Source of the DNA: a virus
Lineage: Duplodnaviria; Caudoviricetes
DNA length: 64,000 bases
IMG/VR virus record: IMGVR_UViG_3300044726_000026
Location: 464-64,463 of that record
Direction: 5' to 3' (one strand)
This document shows, one piece after another, positions 1-64,000 of the stretch. The stretch's first letter is position 1. The number at the start of each line of letters is the position of its first letter. The position numbers were made by a program, and so were the translations under genes. Under the pieces are notes generated by a model that saw only the letters and a list, made by a program, of their open reading frames with translations, was not told the DNA's origin and ran no database searches.

Positions 1-2519
1 CATGTTGCACGGTCCCCGGCACGCCAATCCGGCTCCAAAAACCGCATAACCGCGCCGATGTGCTGCGCGGCGCGCTGGTCGTACTTGGTCGGATCGCGGC
101 CTAGAGCGCGTTCCCAGAGTTCTTTGGCGCAGGTGTAGGTGCGGAGTACAAGGTTGTCGTCGTCCTCGAATTTCGCATCGGCGTCCTCGGCATCGGTCCA
201 GCCGGATTTGGAACAGGCGACCGGCACGGGTGCATCAAGCCACGTCTGTACCGTGCCCGCGTCGGCCTCGGCGGCGTTCTCGATCAGGTGTCGAGCCTGA
301 GTGGTCGTGTGTTCCGTCTCTGCCGCGTCGGTCAGGTGCAGCGGCAGGAGGCCGGTGTTGCTCTCGCGTGCGAGGCGGCGGTATTCGGCCACGGCTTCGG
401 CGAAGAGTTGATCGCGATGCTCGGCCAGCCAATCCACGTCGATCTGCTGCTCGCCGCACTGGATCGGCCAGATGCGACGGTGCTTGCCGCGCAGGAAGTT
501 GGTGTCGTTGGTCGTGCCGATCATAATGAACTGGCGCGGTATGCGCTGGGGATCTGGCCGATACGACAGGCGAACGGTATCCACGGTCCCCGACAGCATG
601 GCCTTGATCGCCTCATCGTCCTGTGCGCGGCGAAAGTGCGTCATTTCGCTGTTTTCCACGAACCAAAAGCCCAAAGTGGCCTCGACGAACCTCTTTTTGT
701 CATCAAAATGACCTTCGGTTTCACCCGACCAGCGAGCCGATCCCCAGATCATTACGAAAGTGGACTTACGCAAGCCCTGTGGGCCGACCAGAACCGGCAT
801 GAAATCGAACTTCACCCCCGGCTCATAGATGCGCGCGACAGCGGCTAGCATGGTGTTTCGCGAGGTCTGTCGGTAATAGGACGTATCCTGGGTATGACAG
901 CCTTGTATCCAGACGGTATCAATGCGCGATACTCCATCCCAGGTGAGGCTATCGAGGTAATCTCGTACCGGATGAAACTTGTTTTCACCGCAAACGATAG
1001 AAACGGCTTCGCGAACGTCACGTTGGGCGACCTGAAGACCCCATCCGGTCTTTTTCGGGCCGCGCGGTGCGCTCAATATCTGTCGGATTGCCCCGAAATG
1101 TATGGCTTCGATCATTAGTTCGGTCTGACCGCGTGGAATGCGGTGATTTATGCGAAGTGACTTCGAGCGGAGCGGCTTGACGAGGCAGTCCATGTGGGAG
1201 AACTCGTTGTGGCCGAACCGACCGGCGAAGCTGCGACCGTTCCGGAGGATCAGGATGATGTTGGCGATGGTATTCTTGATAATCCCGTCGGCGTTCAGGT
1301 CGAGGCCGTCCATCCAGCCGCGAGGATCGGACAGGTCGTCGTCATCCTCCACGGAAGTAACTTCCACGCCAGCCTCTTCGTCAGTGACATCGAAGCTGTC
1401 GTCGATATCGGCTTGTGAAAGCCCGTAATGGCTATCGCGCAACACCCGCATGAACTCTTCGTTCTCGCGAAGCATCTCGACCATGGCCTTGAAGGCGGGC
1501 ATCTTGCGTGGATCGTCACCGATCTCGCGTGTCCCGTTCAGATGGCCGAACAGGTGGGTCATGGTCATGTCCCACGAGTTGAAGTTCTGGTCCGATAGAG
1601 GGTCGGACGAGTGGTGGGAGTGGGCTTTATGCCCGCCGTCATAGACGACCATACCGTTCGAGCCGGTGCCTTTGGTATAGGTATAGCGGGCCGGTATGCC
1701 ATTAGGCCCCATCTCACCCGGCACGTAGGGCAGATCGAACTCAATTATGGCCTGATGAATGTCCCAAAGATTACAGAAAGCCCCGACGTGACCACGCTTG
1801 GTCAGAGGGTCCGCGCTGCGCGCTACGTCCGCGCGTAGGCGGTCCTGCTCGCGCTCAGAGCGCGGCAGGTTACGGAAATCAGACCAGTCACCCCACGCCG
1901 AGGCCCAATTCGAGAGGATGCGATCTACGTCGAGCATCGGGCCTTGATGGTGGATGAATACCGGCTCGATATCCGCGCAATGGGACGGCCAGTACATGTA
2001 TTGGGAGGGCTTGAAGGAGACGGGATCGACCATACGCATGTCGGGATCAATGGCTTCCGCGAGTATGCGCGACAGAGGATTGAACCGATCCTCTGGAAGT
2101 AACTTCGGCAGGGGGATCACCAGCCGGAGTTTGACGGCTCCTTTCCCGTGCGTGCGGGTGGAATAGGCGAGGTATTCACACGCCCCGACCCCGCTGGTGC
2201 CGTCGCGAAGGTCGTTTATCAGGGCATTACTGCCCTGGTCGATATCGAAGGTGAGTAGTTGTCTTGGTCGGGCGTTGATCTTGTGGCGGATACCGCCCTT
2301 GAACTGCGCGCCGACAAAGTAGCCGTTGTTTTTGCGGAGGGCTTGCCAGTCTTTCGACTTGCTGGTAAATTCTGCTAACGTGAGAGGGTCGGCATCGGAC
2401 AGCTTGGCTCGCTCACGAAATTCCAGCCATGTCCAAACCATATTTTTGACGTAGCGTTGGGACTTGCCCTCGCTGATAGCGAAGCGCAGCAATAGGCGGT
2501 CGTTCACTGTCGCTAGCAT
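1..2519 (-). CDS. primase/helicase with C-terminal VapE/VirE-like P-loop ATPase domain (3' end outside the window)
   Basis: Not in the ORF track, apparently because it has no stop in the window. Manual translation from ATG at 2519 gives MLATVNDRLLLRFAISEGK...LLTFDID (prim-pol-like), Walker A VGPQGLRKST, and RQFIMIGTTNDTNFLRGKHRRIWPI typical of VapE/VirE. Divergent from the replication block. Confidence 0.85.
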   Translation of the reverse strand, partial: MLATVNDRLLLRFAISEGKSQRYVKNMVWTWLEFRERAKLSDADPLTLAEFTSKSKDWQALRKNNGYFVGAQFKGGIRHKINARPRQLLTFDIDQGSNALINDLRDGTSGVGACEYLAYSTRTHGKGAVKLRLVIPLPKLLPEDRFNPLSRILAEAIDPDMRMVDPVSFKPSQYMYWPSHCADIEPVFIHHQGPMLDVDRILSNWASAWGDWSDFRNLPRSEREQDRLRADVARSADPLTKRGHVGAFCNLWDIHQAIIEFDLPYVPGEMGPNGIPARYTYTKGTGSNGMVVYDGGHKAHSHHSSDPLSDQNFNSWDMTMTHLFGHLNGTREIGDDPRKMPAFKAMVEMLRENEEFMRVLRDSHYGLSQADIDDSFDVTDEEAGVEVTSVEDDDDLSDPRGWMDGLDLNADGIIKNTIANIILILRNGRSFAGRFGHNEFSHMDCLVKPLRSKSLRINHRIPRGQTELMIEAIHFGAIRQILSAPRGPKKTGWGLQVAQRDVREAVSIVCGENKFHPVRDYLDSLTWDGVSRIDTVWIQGCHTQDTSYYRQTSRNTMLAAVARIYEPGVKFDFMPVLVGPQGLRKSTFVMIWGSARWSGETEGHFDDKKRFVEATLGFWFVENSEMTHFRRAQDDEAIKAMLSGTVDTVRLSYRPDPQRIPRQFIMIGTTNDTNFLRGKHRRIWPIQCGEQQIDVDWLAEHRDQLFAEAVAEYRRLARESNTGLLPLHLTDAAETEHTTTQARHLIENAAEADAGTVQTWLDAPVPVACSKSGWTDAEDADAKFEDDDNLVLRTYTCAKELWERALGRDPTKYDQRAAQHIGAVMRFLEPDWRAGDRAT

Positions 2520-2587
2520 GGGTTCACCTATTGGATGTTTCGACGCTGGGTTCGGTCCAGTTCAGGCTGGACTAAATTTAGTCCGAT

Positions 2588-2617
2588 TTGACAATTCGGA
2601 ACCGTGAAGCATATACT
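2588..2617 (+). promoter_or_regulatory. sigma70-like promoter for the replication operon
   Basis: TTGACA-N18-TATACT in the AT-richer divergent gap. Confidence 0.6.
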
Positions 2618-2674
2618 TTCAACTGCCCACGAGTCAAATTGTGAGCAAATATCCGCAGCAAAAAGGAAAGACCA

Positions 2675-3058
2675 ATGCTCGAAGATTTATTGCGTTCGCT
2701 CATCGCTGCTCTCAACGCCAATACCGAGGCGTTGGGCGGTAAGCCGACGGCGGGAAAAGATGCGGTCGCCAAGATCGCGGCGGTCGCCACCGCTGCGGCT
2801 GCGGCGGCGGCTCCCGCGAAGAAGGCAACCCCGTCCGCCGACAAGCCGACGATGGAAATGGTCAAGGCGGCACTCATGGCCGTTAAGGATGCTCACGGTC
2901 GCCCAGCGGCGATGAAGATCGTCAAGGAAGAGGGCAACGCGACCGAGATGCCGGGTATCAAGCCGCCACGCTTCGCGGCGGTCCTCGCGGCCTGTGCGGC
3001 GATCATGGAACCGGAAGACGCCGAGGAGGAAGAGGTCGCGGAAGAGGACGACCTGTAA
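2675..3058 (+). CDS. Ala-rich hypothetical protein with acidic C-terminus (Chi-like replication module)
   Basis: AAAGGAAAG RBS; position before the DUF2800 gene. Confidence 0.75.
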   Translation: MLEDLLRSLIAALNANTEALGGKPTAGKDAVAKIAAVATAAAAAAAPAKKATPSADKPTMEMVKAALMAVKDAHGRPAAMKIVKEEGNATEMPGIKPPRFAAVLAACAAIMEPEDAEEEEVAEEDDL

Positions 3059-3063
3059 GTCAC

Positions 3064-3098
3064 GGGAGCGGGGGCCGCGTTAGTGGCCCCCGTGCTCC
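3064..3098 (+). terminator. GC-rich hairpin (possible terminator or processing stem)
   Basis: GGAGCGGGGGCCGC-GTTA-GTGGCCCCCGTGCTCC; no U-tract. Confidence 0.3.
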
Positions 3099-3117
3099 AC
3101 CAGAAGGAAGTAACTTC

Positions 3118-4545
3118 GTGGCAAAACAACAAAAAACCACGCCGGAAACCCGCACCGAACAAATCAACCGCCTGATCCGCGAATATGGACTTGATCGTGC
3201 TGGACATTCGCTGTTTTCGCCCTCATCTTCAGCGGGTTGGCTGAATTGCAAGGGGTTCTTGCTGGCCAACGCCAAGAAGGGCGATATGGCTGGGTACGAT
3301 GCGGCCTATGGGACGGTCGGGCACGCGATAGCGGCGGAATGGCTGTTGGTCATACGCGAGTCGGGTAAGACGGTAGCCGAGACGGTCCCAGACAAGTATC
3401 TCGGCAGGGTCATCGAAGAGCGCGGCTTTACTGTCGAGGTCGATGACACGATGCTGATGCACATCAGGCGGTATATCGACTGGTGTGAAGAGGTCGAATT
3501 ACTAGGCGATGTCTTCATCGAGCATCGCGTTGACTACTCCGAATACATGCCGATCCCCAATCAGGGCGGTACCGCCGACCATTTCGTCTGCATATACCCT
3601 ACCGCCACCACTCCTGGCACGCTCATCATCACGGATCTGAAGATGGGTATGCTGCGTGTTGACGTGGACGAGAACAGTCAGGCGCTCCTGTATGCGTTGG
3701 GCGTCTATCTGGAGTGGAACTGGTTCTACAAGTTCGAGAAGATCATCATCCGCATCTGTCAGCCACGCCTGGACAGCTTCCGGACGTGGGAGTGCGACAG
3801 CGCATACCTCCTGGCCTTCGGGGAGCGCGTGAGGATCGCCGCTGACGCCGCGTGGCAGGAGAATGCACCCCGGTCGCCAAGCCAGAAGGCGTGCCAGTGG
3901 TGTGCGGATGTGGCCTGTCCCGCTCGGTCGAAGCTGCTGGAAGACCTCGCGGATGACACGTTTGACGATGAGGATGTCATCAGCGGGAAGTCACTTCCAG
4001 AATACACGGCGGAAGAACTGGATGAACATGCGAACAGACCAAAGGAGGGAGGCGATATGTCGGAGATCACGCCTCGGTTCTCACACGACGTAGAGACGGC
4101 GTTGATGGTGTGGCGTTTCCGCCAGAAGGCGCTCGTGATGAAGTTCTTCGACCAGATCGAAGCCGAGTTGCTACGGCGGGCCTTGGCGGGCGAAGACCTC
4201 GTGTTCTTCAAGCCCGGTAATGGTCGGAAGACCCTGGAGTGGTTTGATCCAGACAGTGCCGCGCTGACACTGGCAGAGTGTGGCGTTCCGGAAGATAAGA
4301 TATTCGTCACGGAAGTTACTTCCCCGAGCAAGGCCAGAGATGCATTGCGAATTACGGGTATGAAGCCGAAAGAAATACAAGGCTTGTTCTACGGTGGTGA
4401 AAACCCGGATGATGGGGAGCCGGAGATGGGCCTTGTGAAAGAAAATCTGGGCAAGATCAAATTAGTCCCCGTGAGGTCCAGATCGGTTGACGTGCGTATC
4501 GCGGCGGACGAAGCGTTCGAGGACGCTACTGAGGACGAAGTGTAA
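3118..4545 (+). CDS. DUF2800 PD-(D/E)XK (Cas4/RecB-like) exonuclease
   Basis: HSLFSPSSSAGWLNC, YGTVGH, GGTAD...IITDLKMG, QALLYALG, CQWC...CPAR. Confidence 0.85.
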   Translation: MAKQQKTTPETRTEQINRLIREYGLDRAGHSLFSPSSSAGWLNCKGFLLANAKKGDMAGYDAAYGTVGHAIAAEWLLVIRESGKTVAETVPDKYLGRVIEERGFTVEVDDTMLMHIRRYIDWCEEVELLGDVFIEHRVDYSEYMPIPNQGGTADHFVCIYPTATTPGTLIITDLKMGMLRVDVDENSQALLYALGVYLEWNWFYKFEKIIIRICQPRLDSFRTWECDSAYLLAFGERVRIAADAAWQENAPRSPSQKACQWCADVACPARSKLLEDLADDTFDDEDVISGKSLPEYTAEELDEHANRPKEGGDMSEITPRFSHDVETALMVWRFRQKALVMKFFDQIEAELLRRALAGEDLVFFKPGNGRKTLEWFDPDSAALTLAECGVPEDKIFVTEVTSPSKARDALRITGMKPKEIQGLFYGGENPDDGEPEMGLVKENLGKIKLVPVRSRSVDVRIAADEAFEDATEDEV

Positions 4546-4571
4546 ATCGTAAATCCGTAATGGAGGTTCAA

Positions 4572-5303
4572 ATGTCGGAAACCATGACGAAGAAAGCGGC
4601 CCGTTCGGTCTTGAAGAAGGTCGATGGGGTGTGCGTGGTCTACAGTGACGGCTCGATCCGTCTCGACAAGGTGCGGCTGTCCTACCCGTGGGTGGGCAAG
4701 GCGCAGAAGAACGTCAACGAACGGACAGGCGAGGAAACGTCTTCCTACAGCGTGTCCGCGATGTTGCCGAAGGAGACGCACCGTGCCGCCATGGAAGCGT
4801 GCGTCGATGCGGTCAAGGGTCTTGAGAAGCAGATGACCGCGAAGGGCAAGGGTAAAGGCGGCAAGGCGTTCAAGTACCAGACCTTGAAGAAGTTCATCAA
4901 GAACGGTGACGCGAAGGACGAGGACGGGGAGAGCCTGTTCCCCAATAACCCGGAATACGCGGGTCATTGGATCGTTAATGCCCGGTCCCCAAACCAGCCG
5001 CAGATACGCGGAGCGCAGCGTGATGTCGAAACCGGCAAGCCGGTGCGGCTGACCGCTGAACAGGCACAGAAGATGATCTACGGCGGGTGCTTTGCCACGG
5101 TCTTGATCCGGCCATGGCCGCAGGACAACGCCTATGGCATCCGTGCCAACTCTGAGTTGCTTGCGGTGCAGTGGCAGGGTAAAGGCACGCCCTTCGGCAA
5201 CGCGCATCGCCTGGACGAAGACGATATCGACGACAGCCTGGATATCGACGACAGCGACACCCTATCCGACGACGGCGGCTTCGGTTCCGACGACGAACTG
5301 TAG
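4572..5303 (+). CDS. DUF2815 ssDNA-binding/annealing protein
   Basis: VRLSYPW, IYGGC, YGIRANSELLAVQ...GTPFG, acidic tail; GGAGG RBS favours ATG at 4572. Confidence 0.85.
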   Translation: MSETMTKKAARSVLKKVDGVCVVYSDGSIRLDKVRLSYPWVGKAQKNVNERTGEETSSYSVSAMLPKETHRAAMEACVDAVKGLEKQMTAKGKGKGGKAFKYQTLKKFIKNGDAKDEDGESLFPNNPEYAGHWIVNARSPNQPQIRGAQRDVETGKPVRLTAEQAQKMIYGGCFATVLIRPWPQDNAYGIRANSELLAVQWQGKGTPFGNAHRLDEDDIDDSLDIDDSDTLSDDGGFGSDDEL

Positions 5304-5318
5304 GAAGTTACTTCCGTC

Positions 5319-7454
5319 ATGTCGCCGTTGGATGGTGGGCACGCCTACGTGCAATCCGCCGCAGGAAGACGACGGGCGAAACCTGTCGTCTGCCTGTCCC
5401 TCGACTATGAGACGTACTCCGAGGCCGAACTTGTTGGGCCTCGGAGCGTCGGCGTTTGGGAATACAGCACCCATCCGTCAACCGAAGCCCTCATGGTCGC
5501 CTATCGTCTGGGAGGTAAAGCCAATCCGGTTAAGCATGTCGATCTGACCTCTGACCTGTTCCCCAATGAACTAGAAGACGCCTTGCTCGATCCCACGGTC
5601 GAGAAGTGGGCCTTCAACGCGGCCTTTGAACGGGTCATCACCAAGAACGTCCTCCACATCCCGACACCCTACGAGGGCTGGCGTTGCACGATGGCGCTCG
5701 CCAACATGCAATCGTTCACCGGGGATCTGTTGCAGGTCGGTGTCGCGATGGGCCTCGACGGCACGAAGCTGAAGAACAAGACCGGCCAACAACTGATCCG
5801 TCTGTTCTGCGGCCCGCAGAAGGTCAGCAAGAACCGACCTCTTGCGCGCAGGACCAGCGACACGAACCCATTCGAGTGGGAAGAGTTTTGCGAGTATAAC
5901 ATTCAGGACGTGGTAGCCGAGGAAGAGATACAGGAGAAACTGATCCGGTTCGACATCCCCGAAGACGAATGGGTGATGTACGAGATCGACCAGCGGATTA
6001 ACGACATCGGGCTTCCGGTCAACCGTAAGTTCGTGGAACAGGCCCAGATCAAGTCGGATACCCGGAAGGAAGAACTGTTCTGGGAAATGCTCGATCTGAC
6101 CCAACTGACCAATCCTAACTCGACCGGGAAGTTACTTCCGTGGCTTCAGCAGCGGGGCTATCCGTTCGCCGATCTGCAAAAGGCCACGGTCACGAAGGTT
6201 CTGAACCTCGACAAACTGGAACCGATGCTGGAAGCCGAGGCCCGACAGGCGTTGCGTATCCGGCGGTTCATCAGCCAGACCAGCGTGAAGAAGTTCCCGG
6301 CCATCCTGCGTCGCCTGTCATCGGACGATCACCTACGCCACACGCTGCAATACGGCGGCGCGGCCAGGACGCTACGCTGGGCCGGTCGTGGGCCGCAGCC
6401 GCATAACCTGACCAAGACCCCGAAGATACTGGAAGCCGACGAGAACGGCGATTGGTCACGTCTGACGATAGCCGCCGATATCATCGAGAACGGCACGTAC
6501 TCCGACCTTCAAATGTACCTCAGCGAGCCGATGATCGCACTGGCGGGATCGGTGCGGTCCAGTTTTCAGGCCCACCCCGGCTACGAACTCCGGGTTTGCG
6601 ACCTGAAGGCAATCGAGAGCGCGGTCATCGCGTGGCTCGCCGGCTGTACGCGCCTGTTGGATGTGTTCGCGAACAACCGCGACCCCTATCGAGATTTCGG
6701 GGTCGAACTCTACAAGAAGCGGTATGAGGACATCACCAGTGCGGAGCGGAACATCTGCAAGCCCGCCGTGCTTGGTTGCGCCTATCAGCTAGGCGGCGGC
6801 AGGATGAAGGACGGCAAGCGTACCGGACTGTGGGGCTATGCCGAGAACATGGGCGTCAATATCACCGAGACGGAAGCGGCCCAGCACGTCAGGCTGTTCC
6901 GCGATACCTACTCGGAGATACCGCTACTGTGGGACCATCTTGACTATGCCGCACGGTCGGCGCTCGACAAGCGACCGGTGACGGTCAACGGCAAGCTACG
7001 GTTCGAACTGGACGGGCCGTACCTGACCGTCCGTCTGCCCAGCGGTCGGAAGATGTACTACTACCGTCCGAGGATCGTGACCAAAGAGTTCGAAGGGAAG
7101 GACAGGATCACCGGGGAACCAACCGTGTTTACGCGAGAAGTGCTGTCCTACATGGGCAAGAACCAGTTCTCCCACCAGTGGGGCAGGGTCTACAGCAGTC
7201 CCGGCAAGCAAGCCGAGAATGTCACCCAGGCAACGGCGCGTGAAATCCTGGCCATCGGTATCCGGCGAGCGCACGAGGTCGGGTTCAACATCGTCGGGTC
7301 GGTTCACGACGAGATCATCTGTCACCAGCGGATAGACGACGACTACTTCACGGTGGATCGGCTGCGCGAGTGCATGATAGGCGAGATCGCGTGGGCGACC
7401 GGCTTGCCTTTGGATGCGGCCGGTTACTCTCACACAATCTATCGGAAGGACTGA
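5319..7454 (+). CDS. family A DNA polymerase with 3'-5' exonuclease domain
   Basis: LDYETYS and AFNAAFER (exonuclease); DLKAIE (motif A), KPAVLGCAY (motif B), VHDE (motif C). Confidence 0.92.
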   Translation: MSPLDGGHAYVQSAAGRRRAKPVVCLSLDYETYSEAELVGPRSVGVWEYSTHPSTEALMVAYRLGGKANPVKHVDLTSDLFPNELEDALLDPTVEKWAFNAAFERVITKNVLHIPTPYEGWRCTMALANMQSFTGDLLQVGVAMGLDGTKLKNKTGQQLIRLFCGPQKVSKNRPLARRTSDTNPFEWEEFCEYNIQDVVAEEEIQEKLIRFDIPEDEWVMYEIDQRINDIGLPVNRKFVEQAQIKSDTRKEELFWEMLDLTQLTNPNSTGKLLPWLQQRGYPFADLQKATVTKVLNLDKLEPMLEAEARQALRIRRFISQTSVKKFPAILRRLSSDDHLRHTLQYGGAARTLRWAGRGPQPHNLTKTPKILEADENGDWSRLTIAADIIENGTYSDLQMYLSEPMIALAGSVRSSFQAHPGYELRVCDLKAIESAVIAWLAGCTRLLDVFANNRDPYRDFGVELYKKRYEDITSAERNICKPAVLGCAYQLGGGRMKDGKRTGLWGYAENMGVNITETEAAQHVRLFRDTYSEIPLLWDHLDYAARSALDKRPVTVNGKLRFELDGPYLTVRLPSGRKMYYYRPRIVTKEFEGKDRITGEPTVFTREVLSYMGKNQFSHQWGRVYSSPGKQAENVTQATAREILAIGIRRAHEVGFNIVGSVHDEIICHQRIDDDYFTVDRLRECMIGEIAWATGLPLDAAGYSHTIYRKD

Positions 7455-7457
7455 CCG

Positions 7458-7640
7458 ATGTGGTGGCGTGTTGATTGGTGTGAGGCAAACTCTCTTCAGC
7501 GGACGCGCAGGGAGTACATCGAGGCGGAAGACATCGGGGAAGTCTTCCGCGAGGTCGCCAAGATAACTTTTCTGTCCGACATGCACGGTTCCGCGTATGT
7601 GGATCGGGTAGCGGAACCGCCGGAAGAATATCGGAAGTAA
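7458..7640 (+). CDS. hypothetical protein
   Basis: Fills the gap between pol and MTase; its stop lies inside a palindrome copy. Confidence 0.55.
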   Translation: MWWRVDWCEANSLQRTRREYIEAEDIGEVFREVAKITFLSDMHGSAYVDRVAEPPEEYRK

Positions 7641-7645
7641 CTTCC

Positions 7646-8257
7646 ATGTCCATCATCAAATCCATCAACAGAAACGAAAGCGAGATCATCAACGGGATTT
7701 TGTCGTTGCACAACGGCGGGTTCCCGTTCGATCTCGACGTGTGCTATTCGCGGGGATCGTTCTATAAGTCTGGGGCGGTCCCCCAGCCTATCCGTCGCTT
7801 CGATATCGACCCGCAGGACTTCGACACGGAGAAAGCCTGTGTCACGGAACTGCCGGTCGAGGCCGCGTCGGTCGATAGCATCGTGTTCGATCCCCCGTTC
7901 ATGTTCAACCCGCACGGCACCGCTGCCGCCAAGAACGCGGCGGGCAAGCGGTTTACCATGTTCGCGACCTGGGAAGACCTGGAGCGGACCTACAAGCTGG
8001 CGCTGGATGAGTTCTATCGGGTGTTGCGCTATGAGGGGATCGTCGCGTTCAAGTGTCAGGATTACACCGATAGCGACACCGTGTTGACGCACTGTCACGT
8101 CTGGCAGTGGGCGCTCGCGCGAGGCTTCTACGCCAAGGATCTGATGATCCGTTATCGGGAAACCGGTCCCGCCTACAATCCTGCGCTCCGTCAGAGACAC
8201 GCCAGGAAGTTTCACAGCTATTGGTTCGTCTTCTCCAAGGAAAGGGACAGGTTATGA
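7646..8257 (+). CDS. orphan amino (N6A/N4C) DNA methyltransferase
   Basis: LDVCYSRGSF SAM-binding-like motif and VFDPPF catalytic motif. Confidence 0.75.
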   Translation: MSIIKSINRNESEIINGILSLHNGGFPFDLDVCYSRGSFYKSGAVPQPIRRFDIDPQDFDTEKACVTELPVEAASVDSIVFDPPFMFNPHGTAAAKNAAGKRFTMFATWEDLERTYKLALDEFYRVLRYEGIVAFKCQDYTDSDTVLTHCHVWQWALARGFYAKDLMIRYRETGPAYNPALRQRHARKFHSYWFVFSKERDRL

Positions 8258-8868
8258 TCGACGCGGGTATCTCTACCGGACTATCGTTCGCGGCACTTCG
8301 CGAGGCCAACCGAGAAAGGTGCCCGCTGTTCAAGAATGCCAAAGGCGAGACGGCGCACAGTGGCGCGGATTGGAACTCGGAGGATTGGATGGTCGCGATC
8401 CTGGGGGAACTCGGGGAGGCGTCCAACATCCTGAAGAAAATCCGTCGGGGCGATTTCACCGTGGAAGAGATGCACGATCCGCTGGCCCGAGAGTTCTCCG
8501 ACACGATCATCTACCTCGACCTGATGGCGATGCAGTTGGGGTTCGAAACCTACAAATACGACTTCGCCCAGCTACGGCTGTTCACGAAGAAGAACGTCCC
8601 GCCGGGACAGAGTTTGAACCAACTCATGGTCGGCGCGTTCTTTCACGCGGGCACGATGGTTGGTCATTTGAGCCTTCCTCGTGACAATGTTCGTTTCGAG
8701 GCAAGACTTGTCACAGGTATCCATTGGGTGTTATACTACGTGGATCGGTTGGCGGATTGTTGCGGGATAAATCTCGACGAAGCCGTCAAGCGAACCTTCA
8801 ACATGAAGAGCCGACAACTGGACCTCCCGCTGTTCCTGACGGACGGGGGGCCGATCCGCGAGAAGTAA
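8254..8868 (+). CDS. MazG-like nucleotide pyrophosphohydrolase
   Basis: ILGELGEASNILKK...LAREFSDTIIYL; ATGA overlap with the MTase stop. Confidence 0.75.
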   Translation: MIDAGISTGLSFAALREANRERCPLFKNAKGETAHSGADWNSEDWMVAILGELGEASNILKKIRRGDFTVEEMHDPLAREFSDTIIYLDLMAMQLGFETYKYDFAQLRLFTKKNVPPGQSLNQLMVGAFFHAGTMVGHLSLPRDNVRFEARLVTGIHWVLYYVDRLADCCGINLDEAVKRTFNMKSRQLDLPLFLTDGGPIREK

Positions 8869-8889
8869 CTTCCAAAAACGGAGAGCCAA

Positions 8890-9249
8890 GTGGCAACCAT
8901 TGACGAAATAACCAAAGAGGCGAATAAGATCGACTGGTTTCTGGTGGCGCTTTGTCAGTATGGCGGCAAAGCCCGACCGGTTTTTCGAGCCACGTTCCAA
9001 CGCCGTACGGCCAATGGAGCGACCGAGACGATATTCAATTCTTACGAGGACGCTCCCGATGCGCTTACGGCAGTATCGAATGCGTTCAAGCAATGCAAAT
9101 CCATGGCGAAGGCTTTGAACCTTCCGAAGCCGGGACACGCTTTGCCTTACGAATTGGAGAAAGCCCTGTGTATCGCGGCGGACGATAACTTGTCCGCGAG
9201 GAAAAAATCCGGTGCGCCCGGAAGAACGTATCGAAAAGGCCACCTGTAA
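8890..9249 (+). CDS. hypothetical protein
   Basis: GGAGAG RBS, GTG start. Confidence 0.6.
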   Translation: MATIDEITKEANKIDWFLVALCQYGGKARPVFRATFQRRTANGATETIFNSYEDAPDALTAVSNAFKQCKSMAKALNLPKPGHALPYELEKALCIAADDNLSARKKSGAPGRTYRKGHL

Positions 9250-9502
9250 AGAGGCCATACGAGCCGGATGGAGGACATTCAAACTGTCCTTCATCGGAAC
9301 TCGTGGTGCGCCTGATCGTATATTCGGTCGGGGCGGTCGAACTGTGCTCATTGAGTTCAAGGCTCCCGGCGAAGAGCCGACACGCCAGCAATCGAAACGT
9401 CATCGAGAACTCGTCGATGATTTTGGTTTCGAGGTGTACTGGGCCGACAACTTGGACGATGCCCGACTGATCCTTGACCTAGTGGAGCTGTCAGATGTCT
9501 AG
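9212..9502 (+). CDS. VRR-NUC domain nuclease
   Basis: E..IE, GAPDRIF, LIEFKAPG..PT..Q. Confidence 0.85.
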   Translation: MRPEERIEKATCKEAIRAGWRTFKLSFIGTRGAPDRIFGRGGRTVLIEFKAPGEEPTRQQSKRHRELVDDFGFEVYWADNLDDARLILDLVELSDV

Positions 9503-9728
9503 GGACATATTCACCATTCCCGACCTCGTGGAGCAGATCGAAACCCTAGACCCTGGGGATGCGGATTTGTACTCCGATATCCCAGGCTTCGAAGGGCGGA
9601 TCGAGCAGTGGACTGACAAGGCGATCCTCATTAAGCGGGTGTGGTTCCCGATCAGCCAACTGCGAAAATCCGAAGACGGCGATGAAATCTTCGCCTCGCT
9701 CTGGATACTGGAACAGAAAGGATACTGA
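9495..9728 (+). CDS. hypothetical protein
   Basis: Overlaps the previous stop; TDKAIL...WFPISQ. Confidence 0.6.
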   Translation: MSRDIFTIPDLVEQIETLDPGDADLYSDIPGFEGRIEQWTDKAILIKRVWFPISQLRKSEDGDEIFASLWILEQKGY

Positions 9729-9746
9729 GATGAAAGGTTTCCCCCA

Positions 9747-11252
9747 ATGCCAGGAAGTAACTTCCACCAAACACTGGTTCAGCGGCGCTCCTTTGCGCGA
9801 CGCTGTTCGAACGATCTCCACGAATATCAGAGTAAACTCGCGATCCCTTTCCTCATGGATAACCCGTTCAGCGCGGCGTTCATGGACATGGGCCTCGGGA
9901 AAACTGTCGCGATCCTGACTGTCCTGCAACGCCTGTTCACGAGAGGACAGATCAACAAGGTTCTGATTATCGCTCCGCTACGTGTAGCCGTGCAGACATG
10001 GCCGCTCGAACTCAAGGAGTGGTCGCATACATGGTGGATGACCTACACCCTCATCCGCGCCAACGAACGCCACCCCGGTCTGCTAGACGCTCAATCGCAA
10101 GCGCGCAAGGCCAACCCACTCGCAGCCAACCACGCATCCGGTAAGGCCAAGACCGCTCATATCGAATTGCAGCGGCGGGAACTGGCCTCACAACCAACCA
10201 TGATCCACATCATCAACCGGGAAGCCGTCGATTGGCTGGTGAAGTTCCACGGCAAGAACTGGCCGTACGACACGGTGATCGTGGACGAGAGCAAAAACTT
10301 CGCCGACAAGAACGCCGCCCGATGGAAGGCGCTGAACAAGGTGCGGGCGTTTATGACGCGGATGCACCTGTTGAGCGGGGTACCCGCGCCCGAAGGGATC
10401 GAGAACTACTTCGCGCAGATTTACCTTCTGGACCGGGGTGAACGCTTCGGCAGGAGCCTGACCGCGTTCCGCGAGAACTACATGATCCACCAGCCCTGGC
10501 AACACCGTTGGATACCTCGCGACGGCGCGGCGCTTCAGGTCGCGAACAAGATCAAAGACCTCTGCATCGTCATGCGGGAAGAGGACTTCCTGAAGCGGGA
10601 CAAGGCCATCGTCATCGAGCGACCCATCCTGCTTGAACCGGATGAACTCGGGCTGTACGAAGAGTTTGAACGAACCATGATCCTCGATCTGCCCGAAGCC
10701 GAGATCGAAGCCAAGAGCGGCGGGTCGCTGGCCGGGAAGTTACTTCAGATGGCGAGCGGCGCGGTCTACGACGAAACCGGGGTGTGGCATCACATCCACG
10801 ATCACAAGATCGAGGAACTGAAGGAGTTGGTCGCTGAGTCGCAGGGGTCGCCGCTGTTGGTGGCGTACTGGCACCGGTCTTCGCTGGAGCGGTTGCAGAA
10901 GGCTTTCCCCAAGGCGATCAAGATGGATCGCGAGGGGCGGTGTGTGAAGCCGTGGAACGAGGGCAAGATCAAGATGCTCTTGGTGCATCCGCGTAGCGCC
11001 GGTCATGGCCTGAACATGCAGCACGGTCCCGGCCATATCCTGATATGGTTTGACAATCCGATGCCTTTGGATGATTATTTGCAGATGAACAAACGCCTTG
11101 ATCGACCAGGGCAGAAGAAGATCGTCCGTGTCTACCATCTGGTCGCCAGGGATACTGTTGACGCTACTGTCGTACCGGTCCTGCGCGGAAAGGATGACGC
11201 CCAGGATGCGGTGAAGAAATACATCCGCGATCTCAGAGGGAAATGGAAGTAA
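9747..11252 (+). CDS. SNF2/SF2 helicase
   Basis: MDMGLGKT, VIVDES, SAGHGLNMQ, QMNKRLDRPGQ. Confidence 0.9.
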   Translation: MPGSNFHQTLVQRRSFARRCSNDLHEYQSKLAIPFLMDNPFSAAFMDMGLGKTVAILTVLQRLFTRGQINKVLIIAPLRVAVQTWPLELKEWSHTWWMTYTLIRANERHPGLLDAQSQARKANPLAANHASGKAKTAHIELQRRELASQPTMIHIINREAVDWLVKFHGKNWPYDTVIVDESKNFADKNAARWKALNKVRAFMTRMHLLSGVPAPEGIENYFAQIYLLDRGERFGRSLTAFRENYMIHQPWQHRWIPRDGAALQVANKIKDLCIVMREEDFLKRDKAIVIERPILLEPDELGLYEEFERTMILDLPEAEIEAKSGGSLAGKLLQMASGAVYDETGVWHHIHDHKIEELKELVAESQGSPLLVAYWHRSSLERLQKAFPKAIKMDREGRCVKPWNEGKIKMLLVHPRSAGHGLNMQHGPGHILIWFDNPMPLDDYLQMNKRLDRPGQKKIVRVYHLVARDTVDATVVPVLRGKDDAQDAVKKYIRDLRGKWK

Positions 11253-11258
11253 CTTCCA

Positions 11259-11888
11259 ATGCCACCGACCGACAATGAACTGCTGGTGATGGGCGGCACG
11301 GTCACTGATCTTGCCGCCCTCTTCGGGATAGACCGGAAGGAGGTCCGCAGCCGGATCGGGGATATCCCGCCGCGCTCTAAGCGAGGCAACCTCGATGTGT
11401 GGCGAGTGCGGGACGTAGCGCCTCGGCTCGTCAAGATGGACGACAGCATGACCGATCTGGTGCGCCGCGTCTTGGCCACGCACCACACCGATTTGCCCAA
11501 GATGCTGTCGAAAGAGTTCTGGTATGGGCAGAACCAACGGCTGAAATATCTTCAGTCCGTTGGTGAACTGTGGGATACCGCCGCGATAGTTGATCTCTGC
11601 GGTGAGGTATTCAAGACGCTGCGCCTGTCGCTGATGCTATCGGCGGATGCGGTAGGTCGTGAAACCGATCTGTCACTGAAGCAGCGGCACATCATTGAAA
11701 CCCTGATGCACACTGCCCTCAACGATGTTCGGGAGAAGCTAGTTGTCCGTCTCAGTGAACTCCGACCAGTCTCCCAGGGGAAAGCGTTTGCACCGAAAGA
11801 AAGTGCAGCCGATAATGGAGATAGTGGGTCAGGTTATGACCCCTGGGGAGGACTCGGCCCCCCTGAAGAGGGAGACGACGAATTTTGA
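11259..11888 (+). CDS. terminase small subunit (DUF1441/Nu1-like)
   Basis: N-terminal HTH (TVTDLAALFGIDRKEV); directly upstream of and overlapping TerL. Confidence 0.75.
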   Translation: MPPTDNELLVMGGTVTDLAALFGIDRKEVRSRIGDIPPRSKRGNLDVWRVRDVAPRLVKMDDSMTDLVRRVLATHHTDLPKMLSKEFWYGQNQRLKYLQSVGELWDTAAIVDLCGEVFKTLRLSLMLSADAVGRETDLSLKQRHIIETLMHTALNDVREKLVVRLSELRPVSQGKAFAPKESAADNGDSGSGYDPWGGLGPPEEGDDEF

Positions 11889-14010
11889 CACCGTAGAGGA
11901 TATCCTTCTCGGGCTGTCGGAACTACTCCGACCGCCCGAGCGGATCAAGATTTCCGAAGCGGCTGAGAAGTACGTCTACCTCAACAACCCCGGCTCGTAC
12001 ATCGGGCCGTATCGCAATGACATGGCTCCCTATATGGTCGAGCCTATGGATGTCTTGCAGAGCCGCACGATCTCCGCGACCGTGTTCGTCGGCCCCGCGC
12101 AGAGTGCGAAGACGCAAGGTCTGATCCTCAACTGGCTGGCATACTCGATCAAGGTTGACGGGATGGATATGATTATCTACTCCCCGACTCAATCCGCGTC
12201 GCGCGACTTCTCCATGCGGCGCGTGGATCGTATGCACCGGTATTCCCCCGCCCTCGGCGCGATGCGCCTCAAGTCGGCGTCGTACGATAACGTCTATGAC
12301 AAGCAGTACACCAACGGCATGTTGCTGAACCTCGGCCATCCTTCCGTGACCGAGTTCGCGGGCCGACCGGTGGGCCGGATCGCGTTGACCGATTACGACC
12401 GGATGCCAGACGACATCGGGGGCGATGGCTCGCCGTTCGACCTCGGCAGCAAGCGAACCACCACCTTCGGGTCGTTCGCCATGACGGTCGCGGAGTCGTC
12501 GCCCTCGCGTGCGGTGGAAGACCCGCGATGGATCGCCAACACTCCCCATGAAGCCCCGCCGTGCAAGGGTATCCTGGCGCTCTACAACCGTGGGGATCGC
12601 CGTCGCTGGTACTGGCCGTGCCCGCATTGCGGAAGTTACTTCGAAGGAAAATGGGAGCAACTGGAATGGGACGTGAAGTACAGCCCACTTGCGTCTGCGG
12701 AGACTGCGCGCCTCGTCTGCCCGGTCAACGGTTGCCGCATCGAGCAGAACAGCCGGTCGGTCATGCAGGAGTGGGGCATCTGGCTGAAGGACGGCGAAGC
12801 CCTCGATCCGAAGACCGGCAAGGTCTGCGGCCAATCCATGAGATCATCGACGGCATCATTCTGGCTCAACGGAGTGGCCGCGAACTTTACGACGTGGACG
12901 AACCTCGTCAGCGCGTACTTGAACGCTTTAGGGGACTACGAGAAAACTGGCAGTGAAGACTCGCTAAAGAAATTCTACAACACCGATTTGGGTATGCCGT
13001 TCTTGCCCAAGTCGGAAGAGAGTTCGTTGCTTCCAGAGAACCTAATGGCGAGAGCCGAGATGTTCCCGCTCGCGGAAGTAACTTCCGAACAGCGCATCGA
13101 CCGCATCTGGAACGTCAGGGTTGTCGGCGACATCATCCCCGAGCCGCTGGTGCCGCCCGACGTGCGGTTTCTCGTGGCGACCGTGGACGTGCAGAATAAC
13201 CTGTTCTCGGTTCAGGTCCACGGCATTCTGCCGGGTGAGCCGTTCGACATGATAATTCTCGACCGGTTTCAGATCCGAAAGAGCCATCGGATGGACGGCC
13301 AGGGCGAAGCCTTTTGGGTCAAACCGTCGTCGTATCTGGAGGATTGGAACGAGATCAAGACGGAGGTTATGGATCGGACCTACGCGCTGTCGGACGGGAC
13401 CGGTCGCCGCATGGCGATCCGTATGACCGGCTGTGACAGTGGCGGTCGAGAAGGCGTCACCACGAATGGCTACAATTTCTACCGGCTGTTGCGTAGCAAT
13501 GGCGACGCGGCCCGGTTCCATCTTCTGAAGGGCGATCCTTTGCCCACCCGGCCTCGGGCGCACATCCACTTCCCCGACAGCAACCGGCGGGATAAGCTGG
13601 CGGCTGCGCGCGGAGACGTGCCGGTGATGTTCCTCAATTCCAACATCCTGAAGGACGCTCTGCGAGGTCGTGTCGAGTGCATGATCCCAGGCAAGGGGAT
13701 GTTGCGTTTCGGTCGGTGGTTGCCGGATGCGTGGTACAGCGAGATGTGCGTGGAAACCCGCACCGACAAAGGTTGGCAGAACCCACAGAACCGCCGGAAC
13801 GAAGCGTGGGATTTGGCCTATTACGCCATGGGTGTCTGCGTCAGTCCGTTGATCCGTGTCGAAGGTATCGACTGGACCCGTCCGCCTGGATGGGCGGCAC
13901 CGTGGGACAACAACGACCTGATTAGCGCGGGCATAATACCGCGTTTCAAGCCCGCGTCGCGGGATGAACCGGAACTGAGTTTCGCGGATTTGGCCAGACG
14001 AATGGGGTAG
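11743..14010 (+). CDS. terminase large subunit, lambda gpA-like (true start may be 11815 or 11836)
   Basis: GPAQSAKT Walker A, TDYDR, CPHC...C zinc motif, TVDVQ nuclease motif, RNEAWD. Confidence 0.93.
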   Translation: MSVSVNSDQSPRGKRLHRKKVQPIMEIVGQVMTPGEDSAPLKRETTNFDTVEDILLGLSELLRPPERIKISEAAEKYVYLNNPGSYIGPYRNDMAPYMVEPMDVLQSRTISATVFVGPAQSAKTQGLILNWLAYSIKVDGMDMIIYSPTQSASRDFSMRRVDRMHRYSPALGAMRLKSASYDNVYDKQYTNGMLLNLGHPSVTEFAGRPVGRIALTDYDRMPDDIGGDGSPFDLGSKRTTTFGSFAMTVAESSPSRAVEDPRWIANTPHEAPPCKGILALYNRGDRRRWYWPCPHCGSYFEGKWEQLEWDVKYSPLASAETARLVCPVNGCRIEQNSRSVMQEWGIWLKDGEALDPKTGKVCGQSMRSSTASFWLNGVAANFTTWTNLVSAYLNALGDYEKTGSEDSLKKFYNTDLGMPFLPKSEESSLLPENLMARAEMFPLAEVTSEQRIDRIWNVRVVGDIIPEPLVPPDVRFLVATVDVQNNLFSVQVHGILPGEPFDMIILDRFQIRKSHRMDGQGEAFWVKPSSYLEDWNEIKTEVMDRTYALSDGTGRRMAIRMTGCDSGGREGVTTNGYNFYRLLRSNGDAARFHLLKGDPLPTRPRAHIHFPDSNRRDKLAAARGDVPVMFLNSNILKDALRGRVECMIPGKGMLRFGRWLPDAWYSEMCVETRTDKGWQNPQNRRNEAWDLAYYAMGVCVSPLIRVEGIDWTRPPGWAAPWDNNDLISAGIIPRFKPASRDEPELSFADLARRMG

Positions 14011-14034
14011 CGGAAGTTACTTCCGAGGACCGTA

Positions 14035-14063
14035 TTGCATTCCAATTACACTTCGGCTATTGT
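14035..14063 (+). promoter_or_regulatory. candidate promoter for head genes
   Basis: TTGCAT-N17-TATTGT, 10 bp after the palindrome at 14012. Confidence 0.4.
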
Positions 14064-14087
14064 GCCTTTCTCATGGGGGCCGTCCGG

Positions 14088-14321
14088 ATGCCTGACTTTG
14101 ATCCCTGCCAACTACTGCGCGATGCGGATAAAGCCTGGTTCGAATTGAACACGGGCGGAGCCGTGCGTATGGTCCGCGATCAGAATGGCGAACAGATCGA
14201 ATATTCATCCGCCAACCGGGCCGGTCTGCTGAACATGATCTACGCTTTGCAGAAACTCTGCCCCACCTACACGTCAATCGCGTTGCCGCCCGGTCCTCGT
14301 CCCATGAAATATTTCTACTAA
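14088..14321 (+). CDS. head-to-tail joining protein, gpW-like
   Basis: L.TGGAVRMVRDQNGEQIEYS.AN; between TerL and portal. Confidence 0.8.
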   Translation: MPDFDPCQLLRDADKAWFELNTGGAVRMVRDQNGEQIEYSSANRAGLLNMIYALQKLCPTYTSIALPPGPRPMKYFY

Positions 14322-15958
14322 TGGCGAACGCATCCGCCATCATCCTCGACAGCGGGGCGCTTGAAGGCGCGGATAAGTTCAGCCGTGAGACGGCGCTGTG
14401 GTCGCCGTCGATGGGTTCACCGGATCAGGTCATCAACAACGCGAAACCGATGGCGGATGCCAGAGGTCGCGATACCGTCCGCAACAGCGGCATGGCTTAC
14501 GGCGCGGTGGCGTTGCACAAGGACGGCATCGTCGGAGCGCAATACCGGTTGAACGCCACACCGCACTGGCGGTTCCTGTCGGCCTATTCCAAAGGCTTCG
14601 ATGAAACCTGGGCTGATGAATTTCAACAGATCGTCGAAGCCCGTTTCAGTATGCTTGCCGACAGCGAGAAATGTTGGCTGGACGCTCAAGGCGTCAACAC
14701 CTTGACCGGCCTCGTGCGGCTGGCGATAGGTGTGTTCCTGATTACCGGCGAGGTCATCGGCTCGGTCGAGTGGCTTCGCAAACCTAACCGGCCCATCAAC
14801 ACCGCGTTTCAGATGGTCAGTAGCGACAGACTGTGCAACCCCAACGGTATGTCGGACGACCGCTTTATGAGACGCGGTGTTGAGCGTGATGCCAATGGTC
14901 AGGCTCTCGCCTATCATTTCCGCATGGGCGATCAGTTTGACCATTTCAGCGGTGCGTTTTCGGCGACGTGGCGACGGGTTCCCGCCGAGAAGCCGTGGGG
15001 TCGCAAACAGGTCATCCACATCATCGAACAGGGGATGATGGATCAGACCCGTGGCATATCCGACATGGTTGCCACGTTGAAGAACATGCGGATGACCAAG
15101 AAGTTCGCAGAGGTCACTTTGCAGAACGCGGTCATCAACGCGACTTATGCTGCCGCCATCGAGTCGGAATTACCGAACGACATGGTTGCTGCGGCGCTCG
15201 GACAGGCCGGTGGTGACACGAACGCCGGTATGCTCGGCATGTATCGCTCCTACATGGGAGCCTTGGGCGAGTACCTCGACGCCGCGAACAACATTCGCAT
15301 CGACGGCGCGATGATCCCCCACCTTTTCCCCGGAACCAAACTCAATATGCAGCCCGCCAAGACTACGGGCGGGATAGGCACGTCTTTCGAAGAGAGTCTG
15401 TTGCGTCATACGGCGGCATCGCTCGGGCTGTCGTACGAAGAGTTCTCACGAGACTTCAGCAAGACCAATTATTCCAGCGGCAAGGCCGCGATGGGTGTCT
15501 CGCAGAAGTTCATGGCCTCGCGCAAGAAGCATGTCGCGGATCGGTTCGCGTGTGACCTCTACGCTCTGGTACTGGAAGAAGAGATGTCCAACGGCAACGT
15601 ACCGTTGCCTCGCGGCCAGAAGCGCGATGTTTTCTACCGAGATAATGGGATGGCTAAAGAGGCGTTCACCCGCTGTCAGTGGATCGGGTCTGGGTCTGGA
15701 CAGGTCGATGAACTGCGGGAGACGCAAGCGGCTGGTCTGCGGATCGCCATGGGTATCTCCACCTATGCGCTTGAAGGTGCTCGCCTTGGTATCGACTGGC
15801 GTGAACTCTTCGAGCAATGCGCGCGTGAACGGGCGCTAATGGACAAATACGGTCTGACGTTCGACATGACGACGACGAAGCCAACCGGCGCTTCGGCAAC
15901 GGCGGCGGACCCAGAGGCGGATGCCGGTTCCAAGCCCACCGAAGCCGCAGCGGCATGA
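14321..15958 (+). CDS. portal protein, lambda family
   Basis: ARGRDTVRNS, QTRGIS, DFSKTNYSS, VDELRE. Confidence 0.92.
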   Translation: MANASAIILDSGALEGADKFSRETALWSPSMGSPDQVINNAKPMADARGRDTVRNSGMAYGAVALHKDGIVGAQYRLNATPHWRFLSAYSKGFDETWADEFQQIVEARFSMLADSEKCWLDAQGVNTLTGLVRLAIGVFLITGEVIGSVEWLRKPNRPINTAFQMVSSDRLCNPNGMSDDRFMRRGVERDANGQALAYHFRMGDQFDHFSGAFSATWRRVPAEKPWGRKQVIHIIEQGMMDQTRGISDMVATLKNMRMTKKFAEVTLQNAVINATYAAAIESELPNDMVAAALGQAGGDTNAGMLGMYRSYMGALGEYLDAANNIRIDGAMIPHLFPGTKLNMQPAKTTGGIGTSFEESLLRHTAASLGLSYEEFSRDFSKTNYSSGKAAMGVSQKFMASRKKHVADRFACDLYALVLEEEMSNGNVPLPRGQKRDVFYRDNGMAKEAFTRCQWIGSGSGQVDELRETQAAGLRIAMGISTYALEGARLGIDWRELFEQCARERALMDKYGLTFDMTTTKPTGASATAADPEADAGSKPTEAAAA

Positions 15959-15982
15959 CCTCGTTTTTGGAAGTAACTTCCG

Positions 15983-16306
15983 ATGTATGATCCTCTCAAC
16001 ACCCGTCTCCCGCTGCTCCATTCCGGCATGAGCATCGCGCTCCGTGATACTTTTGACGCGGACGACGACATTTGGGTTCCGTTGGAATATGGCGGCGTAA
16101 GCTGTCGGGCCAATGCTCTCGGCTCGCTCCCGTCTCACGCTCGCATCCCGGTGCTTAATGGTGGATTGACTTTATCCCCGGCCCAGATCACGGCGATCAA
16201 TCCCGGCTCGGCAAATCTACTCGGGTTGGAAAATCAATCCGGTAATTGGGAGTGGGAAAACGGCAGTCCCGTGACATGGCCGGAAGGGGGCACTCCGAAT
16301 GCCTAA
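15983..16306 (+). CDS. hypothetical (probably virion) protein
   Basis: Fills the gap after portal; overlaps the next start. Confidence 0.6.
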   Translation: MYDPLNTRLPLLHSGMSIALRDTFDADDDIWVPLEYGGVSCRANALGSLPSHARIPVLNGGLTLSPAQITAINPGSANLLGLENQSGNWEWENGSPVTWPEGGTPNA

Positions 16307-17741
16307 TATTTCGATACTCGCTGCTGACACAGTTATCGAACCAGACGACACGTTTTTTGTGCCAGCCGCCAAGCTGGCAGATACCGGTTCGTACAAAGTA
16401 AACTTGCCACAGCCCGCCGACACGGAACCTCGCATGAATGGCGAGGTTGATATCGGAACCAGTAAAACCTGGGCGCGGGCTGACCACGTTCATCCACCCA
16501 ACACGGCCATGTTGGATACGATGAGAGAGTACGTGGATACTCAGAACAGCGCGTTGCAAGAGCAAATCTCTTCGCTGGCGCAGAACCTTCGGTTTGTTGG
16601 TCAGGTCGATGTGGTGGCTGACAACGTGAAGTTTACTTCCGGGTCCGGCATCACGCCAAGCCCTGGACCGCTGCCAACAGCTTCACCGGACTACATCGGG
16701 TTTTACGTCATCGTCGTGGTGGCGGGTCAGCCGCCAGCCGGTTCGAATATCCCAACAGACGACTACGTGATGCACGATTGGATCGTGTGCGATGGTGCCG
16801 TCTGGCAGCGGCTCGACGTTGGGGCGACGGCTTCCACCGCGTCCACGACCGCCGTGACTCCGGCGATTGCTGGCATGGATGATGTTCAAGAAGTTCTTGA
16901 AGTCCTCTACGCCGACATGCCGTTGGCCTCGGAAACAGTGCCGTTGATGGATGGCGTCGCTTCGGTAGGCACGAGCGATATGTGGTCGCCGGGGGATCAT
17001 GTACATCCAACTGATACCTCGCGTTATGCCGCCAGTAATCCGGCGGGATATGTAGACCATGCCGGTGCGGCTGCGGCGGCTCCGGTGCAATCGGTGGCCG
17101 GTAGACCGGGTGCTGTCACGCTGACGCACACCGACATCACTGATTGGACGGCTACGCTACAACCGTACGCGTTGTCTACGACCGTGCCGCTACCGTCCTC
17201 GACCGTGCCGAAGGTGGCCGGTACCGCGGCCACGGGGATCGAGACGAATTGGTCACGAGGGGATCACGTACACCCCGTGGACAACTCACGTCTCCCGAGG
17301 AAAGGGGTTGTGGACGGTAGTAGTGCTGCCGCTGGTGATATCGGTGAGTACATCGTGATGAGCAACACCACGGGTGTCGCCATGGTCACGAATGTCGCCG
17401 CGTCGATCAGTTCCATCGCCTTGACGGCGGGTGATTGGGAAATTTGGGGTGCCATTGATTTCCGGCCAGCGGCGGGTGTCAGCCCGAACATGGTCGCGGC
17501 GTCGATCAGCGTTACTCCAAACGCCTTGCCGAGTGACGCCGATCTGATGACCGGCGTCGGCATCCTGAACATGATTACGACCAACGCCCTCACATCAGGC
17601 CAGCGTCAGATGCTTATGACCGGTCAATGTCGTTCTAATTCCGCCACGCCCATCACGCTCTACCTCGTTGGTCAGGTGACACTCGGCGGGGCCGGTGCGC
17701 TGAACGGCAAGGGGTACATCTGCGCTAGGCGCGTGAGATGA
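16299..17741 (+). CDS. fibre-like virion protein with three W-x-x-(A/G)DHVHP repeats
   Basis: WARADHVHP, WSPGDHVHP, WSRGDHVHP; VQSVAGRPGAVTL fibre-like motif. Confidence 0.65.
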   Translation: MPNISILAADTVIEPDDTFFVPAAKLADTGSYKVNLPQPADTEPRMNGEVDIGTSKTWARADHVHPPNTAMLDTMREYVDTQNSALQEQISSLAQNLRFVGQVDVVADNVKFTSGSGITPSPGPLPTASPDYIGFYVIVVVAGQPPAGSNIPTDDYVMHDWIVCDGAVWQRLDVGATASTASTTAVTPAIAGMDDVQEVLEVLYADMPLASETVPLMDGVASVGTSDMWSPGDHVHPTDTSRYAASNPAGYVDHAGAAAAAPVQSVAGRPGAVTLTHTDITDWTATLQPYALSTTVPLPSSTVPKVAGTAATGIETNWSRGDHVHPVDNSRLPRKGVVDGSSAAAGDIGEYIVMSNTTGVAMVTNVAASISSIALTAGDWEIWGAIDFRPAAGVSPNMVAASISVTPNALPSDADLMTGVGILNMITTNALTSGQRQMLMTGQCRSNSATPITLYLVGQVTLGGAGALNGKGYICARRVR

Positions 17742-17908
17742 ACCTCATCATCATTCTGCTTGTCGTACTTCTGCTCTTCGGCGGGCTTGGCGGTGGGTAC
17801 TACTACGGGCCGCGAGCCGGTTGGGGAAACACACATTACCTCGGCGGGGGTGTTGGTCTGGTCTTGCTGGTCGTGCTTATCCTCGTTCTGTTTGGAGGTT
17901 GGAGATGA
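17738..17908 (+). CDS. small 2-TM membrane protein, DUF3309-like
   Basis: Not in the ORF track (56 aa): MNLIIILLVVLLLFGGLGGGYYYGPRAGWGNTHYLGGGVGLVLLVVLILVLFGGWR; ATGA overlaps at both ends. Confidence 0.7.
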   Translation: MNLIIILLVVLLLFGGLGGGYYYGPRAGWGNTHYLGGGVGLVLLVVLILVLFGGWR

Positions 17909-18075
17909 GCATCGGTCTGCTGTTCTGGGTGTTGATGGTCATATGGGTTGTGTTCTGGGGGTGGGGACGGACACCGGGGGGTCAGCAGTACTGGCCGGTC
18001 TATCACGGCTGGCTGATCTTCATCCTGTTGTTCCTTTTGGGCTGGCGTCTCTTCGGTTTCGTCATTCACGACTAG
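17905..18075 (+). CDS. small 2-TM membrane protein
   Basis: MSIGLLFWVLMVIW...WLIFILLFLLGWRLFG; GGAGG RBS. Confidence 0.7.
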   Translation: MSIGLLFWVLMVIWVVFWGWGRTPGGQQYWPVYHGWLIFILLFLLGWRLFGFVIHD

Positions 18076-18085
18076 GAGAAACCGA

Positions 18086-19462
18086 ATGAGTAAATATCAA
18101 GCCCGTGTCGCGCTTAACCAACTGGTCGGTCATCCGGCCTTGGTGGCACCGGCGTACGTGAACCAAGGCGTGTCCATCGGATCGGAAGTTACTTCCAGTT
18201 TGATGCTGGACGATTTGCGCGACCTCGCCGCCCTGGTTGAAGCTGAAGAGATCGCCAAGGACGCCGAGAGGCGGACTGTGCTTGCCTCGTCTTATGGCTA
18301 CGAGGAAAGCGGTACTAAGCCTTTCGTTTTCGCGGAAGGTAACGCCATCATCCCCGTCCACGGTTTGTTAATCAATCGGTTTTCCGGTTCGTACGGGTTC
18401 GTCACCGGCTACAACTTCATCCGTAAACAGGCGCTCGCGGCTAGTGCCGATCCCGACGTGAAGACGATCATCTACGATGTGAACAGCAATGGCGGCACGG
18501 TAGCTGGCTGTGAGGAAACAGCCGATCTGATTTACGGATTGAATGCTGCCCAGGGGGGTAAGCCCTCGGTGGCGGTAGTTGACGCCAACTGTTATTCGGC
18601 GGCATATATGCTCGCATCGCAAGCCGATCATATCGCGATTACGCCTTCGGGCGGCGCGGGCAGTGTCGGTGTCGTGATGATGCACGTAGACGTGTCGAAG
18701 GCGCTGGAAGACTTCGGGGTGAAAGTCACCTTCATCCACGCCGGGGAACACAAGGTTGACGGCAATATGTTTGAGCCGTTGAGCGATGAGGTAAAGGCCG
18801 ATCTTCAGGCCGAGGTAGATGCCGCGTACGACACCTTCGTCGCCAAGGTCGCACGCGGACGATCCATCAGCGACGAAGACGTGCGTGAGACTGAGGCGCG
18901 GGCCTATGGCGCGCAAGACGCACTGGCTCTCGGGCTGGTGGATGCCGTTAGCAATCCGTCCGAGGCGGTGGCGTCTTATACCGCCGCTGTTGCTACTGAT
19001 GACGATCAACCTGAAAGCGAGGAAAACATGGCTCTCAAGCCCGCCGCCGCAGCCGATACGGAAGTAACTTCCGCCGCTGCAATCGAAGCCGCTGCGAATA
19101 CCGCCGCTCTTGCCGCGCGTACGGCGGAACGTCAGCGCGTGAAAGGTATCCAGGGTCACGCCGAGGCGGCTGGCCGTGAGACGCTTGCCGCGCATCTGGC
19201 GATGAACACCGACCTCGACGTGGAGACGGCGGGCGGTATCCTGGCGGCATCTCCGAAAGCTGTCGCGGCTGCGGTCGTGGACCCGAAGGACGAGAACCAC
19301 TTCCAGAAAGCCATGGACAAGGGCAAACAGCCGGAACTCGGCATGAGTGAAGGCGAAAGCGATGGCGAGGACGAGTCCGATGAAGCCAAGGATCGCAAGC
19401 GCGCCAAGTCCATCCTGATGTTGCAGCATGGTCCGAAGCGCGAAGCGAAGACCGCCCACTAA
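18086..19462 (+). CDS. S49 (SppA/gpC-like) prohead protease with C-terminal scaffold region
   Basis: DVNSNGG, CYSAAY, AGSVGV, AGEHK. Confidence 0.92.
   Translation: MSKYQARVALNQLVGHPALVAPAYVNQGVSIGSEVTSSLMLDDLRDLAALVEAEEIAKDAERRTVLASSYGYEESGTKPFVFAEGNAIIPVHGLLINRFSGSYGFVTGYNFIRKQALAASADPDVKTIIYDVNSNGGTVAGCEETADLIYGLNAAQGGKPSVAVVDANCYSAAYMLASQADHIAITPSGGAGSVGVVMMHVDVSKALEDFGVKVTFIHAGEHKVDGNMFEPLSDEVKADLQAEVDAAYDTFVAKVARGRSISDEDVRETEARAYGAQDALALGLVDAVSNPSEAVASYTAAVATDDDQPESEENMALKPAAAADTEVTSAAAIEAAANTAALAARTAERQRVKGIQGHAEAAGRETLAAHLAMNTDLDVETAGGILAASPKAVAAAVVDPKDENHFQKAMDKGKQPELGMSEGESDGEDESDEAKDRKRAKSILMLQHGPKREAKTAH
19028..19462 (+). CDS. putative nested scaffold protein (Nu3-like), in-frame internal start
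   Basis: GAGGAAAAC-ATG in frame after an acidic linker; AERQRV..I motif. Confidence 0.5.
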   Translation: MALKPAAAADTEVTSAAAIEAAANTAALAARTAERQRVKGIQGHAEAAGRETLAAHLAMNTDLDVETAGGILAASPKAVAAAVVDPKDENHFQKAMDKGKQPELGMSEGESDGEDESDEAKDRKRAKSILMLQHGPKREAKTAH

Positions 19463-19489
19463 TACGCCTCTAACAGAAGGATCGCTTTA

Positions 19490-20230
19490 ATGCCGTACCC
19501 TAATCTCCTGGCCGGGGGCGTCACTGACGAAGGCGCTTTTGTACCGTTCGAACTGTATGCCGGTGAGTCTGATATCGTCACGAGCCAAGGTGTCGTCGGT
19601 GCTGCTCCTATCGGTCAGTTCGTTCCCGTTGCCCGTAACGAGAGCGACCAGATCGTGGCATGGTCCGATGTTACTGGTGCCGCCACCATCCAAGGCACCT
19701 TCTCTGGTGTCGGGACCGCCGCTGATACCATTGTCCTCAACGGTATCACGTTCACGCTGGTCGCTGCTTCGGCGAACTCGCATCAGGTGACAATTGGTGC
19801 CACGCCGACCGCTACCGCCACCAACCTCGTCACGATGGTTAATGCGGTTCCCGATGAGGTCGCGATGCGTGCGACCAACGTCGTCGCTGGCGTGGCTGGT
19901 CCGACCGTGACGTTCGTCGCGTTGACGCCTGGACCGGATGGCAACGCCATCACTCTTTCGGAAGTGGGTACCGGGTTCTCGTTCGCGGGTGCTGCGACCA
20001 CGCTCGCGGGCGGCAGCTACGAGTCCGAGAATATGGCCATCGGCATCTCGGCGCAACCGGCTGTCGCCGGGGATAACATCCCGTACTTCGTTGGTGGTTC
20101 GTTCAACTGGAAAGCCATCTCTTGGCCCTCTTCGATCACCACATTGGCACAGGCCCGCCGTGTGTTCGACCGGACGCCGATCCACATTGATAAGCTGCTC
20201 GGTACGTCAGCCCGTATGACTATTCCGTAA
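19490..20230 (+). CDS. head decoration protein (gpD-like) with an inserted domain
   Basis: Between protease and MCP; gpD-like ends (LYAGES..., AIGI...YFVGGSFN..AISWP) around an extra beta-rich segment. Confidence 0.7.
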   Translation: MPYPNLLAGGVTDEGAFVPFELYAGESDIVTSQGVVGAAPIGQFVPVARNESDQIVAWSDVTGAATIQGTFSGVGTAADTIVLNGITFTLVAASANSHQVTIGATPTATATNLVTMVNAVPDEVAMRATNVVAGVAGPTVTFVALTPGPDGNAITLSEVGTGFSFAGAATTLAGGSYESENMAIGISAQPAVAGDNIPYFVGGSFNWKAISWPSSITTLAQARRVFDRTPIHIDKLLGTSARMTIP

Positions 20231-20299
20231 GTCCGGAAGTCACTTCCGTAACCGCCGTTTGCTCTTGGGCGACGGGCCGTTTATCAAGGGAAACACACA

Positions 20300-21436
20300 A
20301 TGCGTAACAAGCTGTTCGCGCCCGCCTCTTTCGTCCCTCGCGTTGCGGCGGGAGATATCGGGCTTTACTCCGCAGTCACACTGCTCGACGTTCTCTTCAG
20401 TCCGGAGAACGCACCGGAACTCAATCAGTTCTGGATGAAATTCTTCCCCCGGTCGATCAACTTCACGACCGAGAAGATCATGTTCGATGAGATCGACAAC
20501 AACGAATACCGGCTCGCGCCGTTCGTTGCTCCGAACGTGCAAGGTCGAGTGATCGCGGCGAAGGGCTTCACCACCCGGTCGTTCCGTCCTGCTTACGTCA
20601 AGCCGAAGCACGTCATTGACCCGGCTCGTACGATCCCCCGTCGTGCCGGTGAAATGTCCACCATGGTCGGTGGCGGCATGTCGCTTCAGCAGAAGTTCGA
20701 CCTCATCATGGCCGACAATCTGCGGCGCGAACGTGCCATGATCGAAAACCGGTGGGACTGGATGGCGTGCAAGGCCATCGTGGACGGCAAGGTCACGGTG
20801 TCCGGTGAAGACTATCCGACGACCACGGTGGACTTCGGGCGTGATCCGGCGCTCACCACGACGCTGACCGGGGCCGCGCTCTGGACGGCATCGACCGCTA
20901 CACCAATGGCCGACATTCAGGCCAAGCGTACTCTCGCCTTCAAGCTGTCTCGCGCTCCGGTTAACACGCTGATCTTTGGTATCGACGCCTGGACAGCGTT
21001 CGTGCAGGAAGACCACCCCGACGTTCAGACGTTGCTCAACGTCCTGCGTCGCGGCGGCGAGTCCGTGTTCAACGCTCCGAACATCAGCGATGGCTCGCCC
21101 TACAACTACCAGGGCTTTATCTCCGGTGCGAACACCGGGCGGCTGGAACTCTGGACGTATTCGAACTACTACGAGAGCGACGGCACGGACGGCAACGCGG
21201 CTGGCATGGGGATCAACTATCTCGATCCGTCGTACGTCGTGGGTGTCGGCGGCGCGATCAATGGCGTTGCTTGTTACGGCGCGATCATGGATCGTCGGGC
21301 GCAGCTTCAGCCGCTTTCGATGTTCCCGAAGGTGTGGGACGAGGAAGATCCGAGTGTCACCTACTCCATGACCCAATCGGCTCCGCTCATGGTGCCTATC
21401 CGTCCGAACAACACGTTCCGTCTGAAGGTGGTTTGA
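20300..21436 (+). CDS. major capsid protein, lambda gpE family
   Basis: LAPFVAP, FRPAYVKPK, VDFGRD, MTQSAPL. Confidence 0.93.
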   Translation: MRNKLFAPASFVPRVAAGDIGLYSAVTLLDVLFSPENAPELNQFWMKFFPRSINFTTEKIMFDEIDNNEYRLAPFVAPNVQGRVIAAKGFTTRSFRPAYVKPKHVIDPARTIPRRAGEMSTMVGGGMSLQQKFDLIMADNLRRERAMIENRWDWMACKAIVDGKVTVSGEDYPTTTVDFGRDPALTTTLTGAALWTASTATPMADIQAKRTLAFKLSRAPVNTLIFGIDAWTAFVQEDHPDVQTLLNVLRRGGESVFNAPNISDGSPYNYQGFISGANTGRLELWTYSNYYESDGTDGNAAGMGINYLDPSYVVGVGGAINGVACYGAIMDRRAQLQPLSMFPKVWDEEDPSVTYSMTQSAPLMVPIRPNNTFRLKVV

Positions 21437-21487
21437 GTTAACCGGGAGACGCGATAGCATCGCGTCTTACCGCATGGAGTTTCGTCA

Positions 21488-21880
21488 ATGCCCCGTTTAA
21501 TCCCGATGACTTCTATCGGTGTCAGTCGAAAGGTGGGTAGTCGTTCGCAAACCGTCTTCCCACCAATTGGCGAGCTGTTTGAGTTCACCGACGAAGAAGC
21601 CAGACAAGCTCGTGCTGAAAATCCGGAGAGTTTGCGGAAGCCGATCAACGAGACGGTCAAGGCCAAAGAACCGGAGCCGGTGGAAGTAACTTCCGAGGAC
21701 GACGAAGAGGTCGAGGACGAGGGTGTGGTGACGCTGGAAGAGGAAGAGATTGCTCCTGCCAGATCGCCACAGCGCATGACGCCGCAGCAGCGGCAGCGTG
21801 AGGCCCAGGCCCAGCGTGCCAACGCACAAGCGGCGCGTCGTCCTGGCGTTCGTCGTACCAACATGGACGACGATCTGTGA
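21488..21880 (+). CDS. hypothetical protein (gpFI-like position)
   Basis: Synteny after MCP; GGAG RBS. Confidence 0.65.
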   Translation: MPRLIPMTSIGVSRKVGSRSQTVFPPIGELFEFTDEEARQARAENPESLRKPINETVKAKEPEPVEVTSEDDEEVEDEGVVTLEEEEIAPARSPQRMTPQQRQREAQAQRANAQAARRPGVRRTNMDDDL

Positions 21881-22296
21881 GTTTCCTCGATATCAAAGCC
21901 AGAACGCGAAGGACGGTTCATGCCAACTTCGCGGTTCCATGCACTCTGACCACGGGGGAAGGGTCGTTTCCGGTGACGGCTCGCCTCCACGGTAAACAGA
22001 TGGTCGGCGGCGATATGGAGTCCCAAGGCTATTCGATCGTACTTGAAGGCGTCTTTCGCGTGGTGTTCAATCGGGAAGAACTGGCTCTGTCGTTGCTTCG
22101 TCCTGTTCGTGGGGATCGGGTTGTCTTTGCCAACTACATTGGTTCCGGTCAGGACATGGCGATTGAACTGGACGCTCGTGACGACTATGACGGGCCGATA
22201 GATGAGAAGTGGTCCGTGGCGTCATTCAGTTCTGTAGTGGTGGCTGACGCTACCATGATGGGCGGCGCGGGAACGATGGAAGTGGTGTCGGAATGA
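21877..22296 (+). CDS. head-tail connector (gpFII-like)
   Basis: Synteny; F.DIKARTRRTVHANFAVP N-terminus. Confidence 0.65.
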   Translation: MSFLDIKARTRRTVHANFAVPCTLTTGEGSFPVTARLHGKQMVGGDMESQGYSIVLEGVFRVVFNREELALSLLRPVRGDRVVFANYIGSGQDMAIELDARDDYDGPIDEKWSVASFSSVVVADATMMGGAGTMEVVSE

Positions 22297-22898
22297 GCGT
22301 GGACATCGACAGCAGTCAGGTGGAAGACCTCGAACACCTGTTCGAGAAATTCCCCCAGGTCGCACGTACCGCGATGAGCATCGCGCTCAACGAGACGGCG
22401 CGTGGTCCCGCCTTGAAGGCCGCGAAGCGCAACATCATGGCGCAGATCAATTTCCCCGAGGGCTATCTGGATACCCGCGTGCAGTTCAAGCAAGCCGCCA
22501 CGCCCTATAAACTGGAAGCCCGTATCGTGGGCCGGGATCGGCCAACCTCCCTGGCACGGTTCACCCAGCCGGGGACACCGGTCGGACGGCAAGCAGTCGC
22601 GAACCGGGGTCTGAACGTCATCGTCAAACGTGGCTCCCCACAGCGTATCCCGCAAGGCTTCTTGGTCAACCTCCGCAATTCTAACATCGGCCTCGCCATT
22701 CGGCTGAAGCCCGGTGAGAAGGTTCATGGCGTCCAGCGGTTCAACCCGGTGCGCCTGTTCCCCAACGTCTACCTCTTGTATGGCCCTTCGGTGGATCAGG
22801 TCTTGACCGACGTGGGCGATCAGATCGCCGAGGAAGTAACTTCCGACATCGCGGAAGAGTTCAATCGGCAGTTCGCCCGTCTTAGTGGACTAGGCTGA
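22293..22898 (+). CDS. tail completion protein (gpZ-like)
   Basis: A.SIALN, LYGPSVDQV, EFNRQF. Confidence 0.75.
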   Translation: MSVDIDSSQVEDLEHLFEKFPQVARTAMSIALNETARGPALKAAKRNIMAQINFPEGYLDTRVQFKQAATPYKLEARIVGRDRPTSLARFTQPGTPVGRQAVANRGLNVIVKRGSPQRIPQGFLVNLRNSNIGLAIRLKPGEKVHGVQRFNPVRLFPNVYLLYGPSVDQVLTDVGDQIAEEVTSDIAEEFNRQFARLSGLG

Positions 22899-23401
22899 TG
22901 GCACTCGGGGGCGACACCAAGCAATTCATCATCCTGAAACGCCTTACGGCGTTGCTTGAAGGCGTCACCCCGGCCAACGGGTATGATTTCGATCTGGTCG
23001 GCAAGGTCTTTCGCGGCAAGCTGGTGTTCGGGGCGCAGGAAGCCACACCGTTCGTCTCGATTGTCGAATTTCCGCGGCCCGATACCGCACCGATAGAAGG
23101 AGGGGCAGAAAGACTGAGGCGTCTTGAAGAATGGGAACTTCAGGTGCAGGGATGGACGAAGACAGTTCAGGCCAACCCGACTGACGAACTCTATGGCTTG
23201 AAGGGGGCTATCGAACACCGGCTTGCACGGATCATGGACCCGGAGAGTGATGACTACAGGCTCGGTCGGATCATTGATCGTGCGCGTATCGGCCCCGGTG
23301 TGGTGCGGGCAGCTACTCCACAAACGGCGGGAACCGAAGCCCTATACCTCCCGCTGATTATCCACTATACTCACAATGTCGCGGACCCTTGGGCAGTCTG
23401 A
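22898..23401 (+). CDS. tail terminator (gpU-like)
   Basis: I..RL..LL.GVTPANGY.FDL; precedes the major tail gene. Confidence 0.7.
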   Translation: MALGGDTKQFIILKRLTALLEGVTPANGYDFDLVGKVFRGKLVFGAQEATPFVSIVEFPRPDTAPIEGGAERLRRLEEWELQVQGWTKTVQANPTDELYGLKGAIEHRLARIMDPESDDYRLGRIIDRARIGPGVVRAATPQTAGTEALYLPLIIHYTHNVADPWAV

Positions 23402-23432
23402 GAACAATTCTCTAACGTGAAAGGTGATAGAC

Positions 23433-24326
23433 ATGGCCGACAATCTTGTTCTGGGTCGCGGCAAAGTATTCTTCCAACCGTACCCCAAAGGCACCACGAC
23501 TGGTGGAACGAAGGGGTACCTTGGCGCGACGCCATCGTTCGCGCTGGCGCAGTCCAACACCAAGCTGGATCACTTCAGCGCGGAAGGTGGACTGAAGGTG
23601 AAGGATCGTTCTGTCGTGTTGACGCAGGACATGACGATCACCCTGGAAGTCGATAACATTATGATGGCCAATCTGGCGCTGTGGTTCGGCGGCACCGATA
23701 CCGGTGACATGCCGCCCGACGCGCCGGGTGATCTCGGCACCATCGCGGTGATCGGTAGGGCCGATACCATCTTCGGCGCGTTGTTCTTCGAGGCCGACAA
23801 CGCCGAGGGCGAGAACGTCAACTACTGGTTCCCGTACACCAACATGACCCCCAACGGCACCTTCGCTCTGAAGGGCGATACGTGGCAGGTTATGTCGTTC
23901 ACCATCGAGGCTCTGAAGCGCGACAGCGCCACCGAGCGCGTCTATCTCTACACGCCAGACCCAGGCACGAGCGCAGCCGACGACGACACGCCTCTGCTGA
24001 CCATGGACGACGTTGCGGTAATCGGAGATGCCAGCGGCGGCGGCAGCGGCGGTACTCCGGCGACCGGCGGCACCGTGGCGGCTCCTGCTACGGCGACCAA
24101 TTTCGTGGCCTTCTACGTCAACTACACTCTGACCGGCGGCACGTCTGGCAACATCCAGTTGCACAACGGCACGTCGAACTACGGTGCGGTCTTCCGGGCG
24201 ACCGGTGCATCAGGATCGGTCGGCCCGATCATCGTCGCGACCGATGGAAGCTACACCGCGAAACTCTACGCTGGTGCCACGACCGGTACGGCATTGGCGA
24301 CTTCGGCGGCTATCGTCGTCACATAA
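23433..24326 (+). CDS. major tail tube protein with C-terminal accessory domain
   Basis: NLVLGRGKVFF, YLGATP.F, P.G.FALKGD.W. Confidence 0.85.
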   Translation: MADNLVLGRGKVFFQPYPKGTTTGGTKGYLGATPSFALAQSNTKLDHFSAEGGLKVKDRSVVLTQDMTITLEVDNIMMANLALWFGGTDTGDMPPDAPGDLGTIAVIGRADTIFGALFFEADNAEGENVNYWFPYTNMTPNGTFALKGDTWQVMSFTIEALKRDSATERVYLYTPDPGTSAADDDTPLLTMDDVAVIGDASGGGSGGTPATGGTVAAPATATNFVAFYVNYTLTGGTSGNIQLHNGTSNYGAVFRATGASGSVGPIIVATDGSYTAKLYAGATTGTALATSAAIVVT

Positions 24327-24402
24327 TAAACCGTCTCAGGGACTTCACGTTGGGGGCGGGGCCGCGAGGTTCCGCCCTCTTGGTATCAGACAGGAGGACA
24401 CA

Positions 24403-24858
24403 ATGGCTCTCGCTGATTACGTCGTGCAGAAGCGCGACGTTAAGGACTTCAACGGCAAGGTACTCGCTACCGTACGCGGTTTGAATTTCGAGGACATCTC
24501 GCAACTGGTGCGGAACCATTTGCCGGAACTGACTATGGTGTTTCAGGGGGCCTCCCCCAGCGGGAAGTTACTTCCAGACGATCTGGACATCAACTCCCTG
24601 CTGTTCAGCCTCGTCGTCAAGGCTCCCAACACGGCGGGCAAGATGCTGGCTCTCGGATGCGACGAACCGGACGAAGTTGAGAAGGCGAAGTTACTTCCGG
24701 CTCCGCTGCAACTGAAGATACTCGGCGATATCGTCAGCCTCACATTCGAGGATGTCGGTGGCCCTTTGGCGTTTCTGGAAATGGTAAAGATAGCAGTAGC
24801 TTCTCAACGGCAAGCATCGGTCGAAGTGCAGGCAAGTTCGATGCCAAGGATGCAATAG
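24403..24858 (+). CDS. tail assembly chaperone (gpG-like)
   Basis: CAGGAGG RBS; VRGLNFEDI; between tail tube and tape measure genes. Confidence 0.8.
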   Translation: MALADYVVQKRDVKDFNGKVLATVRGLNFEDISQLVRNHLPELTMVFQGASPSGKLLPDDLDINSLLFSLVVKAPNTAGKMLALGCDEPDEVEKAKLLPAPLQLKILGDIVSLTFEDVGGPLAFLEMVKIAVASQRQASVEVQASSMPRMQ

Positions 24859-25088
24859 TCTCGTGGTATCGTAGTCTCCGCGAGTGCATCGGCTTACTGC
24901 TTTCCGAAGGCCACGTCGGCGCTACACAGTATCCTATCGCCTATCTCTGGAATGAGGTAAGATTTACCAGGGAACGCCTGAACTCCATTATGACCTCTGA
25001 AGCCGTCATAATGAAAGCGACGATTAGTCAGGCGGTGTGGGGCGGTAAGGAACTGCGAGAACTGTTGGAGAAGTTGAATGGCGACTGA
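24762..25088 (+). CDS. gpT-like extension reached by -1 frameshift at C-CCT-TTG
   Basis: The -1 frame is open from the heptamer at 24762-24768 to TGA at 25086-25088 (...SWYRSLRECIGLLLSEGH...). Confidence 0.65.
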   Translation, partial: PFGVSGNGKDSSSFSTASIGRSAGKFDAKDAIVSWYRSLRECIGLLLSEGHVGATQYPIAYLWNEVRFTRERLNSIMTSEAVIMKATISQAVWGGKELRELLEKLNGD

Positions 25089-28000
25089 ACGCACCACCGA
25101 CATTGTTCTTCGGGCACAAGTCGATAAGGCTCTCCAGCCGCTCGATCAGGTTCTACAGCGGGTCAAACAACTCACGACCGTACTCGACCAGCAGCGTGAT
25201 GCCGCCAAGACCGGCGACACCACGCTGGGCGAGTACGCGAAGGCGCTCCGCGACGTTGAGAACGCGGCCAAGGATCTGTTGCGCGCTCGTGTCGCTCTGA
25301 ACTCGTATCAAGACAAGCAGGAGACGCTTGCGGCGAAGCAGCAAGCGGTCGCCACGGCACGTCAGGCCCGTGACACCTTCGCGCAACAGATGCCCGCCGA
25401 GCCTACCAAGGCCCAGGAGCGCCAACTGGGTTCGCTGGAAAAGGCGTTGCAGCGGTCGGAGGCTCAGGCCAACACCGCGTCGAGGGCGTTCGAGAAAGCC
25501 GCCGCCGAAATGGAGCGGATGCAGATCGCCGTCGATAAGCTGGATCAGACGCACCAGCAGATCACGCTGTTCCGCGACATGGCGAGCGATGCCCTCCTGG
25601 CCGGCAACGCGGTCAACGACACCCTGATCGCCACCCTGAAGGTCGCCCGTGCCGAGAAGGAAGCCAACGCCCAACGGATCGCGGATCGTGAGAAGTTACT
25701 TCAGGCGATAGCCAAGACCAACGCCGGTCTGCGGGCCGAGGCCGAAGCCGCGATTGCGGCGGGGGCGAAGGACGAAGAGAACAAACAGCGCACGATGGCC
25801 CGCGTCAACGCCGGTCTGACCGATCTCGGCGCGAAACAACAGGCGGCTGACGCGGTGGAAGCCGCGAAGGTGCAGGAAGCCGCCGACAAGAAGCGCACGA
25901 CCGATGCCGAGGCCGCGCAGAACAAGGCGCGCATGATCGCCCAGGCTAACGCGGGCTTCGCGCGTATGGAAGCCCAGGAACGGGAGCGGGCGGCACAGGT
26001 CGAGGCGACCTTGCAGGAAGCCGCCGACAAGCGGCGGGTGGCGGCGCTCCAAGAGGAAGAGAACAAAGCTAGAACATTACGCAGGGCTAACGTCGGCTTC
26101 ATCCAGATGGAGACGAAGGCTCGTGAAGATGCCATCGCGCAGGAGATGGCGCTACAGGAAGCCGCCGACAAGAAGCGGGTAGCTGACGCGGAAGCCGCCG
26201 CCAAGGCGGAAGGGCGGGCCGAGAAAGAGCGCGCCGATCTGATCCAGGCGGTACGCAATGCCGAGACAGCGGCTATGCGCGACGACCACAAGGCCGCGCT
26301 GGCCGCGCAAGAGGCGCTGGCCAAGCAGCGCAAGAAAGACGCCGATGAGTTCCAGGCCACACAGGCGCGTCTGCGCGAGGGCGTGGCGGCGGTATGGGCC
26401 GAGGAAGCGGCGGAAGCCGAGAAGGCCCGCCTTGGCGTCGAAGCCTTCGCGGCATCGGCTGCGGCGGCTCTGGCGCGGGTCCGCGAAGGGATGGCCCACG
26501 CGGCGACCCAGGCGGGGGCTGTAGGCGCTCCTGTGACCCCGCCCGCTACCCCACTAGCGGAGAGCGTCCGCACGGCTCTGGGGACGGCTCCAGGGGCCGC
26601 AGCGGGCGGGGGCACTTTAGGCGGTTTGCAATCGGAGATTGCGGCGGTCACGGCGGCGGTTACTGCCGGGACCGGAGCGGTCACGCACTACGCGGATGAG
26701 TTGAAACGCCTCGACGCGATCTCACAAGAAATTGTTCGTCAGTCTAAAATTATAGACTCGTTCCAGAAACAGAAGGAAGCTGCTCGGGCCGCGCTCACCG
26801 CGTTCCACGATCTGGCGACAGAGATCAAGGCGCTTGAAGGTCAGGCTGCACGGGCGTCCACGCCGGAAGAGGTCGCGGAAGTTACTTCCAGAATTAACGC
26901 GGCTCGACGCCGCCTCGGATCGGTGGAGGAAGGCACCGGACTTGCTTCCAAGGCTCGGGAAGAGATCGAAGCGTTCACCAGGGAAGAGGCGGCGCTAAAT
27001 AAAATCGGTGTCGCCGCGCACAACGTCACGACCGCGATGCGTGAACTGACGGCGGTCGCCGTGTCCACGTCGGCGGAACGCCAGACGGTCATGGCGCATG
27101 AGAAGGCCAATCTCGACGCCAGCGTTGATGATATTCTACGACGGACAGCGGCTCTCAGCACTATCAGAATGGCTCCACCGCCCGTCACGGCGACAAGTCA
27201 GGTGATGGATGTCGCCGGTCCCGGTCGAGGTCGCGCGCCGATTGACGACGTGACGGCTGCGACCGACAAGCTGACCGCATCTCTCGGCAAGGGTCGGCTC
27301 ACGGCGCAGACTTACAACAAGACGATGGACGAACTGTTTGCCATCCAACACCAAATCGCATCCGACGCTTCGCTGATCGACCAATTCACCAAACAGAATG
27401 ACTCTCTCATCAAAGCCAACGCCGAGTTCGTAAAGGCGGAAGCCGAAGTCAAGCGGCTGGCTGCGGCTGTTAAGGGCGGCACGGCCAGCCTGAACGAACT
27501 GCAAGCGGCTGAAAGCAAGGCGGCTTCCACTTTCGCTGAATTGCAGAAACAGGCCACCGCGCACGCGGCCATTAACGCGCAGTTGACGAAGCGTCGGATC
27601 GACACGGCAGACCTGACCAATGAAACGAACAAACTGGTAGCGGCATCGACCCGGCTCGCCGCGGTACAGAACTCGGTGCAGCAGTCCAGCGGCAAGATAT
27701 TCGGGCTGTCGTCCTACCAGTTCCAGAACCTACAGTTTCAGGTCAACGACGTTATCACGCAGTTGTCCTTGGGGCAGGGGCTTCTGCGGACATTCGAGTC
27801 ACAGGCCGGTCAGATATTCCAAATCTTCGATCTGTCGGCTGCGGCGCTGGGGCGGCTGGTACTCATCGGTGGGCCAGCCATTGCCGTGATCCTGGCCATC
27901 GCGGCTTCGCTGTTGCGCCTGAAGGAAGGCATCGACACCCAACGCGAGTTCAACCACCAGTTGGCGTTGATGGCGGACGGGGCTGCGTACTCGGGTTCGG

Positions 28001-30999
28001 CGTTGCTCAAGGTCGCCCGTGACCTTGAAGCAATGGGCGTCGCGTTCGCTGACGCGAAGGATGTCGTCAAGACGTTCGTTCGCGAGGGCTTGAACCCCGA
28101 CGCCATGCTGCGCTTCGGCAAGGCCGCGCGTGACCTCGCGGACGTGACCGGCATAGAGTTCAAGGACGCCTTCAAGCAGATCACCGTCATCGCGACCGGT
28201 ACGCTCGATAGCATTATGAAGCTGAACGAGCAGTACAACTTCCTGCACGACGCTGAAGCCAAGGCCATCGAAGACTCGTTCAAGTTCGGGAACGGTATCG
28301 AAGGCCGCGCCATCGCGATGCGGTCGCTGACGAACGCACTCGGCAACGCTACCAGGGAAGGCATTGATCCGTTCACGGAGTCCATGCGCGAACTGACCAA
28401 GGCGTGGCACGACTTCCTCGACGCCATCGCCAGTGTCGGGTTGTTCAATGCGATAGCGGCTTCGCTGCGTGGTGTCGCGGCGCTGGCCCGAGAGATCGCC
28501 GCCGATCTGCGGTACATCTTCGGGGACAATCGCGAACAGCAGACGAAACAATTGGATGCGCGTATCGCCGCGCTTACTGGTCAGTTGGAGCGGGTACAGG
28601 CGCTCATCAAGCAGCTTCGCGCGCAAGGTACGCCGGAAAGTGACGCGACGCTCAAACTGTTGACCGAGGAAGCGGTCACGCTACGCGAGAAGCTGGACGA
28701 GGCCCGCATCGCCAAATATAATTTGGCGCAACCGGTACCGGGTGCCGGCCTCACTCCCGGTGGTGCTGGATCACCCGGCGGGTCCATGCCAGCGGGCGGC
28801 GGGCCGTTACCTCCGCAGTTCGCCAACCTTCCGTCTCCCGACAGTCGGGTAAGCCGTGGGGTTCCCGCCGACATACAGACCATCATCTCAGCCGTCTCGG
28901 CTGTGACCAAGGTCAGCGAGAACACGCTGTCCGCGCTTTACCGGCTCGAAGCCTCACGCAACGCCGATCTGTCGTTCAACACCAGTGCGGCGGGAGCGCG
29001 CGGGCCGTTTCAGGTCATGCCAGGTACGTTCGATGAGATCGTGCGCGAGTTCCAAGGGTTGTTCGATCAACTGGCGACCACGCTCGGTAAGAAGGTCAGT
29101 ATCGACACGCCGGAGTTCAACGCACTGGCCGGTGCGCTCTATTTCAAGAAACAGGCCCAGACGTTCGGTAGCGAGGCGTTGGGTGCCGCCGCGTACAACA
29201 TGGGACCGGGATCGGAAGCGGCTGGCACCGGGCTGCGCGGCGTGCTGGCCGGTCGGAAGTCACTTCCAGGCGAGACGGCGCAATACGTCTCCAACTTCCT
29301 CGCGCCAAACCAGGGCACCGATGCGGGTATCTTCACGCAACCCGGCATGTCCAATCAGGACGCGATCAGGCAGCGCAAGGTTCTCGAAGACCTTATCCGC
29401 GAGCGCATCCAGCGGGTCAACGCGCAGCTACGCGGTGACGAACGCATCAAAGCCGATCAGGAACGGCTGACACAGTTCTACACCGACGAGCGCAAGAAAC
29501 TCATCGACTCGCTCGGCGGAAAGGAGCCGGGTCCGGAACTTGAGAAAGAGTTCAACGCGAAGATCGACGCCTTCGCCAAGCAGCTTGAACAACTGCGGCT
29601 GAAGGAGATCGAGGACGCCAACAAGGCGGCGCTGTCGATCCTGAAGTCCGCCCAGGATGCGGTGGACAAATCGAACAAGACCGATCCCGCCGCCCAAAGG
29701 CGCGTAGTGGATCGGGCCTATGACGAACAGCTTGCCGCGCTTGAAATCCAAATCCGTCAGGGTGCTACCGAGGTCGCCAAGCGGTCGCTTGAAGGCGCAC
29801 GCGACGCACTGCTGAAGGCCCGCGACGAAGCGCGTGAGAAAGCAACCATCGAAGCCGACCGGGCCATCGTTGACACCATCGTCAAGGCTCGCGACGAAGC
29901 CATCAAAAAAATACAGGAGGACTTCAGGAACGGTGCGATCACCGTTGTCGAGATGTACCGCAAGCTGGCCGAAATCACAGGGCTGTTCGCGCCCAAGATC
30001 AAGGAAGCCATAGAGCGGTCCAATGCCGACCTCGCGCGTCAGCCGCAGACCCCGGCCATTCAGGAGCAAGTACAGCGCAATGCCAAGATAGATCCCACGT
30101 CTACCGGTGCGGGGTTGACGGCGGATAAGGATGCTGCGGCTCGACGCGACGACCTCTTGAAGACACGCGCCGAGATAGAAAGAGCCAATCAGGAATTGGT
30201 CACGCAGGGGGCTATCTCACAGGCCGAAGCGAACCAGCGGATCGAGAAATCGTACGCGGATATCAAACCGCAGGTACTTGCGCTCAACGAAGTGCTGTTG
30301 CAGCAACTAGAAATTCAGAAAAGCCTCGGTAAGATAGCGCCCGAAACTTACGATCTGATGAAGGCCAAGATCGAGGAAACCACCGCTGCCGCGACCGGAC
30401 TGACCAAAGAACAGAAGAAGTTTCAGGATGCGGTTTCAGGCGTCATCGCGAATGCCGCCGTCAACGGTCTGAATAGCATAGCCGAGTCCATCGGCAAGGT
30501 GATCGCCGGTACGGAAAGCTGGGGCGATGCGCTGAAGGATGTCGGCATGGCGTTCGCCAAGTTCGCGGCTGACGTGCTGAAGGGCATTGCCGAGATCATC
30601 ATCAAGGAGCAAATTCTCGCACTCATCAAGCTGGCCTTCGCCGCAGCCCACGGTGGCGGTATCGTCGGGTCCACCGGCATGACGCGCTCGGGCATCAGTC
30701 CGCTGGTATTCCTTGGCGCACCGCGTATGCACAACGGCGGGTTGGCGGGCGACGAGGTTGCGACTATACTGAAACGCGGCGAAGAGGTTTTGCCGATGAC
30801 CGATCCGCGTCATCGGAACAACCTGATGAACGGCGGTTCCACGGAAGTTACTTCCGGTGGAACGAACATCAAGAACGTGTTGGTCATGGACCCCGCCGAT
30901 TTGAGCAAGGCGCTGGCGGGGGCGCATGGGGAGAAGGTCGTGCTGACGCACTTGAAGAACAACCCGTCTACCGTGCGTAGCATCATAGGAGCCTCTTGA
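25078..30999 (+). CDS. tape measure protein with embedded lytic transglycosylase (SLT-like) domain
   Basis: 1973 aa, Ala-rich coiled coil; LEAS...SAAGARGPFQVMPGT...AAAYNMGPG...ETAQYV. Confidence 0.92.
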   Translation: MATERTTDIVLRAQVDKALQPLDQVLQRVKQLTTVLDQQRDAAKTGDTTLGEYAKALRDVENAAKDLLRARVALNSYQDKQETLAAKQQAVATARQARDTFAQQMPAEPTKAQERQLGSLEKALQRSEAQANTASRAFEKAAAEMERMQIAVDKLDQTHQQITLFRDMASDALLAGNAVNDTLIATLKVARAEKEANAQRIADREKLLQAIAKTNAGLRAEAEAAIAAGAKDEENKQRTMARVNAGLTDLGAKQQAADAVEAAKVQEAADKKRTTDAEAAQNKARMIAQANAGFARMEAQERERAAQVEATLQEAADKRRVAALQEEENKARTLRRANVGFIQMETKAREDAIAQEMALQEAADKKRVADAEAAAKAEGRAEKERADLIQAVRNAETAAMRDDHKAALAAQEALAKQRKKDADEFQATQARLREGVAAVWAEEAAEAEKARLGVEAFAASAAAALARVREGMAHAATQAGAVGAPVTPPATPLAESVRTALGTAPGAAAGGGTLGGLQSEIAAVTAAVTAGTGAVTHYADELKRLDAISQEIVRQSKIIDSFQKQKEAARAALTAFHDLATEIKALEGQAARASTPEEVAEVTSRINAARRRLGSVEEGTGLASKAREEIEAFTREEAALNKIGVAAHNVTTAMRELTAVAVSTSAERQTVMAHEKANLDASVDDILRRTAALSTIRMAPPPVTATSQVMDVAGPGRGRAPIDDVTAATDKLTASLGKGRLTAQTYNKTMDELFAIQHQIASDASLIDQFTKQNDSLIKANAEFVKAEAEVKRLAAAVKGGTASLNELQAAESKAASTFAELQKQATAHAAINAQLTKRRIDTADLTNETNKLVAASTRLAAVQNSVQQSSGKIFGLSSYQFQNLQFQVNDVITQLSLGQGLLRTFESQAGQIFQIFDLSAAALGRLVLIGGPAIAVILAIAASLLRLKEGIDTQREFNHQLALMADGAAYSGSALLKVARDLEAMGVAFADAKDVVKTFVREGLNPDAMLRFGKAARDLADVTGIEFKDAFKQITVIATGTLDSIMKLNEQYNFLHDAEAKAIEDSFKFGNGIEGRAIAMRSLTNALGNATREGIDPFTESMRELTKAWHDFLDAIASVGLFNAIAASLRGVAALAREIAADLRYIFGDNREQQTKQLDARIAALTGQLERVQALIKQLRAQGTPESDATLKLLTEEAVTLREKLDEARIAKYNLAQPVPGAGLTPGGAGSPGGSMPAGGGPLPPQFANLPSPDSRVSRGVPADIQTIISAVSAVTKVSENTLSALYRLEASRNADLSFNTSAAGARGPFQVMPGTFDEIVREFQGLFDQLATTLGKKVSIDTPEFNALAGALYFKKQAQTFGSEALGAAAYNMGPGSEAAGTGLRGVLAGRKSLPGETAQYVSNFLAPNQGTDAGIFTQPGMSNQDAIRQRKVLEDLIRERIQRVNAQLRGDERIKADQERLTQFYTDERKKLIDSLGGKEPGPELEKEFNAKIDAFAKQLEQLRLKEIEDANKAALSILKSAQDAVDKSNKTDPAAQRRVVDRAYDEQLAALEIQIRQGATEVAKRSLEGARDALLKARDEAREKATIEADRAIVDTIVKARDEAIKKIQEDFRNGAITVVEMYRKLAEITGLFAPKIKEAIERSNADLARQPQTPAIQEQVQRNAKIDPTSTGAGLTADKDAAARRDDLLKTRAEIERANQELVTQGAISQAEANQRIEKSYADIKPQVLALNEVLLQQLEIQKSLGKIAPETYDLMKAKIEETTAAATGLTKEQKKFQDAVSGVIANAAVNGLNSIAESIGKVIAGTESWGDALKDVGMAFAKFAADVLKGIAEIIIKEQILALIKLAFAAAHGGGIVGSTGMTRSGISPLVFLGAPRMHNGGLAGDEVATILKRGEEVLPMTDPRHRNNLMNGGSTEVTSGGTNIKNVLVMDPADLSKALAGAHGEKVVLTHLKNNPSTVRSIIGAS

Positions 31000-33365
31000 T
31001 GGTCGCGCCGTATCTCCCGAAAGCAGTCAAGGTCCATCAGACTGCTACGTTCTACAACCGCGTGTTGTCATGTCCAACACCCGGCGCGGGGATGCGTCAG
31101 TCGTTGGAAGGCTTTACGATCTCTACCTGGGTGTGCGTCGGCGGGTTCACTTGCGAGATGTACGGGAGGACCGCCGACGCCTTGAACCCACCGGGCTACA
31201 TACCGCAGTCCGTCACGGCGTTCATGCAAGCCTCGTTCTTCGATCAGGCTACGAACACGGCACTGGTGCAGGGCATAGGACAGACCAGCCCGCTCTACAT
31301 CGCCGTTGGGTTCAGCAATTCAGATCGGAAAGACGAAAATCCGATTATGAATATCACGCCGGGTGACGGCTACAACTACACCGCGTCGATGTTCAATCTC
31401 ATCATGTCGTTCAACTTCGTGACCTGTCGGGTCAAGATGTACGCGAACGACGTACCGGTGCATGTCTCCACCATGGTTGCCAGCGGCGGCGGGCTGGCCA
31501 TCGGCGGCAGAGGGTCGATCCTGAATAACTCCATCATGGAGTGGCAGATCAGGATGACCGGCAGTTCCAATGCCGGTCAAGGTCCGATCATCGTGTTCGA
31601 CCGGTACCTGGAACTCGATGACGTAGCGGTCAGGCGCAATTTCATTAAGGCCGACCGTAGTGCCGTACCGCTGCCAGCGGACGGACATATCAACATCGAC
31701 GGCGAGCGCATATTGCCGACCGCATTCTTCCGGGTTCACGATAATTCCACCGACGCGGGCGACTTCAGGATCAACAACGGCACCGGACCACCCTGGATAT
31801 TCACGCCGGAAGCGCCGCCGCTGACCATGGACGACTGCCTCACCGCCACCTTTGTCGGTGAATATGAACCGCCTCCGGTGCTTCCGCTACCCGTACAGGC
31901 GCGGGCCAGCGAATGGACGATAAAGCCAGACTGGTCTACTCCGGTGCGAGAAACCATCGAGTGGAAGACGGACGTACTGTCCTCGCAGATGGCCTACGAA
32001 CAGCGGCGACGGTTACGCAATTCGCCGCGTCGTGTGATCGAGGCGAAGTATGTTTTGATCGGCCAGGATCGTCGCCTGTTCGACTCCTACATGGCGGGAC
32101 CGGCGGCGGGTCGCTGGACCTATCCGTTGTGGTGGGAGAACATGCCGTTGACCAAAGAGGGTCTGGTTGACGACGTTGTTCTGGAATGCAACACGCTCTA
32201 CACCGAGGTCGTGGAGGGATCGGTGGTCCTGCTACTCGGCAAGTCACCTTTCATATTTGAGGCGCATACGGTAGCGGAAGTAACTTCCAACACCATCACG
32301 CTTACCACCGGTCTGTTTCGTTTTTGGCCGCGCGGGTCGAGCGTCTACATGACCAAGCGGTGTCAGTTGATCTCGCAACAACGGGTGCAGCGTCAGGCTG
32401 ACGACGCGGCTATCGTGACGCTCCAGTTCGAGACGATGGAGCCAAACGATTTCACGTCCAGAGTACCGCCGCTGATCGTGAGCGGCTTTCCCGTGCTGGA
32501 TATCTTCCCTGACGAAGCCCGCGATTTGACCGCTGAATACCGGCGGGTATTGTCTGAGTTCGACAATCAACTATCCGCCGGTGTGTTGCGTGTTGACCAA
32601 GCGGGGATAGGTTTCACGGTTCAACAGTTCTCGTGGTTCGCGGACGGGCGTGCCAAACTGAAGTCCATTCGGGAGCTGTTGTACTACCTGCAAGGCCGCT
32701 TGGTGCCGATATGGGTGCCGACCTATTTTCGCGATGTGGATATACGTTCCGGCAGCGAATATCTGGCGACCGACGCTGTGCTGGTGGCGACAAGATCAGG
32801 CTACTCCGAGTTGATCCTTAGCGCACCGTACACACGGCAGACCTTGCAGATCAGGTTCCACAACGGTTCTTCGATCATCCGTGATGTGCTGACCGCGATG
32901 GTGTTGAATGAAGACTATGAGGTATTCACGCTGTCGCAGTCGTTCGGGGTGGACTTCAACGAACGGCAGGTATCGCGTGCGTGCTTCCTGGCGTTCTCCC
33001 GGCAGGATCAGGACGACATAGACATCGAACACCACACCGACTCTACCGGGGTTTCAACTGTCGTCACGACTTTCGCCTCGCTGCGTGGTGGACGTGGCTC
33101 CGGTACTTACGAGACGAACATCTTCACCGGTTCGAACAAACAGGATAGCGGCTATCGACCGCCACCGCAGGACGTTCAGATCGAAGAACCGATCATCGTG
33201 ATATCGACGGAGTACCCAACAGATCCCGGAGGCGGATCAGGTGGCGGTGGCAGCGAAGGGGGAGGGGGCGACGACGGCGAGGGTGGTGGCGAGGGCGAGG
33301 GTGGTGGCGAGGGCGAGGGTGGTGGCGAGGGCGAGGGTGGTGGCGAGGGCGCGAGGAAAGGATAA
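30996..33365 (+). CDS. tail tip/distal tail protein with extra N-terminal domain and Gly/Glu tail
   Basis: PDWSTPVRETIEWKTDVL...EQRRRLR..PRR; follows TMP. Confidence 0.75.
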   Translation: MMVAPYLPKAVKVHQTATFYNRVLSCPTPGAGMRQSLEGFTISTWVCVGGFTCEMYGRTADALNPPGYIPQSVTAFMQASFFDQATNTALVQGIGQTSPLYIAVGFSNSDRKDENPIMNITPGDGYNYTASMFNLIMSFNFVTCRVKMYANDVPVHVSTMVASGGGLAIGGRGSILNNSIMEWQIRMTGSSNAGQGPIIVFDRYLELDDVAVRRNFIKADRSAVPLPADGHINIDGERILPTAFFRVHDNSTDAGDFRINNGTGPPWIFTPEAPPLTMDDCLTATFVGEYEPPPVLPLPVQARASEWTIKPDWSTPVRETIEWKTDVLSSQMAYEQRRRLRNSPRRVIEAKYVLIGQDRRLFDSYMAGPAAGRWTYPLWWENMPLTKEGLVDDVVLECNTLYTEVVEGSVVLLLGKSPFIFEAHTVAEVTSNTITLTTGLFRFWPRGSSVYMTKRCQLISQQRVQRQADDAAIVTLQFETMEPNDFTSRVPPLIVSGFPVLDIFPDEARDLTAEYRRVLSEFDNQLSAGVLRVDQAGIGFTVQQFSWFADGRAKLKSIRELLYYLQGRLVPIWVPTYFRDVDIRSGSEYLATDAVLVATRSGYSELILSAPYTRQTLQIRFHNGSSIIRDVLTAMVLNEDYEVFTLSQSFGVDFNERQVSRACFLAFSRQDQDDIDIEHHTDSTGVSTVVTTFASLRGGRGSGTYETNIFTGSNKQDSGYRPPPQDVQIEEPIIVISTEYPTDPGGGSGGGGSEGGGGDDGEGGGEGEGGGEGEGGGEGEGGGEGARKG
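33276..33347 (+). repeat. 18-bp perfect tandem repeat x4 encoding (GEGGGE)4
   Basis: GGCGAGGGTGGTGGCGAG repeated four times. Confidence 0.95.
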
Positions 33366-33368
33366 ACC

Positions 33369-34202
33369 ATGTCGGGATCATCATTCGACATCCAAGAGAT
33401 CGGTACTTATTCCGGCAGGGCGGTACGGCTCTACCTGTTCCAGCTAGGAGAGGCGATCTGGCGGTATGCTACCGGCGACCGCTCGGTGCTGTACGACGGC
33501 GTATTGTGGAACCCGATACAAATCTCGGACGAAGGACTGAAGCAGAAGTCCGAGGCGACTACCGACGACTTCCTCGTGACGATAGACTCGACCTCGACGG
33601 TGGTGCAATTGTTTCGTGGTACCCCGCCGTCGGAACCCATCAAGCTGACGGTGCGTGAACTGCAATTCGGAGACTCGACCGCTCCGATCATGTGGGTAGG
33701 CTACGTCTCATCGGTGCGCTATCGCGATCAGGTATCGTCGGACATCGTATGTAATACCCAGACCGCGTTTCTCAACCGTAAAGGTCTGCGGCTTAGTTGG
33801 TCGCGGCAATGCCCCTATGCCCTGTACGACCTCGACTGTGGCGTCTCGCGCGATGCCTTCGCGGAGGGGGCCATAGTGACGCGGCTGTTCGGCGGTGGCT
33901 TTGAGTACGCCCTGTTGGACCCGAACACCGGCAAGAAGGAACACCGCTTTCAGAACGGCTATTTCGAATGGACGGTGGATGGAAGTTACTTCCAGCGGCG
34001 GGCCATCTTGGTGGACAACATAACCGACTGCATCGTGCTGGGTCAGGTGGACGGCATGACCGAAGGCATGAACATAACCATGTATCCAGGCTGTCAACGC
34101 AACCCAGAAGACTGCACTAAAGTCTTCGACAACATGAGTAATTTTGGGGGTTTTCCGATGATGCCGGGGCGCAGTCCATTTGACGGAAATCCCGTTTTCT
34201 GA
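33369..34202 (+). CDS. tail protein, DUF2163/BR0599 (gpL-like)
   Basis: CPYALYD.DC, YPGC....C...FDN..NFGGFP..P. Confidence 0.85.
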   Translation: MSGSSFDIQEIGTYSGRAVRLYLFQLGEAIWRYATGDRSVLYDGVLWNPIQISDEGLKQKSEATTDDFLVTIDSTSTVVQLFRGTPPSEPIKLTVRELQFGDSTAPIMWVGYVSSVRYRDQVSSDIVCNTQTAFLNRKGLRLSWSRQCPYALYDLDCGVSRDAFAEGAIVTRLFGGGFEYALLDPNTGKKEHRFQNGYFEWTVDGSYFQRRAILVDNITDCIVLGQVDGMTEGMNITMYPGCQRNPEDCTKVFDNMSNFGGFPMMPGRSPFDGNPVF

Positions 34203-34242
34203 TAAGGAAGCGCCTCTCCCGTACAATTAGGGGTCAACGCAT

Positions 34243-34488
34243 ATGAACTTCGTGTTCGCTATCGCCTTGTTGGTCATAGCTTACGTCATTACCGCGTTGA
34301 CAATGCCGCGTCCGAAGAACAACGACGCCAAGGCGGCTACCCTGAAGGACTTCAATTTTCCCGTGCCGGATGAGGGAACAGCCCAAGCCATAGTCTTCGG
34401 AGATTGCTGGACGCAAGACTGGCAAGTTCTGTGGTATGGTAATCTTCGTAGTGAAGAAATCCGTTCTGGCGGCGGCGGCAAAAAATGA
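34243..34488 (+). CDS. small tail assembly protein
   Basis: DFNFP..DEG....VFG...VLWYG. Confidence 0.75.
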   Translation: MNFVFAIALLVIAYVITALTMPRPKNNDAKAATLKDFNFPVPDEGTAQAIVFGDCWTQDWQVLWYGNLRSEEIRSGGGGKK

Positions 34489-34703
34489 TGGTGGAAGTTA
34501 CTTCCGAGGTCATGGTTCATATGCGGCATGTCCGAGCGGCGAAGCTGTGCGCTCGCGGCTCGCGTGCCTGGGTAGCACATAACGGGTTTGATTGGAATGA
34601 GTTTCTAACGAACGGTTTACCGGCGTCAGCTTTACTGGCGACCGGTGATCCGATAGTGGCTCGTGCTGTCGCCGAGGCGAAGAAGGAAGCACGGGATGTC
34701 TAA
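34485..34703 (+). CDS. small tail assembly protein
   Basis: HVRAAKLCARGSR.W....GFDW.EFL..G. Confidence 0.75.
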   Translation: MMVEVTSEVMVHMRHVRAAKLCARGSRAWVAHNGFDWNEFLTNGLPASALLATGDPIVARAVAEAKKEARDV

Positions 34704-37503
34704 AAAAGGTGGTGACAGTCAGGTAGTAGGCTTTCGCTACTTCATGGACATTCTGATGGGCCTCAGTCGAGGCCCCGTTGACTCCGTACCGACAGTCAAG
34801 GTCGGCGACATCGTAGCGTTGCAGCAGGACCAGCGGGCCAACGGCACGGCGCTCATCAACAAGCCGGATATGTTCGGCGGCGATCAGGCCGAGGGCGGCA
34901 CCGTTGGGTTTCTGTCCTATATGTTCGGCTACCCTGGACAGGTCGTGCCGGATAATATCAAGAACGCCATCGCCAATAACGGCTCGAACGAGTACGCCTA
35001 TTACGGCGGCGTGTTGGCGTCGAACATAGATCAGGAGAAGCGGTCAAAGATTTCTGATTTTCGTGGCATCGTGTCGCTGTTCTTTACCGGTCAAATCTGT
35101 TCCAACAACCCATACCCGAAGATTTGGAAGATACGCCAGCGGCGGGCCTTGGCCGGATGGGGAACGCACGGCTGTTGGTACCCAGAGAAAGCCGCGATCA
35201 CCTATAAGGGCGAGGCGACGGCGGGCTGGGACGCCTACAAGAACGAGCCGCAGTTGTTCAGCGGCATACAGGACTCGGTACAGGTCTATACCGTCGTGGT
35301 GGCGGGCCTGACCAACATCGACGGTCATAGCAATTGGCAAGTCGGTCAGAAGATCGCCTGGAATACGAAGACCGGGCAGTGGGACCAACTCGGAGCGGAC
35401 GACCTGACGGTCGTCGCCATGAACCCGGCACACATCCTCTACCAGTGCATCACTGACACGTCCTGGGGAAGAGGGCAAGCCCGCAGCGAGATCGACAACG
35501 ACTCGTTCGTCTACGCGGCGAACTATTTGTGGACAGAGAAGTTCGGCCTGTCATTGCGCTGGTCCGCCAAGGACTCGGACATCAACTCTTTCGTGCAGAC
35601 CGTGGTCGATCACATCGGCGCGGTGCTGTACATCGACAGGGGTACCGGCCTCACCGTCCTGCGTCTGATCCGGCAGGACTATGACCCGCTGAAGATACCG
35701 TACTTCGACTACGCTTCCGGCCTGTTGTCGGTCGATACCCAGGACACCGGCTCGGCCTTGGTCACGGCGAATGAGATCATCGTCGATTGGCACGATCCGA
35801 TCCTCGACATAGACCGTCAGGCGCGAGCGCAGAACCTTGCCGGTATCCACTCGGCGGGATCGGTGCTGTCGCAGACCAGGGCGTACCCCGGCGTCTGCAA
35901 TCAGGATGTCGCTGCTCGGGTCGCCACGCGAGAACTCACGTCCAGTTCGTCGGGCCTGAAGAAATTTCGCCTGAAGTTCGACCGTCGTGCATGGCGTCTT
36001 CAGCCGGGACACGTCGTCCAGATCAGCGCCCCCGACAAGGGTATCGAGCGCATCATCCTGCGCGTGCTGACGTACGACGACGGCACCATGATCGACGGCA
36101 CGATCACCATGGATGCGTTGCAAGACGTGTTCGGGATGCCCGCTACGACCTACACCACGCCGGTCGATAGCACATGGATCAGACCGCCTTCCGGCGAGGC
36201 TCCGCAGCTTATCCGCAGCGCGACGCAGGAGAGCAGCTATTACGAGATGGCCAAGGCGCTGTCCGATGCCGACCTGAATGCGATATCGGCTACCGAGGGC
36301 GGCTTCTTCGGCGTCGCCGGTAGCCCGTCCGCCTCATCGTCTGTTCTCATTATGAAGGCCACACCGGCTGGCGGCGAAACCACCCAGACGCAAGGTGGGT
36401 TCTGTCCGGTCGGTGTCATCGCGGATGATCTCGGCTACTACGATACAGACTTCAGTCTGGCGGGCGGCACGGAACTCGTTGGCATCGGATCTCCAGCGAC
36501 CGCGTTGATCGGCACCGAGTCCGTGGAAGTTACTTCCTTCGACGTGAAGACCGGTGTTGGAACGATATCGCGAGGCGGCGCGGACACCATACCAGCGAAA
36601 CACTTGGCGGGATCGCCCATCTTCGTTCATAACGTCGCTCAGGCAGTGAGGACACGGGTCTACGAGCAGAGCGAAGTCGTGACGATGATGCTTCAGGCCA
36701 AGATCAACACCGGCCTGTCCGACGAGAACACCGCGCCGGTTTACACGATCAAGACTGACGCCAGACATTACCGTCCGTTCGTCATGGGTGATCTACGGAT
36801 CAATGGCCAACCGGGTTTGATGGATGGCTCACCGGCATTGCGAGACGCCATAGTGTTCACTTGGGTATCGCGCAACCGGCTCACGCAGTTCGATCAGTTC
36901 GTGCCGCACAACGCCGGACCCGTGGCGGCGGAAAGCGGAACTACCTACACCGTCGAGGTACGCAACGCCAAGACCGGTGCGTTGCGCCGCACACACGCGG
37001 GACTGACCGCCAGCACCTACACCTACGACAAGACCGAGGCGGCGATGGGCGGCAACGATCCGCCCGATTTGAAATTCACCATCTACACGGTGCGGAACGG
37101 CGTAGCCAGTTTCAACAAGTACAACATTTTGTTGACCTGGGTCGGGGATGGCGTTGGCGTCATGCGTGCGGCTGGTCGTGGGACCATGCTGGCGCGGAGT
37201 GCCGCTCTTCGCAACAGCGAAATGCACGCCGTCGGTATTGGCGGTATGGATATCAGAAGCACGACCATAGGCATCGTCGAGGCCACGCTGACGGCTGACG
37301 GCACGAGCGACATGATCGGTGCGGGCATCTCCGGCGGCACCGCCACCACGGCTCTGCACGCTCCTGGCATCGGGACGATGAACGCGCGCGGTGACGCGGT
37401 TTCGTTCTCTTCGGCGACCATGAGCGGCACTGGCACGTTGACCGCTACGATACCCGTGGGATATGATGAGTACTACGGCTTCGGCTACGGCGGCACCACC
37501 TGA
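34696..37503 (+). CDS. central tail hub/tip protein (gpJ-like)
   Basis: MSKKGG...VGFRY, MNPAHILY, WGRG; lambda-like tip position. Confidence 0.85.
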   Translation: MSKKGGDSQVVGFRYFMDILMGLSRGPVDSVPTVKVGDIVALQQDQRANGTALINKPDMFGGDQAEGGTVGFLSYMFGYPGQVVPDNIKNAIANNGSNEYAYYGGVLASNIDQEKRSKISDFRGIVSLFFTGQICSNNPYPKIWKIRQRRALAGWGTHGCWYPEKAAITYKGEATAGWDAYKNEPQLFSGIQDSVQVYTVVVAGLTNIDGHSNWQVGQKIAWNTKTGQWDQLGADDLTVVAMNPAHILYQCITDTSWGRGQARSEIDNDSFVYAANYLWTEKFGLSLRWSAKDSDINSFVQTVVDHIGAVLYIDRGTGLTVLRLIRQDYDPLKIPYFDYASGLLSVDTQDTGSALVTANEIIVDWHDPILDIDRQARAQNLAGIHSAGSVLSQTRAYPGVCNQDVAARVATRELTSSSSGLKKFRLKFDRRAWRLQPGHVVQISAPDKGIERIILRVLTYDDGTMIDGTITMDALQDVFGMPATTYTTPVDSTWIRPPSGEAPQLIRSATQESSYYEMAKALSDADLNAISATEGGFFGVAGSPSASSSVLIMKATPAGGETTQTQGGFCPVGVIADDLGYYDTDFSLAGGTELVGIGSPATALIGTESVEVTSFDVKTGVGTISRGGADTIPAKHLAGSPIFVHNVAQAVRTRVYEQSEVVTMMLQAKINTGLSDENTAPVYTIKTDARHYRPFVMGDLRINGQPGLMDGSPALRDAIVFTWVSRNRLTQFDQFVPHNAGPVAAESGTTYTVEVRNAKTGALRRTHAGLTASTYTYDKTEAAMGGNDPPDLKFTIYTVRNGVASFNKYNILLTWVGDGVGVMRAAGRGTMLARSAALRNSEMHAVGIGGMDIRSTTIGIVEATLTADGTSDMIGAGISGGTATTALHAPGIGTMNARGDAVSFSSATMSGTGTLTATIPVGYDEYYGFGYGGTT

Positions 37504-37522
37504 TGAATGGAAGTAACTTCCA

Positions 37523-38209
37523 ATGACAGAAATCGTTGGCGCACGTCTGGGGATCGGCTGGGGCTGGGACGCTGGTGAAAGCGGCTGGAAGCCCGGTGTC
37601 GATCGCAACTTCCGGACGGAAGAAACTCTTCTTGGTCTGAAGATTATCGACGACACGCTCACCGCGCCGCCTGGATCGCCGGTTGACGGCGATGCCTACA
37701 TCGTAGCAGCGACCGGCACGGGAACCTGGGCGACACAAGACGGCAAGATAGCCTCCTACATGGCGGGGGCGTGGTACTTCTTCACGCCGGTAGATGGGTT
37801 GCGCGGCTGGTTCGCCAACCTGTCGGCGTTCCGCCGCTACAACGGGACGACCTGGGTCGCGGAAGTAACTTCCAGAAATAAGGCCGCAGCCTTGGCGCAA
37901 TGGGTGTCCGGTGCGGTCGTGCAGAACGGGGACTTCCGGTTCATGTGGAAGGCCCCCTACGCGGGGACCGTCAACTCGCTCGACTACGTGACCGGCAATG
38001 GCTCGTTCGATCTGGCTGTGAAGATCAACGGCACGAACGTCACCGGCCTCGGTGCGGTCGCGGTGAGCAGTACGACACCGGCCAACGCACCGGCGACGGC
38101 TGCAAACACCTTCGCGGCTGGAGCCGAAGTGTCAGGAACAGTCTCGTCAGCAACCGGCTCGCCCGCCGATGTGTTCCTCAACCTGAACGTGACCTGGGCG
38201 GGAGGCTGA
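37523..38209 (+). CDS. DUF2793-domain tail protein
   Basis: TAPPGSPVDGDAYIV...GTW...DGKIA....GAWYFFTP. Confidence 0.8.
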   Translation: MTEIVGARLGIGWGWDAGESGWKPGVDRNFRTEETLLGLKIIDDTLTAPPGSPVDGDAYIVAATGTGTWATQDGKIASYMAGAWYFFTPVDGLRGWFANLSAFRRYNGTTWVAEVTSRNKAAALAQWVSGAVVQNGDFRFMWKAPYAGTVNSLDYVTGNGSFDLAVKINGTNVTGLGAVAVSSTTPANAPATAANTFAAGAEVSGTVSSATGSPADVFLNLNVTWAGG

Positions 38210-38210
38210 C

Positions 38211-39716
38211 ATGGCGTACATTTTTGGCGACGGGTTCGATATCTACGCCACTACTGGCGATGCTGCTGCCGGGTATTGGGATGCGTTCGTCAACGGCGCG
38301 GCTCCTGCCGTGGCTAATGGACGGTTCGCGGGCAGTCAGTCGTGGAAATGGGGGGCGACCGGCGCTGCCGGTTGGCTGATAAAGAACAGCGGCGCTAATG
38401 ACGCGGTGCATCACATAGTTGTCTCGTTTTATTCAACTGCCGCTATCAGTGGTTCCGTCGTTGCGACCTACCTACAGTTCGCTGATGGCGCGACCGGACA
38501 GTGTGCCATCGGGTTTCGATCTGACGGCGCGATCATACTGGCTTCAGGGAGTTCTCTCGGCACAGTACTAGCGACTTATACTGGCGCGTTCCCGCTATCC
38601 AACACTTGGTACGCATTCGAGTTCGAGGTCGTTATCAATAACACGACCGGGCGGTTCCGTGTCCGTAAGAACGGCAACACGATTGACGATTTCGATAGCG
38701 GAGCCGTGTTGAACACGCGAGGTGGCACGGCGAACAATTACGCAAATCGACTGGTGTTTGGTGGCAATGCTTCGTCGGTTAACAGTCATTTTTTCGATGA
38801 CATGCTGTGGCGCTCTGACGCCGCCAGCGTGCCGTTTGTCGGAGATGTGCGGTGCTATACCAGAGCGCCGCTCGCAACAGTGTCGCAGCAGTTTGCCAAC
38901 AATGTCGCGTCATACACGTTGAGCAATGGGTTTATGAATGCGAGTGGCAGTGATGCTACCGGCGTCTCTCGTTACACCCCGTTCAGTTCCACCTACGGCG
39001 GTACTTTTAGTACTTTCGGTCTTAGTATCAATACTGGATTTACCGGCAATTTGAAATGCGCGATATTCTTGGACAATGGCAGTAGCAATCCCGGCGCGGT
39101 GGTTGCATCGGCTAACACGTTGGTAAATCCTGTAACCGGGATTAACACGATCACGTTTCCCACGCCGGTCACATTGGCGAAGAACACGCCGTACTGGATC
39201 GGGGTTAGTCACGACGTAACGGCGTCGATGGGCGTGATAAATCCTGGCGGCTTTGTCGCCAGAACGAGCGCGGGAGTGTCGTACGCCAGTTTCCCTGTCG
39301 CCAATCCCGGTTCGATTACCGGTGGACAGCAACCCCAGGCTTACTCTTCTCTCACGATCACGACCAACAACAATGCGGATTTCGTCAACGAGACGTTGGA
39401 AGATCAAACCACCAGCTATGTCTACTCAAGCAATCCGGGTGACGCGGATTTCTACACCGTCGGTCCATTGGCCCAGACACCGGCCTCGGTGATCGCGGTC
39501 ATCACGCGAGGGTTCATCCAGAAGTCCGACGCGGGGACGAGGCTTGGGGCAGTGCAGTTGAAGTCTGGGGGAACCACGGTAGCCACGCCTAACGCCGTCA
39601 TGGGTACCACCTTTGGCTGGGTGTATCGTATCGACGCCAACGATCCGGCGACCGGTTTGCCCTGGACACACACGGCGGTCAGCGCGGTTAACATCGGTCC
39701 CTTGGTGATAAGTTAA
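38211..39716 (+). CDS. tail fibre/receptor-binding-like protein (paralog A)
   Basis: DGFD.Y N-terminus, beta-rich, DPATG.PWT C-terminus. Confidence 0.7.
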   Translation: MAYIFGDGFDIYATTGDAAAGYWDAFVNGAAPAVANGRFAGSQSWKWGATGAAGWLIKNSGANDAVHHIVVSFYSTAAISGSVVATYLQFADGATGQCAIGFRSDGAIILASGSSLGTVLATYTGAFPLSNTWYAFEFEVVINNTTGRFRVRKNGNTIDDFDSGAVLNTRGGTANNYANRLVFGGNASSVNSHFFDDMLWRSDAASVPFVGDVRCYTRAPLATVSQQFANNVASYTLSNGFMNASGSDATGVSRYTPFSSTYGGTFSTFGLSINTGFTGNLKCAIFLDNGSSNPGAVVASANTLVNPVTGINTITFPTPVTLAKNTPYWIGVSHDVTASMGVINPGGFVARTSAGVSYASFPVANPGSITGGQQPQAYSSLTITTNNNADFVNETLEDQTTSYVYSSNPGDADFYTVGPLAQTPASVIAVITRGFIQKSDAGTRLGAVQLKSGGTTVATPNAVMGTTFGWVYRIDANDPATGLPWTHTAVSAVNIGPLVIS

Positions 39717-39740
39717 TTCGAACAGTGGAAGTTACTTCCG

Positions 39741-41228
39741 ATGGCATGGGCATTTGGCGACTCGTTCGATACTTACGCGGTGGTAGCCGACATGAACGGC
39801 TATTGGGACACCGTGGTCGTTGGCAACTCATCGCTCATCACCGGTCGCTTCGCGAACAGCATGGGTTGGAGCCAAGCAAACGGTCTTGCTTCTCTCGCAA
39901 AAGCCAGTGGCGTCAACGACAACATTCATCACATCGTCTGTTCGGTTAATCAGGTTGCCAACCTCACGGGCACCACGCTTGGACATCATTTCACGTTGAT
40001 GGACGGTTCCGTCAATCAATGCAGCATCGTGTTCCGTTCAGACGGTGCGATCTTACTGACATCAGGCTTACCAAGCGGCACGGTATTGGCGACTTTCAAC
40101 GGAGGTCTTTCGATCAGTAACGTCTGGACCGCATACGAATTTGAAGTGGTGATCCACCCGTCTGCCGGGTCGTTCAAGGTTCGTAAAAACGGCAACACGG
40201 TTGACGACTTCTCGATCACCGGCCTTAACACACGCCCCGGCGCGAACACCTACGCGAACAAAATATTCATAGGTCTGTGGGGTAGTATATCGGGTGGCGT
40301 GGGCATTGACGATTTCTTCTGGCGTAGCGATACGTCGAGCGTGCCGTGGATGGGCGACATGCGCTGCTACGTACGGTCGCCCGTGAGCGATGCGAGCATA
40401 CAGTTCGCGAAGTCCACTACTGGTTTGTTGACGCAAGCCTATCCCCCAAATAGCAGTTCCAGTGGAAACGCGAACTACATAACATCGTCTCCGGTCACGG
40501 CCCTCGCGAACGGTACGTTGGGGGCGCTCTCTTTCATGCTGTCCACGGGTGTCACCGGCAACTTTCGAATGGCGTTGTACGACTCTACCGCGCCAAATGG
40601 ACGAGCCGGTAATCTGATCGCGACCGCTACCTCGGCGCAAACTAATCCTGCTGCCGGGCTACTCACGTTTCCCGTGACGGCAGGTCCAACCATTACCAGG
40701 GGAACGGTCTATTGGGTCGCCGTACATTCCGATGTAAACTACACCCCCGGTTCGGTGGGAGGCGGTTGGCCTATAATTTCCCAAGTGCAGCCATACGCTT
40801 CAGGTTTCGTATCCAATTTGTCTGGAGGGGTTTACGGCGCTTCAACTGGCATGTGTTCCGTGGGTATCGTCATGGCGTCCAGCAACTATTCGTTGGTTAG
40901 TGAATTGCGGTCGGACGGGGCGGCGGCGTACGTTTACGACTCTGCTGTAGGTCATGCGGATTTTTACGGCATCGCGCCCATTCCCGCGCCGCCGCTCACC
41001 ACCGTTGCGGTCGTCACGCGCAGCCTGATGGCGAAGTCGGACGCGGGGACGCGGACAGCGGCAATGCAGATTAAGAGCGGCGCGACCACCGTGGCCTCAC
41101 CAACGCTAAGTCTTACTCCAACCTACACTGCCGCGTGGCGTGTCGATACGGTTGACCCGGCGACAGGTGCGGCGTGGACGGCGGCGGCAGTAGCGGCGGC
41201 TCAGATCGGCCCGGTCGTGGTCAGCTAG
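39741..41228 (+). CDS. tail fibre/receptor-binding-like protein (paralog B)
   Basis: Shares FRSDGAI, AFEFEVVI/AYEFEVVI, VRKNGNT.DDF, KSDAGTR and DPATG with paralog A. Confidence 0.7.
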   Translation: MAWAFGDSFDTYAVVADMNGYWDTVVVGNSSLITGRFANSMGWSQANGLASLAKASGVNDNIHHIVCSVNQVANLTGTTLGHHFTLMDGSVNQCSIVFRSDGAILLTSGLPSGTVLATFNGGLSISNVWTAYEFEVVIHPSAGSFKVRKNGNTVDDFSITGLNTRPGANTYANKIFIGLWGSISGGVGIDDFFWRSDTSSVPWMGDMRCYVRSPVSDASIQFAKSTTGLLTQAYPPNSSSSGNANYITSSPVTALANGTLGALSFMLSTGVTGNFRMALYDSTAPNGRAGNLIATATSAQTNPAAGLLTFPVTAGPTITRGTVYWVAVHSDVNYTPGSVGGGWPIISQVQPYASGFVSNLSGGVYGASTGMCSVGIVMASSNYSLVSELRSDGAAAYVYDSAVGHADFYGIAPIPAPPLTTVAVVTRSLMAKSDAGTRTAAMQIKSGATTVASPTLSLTPTYTAAWRVDTVDPATGAAWTAAAVAAAQIGPVVVS

Positions 41229-42842
41229 ATGGCCGTTGTCCTTCTCTGCCACTGCGACGGCACCAACGGCTCGACCAGCTTCACCGATAGCAGTTCGTAC
41301 AATCACGCCTTGGTGTCGTCGAGCGGTCTGGCTGTCGTAAACACCGCCGCACCGAAATTCAGCACGGGAGCCGCCGACTTCACGGCTGGTGCCGCGGCCA
41401 GCATCAACACGAATAATTCCGTCAATTTTAATCTGGCATCCGGCCCCTTCACCATAGAGGCGTGGGCCTACTTCACGAGTACACCGTCCAGTGTTCATGG
41501 CATCGTCACCAAATTCGGAGGCAACAGCAACCTCGGCTGGTTCTTCGGGATGGTCAACGGTGCATTGAACTTCCATTACAGCACTAACGGATCTGATAAC
41601 AACATCGTCGGAGCGGCACTCACCCCAACGCTCAACACTTGGTATCATCTCGCGGTTGATCGTGACGTGTCGAACGTCATTCGCGTTTATGTCAACGGTG
41701 CGGTACACGCCTCGGGTACCGCGGCGGTTACGCTGTTCGCTTCGACACGAAACTGCATCGTCGGCAACGACGAGAATGGTTCCCGTAATATGCCGGGGCG
41801 GCTCGATGACGTACGGGTCAACGTAGGTGTGGCCTATTACGGCGGCGCGTTCACGCCGCCGACTACTTCGTTGGGAAACTTCACCACTTGGAGCGCGACC
41901 GACAAGACGGCCAACGTCACGATTTCTGGCGCGGCTTTGATCGCGACCGCGACATCCGCCACCGGATGGGTTCGTGGTGTCGATAAACAAATCGCGGGAA
42001 AATTCTATTGGGAAGAGAAGCCCACGGTTTGGGGCAGCGCGAATACCGCCGTTGGTTTTTGCAATTCGAACTCCGTCCCGACCACGAGTGCGGAAGTAAA
42101 CTATTGCGCTGTTTACAAGAGCGGCAACATATGGCTCAACGGTGCCAGCACCGGATCGACCCTCGCCGCACGCGCCGCGAACGATGTCATCGGTATCGCG
42201 ATGGACCTCGACGCACATCTCGTGTGGTTCCGTGTGGCTCCATCGGGAAATTGGAACGGCAACGCCTCGGCAAATCCGGCAACCGGTGTTGGTGGAATTT
42301 CGCTTGCCAGTGCGCCTATGGGTGGTGGGTTTCCGGTTCATCCCGTCGCGATACTCGGTGCCACGGCTGATGCGGTAACGGCTAATTTTGGTGACACCGC
42401 TTTCATCGGTACGTTACCAAGCGGTTTCACCAGCGGTTTTCCGGGGGGACTCGCGATCACCGCCGCCATCGTCACCCAGACATTCGTGGATCATTGGGCG
42501 GTACCCGATCCAGACGTGCAGTTGACCCAGGCTTTCGTGGATCATTGGGCGCTTCCAAATCCACAGATGCAGATCACCCAGATCAGCCTGGAAGAATGGA
42601 CGGTGCCGTCGCCGCCCGCGATGCAACTCACGAACATCGTGGTCGAGCAGTGGGCGCAGGTCAACAGCATCAACACGCAAATGGTGCTGACCTCTGTCGT
42701 CATTGACGAATGGGCTACGGTGGCCGAAGTAAGCACGGCTACACCGGGAACCTTAACGGCGGCGGGCATCGGTGTGTTCAGCGCGGTCGGCGTTGCCGTC
42801 CCCAATTCAGTCGGCGGGCCGATGGTGATCCTAATGATGTAG
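41229..42842 (+). CDS. LamG/concanavalin-like plus SPRY-like tail protein
   Basis: LLCHCDGTNGSTSFTD, FTIEAW, WYHLAV.R, GKFYWE, DVIGIAMDLD. Confidence 0.75.
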   Translation: MAVVLLCHCDGTNGSTSFTDSSSYNHALVSSSGLAVVNTAAPKFSTGAADFTAGAAASINTNNSVNFNLASGPFTIEAWAYFTSTPSSVHGIVTKFGGNSNLGWFFGMVNGALNFHYSTNGSDNNIVGAALTPTLNTWYHLAVDRDVSNVIRVYVNGAVHASGTAAVTLFASTRNCIVGNDENGSRNMPGRLDDVRVNVGVAYYGGAFTPPTTSLGNFTTWSATDKTANVTISGAALIATATSATGWVRGVDKQIAGKFYWEEKPTVWGSANTAVGFCNSNSVPTTSAEVNYCAVYKSGNIWLNGASTGSTLAARAANDVIGIAMDLDAHLVWFRVAPSGNWNGNASANPATGVGGISLASAPMGGGFPVHPVAILGATADAVTANFGDTAFIGTLPSGFTSGFPGGLAITAAIVTQTFVDHWAVPDPDVQLTQAFVDHWALPNPQMQITQISLEEWTVPSPPAMQLTNIVVEQWAQVNSINTQMVLTSVVIDEWATVAEVSTATPGTLTAAGIGVFSAVGVAVPNSVGGPMVILMM

Positions 42843-42889
42843 ACCCTGGAAGTTACTTCCGCTATAATCACCCCAAAGGAATAAACCCC

Positions 42890-43318
42890 ATGTCTATCGG
42901 CGATACTACTGAAACTGCCATCCTCGCGCTGGTCTTCAACGCGACAGCTTGGGCCAACTATGCCGACAACGCGGCAACCTTGCCGCAGACGGTGATCTCC
43001 ATGGCGTTGCATACCGCTGACCCCACGGATACTGGCACTCAGGCCAGTAGCGAAGCGGGGTACACCGGCTATGCTCGCGCCAGCGTACCGCGAAGCACTC
43101 TCGGCTGGACGATCACCGGAGGCAGTTGCTCGCCGGTCGCCAGCATCGACTTCCCGCCTGGTACCGGGGGATCGGGTACCGTCACGTTCGGTTCGGGAGG
43201 TAAGGCTGGCGGTGGTACCACGCCCATCCTCTGGTCCGGTGCGGTTTCACCCAACATCGTCACCGGCTCTGGCGTCACGCCGCGCCTGTCAATCGCCACC
43301 ACGATCACCCTGGACTGA
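42890..43318 (+). CDS. small tail fibre-associated protein
   Basis: AAAGGA RBS; ALHTADP...EAGYTGYAR motif. Confidence 0.7.
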   Translation: MSIGDTTETAILALVFNATAWANYADNAATLPQTVISMALHTADPTDTGTQASSEAGYTGYARASVPRSTLGWTITGGSCSPVASIDFPPGTGGSGTVTFGSGGKAGGGTTPILWSGAVSPNIVTGSGVTPRLSIATTITLD

Positions 43319-43325
43319 CACGACG

Positions 43326-43736
43326 ATGAAACAATCAGCCATGTTCCGACAATGCTTGATCGACCTCGACGTGACGATGATGCGTCAGCTATGGCAGTAC
43401 GTCTCGCCACACTTGCCGCAGCCCAGTACGGACGACGAGTGTCTTGAGACGATGCACATGGCTCGTGTCCAGATGACCACGCTACCGAAGGAGATGCGGG
43501 AGTACTCCGAAGCCTGGATCGCGGAGCGTAAGGTGTCCCGTGATGTGTTCGCTGTCGGGGTCGCTGTCATGTCCACGAACTCGCCCGATCCGCACAAGCG
43601 GCGTCGAGGCATCTACGTGCAGCATGAGATGGTCTATGCCGTGGAGCAATCCGTTGCCTGGGGCATGGACCTGGGAGACACGAAAGACGCGACAGAGGTA
43701 AAGCGACGGATGCTGCTGGCGAGGGAACACGCCTGA
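43326..43736 (+). CDS. hypothetical protein
   Basis: Fills the gap before the endolysin. Confidence 0.6.
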   Translation: MKQSAMFRQCLIDLDVTMMRQLWQYVSPHLPQPSTDDECLETMHMARVQMTTLPKEMREYSEAWIAERKVSRDVFAVGVAVMSTNSPDPHKRRRGIYVQHEMVYAVEQSVAWGMDLGDTKDATEVKRRMLLAREHA

Positions 43737-43762
43737 GAAGTAACTTCCACGGAGGAACCGCG

Positions 43763-44473
43763 ATGGCGTATTCGACGGATCGCAAGGCGTTCTTCGACGC
43801 GGTAAGACGCGATCCGTTTGGCGGATCGCTCACGCAGGGTCAGGTCAACGGCATGAATTTTCTGTTGGACACCTGGGAGAGACACTTCGCCAAACAGAAC
43901 CCCAACGACGGAACCATGTGGCTCTCGTACGCCCTGGCGACGACCTACCATGAGAGCGCCGCCACGATGCGGCCCATCGAGGAATACGGGAAGGGCGCGG
44001 GCCACAGCTACGGAGAGCCGACCGGACCGTACGGACAATGCTACTACGGTCGAGGTCATGTGCAACTCACATGGGAAGAGAACTACATCAAAGGCCAGGA
44101 CCAGTTGAAGCCGTACGGTGTCAACGCGCCGCTGCACCGTGAGCCGGAGTTGATGTTGAACGACGAAACGTCGTCGCTGGTGTTGTACGACGGCATGATC
44201 GACGGCTGGTACACGGGCGTCGGCTTGCCGAAGTTCTTCGATGCCTCGAAGCGGCTTGAAGACCCGGTGAACGCCCGCAAGATCGTCAACGGTCTGGATC
44301 ACGCCGAGGAAATCGCCAGGACGTACTGGTCCTTCAAGACGGCGGTCGAAACCCTGTCCGTGCCGGATGTTGACAAGCCCGATGCCGAGGTCGTGATGGA
44401 GACAACTACCATCACAATCACCGCGCCGGTCGGTAGCAAGATCACGGTGAAGATGCCACCGGGAGTGGGGTGA
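43763..44473 (+). CDS. endolysin, GH19 chitinase/lysozyme-like
   Basis: YALATTYHES, YYGRGHVQLTW..NY, ARKIVNG. Confidence 0.85.
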   Translation: MAYSTDRKAFFDAVRRDPFGGSLTQGQVNGMNFLLDTWERHFAKQNPNDGTMWLSYALATTYHESAATMRPIEEYGKGAGHSYGEPTGPYGQCYYGRGHVQLTWEENYIKGQDQLKPYGVNAPLHREPELMLNDETSSLVLYDGMIDGWYTGVGLPKFFDASKRLEDPVNARKIVNGLDHAEEIARTYWSFKTAVETLSVPDVDKPDAEVVMETTTITITAPVGSKITVKMPPGVG

Positions 44474-44483
44474 AGTAACTTCC

Positions 44484-45080
44484 ATGGTGACGGAGACGAT
44501 CAACCGTGTGCTGGCGTTCATGGACCGACCCTGGAAGGCGGTCGTCATCGTTGTGCTGATCGTCATTGGTGGCGTTGGGTGGGTGCTGTACGACAAGCGT
44601 CAGGAACTTTTCGAGGTCTGGCTAACGCCTGACACCCCGGAACTGAAGACCGCCGACATCCCCGAAGCACTCCTGAAACTGACGACCGAGACAAGCGCCG
44701 ATCTGGTACAGGTCTGGGCGGTCGATCTGCCGACCAACTCACAGTGGTTCCTCGGTGCGCGACGGCACGATGGCGAACGTCCGGTGATCCCGTCGCCGCG
44801 CCGCCTTCCCATCATCGACCATACCTCGGACGTGCGGAAGCTGGTCGATGTACTGGAGGGTCATCCTACCTGCGTTGATCTCTCGACCAACGGCACGCCG
44901 GTCGCGCGTCGCCTCGCGGAGCGCGGCATGGAGCGCGGCTGTGCGGTACCGATCCCACCCAACCCTGAGTCGTTCGTCGGTGTGATCTATCTGGCGTGGG
45001 CAAAGAGGACGGATGTCAGCAACGAGAACGTGGCTGTCGGCGCGGCGCGCGAGATAGCACGTAAGCTGGCTACGCATTGA
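44484..45080 (+). CDS. single-TM membrane protein with GAF-like C-domain, candidate holin
   Basis: One N-terminal hydrophobic helix; CAVPIPP...FVGVIYL; directly after the endolysin. Confidence 0.5.
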   Translation: MVTETINRVLAFMDRPWKAVVIVVLIVIGGVGWVLYDKRQELFEVWLTPDTPELKTADIPEALLKLTTETSADLVQVWAVDLPTNSQWFLGARRHDGERPVIPSPRRLPIIDHTSDVRKLVDVLEGHPTCVDLSTNGTPVARRLAERGMERGCAVPIPPNPESFVGVIYLAWAKRTDVSNENVAVGAAREIARKLATH

Positions 45081-45167
45081 TGCTTGTGGATAACACTTTA
45101 CAGGAAGTTACTTCTCGTGTATTCTACGAAATGTTCGACGCTTGGTTTTTTTGACGCGGATAAACTT

Positions 45168-45208
45168 TTAGCCCCCGGTGCTGGTTGCTCGCACCGGGGG
45201 CTATTTTT
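45168..45208 (+). terminator. rho-independent terminator after lysis genes
   Basis: TAGCCCCCGGTGC-loop-GCACCGGGGGCTA-TTTTT. Confidence 0.75.
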
Positions 45209-45365
45209 ATGGGACGAGTCTCGCCAAATGAGACACACGAATGCCGGGGCCTGGAAGGGTCGCCAGCGGCTCGGAGGGTCTGGCCGCACCAGGGGTAGCG
45301 GGCACCCCTCCAGACGCCGCCCTACCCCCCTAGAATTTGCCGGAACAAGGGGGTTGACAGACGGT

Positions 45366-45394
45366 TTGCCATACGAATGACGCTATGGTAATAT
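45366..45394 (+). promoter_or_regulatory. candidate promoter of the PEP-CTERM pair
   Basis: TTGCCA-N17-TAATAT with a TG extension. Confidence 0.4.
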
Positions 45395-45432
45395 TTCTCT
45401 GCGTCAAAATTGCGACAACCCAGGAGGCTCCA

Positions 45433-46170
45433 GTGAAAAAACTCTACCTCGCCGCCACAGCCCTCGCGGCCATGGCTCTCGCCACACCAGCGTACGCGAC
45501 CCTACAGATCAGCGCGGACATCAACGGCACGATCTTCTCCTGTCAGGATCAGGCCGGGTGTGACACCAACCTCGCGGTCGGCCAGCTTGCCATCGCTAAC
45601 CAGACCATCGCCGGGGTGCAGTTCCTCGGCTCGGCGCAGACCCAGGTGATCGGGCAGACGAACTCGCTCAACACGTCGTCATTCCAGATCATCAATAATA
45701 ACGCCGGTACCGTCGCGCTCCAACTGGCGGTCAGCGGCATCGGTTTCCTGGGTCCGGTCGAGACGTTCTCGGCGTCCTCGTCGGGCACGTTCCAGTCGGC
45801 TATCGGATCGTCAGCGAACTTTACTTATTTCGCTGACACATCGAATACTCAGGGGGCTAATTCCCCGACCGATCTACCGGGGACCAGCCTGGTACCGGGC
45901 GGTGACACCAAACTCGTCACCCTCGCGACAGACGGCTTCGGCTTCAACCATTCCGGCGCGTTCATCGACAACGATCTTTACTCGATGTCCCTCGGCACCA
46001 CGATCAGCCTGATCGCTGGCGGCTCATTGGTGGGACGGTCACAGGCCATCGTGACAGAACAAGTCGCCGTACCGGAACCAGCCTCTCTCGGACTCCTGGG
46101 AGTGGGCTTGGTAGGGCTGGGCATGGTAGCCCGGCGTAAAAAGACTACAAGCGGAGAACAAGCAGCATGA
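45433..46170 (+). CDS. secreted PEP-CTERM sorting-domain protein
   Basis: Signal peptide (V/M)KKLYLAATALAAMALATPAYA; C-terminal VPEPASLGLLGVGLVGLGMVARRKK; CAGGAGG RBS. Confidence 0.9.
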   Translation: MKKLYLAATALAAMALATPAYATLQISADINGTIFSCQDQAGCDTNLAVGQLAIANQTIAGVQFLGSAQTQVIGQTNSLNTSSFQIINNNAGTVALQLAVSGIGFLGPVETFSASSSGTFQSAIGSSANFTYFADTSNTQGANSPTDLPGTSLVPGGDTKLVTLATDGFGFNHSGAFIDNDLYSMSLGTTISLIAGGSLVGRSQAIVTEQVAVPEPASLGLLGVGLVGLGMVARRKKTTSGEQAA

Positions 46171-46946
46171 GGAAGTTACTTCTGAGCACTATTGCCGTTG
46201 TGGCGGGGGCGTGGTTCTTCCCACCCACCGCACAGGCGGCAGTCCAACTGTCGATAGGCGTACTGCCTACGATCCAACAGGTGCCGCAATCGCAGAGCGC
46301 GCCGTGCATAATCTGCGGCACGAACCAAGCCCATAACCCAGCCGGGTTTGGGTTCAACGACTTCACCAGCACCGGCAACCTGTCATCGTTCAACACCTTC
46401 TCGACCAACATCAATCCCGGTGGCGGCGGTCAGGTGGCGGGCGATCTGGAAGCCAACGCGGTCGGCTATAGCGATGGTCTACTGACCAGCTTCCTGAACG
46501 CCAGCGGCACCGATCCTTTGTTTCACTTCGGGATCGTTGTCGATATCAACACCGCGCAGGGTGGCGAAACCCTGACGGCGTTCCAACTGATCGACCTGAA
46601 CAAGCCAGCGGGATCGCGGATCGTCTTCGACCTGTCTCCACTCCTGCCGTTCGCCATGCCCGACACTCAGAACGGTAACGGTAAGGGTGACTACCTGATC
46701 TCGGGCTTCGACCTCTCGTTGGGTTGTCGCAGTTCCGGTCAGTTCGTACTGGCTGATTGCGTGATCCAGCCGGGGGATAACCTGCTCTTCCATGCCGCGT
46801 GGACAGGTGCCAGTGATGGTGCCGAGTCCTTCTACATGGTGGCGGTCCCGACAGCCGTGGTTGACGCACCGGAACCGGCAAGCCTTGCCATGCTCGGCAT
46901 GGGCCTGTTGGGTATGGTCGCGGTTCGTCGCCGTCGCCGTTCCTAA
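46167..46946 (+). CDS. secreted PEP-CTERM sorting-domain protein
   Basis: Signal peptide MRKLLL...TAQA; C-terminal APEPASLAMLGMGLLGMVAVRRRRRS. Confidence 0.9.
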   Translation: MRKLLLSTIAVVAGAWFFPPTAQAAVQLSIGVLPTIQQVPQSQSAPCIICGTNQAHNPAGFGFNDFTSTGNLSSFNTFSTNINPGGGGQVAGDLEANAVGYSDGLLTSFLNASGTDPLFHFGIVVDINTAQGGETLTAFQLIDLNKPAGSRIVFDLSPLLPFAMPDTQNGNGKGDYLISGFDLSLGCRSSGQFVLADCVIQPGDNLLFHAAWTGASDGAESFYMVAVPTAVVDAPEPASLAMLGMGLLGMVAVRRRRRS

Positions 46947-46960
46947 AACTCTGGACAAAA

Positions 46961-46988
46961 AAAAAGCCCCGCGAAAGCGGGGCTTTTT
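46961..46988. terminator. bidirectional rho-independent terminator
   Basis: AAAAAGCCCCGC-GAAA-GCGGGGCTTTTT between convergent genes. Confidence 0.9.
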
Positions 46989-47000
46989 CATGTACGCTCG

Positions 47001-47177
47001 TCAGTTCGGCATCGCCTCGGCCTGTGCGAGTTCCGCAGCGGCCTCGGACTTATCCGCTTCCGTCTTCGCCTTCGCTACGTTCTCCTTGGCCTTGGCGATG
47101 GCTTCCTGTTTCCGCTGTTGGTTCGTTGGCTGATTGGTCGGCTGGTCAGTCGGCTGGTCAGTCGGCTTTTCCGGCAT
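47001..47177 (-). CDS. small hydrophilic protein with PT(D/N)Q repeats
   Basis: Not in the ORF track (58 aa): MPEKPTDQPTDQPTNQPTNQQRKQEAIAKAK...; GGAGGA RBS. Confidence 0.6.
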   Translation of the reverse strand: MPEKPTDQPTDQPTNQPTNQQRKQEAIAKAKENVAKAKTEADKSEAAAELAQAEAMPN

Positions 47178-47259
47178 GGGGATATCCTCCTTCGAAGGTA
47201 CGTCTGGGTATAACGCCCGTATCAGTCGTGGGTTCCACGCTAACGATCTATTGATACCA

Positions 47260-48408
47260 TCAACCGTGCCAGTTTGACCAGTGATCCCCCTTGATAGCGC
47301 CGAGGATCGTGTCGGAAGTAACTTCCGTGTTCAGCACGGCCAGGGTCTTCGGCATCGACGCCAGTTTTTCATGCGTCACAGCCCACGCATCGAAGTCAGC
47401 CTGAACCTGGGCATGGTAGAGGTCAAGGAGTGAAACCTCCGGGGGCGGTGGAGGGGGAGGCGGCGGCGGGGGAGGGGGTGGCGGCTCCGTGGTTCCACCG
47501 ATGAACGCTATGTGCGTGAGGTCGAGGATCGGGTGTACCGCCAGGACGTTTCCGCCGAGAGGGTTGGCCAGATTGAACACGTCGTCGCCAATGAAGTTGG
47601 TCAGCCCGACACCGGTCGGGTTGAGAAGACCGAAGCCGCCGGTATCATCGTTGACGATGGTGTTGCCCGACATATCTACGTTGTTGGTGTGACCGGCTAC
47701 CAGACCTTCCTCGCCGTAGGCGATGATGTTCGGGTTGTCGGTGTTGGGGCTTTGCTGGAACACGTTGCCTTGGATGATGGCGTTCCCGCCGTTGGGTAGG
47801 TCGAGCGTGTACGAGGCGGTCCCCTGGTTGTCGAAGATGCGGTTGTTGGTGATGATGTTGTTCGCGGCACGGCTCTTGACCTCGTGCCCGATGATGGCGT
47901 CGTGAATGTAGCTGTTGGTCAGGGTGAACGTGTTGATCGCGCCGATGTAAATGTCGTGCGTGAAGCCAGAGCCGTCGCCGTTAAAGGCGAACTCTGACCG
48001 GTCAATGGTGATCGTGCCGTTGGGATCAGCGACACCTAGTATGCCTTCCTGATTGTTGTGGAAGTAAACGTTGTTCAGGACGAGGTTGCCGCCCTGGTAG
48101 CGGATGGCCGCGCCGTTCTGATCTGGCACGGTCACGCCGGAGATGTCGAAGCCCGAGATCGTGACGTTGCCTTGCTCGGTGATGTACGCCTTGCCGTCTG
48201 GCGGTTGGGCACCACCGGCAGTGACCAGTTTCACCCAGCCGCCTACGGCGGTGAGCGTCAGGTCGTGGCCGATGAACAGCCAATCGTTCGTGTAGGTGCC
48301 AGCCTGGACATTGATGGTGTCTCCCGCACCGGATGCGTTCACGGCTGCGGCGATGGTCGCGTATTGCTGGCCGGGGCCAACGGTTAACGTGGTCATCTTG
48401 TTCTCCAT
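47260..48408 (-). CDS. right-handed parallel beta-helix (pectin-lyase-fold) protein with polyproline linker
   Basis: TLTVGPGQQYATIAAAV, NGAAIR, GHEVKSRA, Asn-ladder repeats, long poly-Pro run. Confidence 0.8.
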   Translation of the reverse strand: MENKMTTLTVGPGQQYATIAAAVNASGAGDTINVQAGTYTNDWLFIGHDLTLTAVGGWVKLVTAGGAQPPDGKAYITEQGNVTISGFDISGVTVPDQNGAAIRYQGGNLVLNNVYFHNNQEGILGVADPNGTITIDRSEFAFNGDGSGFTHDIYIGAINTFTLTNSYIHDAIIGHEVKSRAANNIITNNRIFDNQGTASYTLDLPNGGNAIIQGNVFQQSPNTDNPNIIAYGEEGLVAGHTNNVDMSGNTIVNDDTGGFGLLNPTGVGLTNFIGDDVFNLANPLGGNVLAVHPILDLTHIAFIGGTTEPPPPPPPPPPPPPPPEVSLLDLYHAQVQADFDAWAVTHEKLASMPKTLAVLNTEVTSDTILGAIKGDHWSNWHG

Positions 48409-48453
48409 TTGCGAGGCGACAGTATAGCACGGCGGGCCGAGGAAGTAACTTCC

Positions 48454-48630
48454 TCAATGCCACTTGCCATCTTTCCTGCGAAAGCCCCAACGCCGCATGG
48501 AAACGGCGTGGGACTTGTCGTCGCATTTACAGGTGCCATCCATCTGGTAGTGTTTAGGCGCTCGTATGTGCAGTGGACATTTCAGTACCCACTCATCGAG
48601 TACGACTACCGGATGTTTGGCTTTGGTCAT
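48454..48630 (-). CDS. small Cys/His protein (paralog of 54158-54358)
   Basis: CPLHIRAPKHYQMDGTCKCDD...MRRWG. Confidence 0.65.
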   Translation of the reverse strand: MTKAKHPVVVLDEWVLKCPLHIRAPKHYQMDGTCKCDDKSHAVSMRRWGFRRKDGKWH

Positions 48631-48631
48631 T

Positions 48632-48997
48632 TCAGATCCCCAGGTCGTGGGCGCGGATGCGAGCACTGAAGCGGTCGTGCCATTTGATTTTGGAAGTAAC
48701 TTCTTTGACCGTCGTCTTCGGCGGTCGGGTCTTGTCGGTGTCTCCGATCTCCGCGCCGACGATCAGCGCGGGACCGGCGAACAGACCTTGACCGCAGCCG
48801 GGTAGTTCGAAGAAGTCTTCGAAGAGGAACAAGCCCTCGTCGTTTACGTAGACGGTATCGCCCTTGTGGTACCCGGCGAGGCAGAAGGTGTCGTGACCGT
48901 CGCTGTCGGAGACAGCCCTGCCGATGGATCGGAAGCCATCGGGGCATTCAACCGCGCTCACGCTACGGTCGATTGGGTTGATGTGGATCGCTTTCAT
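48632..48997 (-). CDS. DUF3846-like hypothetical protein
   Basis: MKAIHINP, VYVNDEGL, FAGPALIVG; start placed downstream of the promoter. Confidence 0.65.
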   Translation of the reverse strand: MKAIHINPIDRSVSAVECPDGFRSIGRAVSDSDGHDTFCLAGYHKGDTVYVNDEGLFLFEDFFELPGCGQGLFAGPALIVGAEIGDTDKTRPPKTTVKEVTSKIKWHDRFSARIRAHDLGI

Positions 48998-49349
48998 GCT
49001 GATGTCCTTTCTGTTTTCCAGCATGTATATTATCCCACAACGCAGCATGTATGTCAAGTTGAAGTGGAAGTGACTTCCGCCGCTTCCCTCTGACGATCTC
49101 GCTGATGCGTCCCTCGCTGTTAAGCCCGTGGGCATGAGCGATCTGGCTCATCGTCATGTGAGGAAAGTTCTCGTACATGTAGATGATGGACTTACGCATC
49201 TGGGGAGATATGCGCCGACTGACCGAGGGCGCACGCTTCAGCGGTGATCGGTTGTGCATCTCTTTACGCAGCACCGTTAGCCTGTCCGCCAACGCGCCGA
49301 CGACCTTAATCATGTCGTCCAGTTCCCGGCGCATATCATCCTTTGTCAT
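48963..49349 (-). CDS. HTH DNA-binding protein
   Basis: MTMSQIAHAHGLNSEGRISEIVRGK; GGAGG RBS. Confidence 0.65.
   Translation of the reverse strand: MTKDDMRRELDDMIKVVGALADRLTVLRKEMHNRSPLKRAPSVSRRISPQMRKSIIYMYENFPHMTMSQIAHAHGLNSEGRISEIVRGKRRKSLPLQLDIHAALWDNIHAGKQKGHQHESDPHQPNRP
49029..49057 (-). promoter_or_regulatory. sigma70-like early promoter
   Basis: TTGACA-N17-GATAAT on the minus strand. Confidence 0.75.
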
Positions 49350-49358
49350 CTGTTCCTC

Positions 49359-49481
49359 CTATGATTTCCAGAAAGACCACCAGAACGCCAGCCCAAGGAT
49401 GCCCCACATGAACAGGCCGACAGTGGTGCCAATGAGCAAGGCTCTGGCCGAGTGCCAATCACGATGGTTCTGGTACCTCAT
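49359..49481 (-). CDS. small membrane protein
   Basis: MRYQNHRDWHSARALLIGTTVGLFMWGILGLAFWWSFWKS; GGAGG RBS. Confidence 0.5.
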   Translation of the reverse strand: MRYQNHRDWHSARALLIGTTVGLFMWGILGLAFWWSFWKS

Positions 49482-49785
49482 GTGGTTTTTCCTCCACGAC
49501 TTCCGGTGGCGGTGGTGCTGGCGGCTGTGCCAACTGATCCGCCGACAGCGGGAAGTTACTTCCAAGCCAGACGTTCCGCAACTTCTCGACGGCGGAACAC
49601 ATGCACCACAGGTCGAGGCCGACTCCCGGCCCGCCGTAGTGTCTGACGGCATCGGCATAGGTGCCGTCCAGCGGCACGGTATCCTTCAGCCAACGACGCT
49701 GACCATTGTCCGCGATCAGAACCTCGTCGATTGCCTTGGACATACGTTGTAGTTGACGCGGTAGGTCTTTTTCGGTAGCCATCAT
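49459..49785 (-). CDS. hypothetical protein
   Basis: AGGAG RBS; tightly packed in the minus-strand operon. Confidence 0.55.
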   Translation of the reverse strand: MMATEKDLPRQLQRMSKAIDEVLIADNGQRRWLKDTVPLDGTYADAVRHYGGPGVGLDLWCMCSAVEKLRNVWLGSNFPLSADQLAQPPAPPPPEVVEEKPHEVPEPS

Positions 49786-49997
49786 TCTTCTCCTTGTTGG
49801 AACAGTTGGTCTATCGCGGCCTTGATCTTGTTCGCCGGGTGTATTCCCCAATGAGTGGGGAGTTCTTTATCTCCCCAATACAGGGCGAACTCCACGTCGG
49901 GAGAGTTTCCTTCCCGACGTATTCGCAAAGTCCAGCGGCTATTCAAGCTATCCAAGCCGTTGGGGAAATCGACCTCGATCTCTCGATACACTTTCAT
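49782..49997 (-). CDS. hypothetical protein
   Basis: ATG immediately after the palindrome at 49998-50010. Confidence 0.55.
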   Translation of the reverse strand: MKVYREIEVDFPNGLDSLNSRWTLRIRREGNSPDVEFALYWGDKELPTHWGIHPANKIKAAIDQLFQQGEE

Positions 49998-50002
49998 GGA
50001 AG

Positions 50003-50734
50003 TCACTTCCTTCTGAAAACATTCATCACGCGGAAACGGTGATTGGTTGACTTGACGATGCCCACCACCCCGATCAGGTCGAAGGTATCCTTGCGCCACA
50101 TGGGCAATACCTGATCGAGCCACACGACATGCGCCCCGGCGGGCAACCGGGCCAGTGCTACCAGCACCTTGTTACGCTTGACCATGGAGGTCTGATAGTG
50201 TTCCGCGTCCTCGACCGAGTACGGCGGGTCAGCCAACACGAGATCGTACCGGTCTAGCGGCACGTCCTCCAGGGTGTGCGCGTCGTCGGCGTAGTGTCTG
50301 GACCCTGACGTGTGGACGGACTCCGCAGCCAAGCTGATGTCCACTGTGTCCCCTGGAAACTTTTCGAGGTCTACGTGACCAGAGAACAGGTGCAGCGTGC
50401 GTTGCTTGTCGCGGAACAGAGCGCGGACACGCTCAAGGTAGGTGGCCGGGTACCCGCCGTAGAACTGGCTCTTGACGCGGTAGTCATTGCCCATGATCCA
50501 CGTCCCGACCAGACGCCCATCGGCTGAGATGAAGATGGCGTCGGGATAGCCGGTTTCGAAGCGGTAGTTCTCGATGCGGTCGGCCCAGCCCCACGGGTCG
50601 AACGGCGGGTCACGATTGACCAGCCGTGCGAGGTCCGCCGAGAGGGCTGTCGCCACGGTACGTGCCGCGCCGCCTGTCACGGGTCCGATCAGCCGTTCTC
50701 TGAGCCACTGGTACGCCTCATGCTGATCCATCAA
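50003..50734 (-). CDS. orphan amino (N6A/N4C) DNA methyltransferase
   Basis: LHLFSG SAM-binding-like motif; LVLADPPY. Confidence 0.75.
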   Translation of the reverse strand: MMDQHEAYQWLRERLIGPVTGGAARTVATALSADLARLVNRDPPFDPWGWADRIENYRFETGYPDAIFISADGRLVGTWIMGNDYRVKSQFYGGYPATYLERVRALFRDKQRTLHLFSGHVDLEKFPGDTVDISLAAESVHTSGSRHYADDAHTLEDVPLDRYDLVLADPPYSVEDAEHYQTSMVKRNKVLVALARLPAGAHVVWLDQVLPMWRKDTFDLIGVVGIVKSTNHRFRVMNVFRRK

Positions 50735-50920
50735 TCATGCCTCGGCGTCGGAAGTTACTTCTGCTGGTCTAACTATCCAGCCTTGAGCCATTAGCTTCTC
50801 CCGGCTCTCCTTGGTGTTGGGCATCTGTTTGAGCGCCACCAATCGGCTCCATGCGCCCTCTTCCGATACGAACTTGTTGGCCCAGGTCAGACCGTATCGG
50901 GTGACTACTTTGTATTGCAT
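50735..50920 (-). CDS. hypothetical protein
   Basis: MQYKVVTRYG...; GGAG RBS. Confidence 0.5.
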   Translation of the reverse strand: MQYKVVTRYGLTWANKFVSEEGAWSRLVALKQMPNTKESREKLMAQGWIVRPAEVTSDAEA

Positions 50921-50935
50921 CACCATCTCCATGCG

Positions 50936-50964
50936 AAAAAGGCGGGGCCTCGCGACCCCGCCTG
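50936..50964 (-). terminator. rho-independent terminator after ParB-like gene A
   Basis: Minus strand: AGGCGGGGTC-GCGA-GGCCCCGCCT-TTTT. Confidence 0.75.
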
Positions 50965-50987
50965 TCATCGGAAGTAACTTCCGGCGA

Positions 50988-52220
50988 TTAGAGTTCGCCG
51001 GTAGCCGGTTCGGCAATGCCGAGTGCCCGCAGATCAGGGGCATCGTCACCTTCCTTCTCGTTGTCGTCATCGTCCTCGGACAGATCGTCTTCGTCATCGT
51101 CCGGGCCGAGTTCGTCATCGACAGACGCGGCGGGCTTTTTGCCGGCGGTCTTCGCGGCTTTCGCTGCTGCCTTCTCGGCAAGCACCTTGGCCGCAGCCTC
51201 GTCTTCCGCCGCCAGTTCATCGACTGTCTTCGCCCGCTGGATTTTGACCTCGAACGAGATGTCGGAGACGGCGATCTTTTTCTTGGGCGAGCGGGTGCCC
51301 TTGAACCAAGTCTCGTCGTCTTCGATCAGCGGCATGAACTTCTCCACGTCCTCGTAGAGAAATTCAACACCCTCCTTGACCGCGAAGTTCATCCGCGTGG
51401 TGGCCATCATGTTGCGCGGCGGCTTCTCCCCGTTGGCTTCGAGGGTCTTCCGCGTCAGCTTGTCGACTTTCTTCTGCTCATTCTCAGCCGCACGGGCGTC
51501 GGCCTTCGCGAGAGCGTCCATGATCTTCTGGCCGGTGGGGTCTTTGCGAAGCTGTGCAATCGCCTCATAGGCCGCGATCCGGTTGTCGCGGATCGCATCA
51601 CGCACGCCCTTCGGTGCGTTGATGATCGTCTTCAGGTCGCGAACGTGCTTGTTCGTGACACCAAGGCGGGCGGCGATATCGTCGTCGTCCATGCCGGTCT
51701 TCATCATGCGGTTGGCAAGGACGGCACGCTCCAAGATCGTCGGACGAACGCCGGTGTTCTCTTTCCACAGAGACACCGCCAGATCCATGTCAGACGATCC
51801 CGGCTTCTTCATCACGACAGGCAGACGGGAGATGTCCGCCCCTTCGCTCGCCGCCAACATGGCGGCTTCGTACCGGCGATGGCCCGAGATCAGAGCCAAC
51901 TTGGCTTCACCACCAAACTCGGCGGGGAACACACCGAGCGGCTGGGTGTCGTAGAAGCCCTCCATTTTCATGGCGTCGGCCAGTTCACGGATGCCGTCCT
52001 TGTACTCCTGGGTATCCGTCACACGCAGGTTGAACCCAGGCACCACGGTAATGCCGTCGAGGTCAACCATGTACAGCTTGCCGGTCTTGGTCGCACCGGA
52101 GTAGGCGAGTGCATCCCCGGACGTACTGGGGTCGAACTCGATCATCTTCATACTCACCCGGTTGGGTGGAGGGGCTTTCGCCCTCGGCGCTTTGGCCGCA
52201 GCTTTTGCTTGTTTTGCCAT
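50988..52220 (-). CDS. ParB-like protein A (N-domain, HTH, acidic C-terminus)
   Basis: PGFNLR, LISGHRRYEA, ENTG, HTH MDDDDIAARLGVTNKHVRD; start set at 52220 because the longer ORF overlaps its promoter. Confidence 0.85.
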   Translation of the reverse strand: MAKQAKAAAKAPRAKAPPPNRVSMKMIEFDPSTSGDALAYSGATKTGKLYMVDLDGITVVPGFNLRVTDTQEYKDGIRELADAMKMEGFYDTQPLGVFPAEFGGEAKLALISGHRRYEAAMLAASEGADISRLPVVMKKPGSSDMDLAVSLWKENTGVRPTILERAVLANRMMKTGMDDDDIAARLGVTNKHVRDLKTIINAPKGVRDAIRDNRIAAYEAIAQLRKDPTGQKIMDALAKADARAAENEQKKVDKLTRKTLEANGEKPPRNMMATTRMNFAVKEGVEFLYEDVEKFMPLIEDDETWFKGTRSPKKKIAVSDISFEVKIQRAKTVDELAAEDEAAAKVLAEKAAAKAAKTAGKKPAASVDDELGPDDDEDDLSEDDDDNEKEGDDAPDLRALGIAEPATGEL

Positions 52221-52280
52221 TGGAAGACGCTTGCCTTTCAGGTTGTTCGAACCGGGGAGGGTGTCTCCCTCGGTCCTCAG

Positions 52281-52309
52281 AGTTAAGCACCATGCGATTT
52301 GCATGTCAA
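52281..52309 (-). promoter_or_regulatory. sigma70-like promoter of ParB-like gene A
   Basis: TTGACA-N17-TTAACT; palindrome 9 bp upstream of the -35. Confidence 0.65.
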
Positions 52310-52336
52310 GTCAGTTGGTGAAGTTACTTCCGAAAA

Positions 52337-52771
52337 TTATCGGTTCCAGAGGAACAGTCCGACCCGCCAATAACCGTCGTGGCAGGGGCCTCGGATCGAG
52401 TGTTCCCCGGCTGGTGTGGCGGGATCGTGTACCACCGCGCCGCCCTTAGCGACGACACAGTGGATGTGATACGTGTTCGTCCGACCTATCAAAAGATAGG
52501 TCGTCTCAGGCATTACATTGTGCATGTTCTCCAACAGGTTGTTGAGGGTGGGCAACTGGAACCCGAACTCCGCGTAGGTGTGACCGTGTGGTGCGAGCCA
52601 CTTACGCAGCTTCCGGGTGCCGACAGGAGTCACCAGATGGCCGTTGCCCGTAGTCTGATTGAAATTGGGGATCGCCGCGAGGCCCATATCCATCACCGAT
52701 GCGATACAGGCCGCGAAGCAGTCCCCAGGATCACCGGTCTTAGCGCCGGTTCGCTGGTAGATTAGTTTCAT
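52337..52771 (-). CDS. hypothetical protein, possible Cys-His-Asp papain-like fold
   Basis: Q...GDCFAACIAS...HCVV.....VHDP. Confidence 0.6.
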   Translation of the reverse strand: MKLIYQRTGAKTGDPGDCFAACIASVMDMGLAAIPNFNQTTGNGHLVTPVGTRKLRKWLAPHGHTYAEFGFQLPTLNNLLENMHNVMPETTYLLIGRTNTYHIHCVVAKGGAVVHDPATPAGEHSIRGPCHDGYWRVGLFLWNR

Positions 52772-52787
52772 GGGAAGTTACTTCCTC

Positions 52788-53060
52788 CTATTCCACTCGG
52801 GTAATCATAAGCACGGCACCGATATCCCTGGACGCCGTGCGCCCTTCGAATGTCTCGGTGCTGAACCTACGCCCGGTGCGCTCTTGTATGCGCTGGACGG
52901 TTGGCTGCATCCCTAGTCGGAGGGTACGCAGGTACTCCCTGGGGACGTGCTTCAGCGTTTCGTCGGCGTCGAACCTCGCGCCGCGCATCAGGCACTCACC
53001 GATCTCCAGGGCTTCTATCTGTGCCCGATAGGAGACATTTTCGTCGATAGTCGTGGACAT
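52788..53060 (-). CDS. hypothetical protein
   Basis: AAAGGA RBS; operon packing. Confidence 0.6.
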   Translation of the reverse strand: MSTTIDENVSYRAQIEALEIGECLMRGARFDADETLKHVPREYLRTLRLGMQPTVQRIQERTGRRFSTETFEGRTASRDIGAVLMITRVE

Positions 53061-53070
53061 GGCATTCCTT

Positions 53071-53346
53071 TCACGCAGCGTCAGGGGTGGGAGGTTCAGT
53101 CTTCACGAAGCCCGGCAGGAGATCGACCTGAAACGACAGTTTGGTCTTGCCGACTCGGCACAGGTACCGCTCCAGCAGACCGTCATAGCCGGTATTCTTT
53201 TCCTCCAAGGCTATCATGGTCATAACGACTTCGGGGTCTTTCTCACCTGTCAGATTACGCACCGTCTTGAAGTCAACTTCACGATGCGGTGTCGCTGTAT
53301 GGAAGGTTCTCTTATAGGCTTCTTCGAGTTGGCTCAGTTTTATCAT
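53071..53346 (-). CDS. hypothetical protein
   Basis: GAGG RBS; first gene after the promoter. Confidence 0.6.
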   Translation of the reverse strand: MIKLSQLEEAYKRTFHTATPHREVDFKTVRNLTGEKDPEVVMTMIALEEKNTGYDGLLERYLCRVGKTKLSFQVDLLPGFVKTEPPTPDAA

Positions 53347-53398
53347 CTGGTTTCCTCGGAAGTTACTTCCGACCGAAAGGGATTTTCGATCGTCAGAA

Positions 53399-53427
53399 AG
53401 CATAGCGCCACGCAAAACGTATGTCAA
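53399..53427 (-). promoter_or_regulatory. sigma70-like early promoter (leftward)
   Basis: TTGACA-N17-TATGCT. Confidence 0.8.
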
Positions 53428-53441
53428 GTTGAGTCTGACGT

Positions 53442-53534
53442 GCGTAGTGGCGGAGTGGGTGGGCGTGCGTAGTGGCGGAGTGGGTACGGCGCGTAGTGGC
53501 GGAGTGGGTAAGGGCGCGTAGTGGCGGAGTGGGT
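53442..53534. repeat. four 19-bp direct repeats, 24-25 bp period
   Basis: GCGTAGTGGCGGAGTGGGT at 53442, 53467, 53491 and 53516. Confidence 0.95.
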
Positions 53535-53811
53535 AACACGGACGCGGGCTTCACGCATGGGCGGGGGTTCTCTCGCCGGGGACGCTCGCTCGCGTGTGCA
53601 TGTGCGCGTACGCAAGCGTGTGCGGGTACCCACGGGTACACGTGATGGCGCATGACCCTACGTGTGGGTACGCGTACGCGCGTGCGAGATCGTGTAGCGT
53701 GCGCGCATGACAACGCGCGTGATACGCGCCCGGTTTTCATGTGATCGCGATCCGCGCGAGCGCATGTGTCGGCTGAAGTCACTTCCACCGTGTTGTGGGG
53801 CAAAACATGGC

Positions 53812-53840
53812 TTGACATACATTTTGCAGGGTAGTATGCT
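53812..53840 (+). promoter_or_regulatory. sigma70-like early promoter (rightward)
   Basis: TTGACA-N17-TATGCT. Confidence 0.8.
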
Positions 53841-53914
53841 TGCTGACGGTCGAAAACCGACCGAGTTCCTCGGCAAATGGCCGAGGAAGTAACTTCCAAG
53901 CGGAGCAAAAAATC

Positions 53915-54109
53915 GTGGCTCATAACGTCGAATACGCCGTCAAGGGCACCAAGCTGGTCATCACGATGGACATCAGTCCCGCGTCGATCAACGCGGCCCC
54001 GCCGTCCCAGACCGGCAAGACCAATTTGGTCGCGTCCACTGGCGGTTCGGTGAAGGTTGACGGCAAGGACGGTTTGTCCTTCTCGGTCAACCTGATGCAG
54101 AAGAAGTAA
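53915..54109 (+). CDS. small conserved hypothetical protein
   Basis: GTG start; PSQTGKTNLVASTGG. Confidence 0.7.
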   Translation: MAHNVEYAVKGTKLVITMDISPASINAAPPSQTGKTNLVASTGGSVKVDGKDGLSFSVNLMQKK

Positions 54110-54157
54110 CTTCCACTTTGGCGGGGCTTCGGCCCCGCCGCATCGGAGCAAATCGAA

Positions 54158-54358
54158 ATGGCAAAAACACCAGTCCCCGACGGGGAATGGCTCAAGACCG
54201 CGCCCATCAAGCAGATCAAGGTGCGGGTCTGCTCGCACATGATCCTGTTGCCCTCGCACTATCGCGAGAACGGGACGTGCAAGTGCGACGATCCGGGCGA
54301 ACTCGTCATGCGTGAGTGGGGCTACAAGTGGAGCCGGGAAAAGGGGCTTTGGGTCTAA
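54158..54358 (+). CDS. small Cys/His protein (paralog of 48454-48630)
   Basis: CSHMILLPSHYRENGTCKCDD...MREWG. Confidence 0.65.
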   Translation: MAKTPVPDGEWLKTAPIKQIKVRVCSHMILLPSHYRENGTCKCDDPGELVMREWGYKWSREKGLWV

Positions 54359-54540
54359 TGGCACAGGTCAGTCAGGATACCTTGCGGATCGACATTCTCC
54401 GCGAGGCGCGGGACCGCTATCTGGCGGTACGCAACATGCACCACGTCACCAATGCGGAGGCGTCGTTGTGCAGTCTGAAAATCGCCGAATGCGAGGCGAT
54501 GTTGCGCGAACTGCTGGAAATTCCAGCCGACGCGCCGTGA
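54358..54540 (+). CDS. hypothetical protein
   Basis: TAATG coupling to the previous gene. Confidence 0.55.
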   Translation: MAQVSQDTLRIDILREARDRYLAVRNMHHVTNAEASLCSLKIAECEAMLRELLEIPADAP

Positions 54541-54568
54541 AGTAACTTCGACAACAGGAGCAAAACCA

Positions 54569-54862
54569 GTGGCTTTGGCAGAAATCGTTAAGGAACTGGC
54601 GGCACTCACCGTGCCCCAGTACATCACCCGCGAGAACGTGGACGAGTTGCTCGACAAGGGCATGATCGAGGTCCACATGAACAGCGGCAAGTGGTGGCGT
54701 GTGCGTCGCAACGGTCGCACGCAGAAGTGGAAGCGCGACCCCTCGCGCATCCGCATCCCGTTCAAGTTCGGCTTGAAGGGTTGCGGGGCTTTCGAGACGC
54801 AGGACTTCAACGGGCCGCACGGCTCGTTGCGGACGGATTACTTCCGCGTGGCACCCAACTAG
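54569..54862 (+). CDS. hypothetical basic protein
   Basis: AACAGGAGCAAAAC RBS; RRNGRTQKWKRDP.R.RIP.K.G. Confidence 0.7.
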   Translation: MALAEIVKELAALTVPQYITRENVDELLDKGMIEVHMNSGKWWRVRRNGRTQKWKRDPSRIRIPFKFGLKGCGAFETQDFNGPHGSLRTDYFRVAPN

Positions 54863-54866
54863 GAGC

Positions 54867-55154
54867 ATGAGAATGGCCGTGACTGAAACCTACGAGGAAA
54901 CCCTCATCAACTACGTCTGGTTCATCGAGTTCGAACGGGTGGAGGGTGGGGTGAAGTTACTTCGCAACTACCGCCTCCGGTTCAACAATCCCGACCGGCC
55001 CACGTCCCTCGGCGCGGGCCACACCATCGAGCGGACGGACGGCTCGCGTATCGTGGAGTCGGTCGAGATCGTCCCCTACAAGACCAACAAAAAAGAGGTC
55101 CACAAGGTCGTCAATCCGAAGCACGTCTTCTCCTACGAGAGCGAGGCGAACTGA
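54867..55154 (+). CDS. hypothetical protein
   Basis: AGGAG RBS. Confidence 0.6.
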   Translation: MRMAVTETYEETLINYVWFIEFERVEGGVKLLRNYRLRFNNPDRPTSLGAGHTIERTDGSRIVESVEIVPYKTNKKEVHKVVNPKHVFSYESEAN

Positions 55155-55233
55155 CCGGTTTCGCGGACGGTTGCCGGGGCTACGGCCCCGGCAACAGCCT
55201 GGGAAACCCAGGAAGTTACTTCCACCAACAGAT

Positions 55234-55262
55234 TTGACATACACTCCGCGTGGTGGTAGTAT
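55234..55262 (+). promoter_or_regulatory. sigma70-like early promoter
   Basis: TTGACA-N17-TAGTAT. Confidence 0.7.
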
Positions 55263-55289
55263 TCTGAACCATCAACAAAAGGACCAAGC

Positions 55290-55532
55290 GTGGAAGAACT
55301 AAAAACCAAGCGTTATTGGCGTGGGTCCGCTCCCGTCAAATGTGACCTGTCGGAGCATAAGCCCGGCAAGCACGACATCGGCAACAACTTCATTGATGGC
55401 AAAACCACCATGGGACCGTGGGCCATCATGTGCTTGCGCTGTTCACGCATGTACGGCGTGGGCGTCGGAACCGGTCGAGGCCAACATTACCAGAAACAAG
55501 AAGATGGTCAGTGGCTGAAGATCGACGGCTAG
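55290..55532 (+). CDS. small Zn-binding hypothetical protein
   Basis: CD...FIDGKT..GPWAIMC..C...G.G.GTGRGQ.Y. Confidence 0.7.
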   Translation: MEELKTKRYWRGSAPVKCDLSEHKPGKHDIGNNFIDGKTTMGPWAIMCLRCSRMYGVGVGTGRGQHYQKQEDGQWLKIDG

Positions 55533-55585
55533 GAAGTAACTTCGGCGGCGGGGCTTTTCCCGCCGCCGCTCTAGGAGCAACACAA

Positions 55586-56044
55586 ATGCAAAATCCACAA
55601 GAACAGGACTTCGACGACCGGACCTATCAGGACGGCGTGGACAAGGCGTGCGAGGTCATCGCGATTGCCTTGCGTGAGTGGGCCAGCCCCGCCGTTGGGC
55701 TGGGAGAGGATGTCGCGAAGGCTGTCGCCATCGCCCTCGACAACGCCAACATCGGCGCACACGCCTACATCTTCCGGGCCATCGTGAACGACACGCCGAA
55801 CAAGTGGCGCGAGGTCACGGAGGAACGGTACGACGAGATGCTTGGTGTCCTGCCGCCTATCGCCTGGACCGACTATGGGTTCCTCGTGGGCGAGCCGTGG
55901 GACCACCATCCGATCTACGGGTTCTCGCGCTACACGGCCATGCTCCAGTACTGCGGGCGCTTCTACGAGAGCACCCGTCCCGTGGGCGTGAAGGCGTGGA
56001 AGACGCTCGACCTGACGACCCTCGTGCGGGACATCCTCCCGTGA
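55586..56044 (+). CDS. hypothetical protein (DUF1419-like C-domain)
   Basis: WREVTEERYDEMLGVLPP...FLVGEP; AGGAG RBS. Confidence 0.6.
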   Translation: MQNPQEQDFDDRTYQDGVDKACEVIAIALREWASPAVGLGEDVAKAVAIALDNANIGAHAYIFRAIVNDTPNKWREVTEERYDEMLGVLPPIAWTDYGFLVGEPWDHHPIYGFSRYTAMLQYCGRFYESTRPVGVKAWKTLDLTTLVRDILP

Positions 56045-56283
56045 GAGGCTACCGGCTGTACTGGTGTACCTACTGGCGGCGCTACTTGGATACCATGCCG
56101 CCTCTGGTCATCTTCGTCGCCACGGACGGCACGGCTTATGCCGCTGCCGATCCGATGAAGTTACTTCGGCAGAAGCGCCTTGGGAAAGCGCCGAAGCCGA
56201 AGGCGGTTCGACCGAAACGTCACCGGTTCGTGAAGCCGAAGATACCGAAGCCAACCCATGAAGCGCCCCGGAGGGCACAATGA
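56041..56283 (+). CDS. basic hypothetical protein
   Basis: GTGA and ATGA overlaps with neighbours. Confidence 0.45.
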   Translation: MRGYRLYWCTYWRRYLDTMPPLVIFVATDGTAYAAADPMKLLRQKRLGKAPKPKAVRPKRHRFVKPKIPKPTHEAPRRAQ

Positions 56284-56636
56284 GACGACGTTTCGAACTC
56301 TACTTCGACTGCGATAACGACAGCTTCACTGATCCCGGCCTCGTGGCCGGGATCAAGCGCACGTTGAAACTCGTGCGCTGGATGATCGGCAACAGTTTCG
56401 ACCTGAGCAAAGGTAACGCCTCTGCACGGACCATCATGGACGGCAACGGCAACACCGTGGGCGAGTGGCGCTATCGCGTGATGCCCGACCACATGCGGAT
56501 CGTGGGTGTGCTTGGCCTGTGGTACGGCGACACGCCGCTGCCCGAGGGCTGGCGCTTTATGTTTGATCAGGACAAGAAGGCCAAGATCCGTTTCATCACC
56601 AACATGGAAGGAGGACCGTCCTATGAGCCAAGGTAA
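56280..56636 (+). CDS. hypothetical protein
   Basis: IMDGNGNTVGEW; GGAGG RBS. Confidence 0.6.
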   Translation: MRRRFELYFDCDNDSFTDPGLVAGIKRTLKLVRWMIGNSFDLSKGNASARTIMDGNGNTVGEWRYRVMPDHMRIVGVLGLWYGDTPLPEGWRFMFDQDKKAKIRFITNMEGGPSYEPR

Positions 56637-56967
56637 CAAGGCGAAGGACATGATCCGCGCCGTCGTCGAGAAGGCGATTGCTGACGGTGCGATACCCGTT
56701 GAGGAAATCCCCGCCGTTCGGAAGTTACTTCCGAAGACGACGGCAATTCGTAAGCGCACCGGGCCGAGTGCGGGGGCCACGTACGTCGATGACAATTTCG
56801 GCGTCTACGAAATCCGCGATGGCGATGATGTGCAGTTCTACTTCGCGATGCAACGCAAGTCGGTGCTGAAAACCTGCGTAGACTGCGGTCGCAAGGTCCG
56901 CATCAGCCCCGACTACGAGTGCTGCAATTCCTGCGCCGATGCCCGTGAGAGGGGCTGGGGCGGCTAG
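56623..56967 (+). CDS. zinc-ribbon hypothetical protein
   Basis: CVDC...CNSC; GGAGGA RBS. Confidence 0.6.
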   Translation: MSQGNKAKDMIRAVVEKAIADGAIPVEEIPAVRKLLPKTTAIRKRTGPSAGATYVDDNFGVYEIRDGDDVQFYFAMQRKSVLKTCVDCGRKVRISPDYECCNSCADARERGWGG

Positions 56968-56993
56968 ACATTCATTTTGCAGTGTGCTAGACT
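56965..56993 (+). promoter_or_regulatory. sigma70-like early promoter (variant)
   Basis: TAGACA-N17-TAGACT; spacer resembles the other early promoters. Confidence 0.55.
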
Positions 56994-57062
56994 TGGCAAG
57001 ATCGGAATGAAGGCCGGGGGTTCCGATCCGGAAGTTACTTCCCCGGCCCAGGAGCAAAACTA

Positions 57063-57521
57063 ATGTCGAACCAAGTCGAAATGCGAACGCTGTTCGTTCG
57101 AAAGCGTCGAGAGATCGTCGAGCAGATCGTCAAGCTGGAAGCCAAGCTGGCCGTGTACGACGATCTGCTGGCCGAACTGCCCGATAACGTGTTCCCCACC
57201 TACAAGGGAACGGGTAAGGCGGTGACGGTCGAGGCGGCGCAACCCCTGGCTTTCGAGAAGCCCGCGAAGCGGACCTACTCCAAGCGGGAAAGCCGTGGTC
57301 CGAGCGCGACGGACGCCATCGAACTGGCGTTGGAAGCGGCAGGCGACAAGGGTGTCACCGCACGAGAAGTGGCGTCGGTGGCCGGAATGCCGACCGGTAC
57401 CGCATCGGGCCGGTTGTCGCTGATGAAGGCCGAAGGCAGGGTCAGGCATGACCCGCCGCGCTATTTCGCCGTGCATAGCAAGCACGAGGACAACAACGTC
57501 GATCAGGGGAGGGGGGAATGA
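57063..57521 (+). CDS. coiled-coil plus C-terminal winged-helix DNA-binding protein
   Basis: VTAREVASVAGMPTGTASGRLSLMKAEGRV. Confidence 0.7.
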   Translation: MSNQVEMRTLFVRKRREIVEQIVKLEAKLAVYDDLLAELPDNVFPTYKGTGKAVTVEAAQPLAFEKPAKRTYSKRESRGPSATDAIELALEAAGDKGVTAREVASVAGMPTGTASGRLSLMKAEGRVRHDPPRYFAVHSKHEDNNVDQGRGE

Positions 57522-57859
57522 CCTTTCGAATTTCGCCAAAGCCCGCCAAGAATACGGGTGGGTACCAGCAGGCGGTGTACCTGAAACGGACGCTAGAAGC
57601 CGGGGGGTGGGAGGCCGCGCTCGAACAGCGCGGCGCGACGCCCGAGCATAACGTGCTGATGTCCGCCGTGTGGGCAATCGCCTTCCCGCGTGAGGGCGTG
57701 ACCAAGCTGTCGTACGAGAACCACGAAATCACGTTCGACTACACGTTCAAGCCCACGCAGAAAATGTCCATCGAGGTCGATGGCTTTCCGATCTCGTGGC
57801 ACATCGTCGCGTTGAAGATCATGCTGCTCGATGACGATGAGGAAGTTACTTCCCCATGA
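57518..57859 (+). CDS. hypothetical protein
   Basis: ATGA overlaps. Confidence 0.6.
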   Translation: MTFRISPKPAKNTGGYQQAVYLKRTLEAGGWEAALEQRGATPEHNVLMSAVWAIAFPREGVTKLSYENHEITFDYTFKPTQKMSIEVDGFPISWHIVALKIMLLDDDEEVTSP

Positions 57860-58059
57860 AGATGCACCCATCAGTCACCCTGGATCGTGTCGTTGCCGCC
57901 GTGCGGCGCTACAACGAGACGACCGACAACCCAGGCATCTGCATCGCTTGCGGGGCCGACGCCGAGGATGTCGAGCCTGATGCCCGTGCCTACGAGTGCG
58001 ACCATTGCGGTTCTCATCGCGTCTACGGCGCGGAAGAACTGCTGATGATGCTGGCATGA
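57856..58059 (+). CDS. zinc-ribbon protein
   Basis: GICIACG...VEPDA..YECDHCG...VYGAEEL. Confidence 0.7.
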   Translation: MKMHPSVTLDRVVAAVRRYNETTDNPGICIACGADAEDVEPDARAYECDHCGSHRVYGAEELLMMLA

Positions 58060-58394
58060 AGTTACTTCTCCTGGTCGTGGCGCTCGCCACGACCAGTTGC
58101 GCGTCGAGGCAGTACGTCTCGACGTGCTCATCCATACCGGGGCAGAACCCGGCCTATTTCGAGGCATTCGATAAGCAATGGGGATCTGACACACGCCACA
58201 GCGCCGGGTACCTCGACGCCGTGGCGCAGGAGAAGGCCGGGAACTGTTCCGCCGTGTTCGACTACCTGAACCCCGGCTACCGGCAAACCGAGGCGTACAG
58301 CGCCGAACTACGCGGCGCGCTTCGCAGTGCCTACGAGACAGACCTGGCTCTGGCTCCGTGGTACTACTACCGCTACCGTCCCTATCACCGCTAA
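58056..58394 (+). CDS. putative lipoprotein
   Basis: MKLLLLVVALATTSC lipobox-like signal. Confidence 0.6.
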   Translation: MKLLLLVVALATTSCASRQYVSTCSSIPGQNPAYFEAFDKQWGSDTRHSAGYLDAVAQEKAGNCSAVFDYLNPGYRQTEAYSAELRGALRSAYETDLALAPWYYYRYRPYHR

Positions 58395-58411
58395 CAACAG
58401 GAGCAAAACCC

Positions 58412-58993
58412 ATGACCGAGATCGACGAGATCGTCGCGAATATCCCGCTTGCCGGGATGTCCTCGCGCGTCGCGTGCCGCCGAAAGGTGGAAGAACTGAT
58501 GGAAGGAGAAAACGAAACAATAAAAACCCAGGTGGTCGATGCCTTATGGGATCGCTACGTCGAGGGCTGGCCGCATGACCTGTTCGTCAAGCGGTTGCTG
58601 GAAGTTACTTCCGGCCAGAAGGTCGGTTGCATCCTGCGCGTCATGTTCAACGACCCGCGCCAGTACCAGCCGCGCTATGACCGTCAGGCGATCATCACGT
58701 CCGACGGGTACCTCATGTGCGGGTTCACGGACACGAAGGGGGACTATCACCCCGGCGCGTTTGTCGGTTCGGCGTTCGAACTGACGCGCAACCTGATCGC
58801 CGTTTGCGTGTTCGCCAAATTGAGCGGCGATGAAATCCTGGCGCTTGGGGACGCCGCTGATAGTTGGATCGGGACCGACTATCGGGCCGGGGCTTCGTAC
58901 CCGCCGAGGCTGGTCCTGAACACCGCCGAGAGCGAGCGCGCATCGCAAGAGGCGCTGGCCATCTATGGGGAGCATATGAAACCCCCAACTTGA
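58412..58993 (+). CDS. hypothetical protein
   Basis: AACAGGAGCAAAAC RBS. Confidence 0.65.
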   Translation: MTEIDEIVANIPLAGMSSRVACRRKVEELMEGENETIKTQVVDALWDRYVEGWPHDLFVKRLLEVTSGQKVGCILRVMFNDPRQYQPRYDRQAIITSDGYLMCGFTDTKGDYHPGAFVGSAFELTRNLIAVCVFAKLSGDEILALGDAADSWIGTDYRAGASYPPRLVLNTAESERASQEALAIYGEHMKPPT

Positions 58994-59018
58994 CATACGT
59001 TTTGCGTGGTGGTATGAT
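58990..59018 (+). promoter_or_regulatory. sigma70-like early promoter
   Basis: TTGACA-N17-TATGAT; spacer nearly identical to the 53399-53427 promoter. Confidence 0.8.
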
Positions 59019-59198
59019 TGGACATGATCGAAAAGGGGGCCGGGTCGATCAGGAAGTTACTTCCGGCCCATCAACAGGAGCAACGATGCCACCCAAACCG
59101 AAGTGCCTGACACCCCGCAAATGCGTCATCCCGCATGGGTGGTATCGGGCTTTTTGCGAAAAGTGTCAGGCTACCAAAAAGCAACAGGAGCAAAACCA

Positions 59199-59405
59199 AT
59201 GCGTCTCCGAGCAGTGCGTAATCTCAGGCGTGGCGACCGCATCGCCCTGGACGCGCCGGAGGAACCCCTCGTTGAAGTGGTATCGGTAGATACCGCCGAC
59301 GCGCCGGGGTACTACGGCGTCAGGATGAGGATCATCGGCGGCGTCGAGTGCCGACCGATGGTCAACGCGGTCTGGCCGGGTGACGATCTGGTCGAGTTGG
59401 CCTGA
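59199..59405 (+). CDS. hypothetical protein
   Basis: AACAGGAGCAAAAC RBS. Confidence 0.55.
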   Translation: MRLRAVRNLRRGDRIALDAPEEPLVEVVSVDTADAPGYYGVRMRIIGGVECRPMVNAVWPGDDLVELA

Positions 59406-59602
59406 TGTTCGGCACCTATTCACGGCTGCGCCTCCACGTCAGCGCGAGCGACACGGAGGTCGTGCGAGCGGCACGCAGGATGCTGGACATGCGGAAGTGC
59501 CTCGGCACTCGCAAGCTGCGTCAAGCTCGACGCCGCTTCTACCGGCAAATGCTGAAATTTCACCACGACAATCAGGCGATGTTTCGGCGCTACCGTTTCT
59601 GA
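59405..59602 (+). CDS. basic hypothetical protein
   Basis: TGATG coupling. Confidence 0.6.
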   Translation: MFGTYSRLRLHVSASDTEVVRAARRMLDMRKCLGTRKLRQARRRFYRQMLKFHHDNQAMFRRYRF

Positions 59603-59625
59603 AGTTACTTCCAAAGGAAAAAATC

Positions 59626-59868
59626 ATGGCCACCTATATGATGCTTGTCGTTGGTGCGACGGAGGAAGAGGCGTCACTCTTCCTCACACAAGCAGAGATC
59701 AAACAAGTGTTCGACAGCGTGCCGGAACCGTGGCGTCACACGGCACGGCTCGTGGTCGAGCATCTCGGCAATACGGCAATCCTGAATTTGCTCGCCACGC
59801 TGCCTGATACCTGTCCCGACCAATTCCACGGCGGGTGGAGCACGTTGGAACGGGCCGACGAAGACTGA
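59626..59868 (+). CDS. hypothetical protein
   Basis: AAAGGA RBS. Confidence 0.55.
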   Translation: MATYMMLVVGATEEEASLFLTQAEIKQVFDSVPEPWRHTARLVVEHLGNTAILNLLATLPDTCPDQFHGGWSTLERADED

Positions 59869-59958
59869 AGTATACTTCCACAGACGGATGCCACCTCGCG
59901 GGGTGGCATCAGCCTGTCGAAGACGGCGGGACAACACACCAACAGGAGCAACACGACT

Positions 59959-60255
59959 ATGGCTTACGAACAAGGCGAAGTGATCGTGCCGGTGCTGAAC
60001 ATCAACGGAGCATCTGGCGACGATCTCTTGGGTGCGTACCAGGCGGCGCTCGACGCGCTGCGTGAGGCGATCACCTGCATGAACATGACCGCGCCGCACG
60101 GTCGGGACTTTCAGACCGAGCAGGAGTCGGTTCTGCGCGAGGCGCGTGACCAGCACCAGCGGCGGGTCAAGGCGGTCGCCGAGGTCTATCGCGACATCGA
60201 GGCGATTGCCTGTGCCGTGCATGACCAGTTGATGATCCGTCGTTTCGGTCGGTAA
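59959..60255 (+). CDS. hypothetical protein
   Basis: AACAGGAGCAAC RBS; P.LNINGASG..L...APHGRD. Confidence 0.65.
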   Translation: MAYEQGEVIVPVLNINGASGDDLLGAYQAALDALREAITCMNMTAPHGRDFQTEQESVLREARDQHQRRVKAVAEVYRDIEAIACAVHDQLMIRRFGR

Positions 60256-60270
60256 AAGGAAGTTACTTCC

Positions 60271-60492
60271 ATGATCGACAACTTCGAAAGTCGCATCCGA
60301 GAGTGGCGTTGGTACATCGCCGAGCAGAAAGTCGAACACCTGCTTGACACCAAATCCACAATCGTTGCGTGGTTGAAAAATCCGCTCCACATCTACGGGA
60401 CCGGGCCGACCGCGCAATCCGACCTCGAGTACGACCAGCTTCGGCTGGTCGAGATCGACGCCGAGATCAGACGTAGACGCCCACAGACGTAG
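60271..60492 (+). CDS. hypothetical protein
   Basis: ATG directly after a palindrome; stop inside the first unit of the repeat array. Confidence 0.55.
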   Translation: MIDNFESRIREWRWYIAEQKVEHLLDTKSTIVAWLKNPLHIYGTGPTAQSDLEYDQLRLVEIDAEIRRRRPQT

Positions 60493-60692
60493 CGCGGGTA
60501 CGCTGACCCACAGACGTAGCGTGGGTACGCTGACCCACAGACGTAGGGTAGGGCGCGTCCCCCACAGACGTAGGGTGGGGGCGCGCATGGCCTGACCGGC
60601 CACGCCAGGTACCATGACCCACAGCCGTATAGTGGGTACCCCTCCCCACAGCCGGGGAGTGGGTACCCACCCCCACAGACGTAGGGTGGGGG
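60480..60692. repeat. 27-bp-period array of CCCACAGACGTAG...GTGGG units (7 copies, degenerate)
   Basis: Units at 60480, 60507, 60534, 60561, 60618, 60645 and 60672. Confidence 0.9.
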
Positions 60693-60942
60693 AGCGAGCG
60701 TGCAAACGCGTACATCCGCGAGGGTGTGCGCGTATGCGCCTACGCGCGTACGCGCGCGTGCGTACGCCCGCGAGGGCGTGTGTGCGTGTGGGGGAGTGGG
60801 GGCGCTCGCGTATGCGTGCGAGCGTGTGACGCGGCTGCGCGGTTTCCGTATGACGCGCAACGCGGGCGGGCGGACGGGCTGGCGGACGCGGCCAGCCGCC
60901 CGCCTTGGCGGACGGGCTGGACGGTTGGCCGGTTGGCCGGTT

Positions 60943-60997
60943 GGCGGAAGTCACTTCCGGCAATTCGCAACCGGAACAATCGGAAGTGACTTCCGCC
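60943..60997. repeat. 17-bp inverted repeat built from two palindrome copies
   Basis: GGCGGAAGTCACTTCCG-N21-CGGAAGTGACTTCCGCC. Confidence 0.9.
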
Positions 60998-61075
60998 CGA
61001 TTGCCAGCCCGTCCAGAGCGGCCAGCCCGCCGCAATATTTGGCGGACTTCCGCCAACGGTTGCCGGTTTGAAGGT

Positions 61076-61104
61076 TTGACATACACCTAGCGTTGTGGGA
61101 TTAT
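61076..61104 (+). promoter_or_regulatory. sigma70-like promoter of ParB-like gene B
   Basis: TTGACA-N17-GATTAT. Confidence 0.7.
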
Positions 61105-61170
61105 GTGTTGCGGGAAAAAACCCGCCGCCAAGGCAATTGCCGGACGCGAAACGATTAGGAGTAAAACCAA

Positions 61171-62769
61171 GTGACGACAAATAGCTTCAAAAGCATTGCC
61201 GGTTTCACAATGCTTTCTGGCCTTCCCTGTATTGATCCGGCCATGATCCGGACCATTCCAGGTTACAACGTCCGCGATGCTTTCTCGCCCGAAACGGACG
61301 CGGCGGACGCCCAACTCGCGGACAATATGGCCGCGAACGGTTTCATCGCGGACAAGCCCATTACCGTCCGCATTGTGGACAACGTGGCGTACGTCATTGC
61401 CGGCCATCGCAGGCTGGACGCGGCCAATTGGCTAAACGCCCGTTATCTCGCGGCCAACCCGGCCAAGGGAAAGGCCAAGGCCAAGGCGGCTGCGGCCAAC
61501 CGTCCGATACGCGGCGTGACGTTCATTCCGGAAGCGGTACAGGCCAACGGTGAAATTCGTTCTCCGGTTGAAATGTCCTATGATCTCGAATTGAGCAACA
61601 CGGGCAAACCGCTTTCGCCAGCGGAACGCGGCGCGAATATCCTGCGGCTGCGCGCCATGGGAGAAACGGACGAAACGATCGCGCAACGGCTTGGCATCGG
61701 CACGCGTTGGGTTGGCGATTTGGCCAAGCTTGGCCGCAGTGATCCGCGATTGAAGGCGCTTGTTAAGGCGGGCGTCATTCCGCCTACAACGGCCATCCTG
61801 CTAGAACGCGCCCATGGTTCGGAAACCGGAACGGCAATCGCGATTGCCGCCGCCGCTCTCGCGGCGGCGGACGGCAAGCCCAACGCAACCGGCAAGCATG
61901 TGGCGGAAGCGGAAACCAACGCGGGCGTTGTCGCCAAGGTTGGCGGCAAGAACAAGAAAGGCGCGGACAAGCGGCCAGAGGAAACGCCCGCCGCGCCAAC
62001 CGTTACCGTCATTCCGGAAAAGGCCAAGGCCAACCCGGACAGTCCGCTTGTTACGATTGCGACACTGGCGGGACCGTTTCACTTGGGAAAGGATCTCGAA
62101 GAGCGGACGTTGTATGACGCCAACGGTTTGACGTTGTGCGAAATGGTGGACGTTGGGATGGCACGCGCAATGCTCCAACTCGCAATGCTGGGTTGGAACG
62201 TTGTGCGCGGAACGTCCGCCAGCGCAGCCGCAACGGAAGCGGCTGCGGCCAGCCCGCCAGCCGCCAAAGTGACGGCCAAGGCCAAGGCGGCTGCGGACGC
62301 CAAGGCCAAGGCGGACGCCAAGGCGGCTGCGGACGCGGAAGCGGCTGCGGCCATCGCGGCGGAAGCGGCTGCGCTGGACGCGGCGGAAGCCAAGGCCAAG
62401 CGCCAAGCGGAAGCCCGCGAGCGTGTTGCCCGTCAGGTTGCGGCGGACGATGCCAAGCGGGTTGCGGCTGCGGAAGCAAACCGCGCGGCGGCTGCGGCCA
62501 TGGTTGCCGGGAAGCCCATTGCGGCCATGGCCAAGGCGGCTGCGGCCAAAGTGACGGCCAAGGCCAAGGCGGACGCGGCCAAGGCGGCTGCGGACGCTCT
62601 GGCGGCTGCGGAAGCGGCGGAAGCGGAAGCGGCTGCGCTGGCCAAGGCGGAAGCGGCCAACGTCCGCAACGCCAACCGGGAAGCGGCCAAGGTTGCCAAG
62701 GCGGCTGCGGCTGCGGCCGCTCTGGCGGCTGGCAAGGCCAACGGAAAGGCCAAGCCCGCGCGGAAGTAG
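61171..62769 (+). CDS. ParB-like protein B (N-domain, HTH, long Ala/Lys-rich tail)
   Basis: PGYNVR, YVIAGHRRLDA, SNTGKPLSPAE, HTH ETDETIAQRLGIGTRWVGD; AGGAG RBS; own promoter and terminator. Confidence 0.85.
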   Translation: MTTNSFKSIAGFTMLSGLPCIDPAMIRTIPGYNVRDAFSPETDAADAQLADNMAANGFIADKPITVRIVDNVAYVIAGHRRLDAANWLNARYLAANPAKGKAKAKAAAANRPIRGVTFIPEAVQANGEIRSPVEMSYDLELSNTGKPLSPAERGANILRLRAMGETDETIAQRLGIGTRWVGDLAKLGRSDPRLKALVKAGVIPPTTAILLERAHGSETGTAIAIAAAALAAADGKPNATGKHVAEAETNAGVVAKVGGKNKKGADKRPEETPAAPTVTVIPEKAKANPDSPLVTIATLAGPFHLGKDLEERTLYDANGLTLCEMVDVGMARAMLQLAMLGWNVVRGTSASAAATEAAAASPPAAKVTAKAKAAADAKAKADAKAAADAEAAAAIAAEAAALDAAEAKAKRQAEARERVARQVAADDAKRVAAAEANRAAAAAMVAGKPIAAMAKAAAAKVTAKAKADAAKAAADALAAAEAAEAEAAALAKAEAANVRNANREAAKVAKAAAAAAALAAGKANGKAKPARK

Positions 62770-62775
62770 TCTAAC

Positions 62776-62812
62776 AAGCCCGCCGCTCAATTGAGCGGCG
62801 GGCTTTTCTTTT
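62776..62812 (+). terminator. rho-independent terminator
   Basis: AAGCCCGCCGCTC-AATT-GAGCGGCGGGCTT-TTCTTT. Confidence 0.85.
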
Positions 62813-62833
62813 CTCTTTTGTTGGAGTGTTGCC

Positions 62834-63040
62834 GTGTTTGCTCAATTCATACTTGATTGCTTCCCTGCGGACGTTTCGCAGTATGGCCTTATCGGCTGCG
62901 GTTTCTTTTCTGTACTTGTGGCCAGCATGGCCGGTTGGCTGGCGTGTTTCGCTTGGCTGGCCTTTGTCACTGTCCGCGATAGCTTGGCGGAAGCCCGCCG
63001 CGATTGCGCGGCGTACAACGCCCGCAACGGGTTGCGCTGA
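62834..63040 (+). CDS. small membrane protein
   Basis: GGAG RBS, GTG start, hydrophobic core. Confidence 0.4.
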   Translation: MFAQFILDCFPADVSQYGLIGCGFFSVLVASMAGWLACFAWLAFVTVRDSLAEARRDCAAYNARNGLR

Positions 63041-63138
63041 TATGCTGGCCGTGTTGCTGGCGGGCGTTGCCGTTGTGGCATTGCTTGGCCTTTGGGTTGT
63101 TCTGGACGCCTAAGCCCGTCCAGCCCGCCCGCCTTCCC

Positions 63139-63170
63139 AACCCGTCCGCCGCAAGGCGGGCGGGTTTTTT
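63139..63170 (+). terminator. rho-independent terminator
   Basis: AACCCGTCCGCC-GCAA-GGCGGGCGGGTT-TTTT. Confidence 0.7.
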
Positions 63171-63331
63171 CATGTCCGCCGCTTGGCCGCTCTGGCCGCT
63201 CTGGCCGCTCTGGACGGGCTGGCCAACCCGTCCAGAGCGGCCAGCCCGCCAGAGCGCAGCCGCAACCCGGCCAGCGCAGCCGCCTTGGCCAGAGCGCAGC
63301 CGCCCGCCAGCCCGCCAGCCGCAACCCGGCC

Positions 63332-63373
63332 AACCCGCCCGCCTTCCCAACCGGAAGGCGGGCGGGTTTTTTT
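63332..63373 (+). terminator. rho-independent terminator
   Basis: AACCCGCCCGCCTTCC-CAACC-GGAAGGCGGGCGGGTT-TTTTT. Confidence 0.7.
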
Positions 63374-63988
63374 ATGCCCGTTGCGGGCGGGTGCGGCGGG
63401 CTTACAGGCGGGCGGCTGGCCAGCCCGCTAGGGTACTAGCGGCCAGCCGCCCGCCCGCCTGTACGCCGCTCTGGACGCCCGCAAAGGCCATGCCGGGTTT
63501 TCTCATGCCGTGAGATTGTCTCATGTGGCGAGAAATCGCCGTACACGGCGTCCAGCCGCCAGCCCGCTAGGGTACTGGCCGCGCAATGCGGGCTGGCCTG
63601 TACGCCGCTCTGGACGCCCGCAAAGGGTATGCCGTCCGCGTAACATTTACGCCCGCGCAACCGTGCGACAATTCGGCAACACTGCGGACGGGCTGGCGGG
63701 CGGGCTGGCCAGCGCAACCCGGCCAGCCCGCTATTGCGCTAGCGTATCGGAAGCAACTTCCGATTGTGACGCTAGCGCAATGGCGCCATGGCGTGGCATA
63801 TGGTGCGATTGTGCAATGGTGCGATAGTGCAACCATGGTGCGGGTACCCTATTGCGTACGCGCAACGGTACGGGCTGGCGGGCGGACGGGCTGGCGGACG
63901 GGCTGGCGGGCTGGCGTTGCGCGATCGCAATAAATATTCATTCGGCAACCGCAATGGGGTCCCATCTCGATTGCGTAACGAGTGGGGG

Positions 63989-64000
63989 AGGGCGCAGAGC
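63989..64000 (+). other. putative cos cohesive end (Chi-like)
   Basis: Last 12 nt AGGGCGCAGAGC match 10/12 to GGTGCGCAGAGC, the Chi-type cos sequence as I recall it; gpA-type terminase present. Confidence 0.6.

Follow-up and report, generated by a model that had tools for sequence, protein, structure and literature searches.

The KorB operator and the palindrome array

According to the KorB report (PMC11790492), the operator of this protein is a palindrome of 13 bp built around one centre base, and KorB can slide as far as 1.5 kb away from its operator. The phage 13-mer described below has the same design. No description of this palindrome array was found in the literature searched.

The window, i.e., the whole 64,000-nucleotide stretch analysed, represents a near-complete 64.5-kb Casjensviridae-like soil phage that is kin to Burkholderia phage BcepNazgul (Nazgul). 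It contains 60 exact copies of GAAGTWACTTC (61 in the full 64,463-base record), whereas 100 dinucleotide-preserving shuffles gave a mean of 0.00. When any centre base was allowed, 69 perfect copies were found, 60 with A or T (W-centre) and nine with C or G (S-centre), at a density of about one per 1,000 bases, essential genes included. The longer 13-mer form, with G...C flanks around the palindrome, was present at 39 of the 60 W-centre sites. There were one one-mismatch copy and 11 two-mismatch copies, against 1.6 and 19.9 expected from 30 third-order Markov simulations. The excess and exactness of the palindrome are confirmed, and are stronger than the first-pass annotation of this DNA had stated.

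No compensatory stem variants were found among the window copies, and the RNA hairpin predicted from the palindrome is weak (-1.8 to -4.2 kcal/mol). With exact copies, no stem variants, a free centre and a weak hairpin, the sites have the character of a sequence recognised by a protein. We consider it most likely that the phage's own ParB/KorB-fold proteins use the array for docking or as operators, an explanation to which we give about an even chance. The candidate genes and a neighbour are as follows.

50988..52151, minus strand: g45, ParB/KorB-like gene A, 387 aa, candidate reader of W-centre sites (phrog_1033, E 7e-39)
61171..62769, plus strand: g64, ParB/KorB-like gene B, 532 aa, paralogue of gene A (phrog_1033, E 4e-28)
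50003..50734, minus strand: g44, putative small methyltransferase, directly downstream of gene A (phrog_3816, E 1e-38)

The sites are listed below without strand; labels such as G002 and L007 denote relatives.

1154..1164, S-centre (G): g1 primase-helicase, phase 2, SKSLR
1354..1364, W-centre (A): g1 primase-helicase, phase 0, EVTS, aa 386; common to G002, G003
2096..2106, W-centre (A): g1, phase 2, PKLLP; common to G002, G003
3107..3117, W-centre (A): junction, 0 nt ahead of g3 exonuclease start
3987..3997, S-centre (C): g3 exonuclease, phase 2, GKSLP; missing from L007
4312..4322, W-centre (T): g3 exonuclease, phase 0, EVTS
5304..5314, W-centre (T): junction, abuts g4 SSB stop, 4 nt ahead of g5 PolA start; gap in L011
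6128..6138, W-centre (T): g5 DNA polymerase A, phase 2, GKLLP
7634..7644, W-centre (A): junction, 1 nt ahead of g6 start
8862..8872, W-centre (A): junction, TAA centre is g7 stop; 17 nt ahead of g8
9754..9764, W-centre (A): g10 SNF2 helicase, phase 1, GSNF, aa 3
10736..10746, W-centre (T): g10 helicase, phase 2, GKLLQ; motif only in G002, G003, Nazgul, G009
11246..11256, W-centre (A): junction, TAA centre is g10 stop; 2 nt ahead of TerS start
12632..12642, W-centre (T): TerL, phase 1, GSYF; missing from closest relatives G002/G003, same column in G007/G008, a convergent gain
13075..13085, W-centre (A): TerL, phase 0, EVTS; gaps or different residues in distant homologues
14013..14023, W-centre (T): junction, 2 nt past TerL stop
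15970..15980, W-centre (A): junction, 11 nt past portal stop, 2 nt ahead of ORF 15983-16306
18185..18195, W-centre (T): g16 S49 protease, phase 0, EVTS
19061..19071, W-centre (A): g16 protease, phase 0, EVTS; TQTP in G003
20236..20246, S-centre (C): junction, 5 nt past g17 stop
21683..21693, W-centre (A): g19 DUF7443, phase 0, EVTS
22833..22843, W-centre (A): g21 gpZ-like, phase 0, EVTS; centre T in G002/G003
24564..24574, W-centre (T): g24 pre-tape-measure chaperone, phase 2, GKLLP
24687..24697, W-centre (T): g24 pre-tape-measure chaperone, phase 2, AKLLP; ASRLS in G002, AKRLP in G003
25692..25702, W-centre (T): tape measure, phase 2, EKLLQ; EREKQ in G002
26878..26888, W-centre (T): tape measure, phase 0, EVTS
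29256..29266, S-centre (C): tape measure, phase 2, RKSLP
30844..30854, W-centre (T): tape measure, phase 0, EVTS
32277..32287, W-centre (A): g26 tail protein, phase 0, EVTS
33982..33992, W-centre (T): g27 BR0599 protein, phase 1, GSYF; PAYV in G002
34494..34504, W-centre (T): junction, 5 nt past g28 stop; kept in G002 with centre A
36526..36536, W-centre (T): g29 tail tip protein, phase 0, EVTS; KIVS in G002
37510..37520, W-centre (A): junction, 6 nt past g29 stop, 2 nt ahead of g30 start
37862..37872, W-centre (A): g30 DUF2793, phase 0, EVTS
39728..39738, W-centre (T): junction, 11 nt past g31 stop, 2 nt ahead of g32 start
42849..42859, W-centre (T): junction, 6 nt past g33 stop; kept in G002
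43737..43747, W-centre (A): junction, abuts g35 stop, 15 nt ahead of g36
44472..44482, W-centre (A): junction, overlaps g36 stop, 1 nt ahead of g37 start
45104..45114, W-centre (T): intergenic, in spacer of promoter-like site 45097-45125 ahead of PEP-CTERM gene g38
46172..46182, W-centre (T): PEP-CTERM gene g39 (start 46167), phase 2, MRKLLL
47315..47325, W-centre (A): g41 beta-helix gene (minus strand), phase 0, EVTS
48442..48452, W-centre (A): 33 nt ahead of g41 start (minus strand)
48693..48703, W-centre (A): g42 (minus strand), phase 0, EVTS; common to G002
49067..49077, S-centre (G): 9 nt ahead of g42 start (own call); centre at -50 of promoter-like site 49057-49029
49552..49562, W-centre (T): g43 (minus strand), phase 1, GSNF
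49999..50009, S-centre (C): TGA centre on minus strand is g44 stop
50751..50761, W-centre (T): 16 nt ahead of g44 start (minus strand); missing from L213
50971..50981, W-centre (A): 6 nt past gene A stop; kept in G002
52320..52330, W-centre (T): about 169 nt upstream of gene A (start 52151); 6 nt past g46 stop
52774..52784, W-centre (T): junction, 3 nt past DUF7609 stop, 2 nt ahead of g46 start (minus strand)
53359..53369, W-centre (T): g47 (minus strand), phase 1, GSNF; +28 of promoter-like site
53775..53785, S-centre (C): intergenic, -67 of promoter-like site 53812-53840
53886..53896, W-centre (A): g48, phase 1, GSNF
54103..54113, W-centre (A): TAA centre is g48 stop; shifted a few bases in G015
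54539..54549, W-centre (A): overlaps g49 stop, 19 nt ahead of g50
54953..54963, W-centre (T): g51, phase 2, VKLLR
55212..55222, W-centre (T): intergenic, -52 of promoter-like site 55234-55262
55533..55543, W-centre (A): abuts g52 stop (3' side)
56157..56167, W-centre (T): intergenic
56721..56731, W-centre (T): g55, phase 2, RKLLP
57031..57041, W-centre (T): 21 nt ahead of g56; +36 of promoter-like site
57842..57852, W-centre (T): g57, phase 0, EVTS close to C-terminus
58058..58068, W-centre (T): ORF 58056-58394, phase 2, MKLLL
58601..58611, W-centre (T): g59, phase 0, EVTS
59053..59063, W-centre (T): intergenic, +33 of promoter-like site 58990-59018
59601..59611, W-centre (T): 14 nt ahead of g61
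60259..60269, W-centre (T): junction, 3 nt past g62 stop, 1 nt ahead of g63 start
60947..60957, S-centre (C): 224 nt upstream of gene B
60983..60993, S-centre (G): 188 nt upstream of gene B
63750..63760: the one-mismatch copy, in inverted repeat with 60958-60995, far side of gene B

Sites inside genes

By our own gene calls, 35 of the 69 sites lie wholly in coding sequence (32/60 W-centre and 3/9 S-centre); a cruder gene call placed 30 of the 60 W-centre sites there. As the first-pass annotation had claimed, the palindrome is written into proteins in all three frames: it encodes EVTS in phase 0 (n=16), GSNF or GSYF in phase 1 (n=6) and, in phase 2, K-L-L at W-centre sites (n=10) and K-S-L at S-centre sites (n=3). 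The carriers that it named (primase, nuclease, TerL, protease twice, gpZ-like, tape measure, hub, DUF2793 and beta-helix) check out, and phase 2 sites form both the MRKLLL of the PEP-CTERM gene and the MKLLL of ORF 58056-58394. The codons that it called uncommon are so outside the motif, where TTA makes up 1.5% of Leu, ACT 9.4% of Thr and GTA 10.1% of Val codons. Across the whole proteome, every EVTS (16), every GS[NY]F (six) and all but three of the 11 KLL peptides are encoded by the motif. From amino-acid composition, 0.30 EVTS would be expected, and the motif spelling, expected for 0.8% under the phage's own codon usage, is used in 16 of 16.

In distant homologues the nuclease EVTS column reads DFVS, EMIS or KFIS and the TerL GSYF column reads GHFF, GNYF, GDWF or GEYF; motif columns may also be gaps. 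Because distant homologues mostly carry other residues at the motif columns, the motif peptides are derived. The exception is the helicase KLLQ, found in all homologues; here the peptide was conserved beforehand and the motif arises by synonymous codons only (one such site). The proposal that essential proteins are altered held in that residues are changed, but the changed residues occupy variable columns, and the changes are therefore tolerated ones. The proposed marking of acquired accessory genes is no more than consistent with the data: sites occur in the PEP-CTERM and beta-helix genes, which lack homologues in the eight compared genomes and may have been acquired.

Gene junctions, promoters and spacing

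Coding sequence makes up about 91% of the phage, yet 28 of the 60 W-centre sites lie between genes (p about 2e-16), 11 of them 0-5 nt ahead of a start codon. Six sites overlap a stop codon, and in four of these the site's centre TAA or TGA is itself the stop. This junction half of the sites was absent from the first-pass annotation, which also put forward no function for the palindrome. The region 44.9-61.3 kb contains 11 promoter-like sites. For seven of them a site centre falls at -75 to +50, a range picked after looking at the data, against 2.6 expected (p 0.005).

Sites in the window are spaced more evenly than random (gap CV 0.69-0.72, p 0.0007-0.005), an observation likewise new to this analysis. 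The gap CV was 0.47 in G002 (p below 5e-5) and about 0.72 in Nazgul, G007 and G008 (p 0.07-0.13); the trend was absent in G009 (0.88, p 0.45).

Conservation and distribution

Alignment with relatives that are 73-96% identical in nucleotide sequence gave 99 shared sites, four window-only and three relative-only; about 11% of neutral 10-mers would be expected to survive at 80% identity. At orthologous sites the degenerate centre base switches between A and T. Selection at the nucleic-acid level, as first proposed, is supported by motif-bound peptides, codon bias, sites intact in relatives and centre-base flips. Site positions are kept among close relatives and turned over between deep clades.

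The cultured phage BcepNazgul belongs to the clade marked by the same 11-mer and has 18 copies, and the 11-mer is absent from phages AH2 and SS2019XI. All 46 IMG/VR loci with at least two sites are homologous to this clade, as are 10 of 37 single-site loci. The array is a trait of the phage lineage and not of a host; two Burkholderiales genomes had 4 and 1 copies versus 10 and 2 of a control word.

Candidate reader proteins

The gene A product has weak Pfam matches to HTH_ParB, ParB_N and KorB, its homologues carry PF02195/PF17762, and its architecture comprises an N-terminal domain with a GHRR box and an HTH domain. It has the KorB/Noc/ParB fold: the top Foldseek match of its AF2 model (pLDDT 77) was KorB of plasmid RK2 (8qa9, E 6.8e-11), followed by Noc and ParB. 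Gene B shares 25-28% identity with gene A across some 180 aa, with the GHRR box and HTH aligned. The neighbouring g44 has weak Pfam Rossmann-MTase matches only and is confined to the window's own subclade. ParB-like proteins and TerS are the only recognisable sequence-specific DNA binders common to all six complete motif-bearing genomes.

Sites lie near the gene A homologue in all six: 6 nt past the stop and about 169 nt upstream in the window, 132 nt upstream and 5 nt past the stop in Nazgul, 4 nt past the stop in G002, 87 nt upstream in G009, 271 nt past the stop in G008 and, counted from the longest ORF, 160 and 224 nt upstream in G007. Centre-variant sites precede gene B in all three genomes having it (window, G015 and G002). 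In G015, three S-centre sites 157-208 nt upstream come last in a run of nine sites, eight of them S-centre. In G002, a 12-bp variant lies 36 nt upstream, and six of its eight copies fall in 2.6-7.4 kb, a stretch holding one 11-mer only.

Several observations argue against the ParB/KorB reading. The relatives AH2, G011, G012 and SS2019XI, in which we looked for an over-represented palindrome and found none, encode ParB-like homologues too, so the array cannot be predicted from the presence of the protein. The motif-free AH2/G011 clade falls among motif-bearing clades in the trees of ParB, TerL and the helicase, and no recognition-helix residue was found that separates motif-bearing from motif-free ParB-like proteins. 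The deep clades have the identical 11-mer, but their ParB-like proteins share only 24-32% identity with gene A. In the G002 12-bp variant the half-sites are displaced by one base pair; a rigid dimer should not accommodate this shift, unless the variant has another reader. G008 has an S-centre site cluster but a single detectable ParB-like gene, and no ParA or KorA-like partner was found. We consider the ParB/KorB reading as a whole finely balanced.

Proposed function of the array

Under the ParB/KorB reading, GAAGTNACTTC, mostly as the 13-mer with G...C flanks, would be a cis-acting protein docking site held by selection in about 70 exact copies, and its likeliest reader would be the ParB/KorB-type protein of gene A (50988-52151). 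A dimer would bind through the HTH domain, one half-site per monomer, with no constraint on the centre base. If it acts as KorB of plasmid RK2 does, the bound dimer may then form a clamp gated by nucleotide and slide away from the site, and a site about every 1 kb would put the entire genome within its reach. An even lattice in a genome that is 91% coding would have forced about half of the sites into genes, at tolerant protein positions and via rare codons. The remaining sites would take the place of the intercistronic spacer; there the GGAAG arm can also serve as a ribosome-binding site, and the centre can supply a stop codon. Sites at promoters and gene junctions would serve as operators, and the paralogue gene B may read a second 'dialect' of centre variants concentrated in the early region. 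We infer that the gene A protein binds the palindrome and slides; the resulting coating would silence, protect or organise the phage DNA.

A dense array of exact palindromes

The source virus record comprises 64,463 bases and is rated complete by CheckV; the window covers its bases 464-64463. Genes were called from ORFs by ourselves and annotated with Pfam and PHROGs, and by this gene content the phage is a siphophage. Its TerL shares 59% identity with the TerL of Burkholderia phage AH2 (Casjensviridae). The replication module contains a VapE-type primase-helicase, a DUF2800 exonuclease, an Enc34-type SSB, a family A polymerase and an SNF2 helicase; the head genes are lambda-type, the long tail module includes BR0599 and DUF2793 proteins, and the early region consists of small genes. 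Two PEP-CTERM proteins and one beta-helix protein are also encoded.

The 11-mer GAAGTWACTTC was found 60 times in the window against 0.00 expected. When any centre base was allowed (A or T, W-centre; C or G, S-centre), the number of perfect copies rose to 69. One copy with one mismatch (1.6 expected) and 11 copies with two mismatches (19.9 expected) were found. Because the near copies lie at or below expectation beside 69 perfect ones, the sites are all-or-none, and the slight depletion of two-mismatch words fits a conversion of near-sites into sites. The shared sequence is only 11-13 bp long, and a 13-mer form with G...C flanks is present at 39 of the 60 W-centre sites.

The sites are spaced more evenly than random in the window, the coefficient of variation of the gaps being 0.72 when W-centre sites alone are considered (p 0.005) and 0.69 when all 69 are (p 0.0007). 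The value was 0.47 in the complete relative G002 (p below 5e-5), and about 0.72 in BcepNazgul, G007 and G008 (p 0.07-0.13), which follow the same trend; G009 showed no trend to even spacing (0.88, p 0.45). Ten consecutive W-centre sites between 56157 and 60259 all read T on the plus strand, which is the sense strand of the early region; outside this interval the W-centre sites mix A and T on that strand.

Sites within genes and at gene junctions

The first-pass annotation had proposed that the palindrome is written into proteins in all three reading frames, and this observation held in every detail that we checked. With refined gene starts, 32 of the 60 W-centre and three of the nine S-centre sites lie wholly in coding sequence. 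The W-centre sites encode EVTS in phase 0 (n=16), GSNF or GSYF in phase 1 (n=6) and K-L-L in phase 2 (n=10), and the three S-centre coding sites are all in phase 2 and encode K-S-L. An A centre in phase 2 gives a TAA stop, and such sites occur only at gene ends. Across the proteome, all 16 EVTS, all six GS[NY]F and eight of 11 KLL peptides are encoded by the motif. Amino-acid composition predicts 0.30 EVTS in the proteome, and under the codon usage of the phage only 0.8% of EVTS would be expected in the motif spelling. The codons are uncommon, as had been supposed: outside the motif, TTA makes up 1.5% of the Leu codons.

About half of the sites lie in genes, yet the coding fraction of the phage is ~91% (p ~2e-16). 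The other half, which the first-pass annotation had overlooked, occupies the tiny gaps between genes. Eleven sites are 0-5 nt upstream of a start codon, and eight of these (5304, 11246, 15970, 37510, 39728, 44472, 52774 and 60259) are also at most 11 nt from the upstream stop, so that the 13-mer is essentially the whole intercistronic spacer. At six junctions the site overlaps the upstream gene's stop codon, and in four of the six the site centre is itself the stop codon (TAA for g7, g10 and g48; TGA for g44; numbers are those of our gene calls).

Distribution and conservation among relatives

The same 11-mer was the top over-represented word in the related records that carry the motif.

Copies of the 11-mer in related phage genomes
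G001 (same species): 50
G015 (partial, 30.9 kb): 33
G002 (complete, TerL 74% identical): 38, plus 8 of a 12-bp variant
G003 (partial): 22
G007: 26
G008: 23
G009: 19
G006 (cultured Burkholderia phage BcepNazgul): 18
AH2: 0
G011, G012, G014: 0 each
Pseudomonas phage SS2019XI (first 50 of 57.6 kb): 0

In a scan of the whole collection, homology to this clade was seen at all 46 loci with at least two sites, but at just 10 of the 37 loci with a single one, which makes the motif a trait of the lineage. A word of the host chromosome was provisionally set aside as an explanation: the 11-mer was not enriched in two Burkholderiales genomes (Polaromonas and Rubrivivax), which may not represent the host of the phage. 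When 185,579 species genomes were scanned with 15-mers, the hits among the matches listed were scattered and near chance level, and no prophage relative was found in these genomes. Two Hymenobacteraceae genomes (Sabulibacter, G018, and Rufibacter, G019; loci L023, L027 and others) also contain the 11-mer, in 103 and 61 copies, where a control word has 18 and 5. These copies are mostly paired ~40 bp apart and probably represent an unrelated REP-like repeat.

Compared with relatives at 73-96% nucleotide identity, 99 aligned sites were shared, four were found only in the window and three only in a relative, counts which are not independent because the compared loci overlap one another. At ~70% identity, eight of 12 BLAST-aligned sites were intact in G002 and six of seven in G003, with flips of the centre between A and T. 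At the protein level, 13 of 18 alignable coding sites were shared with G002 and nine of 13 with G003. The deep clades shared one each: 1/14 for BcepNazgul, 1/11 for G007, 1/14 for G008 and 1/14 for G009. The number of copies is thus kept up, but the positions of the sites change.

The motif peptides are derived, since in homologues the corresponding columns are for the most part occupied by different residues or by gaps. A coding site usually corresponds to substitutions at positions where the alignment has no gap. At 33729 and 3987 several bases differ together between relatives, and the junction site at 5304 is an indel. The KLLQ of the helicase is conserved in all homologues, including that of AH2, and there the motif is present or absent by synonymous codons alone. 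The TerL site, CPHCG-S-YF, is missing in the closest relatives of the window phage and found in the same column in G007 and G008, so it is a convergent gain at a permissive position. In the ParB, TerL and helicase trees, the motif-free clade of AH2 and G011 is nested among motif-bearing clades, which requires two or more gains or losses.

ParB/KorB-like proteins as candidate readers of the sites

Three genes are relevant to how the sites may be read:

50988-52151, minus strand: gene A (g45), ParB/KorB-like
61171-62769, plus strand: gene B (g64), ParB/KorB-like paralogue of gene A
50003-50734, minus strand: g44, putative small methyltransferase

We compared the gene content of six complete motif-bearing and three motif-free genomes, and ran an iterative profile search of 109 query proteins against 6,569 ORFs of the nine genomes (SS2019XI, first 50 kb). 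Neither analysis revealed a family exclusive to the motif-bearing genomes, and a clade-specific small DNA-binding protein was rejected on this basis. The PolA type of g5, the sole family that occurs in all six motif-bearing genomes and is lacking in AH2 and G011, was also discarded as a correlate, since motif-free SS2019XI has a 49%-identical one. The only recognisable sequence-specific DNA binders common to all motif-bearing genomes are TerS and the ParB-like protein.

Genes A and B match phrog_1033 (E 7e-39 and 4e-28, respectively). The called product of gene A has 387 residues with a GHRR box and an HTH domain, and its homologues carry Pfam annotations for the N-terminal and HTH domains of ParB (PF02195/PF17762). 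An AF2 model of the protein (mean pLDDT 77) was compared with solved structures by Foldseek, which returned KorB of plasmid RK2 as the best match (8qa9, E 6.8e-11; TM 0.71 over the target), with Noc and ParB next. By sequence and model, the element encodes a ParB N-terminal domain (CTPase fold, GxxR box) plus an HTH, and the same replicon carries a repeated palindromic site of ~13-16 bp in 69 copies. CTP binding and clamp sliding are predicted for the gene A protein, in which the arginine-rich box is present. The ParB fold may bind CTP, ATP or GTP, according to PMC12704722.

The positions of the sites also point to these genes. Sites lie near the gene A homologue in all six complete genomes. 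The gene B paralogue is present in the window, G002 and G015, and each time centre variants lie ahead of it: a pair of S-centre sites in the window, three such sites in G015, where they end a run with 8/9 S-centre, and the 12-bp variant in G002. Six of the eight copies of that variant lie in the 2.6-7.4 kb early region of G002, which has only one 11-mer. Between 44.9 and 61.3 kb of the window, seven of 11 promoter-like sites have a site centre at -75 to +50, against 2.6 expected (p 0.005), a range chosen after looking. The C-terminal third of gene B (62230-62770) is low-complexity and Ala/Lys-rich, of AKAKA type, in both the DNA repeats and the alignment.

These data suggest that the sites may be docking sites for the phage's own ParB/KorB-type proteins, a reading to which we give an even chance. 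It is held at this level because several observations do not follow from it. The presence of the ParB-like gene does not go with that of the sites across relatives: AH2, G011, G012 and SS2019XI keep the gene with 0 sites, and no other abundant palindrome was found in them. A comparison of recognition helices was dropped as a link between protein and motif, as no residue separated the ParB-like proteins of motif-bearing and motif-free phages. The 12-bp variant, one base longer, is awkward for a rigid dimer, and G008 has clustered S-centre sites with no detectable second ParB-like paralogue. No ParA/CbiA or KorA family partner was found among the 64 + 34 proteins scanned. ESM Atlas searches with DUF7609 and g2 gave no functional lead.

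A bolder version, tentative and rather doubtful as a joint claim, is that this Casjensviridae clade marks its own genomes throughout with a lattice, in which an exact palindrome about every kilobase loads the phage's own partner-less ParB/KorB-type clamps. The entire viral chromosome would then be covered by clamps or drawn together in a compartment of its own, apart from the DNA of the host, and two paralogue-specific dialects of the site would set the early region off from the remainder of the genome. The demand for even spacing would be strong enough to determine residues of terminase, protease, polymerase and tail proteins, and to make a site arise convergently at one protein position in different lineages.

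Alternative explanations

A different sequence-specific factor, such as a phage or host modifying or cutting enzyme or a host nucleoid protein, could read the sites instead, which we consider unlikely. In the enzyme form of this explanation, the motif would be a target of methylation, hypermodification or nicking; in either form, the ParB-like proteins would be unrelated or mere helpers. Exact palindromes in which the centre base is free are characteristic of the sites of type II enzymes. The window encodes two putative methyltransferases, g6 (phrog_24333) and g44 (phrog_3816), the latter directly downstream of gene A with sites between the two. However, both are confined to the subclade of the window phage and are absent from BcepNazgul, G007, G008 and G009, which keep the motif. 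The retention of ParB homologues in motif-free phages would suit this explanation; the finding that no gene family was exclusive to the motif-bearing genomes speaks against it. A modification target alone does not account for even spacing or enrichment either, and phages usually avoid restriction sites. AH2 and BcepNazgul, both on Burkholderia cepacia complex hosts, differ in the motif, a further point against it. Host protein EbfC/YbaB binds GTnAC with any centre base, the core of the motif, as described in PMC2665219, and ParB-methyltransferase fusions are common in phages according to PMC12704722. ParB-activated phage thymine dioxygenases were recently described, so phage ParB homologues can activate DNA-modifying dioxygenases; however, the ParBs in that account (PMC13229309) have no DNA-binding domain, whereas gene A has one, and no TET/JBP match was found in the window.

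Second, the sites could be a by-product of a mutational or repair drive, or a tiny selfish palindrome, spreading without serving the phage, for which HIP1 of cyanobacteria and very-short-patch repair are models. This explanation is improbable. It would suit the all-or-none sites, which are not surrounded by a cloud of near copies (the 11 two-mismatch words fall, if anything, short of the 19.9 expected), the multi-base differences such as those at 33729 and 3987, the indel at 5304 and the few EVTS sites that are gaps in distant homologues. However, most coding sites are substitutions in homologues of equal length rather than insertions, and sites stay intact across long divergence. A drive would not yield spacing more even than chance, and no candidate enzyme is limited to the clade.

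A signal in RNA or single-stranded DNA has equally poor prospects. The small hairpin would act at gene starts in ribosome binding or processing, or in lagging-strand priming about every kilobase. The left arm is one base off the consensus Shine-Dalgarno sequence, which we take from the 16S 3' end; 11 sites precede a start codon by 0-5 nt, eight of them filling the whole intercistronic spacer; the 12-bp variant alters the loop and keeps the stem; and Okazaki fragment length resembles the ~1-kb spacing. However, the hairpin is weak (-1.8 to -4.2 kcal/mol), no compensatory stem change was found in ~300 copies across the clade, and half of the sites are deep within genes, in every phase, with no start codon nearby. 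Hairpin signals for the primase were rejected because primase types differ among the motif-bearing subclades, and the polymerase type that these share is also found in motif-free SS2019XI.

Comparison with known systems

Returning to the ParB/KorB-type proteins, the array resembles the KorB/OB system of IncP plasmid RK2 (PDB 8QA9, 8QA8). According to PMC11790492, KorB is a CTP-gated clamp that slides up to 1.5 kb, silences promoters and reads a 13-bp palindrome with a single centre base. The two systems share a ParB-CTPase fold with an HTH on a mobile element of ~60 kb, and an exact 13-bp palindrome with one free centre base in many dispersed copies. Some sites are at promoters and others far from any in both, and KorB is the best structural match of gene A. 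RK2 has about 12 KorB sites, whereas the window phage has 69 and the clade 18-69, half of them within coding sequence. Here, moreover, the element is a phage and not a plasmid, binding and CTP dependence are predicted, and no KorA-like clamp lock or IncC/ParA partner was found in the window.

ParB-parS and Noc-NBS likewise pair a palindromic site with a ParB-fold HTH dimer (here predicted), and the Noc and ParB structures are the next-best fold matches of gene A. Noc has tens of dispersed sites per chromosome. The density is ~1 per kb here, against a handful to ~70 per several megabases there, and we found no ParA, no evidence of membrane targeting and no origin clustering.

Stoperators of Cluster A mycobacteriophages and C1 operators of P1 are dozens of 13-17 bp repressor-site copies genome-wide, many at gene junctions. 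Stoperator-type sites are asymmetric, oriented with transcription, mostly intergenic, somewhat degenerate and read by an immunity repressor. In contrast, the sites described here are exact palindromes at even spacing, half of them intragenic, and their centre base is not consistently oriented with respect to genes. Pfam and PHROGs revealed neither an immunity repressor nor an integrase family in the window.

HIP1 and the DNA uptake sequences of Neisseria and Haemophilus are exact words of 8-12 nt occurring ~1/kb, also in proteins, in all frames and at tolerant positions; they are enriched at gene ends and are a property of the host chromosome. The phage word has the same frequency, use of all frames, tolerant protein positions and gene-end enrichment, but is limited to one phage clade and unenriched in the two Burkholderiales genomes. 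Nor do the sites look like in-frame insertions of REP/RPE-like elements: they are mostly ungapped substitutions with only 11-13 bp shared and one junction indel.

Other repeats and unusual genes

Just past the last W-centre site, 27-bp tandem repeats with the core CCCACAGACGTAG occur in ~8 copies (60470-60696), a block that looks like iterons or a terminase-binding array. Gene B is flanked by G-rich repeats (60860-61030 and 63180-63920) and bracketed by an inverted repeat with perfect arms of 23 nt (61003-61025 and 63201-63223). The GC content of 60-64 kb is 0.648 against ~0.59, and 61-64 kb has no exact site; the 60-64 kb region could be a separate module or a genome end.

Motif-free relatives carry clustered direct repeats of their own. 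The sequence AGGTCCGAAT occurs in 9-10 copies near the cos ends of AH2 (L019/L020) and in G011 (31.2-31.9 kb), and in SS2019XI a repeat of 16 nt is present four times within a single intergenic block (L324, 39091-39220). We rejected the AH2 and SS2019XI repeats as ParB-type palindromes, since they are direct and lie close to cos or within that single block.

Two adjacent genes at 45385-46946 carry PEP-CTERM sorting signals (Pfam E 2e-6 and 4e-7) and have no homologue in the eight compared phage genomes. Nazgul34 of BcepNazgul (L295, 18543-19340) and gp18 of AH2 are annotated as 'cysteine dioxygenase', with homologues in G007, G008, G009, G011 and SS2019XI and none in the window or G002. The ParB-dependent thymine dioxygenases described in PMC13229309 raise the possibility that Nazgul34 and gp18 are DNA dioxygenases.

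Novelty and implications

Full-text literature searches, supplements excluded, revealed no description of the motif or of such arrays in Casjensviridae. We consider as new the extreme density (69 sites), the detailed imprint of the motif on proteins, the economy in its use of junctions, stop codons and start codons, the convergent gain of a site, the two site dialects linked to two paralogues, and the identification of a cultured member for experiments. The proposed docking of ParB/KorB-type proteins is testable at once because that member, BcepNazgul, has 18 sites and a ParB-like gene, Nazgul29. The motif itself is a simple sequence marker for the phage clade.

If the proposal is true, a protein family of segregation and plasmid control would have become the whole-genome organiser of a virulent-type phage, with a cis code so dense that it shapes essential protein sequences. 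The array is among the clearest viral cases of non-coding selection overriding the choice of codons and amino acids. It also bears on how phages distinguish their own DNA from that of the host, on long-range silencing by sliding clamps and on the purpose of the orphan ParB genes that are common in phages.

Follow-up and report, generated by a model that had tools for sequence, protein, structure and literature searches.

The window examined here is a 64,000-nt stretch of DNA that leaves out only 463 bases of a complete 64.5-kb soil-phage genome (record length, 64,463 bp; CheckV rating, 100% complete). The phage is a Chi/Nazgul-like (Casjensviridae-like) siphophage with an apparently virulent lifestyle, and it carries two genes for orphan ParB-like proteins, hereafter designated ParB1 and ParB2, together with their control elements, an iteron array, and a family of dispersed palindromes (Table 1). 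Both genes had been recognized by their motifs in a first-pass annotation, with which the open reading frames, the motifs, and the phrog_1033 and Foldseek matches agree.

Table 1. Positions of the parB-like genes and associated elements in the window.
Feature	Coordinates	Strand	Description and evidence
Dispersed palindrome family	1153..60994		Consensus GGAAGT-N-ACTTCC; motif scans
Palindrome and ParB1 intrinsic terminator	50936..50982	-	Direct reading
ParB1	50988..52220	-	Orphan ParB-like protein, 410 aa; phrog_1033, Foldseek, homologue alignment
ParB1 promoter region	52281..52331	-	Direct reading
Iteron array	60470..60700		~7 units, CCCACAG(A/C)CGTAnnGTGGG-like, 27-bp period
ParB2 control region	60946..61104	+	Motif and promoter scans
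ParB2	61171..62769	+	Second orphan ParB-like protein, 532 aa; phrog_1033, Foldseek, homologue alignment
ParB2 intrinsic terminator	62776..62805	+	13-bp stem then T-run; terminator scan

The ParB1 reading frame spans 50988-52304(-), in which the start at 52220 agrees with the aligned N-termini of the homologues; the IMG gene calls give 387 aa from a start at 52151. Direct reading of ParB1 revealed PGFNLR, GHRR, ENTG, and an HTH (DIAARLGVTNKHVRDL), arranged as a ParB/Srx-like N-domain and the HTH, beyond which come a C-terminal dimerisation domain rich in beta structure and an acidic tail terminating in a conserved APDLRALGIAEPATGEL. ParB2, also called as 519 aa from a start at 61210, contains PGYNVR, GHRR, SNTG, and an HTH (TIAQRLGIGTRWVGDL), in which the N-domain and HTH are followed by a small conserved middle domain and an Ala/Lys/Glu-rich tail of ~150 aa with predicted long helices and a basic end. 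The GHRR and (E/S)N motifs line up with GERR and EN of Spo0J. ParB1 and ParB2 matched phrog_1033 ('ParB-like partition protein') at 5.5e-39 and 4.2e-28, respectively, and ParB1 matched the Spo0J structure 1vz0 at 8.6e-6. For Pfam HTH_ParB, ParB1 scored 19.1 bits, under the 22.6 cut-off, ParB2 gave no Pfam match, and a six-frame search of the phage genome with PF02195 returned none. Foldseek searches with the AF2 models (pLDDT, 77.5 for ParB1 and 67 for ParB2) placed ParB1 closest to KorB (8qa9, 4e-10), next to Noc (7ol9 and 7nfu, 2e-8 to 3e-8) and ParB, and ParB2 close to ParB (7bnr, 4.5e-7) and KorB (8qa9, 4.8e-7); the ParB/KorB/Noc fold is thus common to the two proteins. Moreover, two modelled copies of ParB1 residues 240-340 gave an ipSAE of 0.62 (best of 3 controls, 0.00), with contacts agreeing in at least 94% between runs and partner pLDDT of at least 85. 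Among proteins of solved structure, 20 of 30 same-chain pairs and 1 of 23 single chains attained that value; these benchmark counts apply only roughly, since the ParB1 run used an author-made alignment.

Each parB had been assigned its own sigma70-like promoter, upstream palindrome, and terminator, and all of these were recovered, those of ParB2 by scanning and those of ParB1 by direct reading, its promoter and terminator having been missed by the consensus scan. In the ParB1 promoter, the palindrome at 52319-52331 is followed after 9 nt by the -35 element TTGACA (52309-52304), a 17-nt spacer, and a -10-like TTAACT (52286-52281), and the same palindrome-then-TTGACA layout recurs at 55211/55234. 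Directly after the ParB1 stop comes another palindrome (50970-50982), then the terminator GGCGGGG...CCCCGCC-TTTTT at 50962-50936(-), with its stem at 50962-50941 and T-run at 50940-50936; the order of stop, site, and terminator 3' of parB is kept in the phage, its relative G005, and BcepNazgul. Upstream of the ParB2 promoter (TTGACA-17-GATTAT, 61076-61104) lie palindromes at 60946-60958 and 60982-60994, and G003, G004, and G005 likewise carry 1-3 palindromes 5' of the TTGACAT promoter preceding ParB2. Overall, palindromes stand 0-10 nt 5' of the -35 element at three promoters and at most 90 bp from five TTGACAT promoters. The iteron array, after which a GC-rich alternating stretch reaches ~60860, has related iterons upstream of ParB2 in G003, G004, and G005, and is a candidate origin or second binding array, perhaps for ParB2.

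The window contains 69 copies of the palindrome core GAAGTNACTTC, close to the ~68 sites of the first-pass annotation, versus ~0.01 expected; the copies at 52319, 60946, and 60982 noted there were all found. The full genome has 71 copies, two of them within the 463 bases preceding the window. The full GGAAGTNACTTCC is present in 47 copies, and GGAAGTTACTTCC with at most one mismatch gave 109 strand-matches versus 0.01 in shuffles; a variant with a 2-nt spacer occurs in three copies. With a mean gap of ~840 bp, the spacing is more even than under random placement (CV, 0.71 versus 0.98; P=0.001), and the CV fell under the random mean in nine of nine genomes (P<=0.004 in six). Of the positions that align with the phage's sites, 17 of 19 retain the palindrome in G003 and 12 of 14 in G004 (flank identity, ~78%), as do 9 of 12 in G005 (71%), where eight copies have a spacing wider by 1 bp (GAAGTATACTTC). 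The palindromes are a real, selected, evenly spaced, genome-wide DNA element, and spacing of this regularity is consistent with a role in coverage or loading.

It is improbable that the palindrome acts as a nucleic-acid hairpin rather than as a duplex protein site, either as an RNA element that couples translation or directs processing where cistrons meet, comparable to the start-associated sequences of Cluster K mycobacteriophages, or as a single-stranded DNA hairpin on the lagging-strand template for priming or replication. In the phage, a start codon opening an ORF of 50 aa or more comes 0-6 nt after 23 of the 71 sites versus 16% at random positions, many sites overlap the stop codon of the upstream gene, a loop easily accommodates a 1- or 2-nt spacer, and even spacing on a kilobase scale also suits priming. 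Start adjacency in other genomes, however, was 16% (G005), 11% (G006), 19% (G008), 11% (BcepNazgul), 8% (R22L), and 5% (Carli), versus 13-18% at random. About half of the sites lie within genes in all six genomes tested, occupying all three reading frames (in the phage, 32 of 71 are deep inside genes versus 54 expected, using crude gene calls). The RNA hairpin is also weak (-3.8 to -5.3 kcal/mol), being no better than shuffles in two of three tested contexts, an Rfam search gave no match, and the centre base, A or T in 61 of 71 copies, has no strand bias (35 T, 26 A). Furthermore, the use of one sequence in all copies per genome points to recognition of sequence, not shape. Still less probable is another DNA-level role without a ParB clamp, such as a conserved boundary sequence favouring the exchange of modules, or a palindromic signal that resembles Chi or modulates nucleases. 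The sites are indeed enriched ~2-fold at gene boundaries, and in metagenome runs X3, X5, and X6 a 292-bp replacement begins exactly where the site at 59600-59612 ends; this is a single replacement junction only, boundary linkers would not be evenly spaced or in-gene, and no candidate nuclease tracks the motif.

Although put forward as a candidate new system, the element is not private to this phage. The same palindrome occurs 18-59 times in the published genomes of BcepNazgul and Erythrobacter phage R22L (vB_EliS-R22L) and in eight IMG/VR relatives, and Sphingomonas phage Carli has 30 copies of a variant, GGAAAYSRTTTCC. Motif-bearing relatives lacking ParB, which the first-pass annotation would have counted against a link, were not found among complete or near-complete genomes: all nine such motif-bearing genomes (the phage itself, designated G000, with G001, G005, G006, G007, G008, BcepNazgul, R22L, and Carli with its variant motif) have a ParB1-type gene. 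Conversely, the dispersed palindrome is absent from four of four ParB-less relatives (phiAxp-2, FoX4, JS26, and A18P4; first 60 kb each). Across related phages, the palindrome is thus confined to genomes with a ParB1-type gene. ParB2 is a paralogue restricted to one clade, its homologues having come up in G003, G004, and G005 alone, and the motif follows the ParB1 lineage only; the earlier proposal that one or both proteins load at the sites therefore narrows to ParB1, and even so AH2 and SS2019XI, ParB-bearing members of the same family, have no palindrome at up to one mismatch.

These data also bear on an unlikely but appreciable alternative, namely, that another dimeric protein, either a small fast-evolving phage regulator or a host factor, binds the palindromes, while the ParBs have an unrelated function and co-occur with the motif solely by common descent. 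On this view the ParB-like proteins would need hardly any specific sites or none, and such a regulator would be untraceable by sequence search. Besides AH2 and SS2019XI, the phages RG-2014, PPpW-3, phiRSP, FoX3, and ST79 have related ParBs without the dispersed palindrome, making seven in all, and ParB1 is closer in identity to the ParB of AH2 (39%) than to that of BcepNazgul (25%). Because the TerL and portal trees did not resolve the branching and so did not separate independent events, the co-occurrence may reflect few of them. Recognition helices also differ under the identical motif (NKHVRDL, ERHVGDL, DRYLYDL, and PRYLDDV). The signature x[RK][HYF][VIL]xD[LV] has D in all ParBs of the GAAGT type, and N replaces it in the Carli ParB, as also in P0025 and P0026; motif and helix thus covary once, in Carli, and D-to-N is a single event. 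In this comparison of helix and motif across phages, no clear specificity code emerged because AH2 ParB keeps the signature without the motif. The early genes are mostly unannotated, 16 of 20 having no PHROG match and none of these 20 other early-region ORFs being PHROG-annotated as a DNA-binding protein, and the ORF at 57063-57521 is, as judged from its sequence alone, a putative winged-helix protein. Against another protein, ParB is the sole non-core gene found in every motif-bearing genome by tblastn and profile scans (85 ORFs of the phage against 12-16 genomes). Against a host factor, motif identity goes with the phage rather than with its host, being common to Burkholderia and Erythrobacter phages and different in the Sphingomonas phage, and Burkholderia phage AH2 has none.

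A role of the ParBs in partition is unlikely because ParA is absent. As annotated for the window, neither ParA (PF13614, PF01656) nor tyrosine integrase was matched across the whole 64,463-bp record, including the part unseen before, nor was a resolvase. Canonical ParABS, exemplified in plasmid-prophages by P1 and Cluster A mycobacteriophage parABS, shares with the phage a ParB-type N-domain carrying the GxRR arginine patch, an HTH, a dimerising C-domain, and palindromic sites, whereas the phage has no ParA, integrase, or clustered centromere built of the palindrome, and no prophage or plasmid relatives among 185,579 species genomes. The Cluster A stoperators are comparable in that a 13-bp site, in ~25-35 copies that mostly lie in short intergenic gaps, is scattered through siphophage genomes, which one phage protein silences by binding these copies. 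That protein is the immunity repressor of temperate phages, and the stoperators, which lack symmetry, follow the direction of transcription and seldom fall within genes, whereas the present palindromes are symmetric, half in-gene, and evenly spaced in an apparently virulent phage.

Noc of Bacillus subtilis is, like ParB1, a ParA-less orphan of the ParB family; Noc is known to bind a dispersed palindrome, and it spreads with CTP. Its ~70 sites on a 4-Mb chromosome are roughly 60-fold less dense than the phage's, and Noc serves to control division through membrane tethering. KorB of RK2, the best structural neighbour of ParB1, is a ParB-CTPase clamp serving gene control instead of partition, with a 13-bp palindromic core with a free centre as in the phage. 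RK2 has ~12 OB sites versus 71 palindromes, and KorB partners KorA and IncC (a ParA) on a plasmid, unlike the situation in an apparently virulent phage without ParA; the C-terminal domain and acidic tail of ParB1 are unrelated to KorB (identity, ~19-21% by Foldseek). Among the results of the KorB report are the 13-bp OB oligo core TTTAGCGGCTAAA, palindromic around a free centre, sliding of the clamp up to 1.5 kb, and OB sites scattered across a ~60-kb replicon, some adjoining promoters and others distal (PMC11790492). The orphan phage ParB-like proteins that activate thymine dioxygenases (5mYOX), another non-partition role, are described as having no obvious DNA-binding domain and as paired with a TET/JBP enzyme (PMC13229309). 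ParB1 and ParB2 differ in having an HTH, and PF12851 (thymine dioxygenase, TET/JBP type) gave no match in the phage genome.

We tentatively hold, at slightly short of an even chance, that the ParB1 lineage is a ParA-independent, KorB/Noc-like clamp loading at the dispersed sites. ParB1 would then belong to the ParA-independent ParB-CTPase clamp family, with a fold nearest to KorB and Noc, and would dimerise via its C-terminal domain and recognise the 13-bp palindrome, whose 6-1-6 geometry is that of the KorB operator core. With palindromes every 0.8-3 kb genome-wide, long genes included, ParB1 could enter at any region of the phage chromosome and, sliding only a short way from each site, coat all of it. 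The palindromes adjoining TTGACAT-type early promoters, including both parB promoters, may provide KorB-like transcription control and autoregulation, and ParB2 may share the palindromes or bind the iterons 5' of its own gene. The ParBs without the motif in seven phages, the helix variation, and the failure of both proteins to reach the Pfam ParB_N and HTH_ParB thresholds count against this reading of ParB1, as does the variable half-site spacing in G005, since a rigid dimer would not tolerate a 1-bp shift. The link between ParB1 and the palindrome is circumstantial, and we infer the binding, as well as the CTP dependence, sliding, and physiological role of ParB1, for which the first-pass annotation had suggested, among other possibilities, nuclease shielding or drawing of DNA into the cell. 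Collectively, the pairing of orphan parB genes with dispersed palindromes, seen in a group of related phages, suggests that a KorB/Noc-like protein may load throughout the genome.

The dispersed 13-bp palindrome GGAAGT-N-ACTTCC (GGAAGTTACTTCC) and the two orphan ParB-like proteins, ParB1 and ParB2, are a real feature of this phage. The core GAAGTNACTTC has 71 copies in the genome (designated G000), 47 of them in the full form GGAAGTNACTTCC, where shuffles give about 0.01. No conservation was found beyond the 13-mer when the G000 copies were compared, the centre base being T in 35, A in 26, C in 7, and G in 3 copies, and strand bias is absent. By our crude gene calls, 32 of the 71 copies lie deep in genes, compared with 54 expected, and the 26 in-gene copies that were scored use all three reading frames (15, 6, and 5). 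The remaining copies are squeezed into gene junctions, where they often overlap the upstream stop codon (a TGA through the T at palindrome position 1, or a TAA in the centre) and run directly up to the start of the following gene. The spacing is more even than random (CV 0.71 vs 0.98, P ~0.001). None of 40 listed substitutions in metagenome contigs falls in the 21 sites of 50000–59999, a count that is uninformative since only about 1 was expected.

The main new result is the occurrence of the palindrome in other phages. The same core is present in 59 copies in the IMG/VR relative G001 (54.5 kb), in 33 copies in G003 and as many in G004, both partial contigs, in 41 copies, together with 8 of GAAGTATACTTC, in G005, whose ParB1 shares 46% identity with the G000 protein, in 18, 19, and 26 copies in the complete IMG/VR genomes G006, G007, and G008, and in 3–22 copies each in nine more partial contigs. 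Among named phages, Erythrobacter phage vB_EliS-R22L has 25 core copies and Burkholderia phage BcepNazgul 18, and none was found in AH2, Carli, or Delftia phage RG-2014. Carli carries 30 copies of the variant GGAAAYSRTTTCC, and the motif of G006 is relaxed to GGAA-N-T-W-A-N-TTCC. Sites are kept at orthologous positions in 54 of 57 aligned cases in G001, 17 of 19 in G003, 12 of 14 in G004, and 9 of 12 in G005, the rest of the 71 being without an aligned counterpart, with a flank identity of only 71–78% in the last three. The CV lies under the random mean in all nine genomes (P ≤ 0.004 in six; 0.47 in G005 and in Carli), and in all six genomes tested 45–63% of sites are deep in genes, compared with 77–82% of the sequence. 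Thus, the palindrome is a conserved, selected DNA-level lattice, beyond a quirk of one genome. No mention of the dispersed palindrome was found by motif strings or in the main text of the AH2/BcepNazgul and Erythrobacter-phage papers; the motif strings matched only unrelated primer and aptamer work, and BcepNazgul combined with palindrome returned nothing relevant. At the level of single copies, the site at 54102–54114 has an insertion variant in metagenome run X6 and in G001, being among the three aligned sites lost in the latter. Salmonella phage 9NA, another carrier of a related ParB-like gene, has 8 copies of TAACAnnnnnTGTTA in 52.9 kb.

A start-associated translation element was rejected as the role of the palindrome, as the association is not conserved across relatives: adjacency to start codons exceeds random in only three of nine genomes (G000, 32%; G001, 29%; G007, 44%) and is at or below random in the other six, and about half of the sites are inside genes. 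Start-associated sequences, as defined in Cluster K mycobacteriophages, regularly precede a start codon at a short distance. No Rfam match was found in the window. That the palindrome is a hairpin acting in RNA or single-stranded DNA appears improbable, because start adjacency is not kept across relatives, many copies are inside genes, the folding energy is weak, and the sequence is uniform within each genome. In contigs of metagenome runs X3, X5, and X6, the segment 59613–59906 (292 bp) is replaced by 29 other bases, and the left junction is the exact end of the palindrome at 59600–59612. For a recombination boundary or Chi-like signal, a role that we consider very improbable, the evidence is this one replacement between strains with its junction at the edge of a site.

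Both ParB1 and ParB2 contain, on direct reading, the sequence motifs that the first-pass annotation listed for them, and their predicted structures place them in the ParB/KorB/Noc family at the level of the fold. Both matched phrog_1033, "ParB-like partition protein" (5.5e-39 and 4.2e-28, respectively), and both AF2 models show the N-terminal ParB/Srx-like nucleotide-binding fold in Foldseek searches. For the ParB1 model (pLDDT 77.5), the best solved neighbour is KorB of RK2 (8qa9, 4e-10), followed by Noc and chromosomal ParBs, with PadC and sulfiredoxin also present; the ParB2 model (pLDDT 67) matches ParB (7bnr, 4.5e-7), KorB (4.8e-7), and Noc (~5e-7). Curated Pfam thresholds for PF02195 (ParB_N) and PF17762 (HTH_ParB) are reached by neither protein; ParB1 scores 19.1 bits against PF17762, under the 22.6 cut-off, ParB2 has no Pfam match, and PF02195 has none in six frames of the genome. 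Four close ParB1 homologues carry a precomputed PF02195 label. ParB1 aligns with Thermus Spo0J across the GERR/GHRR patch and the HTH (8.6e-6), its GHRRYEAA corresponding to GERRYRAA and its ENTG to ENLQ. Both the GxRR box, which we take to be the arginine patch, and the E/N motif, presumably part of the CTP pocket, are present; in ParB1, G, H, and R93 are invariant across 24 homologues, and ParB2 has GHRR and SNTG, with Ser in place of Glu, a change that would predict nucleotide binding but no hydrolysis.

The C-terminal part of ParB1 comprises a beta-rich domain, with no homology to known ParB C-domains in the searches run, and an acidic tail capped by a conserved peptide. A two-copy model of residues 240–340 scored 0.62, compared with 0.00 for the best of three controls, and would be consistent with pairing; of proteins solved as one-chain pairs, 20 of 30 attain this mark, and of those solved as single chains, 1 of 23, counts that are rough because our own alignment was used. 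Contacts agreed by ≥94% between the two-copy runs, with pLDDT ≥85. The acidic stretch with its hydrophobic cap (...GEL, ...DDL, ...DDI, ...SDL, ...VDI; window 50988–51100) is seen in ParB1-type proteins with few exceptions, also in the phages AH2 and SS2019XI that lack the motif, and is reminiscent of the SSB-type acidic tips that dock partner proteins. ParB2 carries a small middle domain that is conserved, and some 150 residues that are predicted to be helical and are rich in Ala/Lys/Glu. A ParABS assignment is not supported: there is no cognate ParA, and no ParA-binding peptide of the LG(R/K)GL type, as given in PMC12704722, was seen in the N-termini of the ParB1 and ParB2 alignments.

Whether ParB is the reader of the palindrome was assessed by comparison among genomes. 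The first-pass annotation had regarded palindrome-bearing relatives without ParB as fatal to its proposal; on checking, a ParB1-type gene was found in all nine complete or near-complete motif-bearing genomes, and the dispersed palindrome in none of four ParB-less relatives (phiAxp-2, FoX4, JS26, and A18P4; first 60 kb each). Moreover, ParB is the only non-core G000 gene in every motif-bearing genome (tblastn and close-relative profiles), and the site geometry matches that of the KorB operator. Homologues of ParB2 are restricted to G003, G004, and G005, the motif being tracked by ParB1-type genes only. Against ParB as the reader, AH2 and SS2019XI have a ParB1-type gene and no site even with one mismatch, the AH2 protein having the same recognition-helix residue signature; five further phages with related ParBs lack a dispersed palindrome, among them PPpW-3, phiRSP, FoX3, and ST79, in which no high-copy palindrome was found. 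TerL and portal trees are polytomies, so that the co-occurrence may reflect few independent events. Covariation of recognition helix and palindrome was seen once, in Carli, whose changed motif goes with Asn instead of Asp in the helix; among phages with exactly the same motif, the helices differ widely. For this Asp/Asn comparison, a query with the Carli-type ParB found no further Carli-like genome in IMG/VR, and in the phage collection none apart from Carli. The initial interpretation that ParB proteins load at the sites and coat the phage DNA is thus partly supported: the ParB fold, the reality of the sites, and the co-occurrence with ParB1 stand, and the ParB1-bearing AH2 and SS2019XI without sites do not fit it. 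We hold only tentatively that ParB1 may bind the palindrome, seeing almost as much for this assignment as against it.

It is quite possible, if on the unlikely side, that the reader is instead a host factor or a small regulator beyond the reach of sequence searches; a host factor fits poorly, because the motif follows the phage lineage rather than the host. Three other candidates were rejected. Pol A seemed linked to the motif in five genomes but occurs also in the motif-less SS2019XI and A18P4; the DNA methyltransferase has counterparts only in G005 and, weakly, in SS2019XI; and a thymine-dioxygenase/ParB pathway (5mYOX-ParB pair) is excluded because no TET/JBP gene matching PF12851 is present.

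Genes and DNA features of G000 (window coordinates unless stated)
Feature	Position	Strand	Description
Pol A	5319-7454
DNA methyltransferase	50003-50734	-	phrog_3816, 1.4e-38; DPPY motif; two genes downstream of ParB1
ParB1	50988-52220	-	410 aa
ParB2	61171-62769	+	532 aa
Promoter family	52309(-), 53427(-), 53812, 55234, 58990, 61076		near-identical strong sigma70-type promoters, TTGACAT(A/G)C ... TGGTGG-TATGMT
Tandem repeat	53442-53536		3.8 copies of 25-bp unit GCGTAGTGGCGGAGTGGGTAAGCGC; divergent control region with promoters 53427(-)/53812(+)
Iteron array	60470-60860		~7 units CCCACAG(A/C)CGTAnnGTGGG-like, 27-bp period, at 60470-60700, then GC-rich alternating purine/pyrimidine stretch
Genome ends	62770-64000; genome bases 1-463		non-coding; dense GC-rich short repeats, GGACGGGCTGGC x5, and inverted repeats

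Each parB gene is a separate unit with its own promoter and terminator, as had been noted from the sequence; a consensus scan gave a 10/12 promoter and a strong terminator for ParB2 and missed both elements of ParB1, which are visible by eye. Palindrome copies lie just upstream of the -35 element at the ParB1 promoter, at the 55234 promoter, and, at the left end, at a TTGGCA that resembles a promoter; they also precede the ParB2 promoter in four genomes. In G000, G005, and BcepNazgul alike, the parB stop codon is followed by a site and then by a terminator. The sigma70-type promoter family drives the small-gene region at 52–61 kb, with a palindrome copy within ~90 bp of each promoter. The iteron array, located between the gene at 60271–60492 and the ParB2 promoter and with related iterons at the same place in G003, G004, and G005, may represent an origin of replication or an array bound by ParB2. 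Upstream of ParB2, G004 has CGTAGTGGCGGA(C/G)TGGGT units similar to the 25-bp tandem unit. The R22L gene directly upstream of parB (L022, 13454–13753) is annotated DUF2312, the DNA preceding parB in Carli, G006, and G008 contains a similar gaagaagagaagaag-type stretch, and G000 has at this position an unrelated 144-aa gene (phrog_5845). A 38-nt arm adjoining the site at 60982 is 76% complementary to 63748–63785.

The 64,463-bp genome, a single IMG/VR virus record of which the window covers bases 464–64463, is 100% complete according to CheckV and has an identical 12 bases at both ends, a cos-like overlap. Its replication and morphogenesis proteins are 30–60% identical to counterparts in Chi/Nazgul-like siphophages (BcepNazgul, AH2, phiAxp-2, FoX4, SS2019XI, and Aeromonas phages), the majority of which are classified as Casjensviridae; megablast of 50000–63000 against the phage collection gave no match. 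The ParA and integrase that the initial inspection did not see are indeed absent, as profiles for ParA-type ATPases (PF13614 and PF01656), tyrosine integrases, and resolvases had no match in the complete genome. A ParA was looked for also in the part outside the window, where one had been thought possible, and none was found; this part is no more than 463 bases long, looks non-coding, and contains two further copies of the palindrome. Furthermore, a ParB1 alignment found no relative, prophage or plasmid forms included, among 185,579 species-representative bacterial genomes. From these absences, G000 looks like a virulent phage.

The proposed system resembles KorB/OB and Noc/NBS in that an orphan ParB-fold clamp, with putative DNA binding and CTP use, would act at dispersed palindromes in a non-partition role. 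It differs from them in that the carrier is a lytic phage, the site density is 6- to 60-fold higher, the spacing is even, and the C-terminal architecture is different. Conceivably, although we regard the whole as rather unlikely, the evenly spaced lattice, with one site per 0.8–3 kb, loads an orphan ParB-CTP clamp that coats virulent Casjensviridae-like phage genomes as a phage-specific "chromatin". A group of such phages would then mark its own chromosome with sequence-defined loading sites; the coat would organise or time transcription and replication, or distinguish phage from host DNA; and site and clamp would co-evolve between lineages, from GAAGT to GAAAY with Asp to Asn.

Orphan ParB-CTPase proteins are described in PMC12704722 as common on phages and other mobile elements, with largely unknown roles, and we found no report, in main texts, linking a dispersed motif to orphan phage ParBs. 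The present analysis ties one orphan ParB lineage comparatively to a concrete DNA element that is strongly selected, evenly spaced, and varied in a lineage-specific manner. As at least three phages in culture carry this element (BcepNazgul, vB_EliS-R22L, and Carli), the role of ParA-less phage ParBs is directly testable. If the link is true, the KorB/Noc principle, known from a dozen operators, would extend to a loading lattice that spans the entire genome of a lytic virus.

What the first reader, a model, noticed from the sequence alone, without database searches (positions are those of the whole stretch)
60480..64000. Cos-proximal 3.5 kb segment with altered oligonucleotide usage: possible first-injected, site-depleted leader
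Seen (qualitative): in ParB-like gene B, Glu is almost always GAA (9 of 9 in the first ~210 codons I read). Ala/Thr/Pro before Asp/Glu nearly always end in G (GCG GAC, GCG GAA, ACG GAC), avoiding the GCCGAC/GCCGAG/ATCGAC strings that are very common elsewhere. The segment carries one large gene with its own promoter and three terminators, and is bounded by a hairpin-repeat array. Established: T5 and T7 first deliver a terminal segment encoding early anti-host functions, and T5 pauses at a repeat- and palindrome-rich stop signal. Inference: staged entry in which ParB-B is made first from defence-site-poor DNA and then binds the incoming site-rich remainder.
Basis: partly seen in the sequence, partly recalled or inferred. 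Interest (0 to 1): 0.8.

Follow-up and report, generated by a model that had tools for sequence, protein, structure and literature searches.

The report
Odd-composition ParB cassette beside cos
The last 3.5 kb of this soil phage genome really does use DNA words differently from the rest, but it looks like a separately evolving, repeat-built early-gene cassette for an orphan ParB-type DNA-binding protein rather than a stretch cleared of restriction sites.

Summary
Window 60480-64000 is the most deviant 3.5-kb stretch of a 64,463-nt cos phage genome (delta* 183 against a median of 54). GA/TC is at 0.54x and CGA/TCG at 0.33x. ParB-B uses GAA for 27 of 30 Glu. Ala/Thr/Pro codons before Asp/Glu end in G in 29 of 31 cases, against 117 of 381 elsewhere.

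The "defence-site-poor leader" reading fails its own test. After sub-word correction, TCGA and GATC have O/E 1.1 and 1.3. 6-bp palindromes are 2.5x enriched and GGCC 3.4x. A close relative's allele keeps GATC at backbone density.

The segment is a conserved cos-adjacent cassette. It holds a control region, one of six TTGACATAC promoters, ParB-B (ParB/KorB/Noc fold), small membrane ORFs, three terminators and GCCAGCC-word arrays.

Against relative L003, the core 60873-63748 has dS 1.0-1.6, while the flanking genes have 0.14-0.18, so it is a recombining mosaic unit. The bounding "hairpin array" has a paralogue at 53.4 kb.

Staged entry could not be tested.

The parts
60470..60700 (+). Array of about 7 hairpin-type units of roughly 27 nt (core CCCACAG...GTGGGTA). 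It starts at the stop codon of the last backbone gene (60271-60492).
   Evidence: the repeat finder family D2. The RNA fold is -114.5 kcal/mol, z = -3.55. Identity to L003 is 100% in the 60500 and 60600 bins, and L003 has two more units. A related 4-unit array lies at 53440-53535.
60724..60827 (.). Alternating purine-pyrimidine (Z-DNA-prone) tract, containing the genome's longest perfect alternating run (27 nt at 60741).
   Evidence: Alternation fraction is 0.78 against a genome mean of 0.52 (sd 0.057). The only higher tract is at 53586-53685. It is conserved in L001, L002 and L003.
60873..60945 (.). Left edge of the divergent cassette: short GC-rich word repeats (GGACGGGCTGG, GGTTGGCC).
   Evidence: Identity to L003 drops from 0.96 (60480-60840) to 0.66-0.68 at about 60872. 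Repeat families D5, D13 and D16.
60946..60994 (.). Two perfect 13-bp palindromes GGAAGTNACTTCC (60946-60958 and 60982-60994), lying 82-118 bp upstream of the -35 element.
   Evidence: The same palindrome occurs 64 times in the window at up to 1 mismatch, against 0.12 expected.
61039..61056 (.). Palindrome with 8-bp arms and a 2-nt centre, 20 bp upstream of the -35 element. Possible operator or antisense stem-loop.
   Evidence: Read. A palindrome in the same place occurs in L002 but not in L003.
61076..61104 (+). Sigma-70-type promoter: TTGACA, 17-nt spacer, GATTAT, with an extended -10 TG. It is one of six TTGACATAC promoters.
   Evidence: It is conserved in L001, L002 and L003.
61171..62769 (+). 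parB-B, 532 aa with a GTG start. It has a ParB-type N-terminal domain plus HTH (about residues 15-250), a small conserved domain (about 300-345), and an Ala/Lys/Glu-rich tail predicted as two long helices (373-521).
   Evidence: PHROG 1033, E = 4e-28. Foldseek matches M. xanthus ParB 7bnr, KorB 8qa9 and Noc 7ol9 at E = 2e-6 to 1e-5. The N-terminus from the GTG start is conserved in homologues. No Pfam, NCBIfam or PADLOC match.
62776..62815 (+). Intrinsic terminator 1.
   Evidence: 13-bp stem with 10 G-C pairs, then a T-run.
62834..63040 (+). Small ORF, 68 aa. It is hydrophobic, judged by eye with no predictor run. Conserved in L001 and L003.
   Evidence: Translation. Homologous ORFs read. Against L003, dS is 0.96 and dN 0.15.
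63042..63113 (+). Mini-ORF, 23 aa, hydrophobic. Conserved in L001 and L003.
   Evidence: Translation. Homologous ORFs read.
63139..63166 (+). Intrinsic terminator 2.
   Evidence: 12 pairs.
63180..63330 (.). Dense word repeats, including a 44-bp near-perfect palindrome (63201-63244). One arm of it recurs, inverted, at 61003-61025 upstream of the promoter.
   Evidence: Inverted repeats I6 (23 nt, 100% complementary) and I12 (22-nt arms, 95%). Sub-threshold Rfam C4 hit, 33 bits against a gathering score of 45.
63332..63368 (+). Intrinsic terminator 3.
   Evidence: 16 pairs.
63419..63634 (.). Two 77-nt direct repeats (63419-63495 and 63558-63634, 83% alike). Their counterparts are conserved in L002 and L003.
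   Evidence: Repeat family D8.
63749..63761 (.). Variant palindrome GGAAGCAACTTCC, marking the right edge of the divergent cassette.
   Evidence: Identity to L003 rises to 0.93 from 63741 to the end of that contig at 63826.
63873..63920 (+). Four tandem GGGCTGGCG(G/T) words on the + strand, within 130 nt of the right end.
   Evidence: (D5).
63989..64000 (.). 12-nt sequence repeated at both genome ends (cohesive-end sequence).
   Evidence: L002 ends at the homologous position.

Best explanation
The segment is a self-contained early-gene cassette that sits at the right cos end in a clade of uncultured soil or freshwater Chi-like (Casjensviridae-type) siphophages.

Its order is: repeat array, then an alternating purine-pyrimidine tract, then 13-bp palindromes, then a TTGACATAC promoter, then parB-B, then a terminator, then two small hydrophobic ORFs, then two more terminators, then repeat-rich DNA up to cos.

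Its deviant oligonucleotide usage has four sources.
1. More than half of it is noncoding or low-complexity DNA built from a small vocabulary of GC-rich words that lack GA/TC.
2. parB-B has a codon preference (GAA, CAA, and in this allele also ATT and GTT) that its homologues share.
3. parB-B follows a codon-context rule: NNG before GAN and NNC before AAN.
4. The core 60873-63748 is inherited as a separate mosaic unit. It is exchanged between related phages through the highly conserved flanks, so it carries its own sequence history. Within each allele the noncoding repeats and the coding tail share allele-specific words, which points to concerted evolution by slippage or conversion, or to selection for a shared DNA word.

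Inferred function (not shown). ParB-B is an orphan ParB/KorB/Noc-type dimeric DNA clamp, made early from a host-type promoter. It would load on sites in or around its own cassette (the GCCAGCC-word arrays and/or the 13-bp palindromes). It would organise, regulate or protect phage DNA, rather than partition a plasmid.
For: A conserved cassette at the genome end. L001, L002 and L003 show the same order of elements. L002 ends at the homologous cos position.

Mosaic unit. Identity to L003 is 0.94-0.96 at 59900-60840, 0.50-0.76 at 60841-63740, and 0.93 at 63741-63826. dS is 0.14 and 0.18 for the two upstream genes. It is 1.02 for parB-B (1.62 in the first 340 codons) and 0.96 for the small ORF, with dN/dS about 0.1.

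Word vocabulary. GCCAGCC/GGCTGGC occurs 25 times in the segment (7.2 per kb in the cassette core) against 23 times in the other 60.5 kb (0.38 per kb). The enrichment holds in all four phages: 7.2, 9.5, 3.1 and 4.9 per kb against 0-0.38 per kb in the backbones. Allele-specific 8-mers are shared between the noncoding and coding parts of the same cassette and are absent from the other allele. GGCGGACG occurs 3 + 6 times here and 0 + 0 in L003. CGAGGCGG occurs 4 + 6 times in L003 and 0 + 0 here.

The signature is kept across saturated divergence. GA+TC is 79, 96, 97 and 104 per kb in the four cassettes, against 141-145 in the backbones. GAA makes up 27/30, 24/31, 26/32 and 16/23 of Glu codons.

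Context rule. Before GAN the preceding third base is G in 37 and C in 9 of 56 cases (rest: G 28%, C 46%). Before AAN it is C in 49 and G in 8 of 65 cases (rest: C 47%, G 37%).

ParB fold plus HTH. No ParA-type ATPase (PF13614) and no tyrosine integrase (PF00589) in a genome that CheckV rates 100% complete.

Early expression is plausible. The promoter belongs to a six-member family, all between 49 and 61 kb.
Against: The force that keeps GA/TC low is not identified.

The codon-context bias varies between alleles (z = -6.9, -5.5, -2.7 and -1.4). It is therefore neither a fixed property of the cassette nor obviously neutral.

The non-repetitive N-terminal 340 codons are also biased, so repeats alone do not explain the signal.

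Only three relatives with DNA were available. L003 is a 4.6-kb contig, with just 1.2 kb of backbone and 86 aligned columns of right flank.

A locally raised mutation rate could mimic the high dS.

No binding, expression or entry data exist. ParB-B's target sites are guesses.
Confidence: 0.5

Rival explanations
1. The right 3.5 kb enters first and pauses at the repeat array. It is kept poor in defence targets. ParB-B, made from it, then coats or binds the incoming remainder.
For: - The segment is terminal, starts at a conserved repeat-rich noncoding block, and has a strong host-type promoter and terminators.
- Raw counts of GATC (7 against 26.5) and TCGA (3 against 24.4) are low. TCGA is low in all four cassettes: 0.6-1.2 per kb against 6.4-9.1.
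- The noncoding boundary is far better conserved than the genes behind it. The T5 preprint 10.1101/866236 reports the same pattern for the T5 injection stop region (passages read).
- 64 palindromes are spread over the rest of the genome.
- A ParB-like protein encoded on first-entering DNA has a precedent in F-plasmid HerB/YfjB (bioRxiv 10.64898/2026.07.07.736705; passages read).
Against: - The depletion is explained by sub-words (O/E 1.1-1.3).
- Other palindromes are 2.5-3.4x enriched.
- GATC is at backbone level in L003's allele.
- The promoter is one of six.
- A paralogous array plus tract sits internally at 53.4-53.7 kb.
- There are no long terminal repeats. No DnaA-box-like sites occur in the array: 0 of 23 window matches lie in 60480-60860. 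No relatives of T5 pre-early genes appeared in the PHROG scans.
- Which end enters first is unknown.
Confidence: 0.1
2. A purely historical signal. The cassette was imported from another lineage and simply keeps the donor's composition, with no ongoing selection.
For: Sharp identity boundaries and 6-10x higher dS than the flanks. Pieces identical to the window's allele, and one diverged piece whose loose end reads like L003's allele, lie in the same run X4. Codon usage differs from all 38 other genes.
Against: The same GA/TC-poor, GCCAGCC-rich signature is present in four alleles whose synonymous sites are saturated. Amelioration should have erased a passive relic. A GA/TC relative abundance of about 0.69 (one search counts against base composition) matches no donor signature that I know of; that is recall, not a test. 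No bacterial genome in genome contigs encodes a relative.
Confidence: 0.15
3. The noncoding word arrays near the end are cos-accessory or end-protection sites. They could be terminase or host-factor binding sites. Alternatively they could be Chi-like GCTGGCGG decoys that tame a RecBCD-type exonuclease entering at the right end. On this view the odd composition is their by-product.
For: - Four tandem GGGCTGGCG(G/T) words lie within 130 nt of the right end, on the strand that would be read from that end. L002 has two GCTGGCG words in the same place and orientation.
- GCTGGCGG is one of five candidate Chi motifs in Proteobacteria (PMC8022716; passages read).
- GCTGGCGG occurs 12 times on the + strand and 8 times on the - strand, against 2.6 and 1.7 expected.
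Against: The words occur in both orientations across the cassette (13 + and 12 -). The backbone orientation bias is weak (6 against 3). The host and its Chi sequence are unknown. PMC8022716 itself warns of false positives in GC-rich genomes. This reading does not explain parB-B's codon usage.
Confidence: 0.15

Closest known systems
ParB-CTPase-fold DNA clamps with an HTH (chromosomal ParB/Spo0J, RK2 KorB, Noc)
   Same: The predicted N-terminal 235 residues superpose on ParB (7bnr), KorB (8qa9) and Noc (7ol9, 7nfu) with Foldseek probability 1.00. A G-H-R-R motif sits where the arginine patch lies and is nearly invariant in homologues. Short palindromes lie upstream of its own promoter and all over the genome. 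This recalls KorB's dispersed palindromic operators, which I cite from memory.
   Different: No ParA partner. No match to the Pfam or NCBIfam ParB models, and no PDB hit by sequence. It has an extra small domain and a 190-aa Ala/Lys/Glu helical tail in place of the usual C-terminal dimerisation domain. It is encoded next to a phage cos end.
HerB (YfjB), the ParB-like protein of the F-plasmid leading region (bioRxiv 10.64898/2026.07.07.736705; abstract and passages read)
   Same: An orphan ParB-like protein with a CTP-binding domain, an HTH and a novel C-terminal module. It is encoded on a terminal or early segment of a mobile element and made right after entry.
   Different: HerB is expressed from single-stranded-DNA promoters during conjugation and binds the host chromosome. 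Here the promoter is an ordinary double-stranded sigma-70 type, the target is unknown, and first entry of this end is not shown. Sequence relatedness was not tested, because no HerB sequence was in hand.
Phage T5 first-step-transfer region and injection stop signal (bioRxiv 10.1101/866236; abstract and passages read)
   Same: A terminal segment of a few percent of the genome (5.5% here, 7.9% in T5), bounded by a repeat- and palindrome-rich noncoding block. That block is much better conserved than the adjacent genes, and the genes are expressed from host-type promoters.
   Different: No long terminal repeat (12-nt cos ends). No DnaA-box pairs. No A1, A2 or dmp relatives detected. The repeat block has an internal paralogue at 53.4 kb. 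Two-step entry has not been tested.
Mosaic module exchange in tailed phages (a general principle; recalled)
   Same: Sharp transitions from 94-96% to about 70% identity at conserved flanks, with purifying selection inside.
   Different: The exchanged unit also carries a private oligonucleotide signature and private repeated words, shared between its coding and noncoding parts.

Membership tests
ParB superfamily (CTPase-fold N-domain plus HTH) | [quoted passage not shown] | tested here: met
   Foldseek E = 2e-6 to 1e-4 against 7bnr, 8qa9, 7ol9, 1vz0 and 7nfu over 210-243 columns. The model has pLDDT about 80 over residues 10-260. PHROG 1033, E = 4e-28.
ParB superfamily (CTPase-fold N-domain plus HTH) | Arginine-patch nucleotide-binding motif (canonical G-E-R-R, recalled) and CTP binding | tested here: inconclusive
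   G78-H79-R80-R81 are nearly invariant, and R35 and N143 are conserved, in the 10-sequence alignment. The catalytic Glu position is His. No residue-level superposition or binding assay was possible.
ParABS partition system | A partner ParA/Soj-type ATPase | tested here: not met
   PF13614 finds 0 matches in the complete genome, while the control rings in 14 of 14 genomes. There is also no integrase.
ParABS partition system / KorB regulon | A cognate palindromic site bound by the protein | not testable with these tools
   Candidate sites exist: the 13-bp palindrome (64 copies) and the GCCAGCC arrays. Binding cannot be computed here.
T5-type first-step-transfer leader | Long terminal direct repeats containing the leader | tested here: not met
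   Only a 12-nt terminal repeat.
T5-type first-step-transfer leader | A conserved repeat- and palindrome-rich stop region with paired DnaA boxes (as proposed in 10.1101/866236) | tested here: not met
   A repeat-rich conserved block is present. However, 0 DnaA-box matches (up to 1 mismatch) fall in 60480-60860, and a paralogous block lies at 53.44-53.71 kb.
T5-type first-step-transfer leader | Two-step entry that needs proteins made from the leader | not testable with these tools
   This needs an entry assay. The phage is uncultured and came from a soil metagenome.
Restriction-site avoidance island | Palindromic 4-6-mers depleted relative to their own sub-words | tested here: not met
   Markov O/E is 1.11 for TCGA, 1.34 for GATC and 1.07 for GGCC. 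All 6-bp palindromes total 51 against 20.8 expected from the backbone.

The most novel reading that the evidence does not exclude
A phage counterpart of the plasmid leading region. The right cos end enters first. It carries a self-sufficient, frequently exchanged cassette whose orphan ParB/KorB-like clamp is made at once from a host promoter. The clamp then loads on about 70 GGAAGTNACTTCC palindromes of the incoming genome, and perhaps on host DNA as HerB does. On this view the cassette's private word usage, the Chi-like GCTGGCGG words at the very tip and the Z-prone tract are adaptations of naked first-entering DNA.
Probability: 0.1. Interest if true: 0.8.

Novelty: new variant of a known kind. 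Interest (0 to 1): 0.45.

Why it matters
Orphan ParB-fold proteins are now being found to do many things besides partition. Examples are KorB silencing, HerB host reprogramming after plasmid entry, and activation of phage thymidine dioxygenases (PMC13229309; passages read).

This is a ParB-fold protein of a small, unnamed subfamily: 29 representative clusters at E <= 1e-30 among 1.84 billion proteins. It sits in a fixed place at a phage genome end. Its cassette is swapped between near-identical backbones, and the coding and noncoding parts of the cassette share allele-specific DNA words.

That gives a concrete, testable system for asking what a phage ParB does early in infection and what keeps such a signature in place.

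It also warns that raw low counts of restriction sites in a short segment can be a by-product of lower-order composition.

Tried and rejected
- Megablast and blastn of the segment and of the cos-proximal 241 nt against 50,697 phage records found no match.
- tblastn of ParB-B against phages gave only 25-31% identity hits over the N-terminal 35-44% in 9 records (AH2, 7-7-1, Milano, Erythrobacter and Sphingomonas phages).
- Genome contigs held no relative. The metagenome scan gave one locus only.
- Pfam, NCBIfam and PADLOC gave nothing for ParB-B or the small ORFs. A PDB search by sequence profile gave 0 hits.
- Rfam gave nothing above a gathering score. The best hit was C4 antisense RNA, 33 bits against 45, on the 44-bp palindrome.
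- Reads were all Logan contigs. The two RNA-library rows X9 and X10 look like one data set. They hold near-identical pieces only at 63653-63816 and 63849-63999, plus low-complexity look-alikes of the tail from other organisms. This does not show transcription, and no expression claim is made.
- DnaA boxes in the array: none.
- Chi-like orientation bias in the backbone is weak (6 + against 3 -).
- The 13-bp palindrome is not significantly rare in the segment. No copy lies in 60995-63748 (2.75 kb) at a genome density of about 1 per kb, which gives P of about 0.06 (my arithmetic).
- AH2, which has only a ParB-A-like gene, has no over-represented palindrome in the 32.8 kb checked out of its 58 kb.
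The contigs of homologues P0004-P0007 (up to 22.9 kb) therefore could not be fetched.
- Supplements were closed. The species lists behind the GCTGGCGG motif in PMC8022716 were not seen.
- For PMC5959072 I saw only the search listing (22 occurrences of GCTGGCGC); I did not read the paper.

Full report
**What the DNA is.** The window is bases 464-64463 of a 64,463-nt virus record that CheckV rates as complete. Both ends carry the same 12 nt. An independently assembled relative (L002) stops at the homologous position. The record ends are therefore physical cohesive ends, and the finding does lie against the right end.

Gene content places the phage with the Chi-like Casjensviridae. TerL is 53-59% identical to AH2, Enc34 and MA11. 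The DUF2800 exonuclease, Gp2.5-like protein, DNA polymerase, helicases, portal and protease are all present. The source is a soil metagenome, and identical pieces occur in a freshwater-sediment run. The host is unknown.

- Among 122 sliding 3.5-kb windows, the last one is the extreme for dinucleotide distance (183; median 54) and for tetranucleotide correlation (0.05; median 0.62).
- The change is abrupt at about 60,490.
- GA/TC falls to 0.54x, CGA/TCG to 0.33x and ATC/GAT to 0.36x. GCC/GGC rises 1.9x and CGC/GCG 1.8x.
- The CGA/TCG deficit is seen in both noncoding flanks and in both halves of the gene.
- parB-B uses GAA 27:3 (rest 372:432), ATT:ATC 13:8 (89:584) and GTT:GTC 14:7 (172:447).
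- Ala/Thr/Pro codons before Asp/Glu end in G in 29 of 31 cases, against 117 of 381.
- Keeping the protein and the gene's own codon usage fixed, CGA on the coding strand is 18 against 52.5 +/- 4.8. In the non-repetitive first 340 codons it is 16 against 31.1 +/- 3.8.
- No other gene behaves like this: the 38 other genes have z between -1.2 and +3.0, and parB-B has -6.9.
G is preferred before GAN (37 of 56) and C before AAN (49 of 65).

**Is it depletion of defence sites?** The tests say no.
- GATC (7 against 26.5) and TCGA (3 against 24.4) are rare in raw counts. Relative to their own trinucleotides they are not: O/E is 1.34 and 1.11.
- Inside parB-B neither is below expectation once amino acids are controlled.
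- Other restriction-type palindromes are enriched: GGCC 63 against 18.7, CGCG 58 against 33.8, CTAG 7 against 1.8, and all 6-bp palindromes 51 against 20.8.
- The closest relative's version of the cassette has GATC at 9.9 per kb, as in backbones.
- The clade does show one clear avoidance, GANTC, but it is genome-wide: 46 against 234 here, 5 against 44 in L001 and 9 against 46 in L002.

**What the segment is.** Three relatives share the architecture: L001 and L002 from IMG/VR, and L003 from a JGI metagenome. Their ParB-B proteins are 62-83% identical to this one.

The shared order is: repeat array, alternating purine-pyrimidine tract, 13-bp palindromes, TTGACATAC promoter, parB-B, terminator, small hydrophobic ORFs, further terminators, and conserved repeats up to cos.

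ParB-B has these properties.
- It matches PHROG 1033.
- Its model superposes on ParB, KorB and Noc over the CTPase-fold domain plus HTH.
- It adds a small conserved domain and a long Ala/Lys/Glu tail predicted as two helices.
- It has no Pfam, NCBIfam, PADLOC or PDB-sequence match.
- Its subfamily is small: 29 representative clusters at E <= 1e-30. The N-terminal half reaches 2,274 ParB-like clusters at E <= 1e-3.
- The genome has a second ParB-like gene (50988-52304, minus strand) next to a methyltransferase.
- The genome has no ParA-type ATPase and no integrase. A partition role is therefore unlikely.

**The cassette has its own history.** Against L003, identity by region is as follows.

| Region | Identity to L003 |
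|---|---|
| 59900-60840 | 94-96% (the array itself reaches 100%) |
| 60841-63740 | 50-76% |
| 63741-63826 (end of that contig) | 93% |

Synonymous divergence is 0.14 and 0.18 in the two genes just upstream. It is 1.0-1.6 in parB-B and 0.96 in the small ORF, with dN/dS about 0.1. This is the pattern of an old allele moved onto a nearly identical backbone by recombination in the conserved flanks.

**The signature is maintained, not just inherited.** All four cassettes are GA/TC-poor (79-104 per kb against 141-145) and rich in GCCAGCC/GGCTGGC (3.1-9.5 per kb against 0-0.38). All four genes prefer GAA (70-90%). This holds although their synonymous sites are saturated. A passive donor relic should have faded.

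The strength of the C|GA avoidance varies between alleles: z = -6.9, -5.5, -2.7 and -1.4.

Each allele has private words that occur both in its noncoding repeats and in its coding tail, and not at all in the other allele. I read this as concerted evolution of a repeat-built region by slippage or conversion, possibly constrained by a DNA-binding partner. The cause is not shown.

**The special-leader anatomy is less special than it looked.**
- The promoter is one of six with the same extended -35 element and a conserved spacer. All six lie between 49 and 61 kb. parB-B therefore belongs to a general early regulon.
- The bounding array has a four-unit paralogue at 53440-53535. That paralogue is followed by the only other comparable alternating purine-pyrimidine tract, a 13-bp palindrome and another TTGACATAC promoter. 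The array looks like part of a promoter-upstream control region rather than a unique stop signal.
- It contains no DnaA-box-like sites.

**What remains open.** I could not determine which end enters first, whether entry is staged, when parB-B is expressed, or what the protein binds.

The left end (genome 1-463, outside the window) has its own repeats, which could be terminase sites. By analogy with lambda (recalled) that would make the right end the last packaged and the first out, but this is inference.

The four GGGCTGGCG(G/T) words at the very tip resemble a candidate proteobacterial Chi motif. This is a lead only.

**Verdict.** The defence-site-poor, staged-entry interpretation is not supported where it could be tested, and it was untestable elsewhere.

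The best reading is a conserved, recombining, repeat-built early cassette for an orphan ParB-fold protein at the cos end. This is a new variant of a known kind and of moderate interest.

Noticed in passing
whole window, e.g. 5303-5315, 7633-7645, 37509-37521, 39727-39739, 44471-44483, 60258-60270: The 13-bp palindrome GGAAGTNACTTCC occurs 64 times at up to 1 mismatch (46 perfect), against 0.12 expected. That is about one per kb, on either side of and inside genes. Many copies end 0-3 nt before a start codon, so GGAAG sits where a ribosome-binding site would be. The core GAAGT-N-ACTTC is equally dense in L001 (19 in 12 kb) and L002 (22 in 12.5 kb). It is absent from the 32.8 kb of Burkholderia phage AH2 that I checked.
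   Followed up: partly
whole genome; also L001 and L002: GANTC is about fivefold under-represented genome-wide: 46 against 234 expected from base composition here, 5 against 44 in L001 and 9 against 46 in L002. By contrast, GATC and TCGA are about twofold over base-composition expectation in the backbone.
   Followed up: partly
49049-49057(-), 53419-53427(-), 53812-53820(+), 55234-55242(+), 58990-58998(+), 61076-61084(+): Six promoters share TTGACATAC, a conserved spacer element (GCGTKGTGG) and an extended -10 element. All lie in the right 15 kb. They look like one early regulon.
   Followed up: partly
53440-53830: A second control region is built like the one upstream of parB-B. It has four GTAGTGGCGGAGTGGGTA units, an alternating purine-pyrimidine tract (53586-53710, alternation 0.81), a 13-bp palindrome and divergent TTGACATAC promoters. 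The same unit type appears in the arrays upstream of parB-B in L001 and L002.
   Followed up: partly
G000:C1:1-463 (left end, outside the window): The left cos-proximal 463 nt are much less GC-rich (47%). They carry about 8 CCTGTACC/GGTACAGG words, T-rich GCGG repeats and two 13-bp palindromes. They are possible terminase or bending sites.
   Followed up: no
7646-8257(+) and 50003-50734(-): There are two DNA methyltransferase-like genes (PHROG 24333 and 3816). The second lies beside ParB-like gene A (50988-52304, minus strand). Their target motifs are unknown.
   Followed up: no
63197-63248: The 44-bp near-perfect palindrome gives a sub-threshold Rfam match to phage P1/P7 C4 antisense RNA (33 bits, gathering score 45, E = 0.0013).
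   Followed up: no
63653-63999: Contigs of a soil metatranscriptome library (X9 and X10, apparently one data set) contain this cos-proximal stretch with 0-1 differences, but contain no near-identical piece of parB-B. This may be carried-over DNA.
   Followed up: no
58000-64000, run X4: One freshwater metagenome run holds pieces identical to this allele (for example 61118-61268 and 62731-62881). It also holds a diverged piece (61556-61745, 26 differences) whose loose end reads like the L003 allele. This suggests that both cassette alleles co-occur in that sample.
   Followed up: partly
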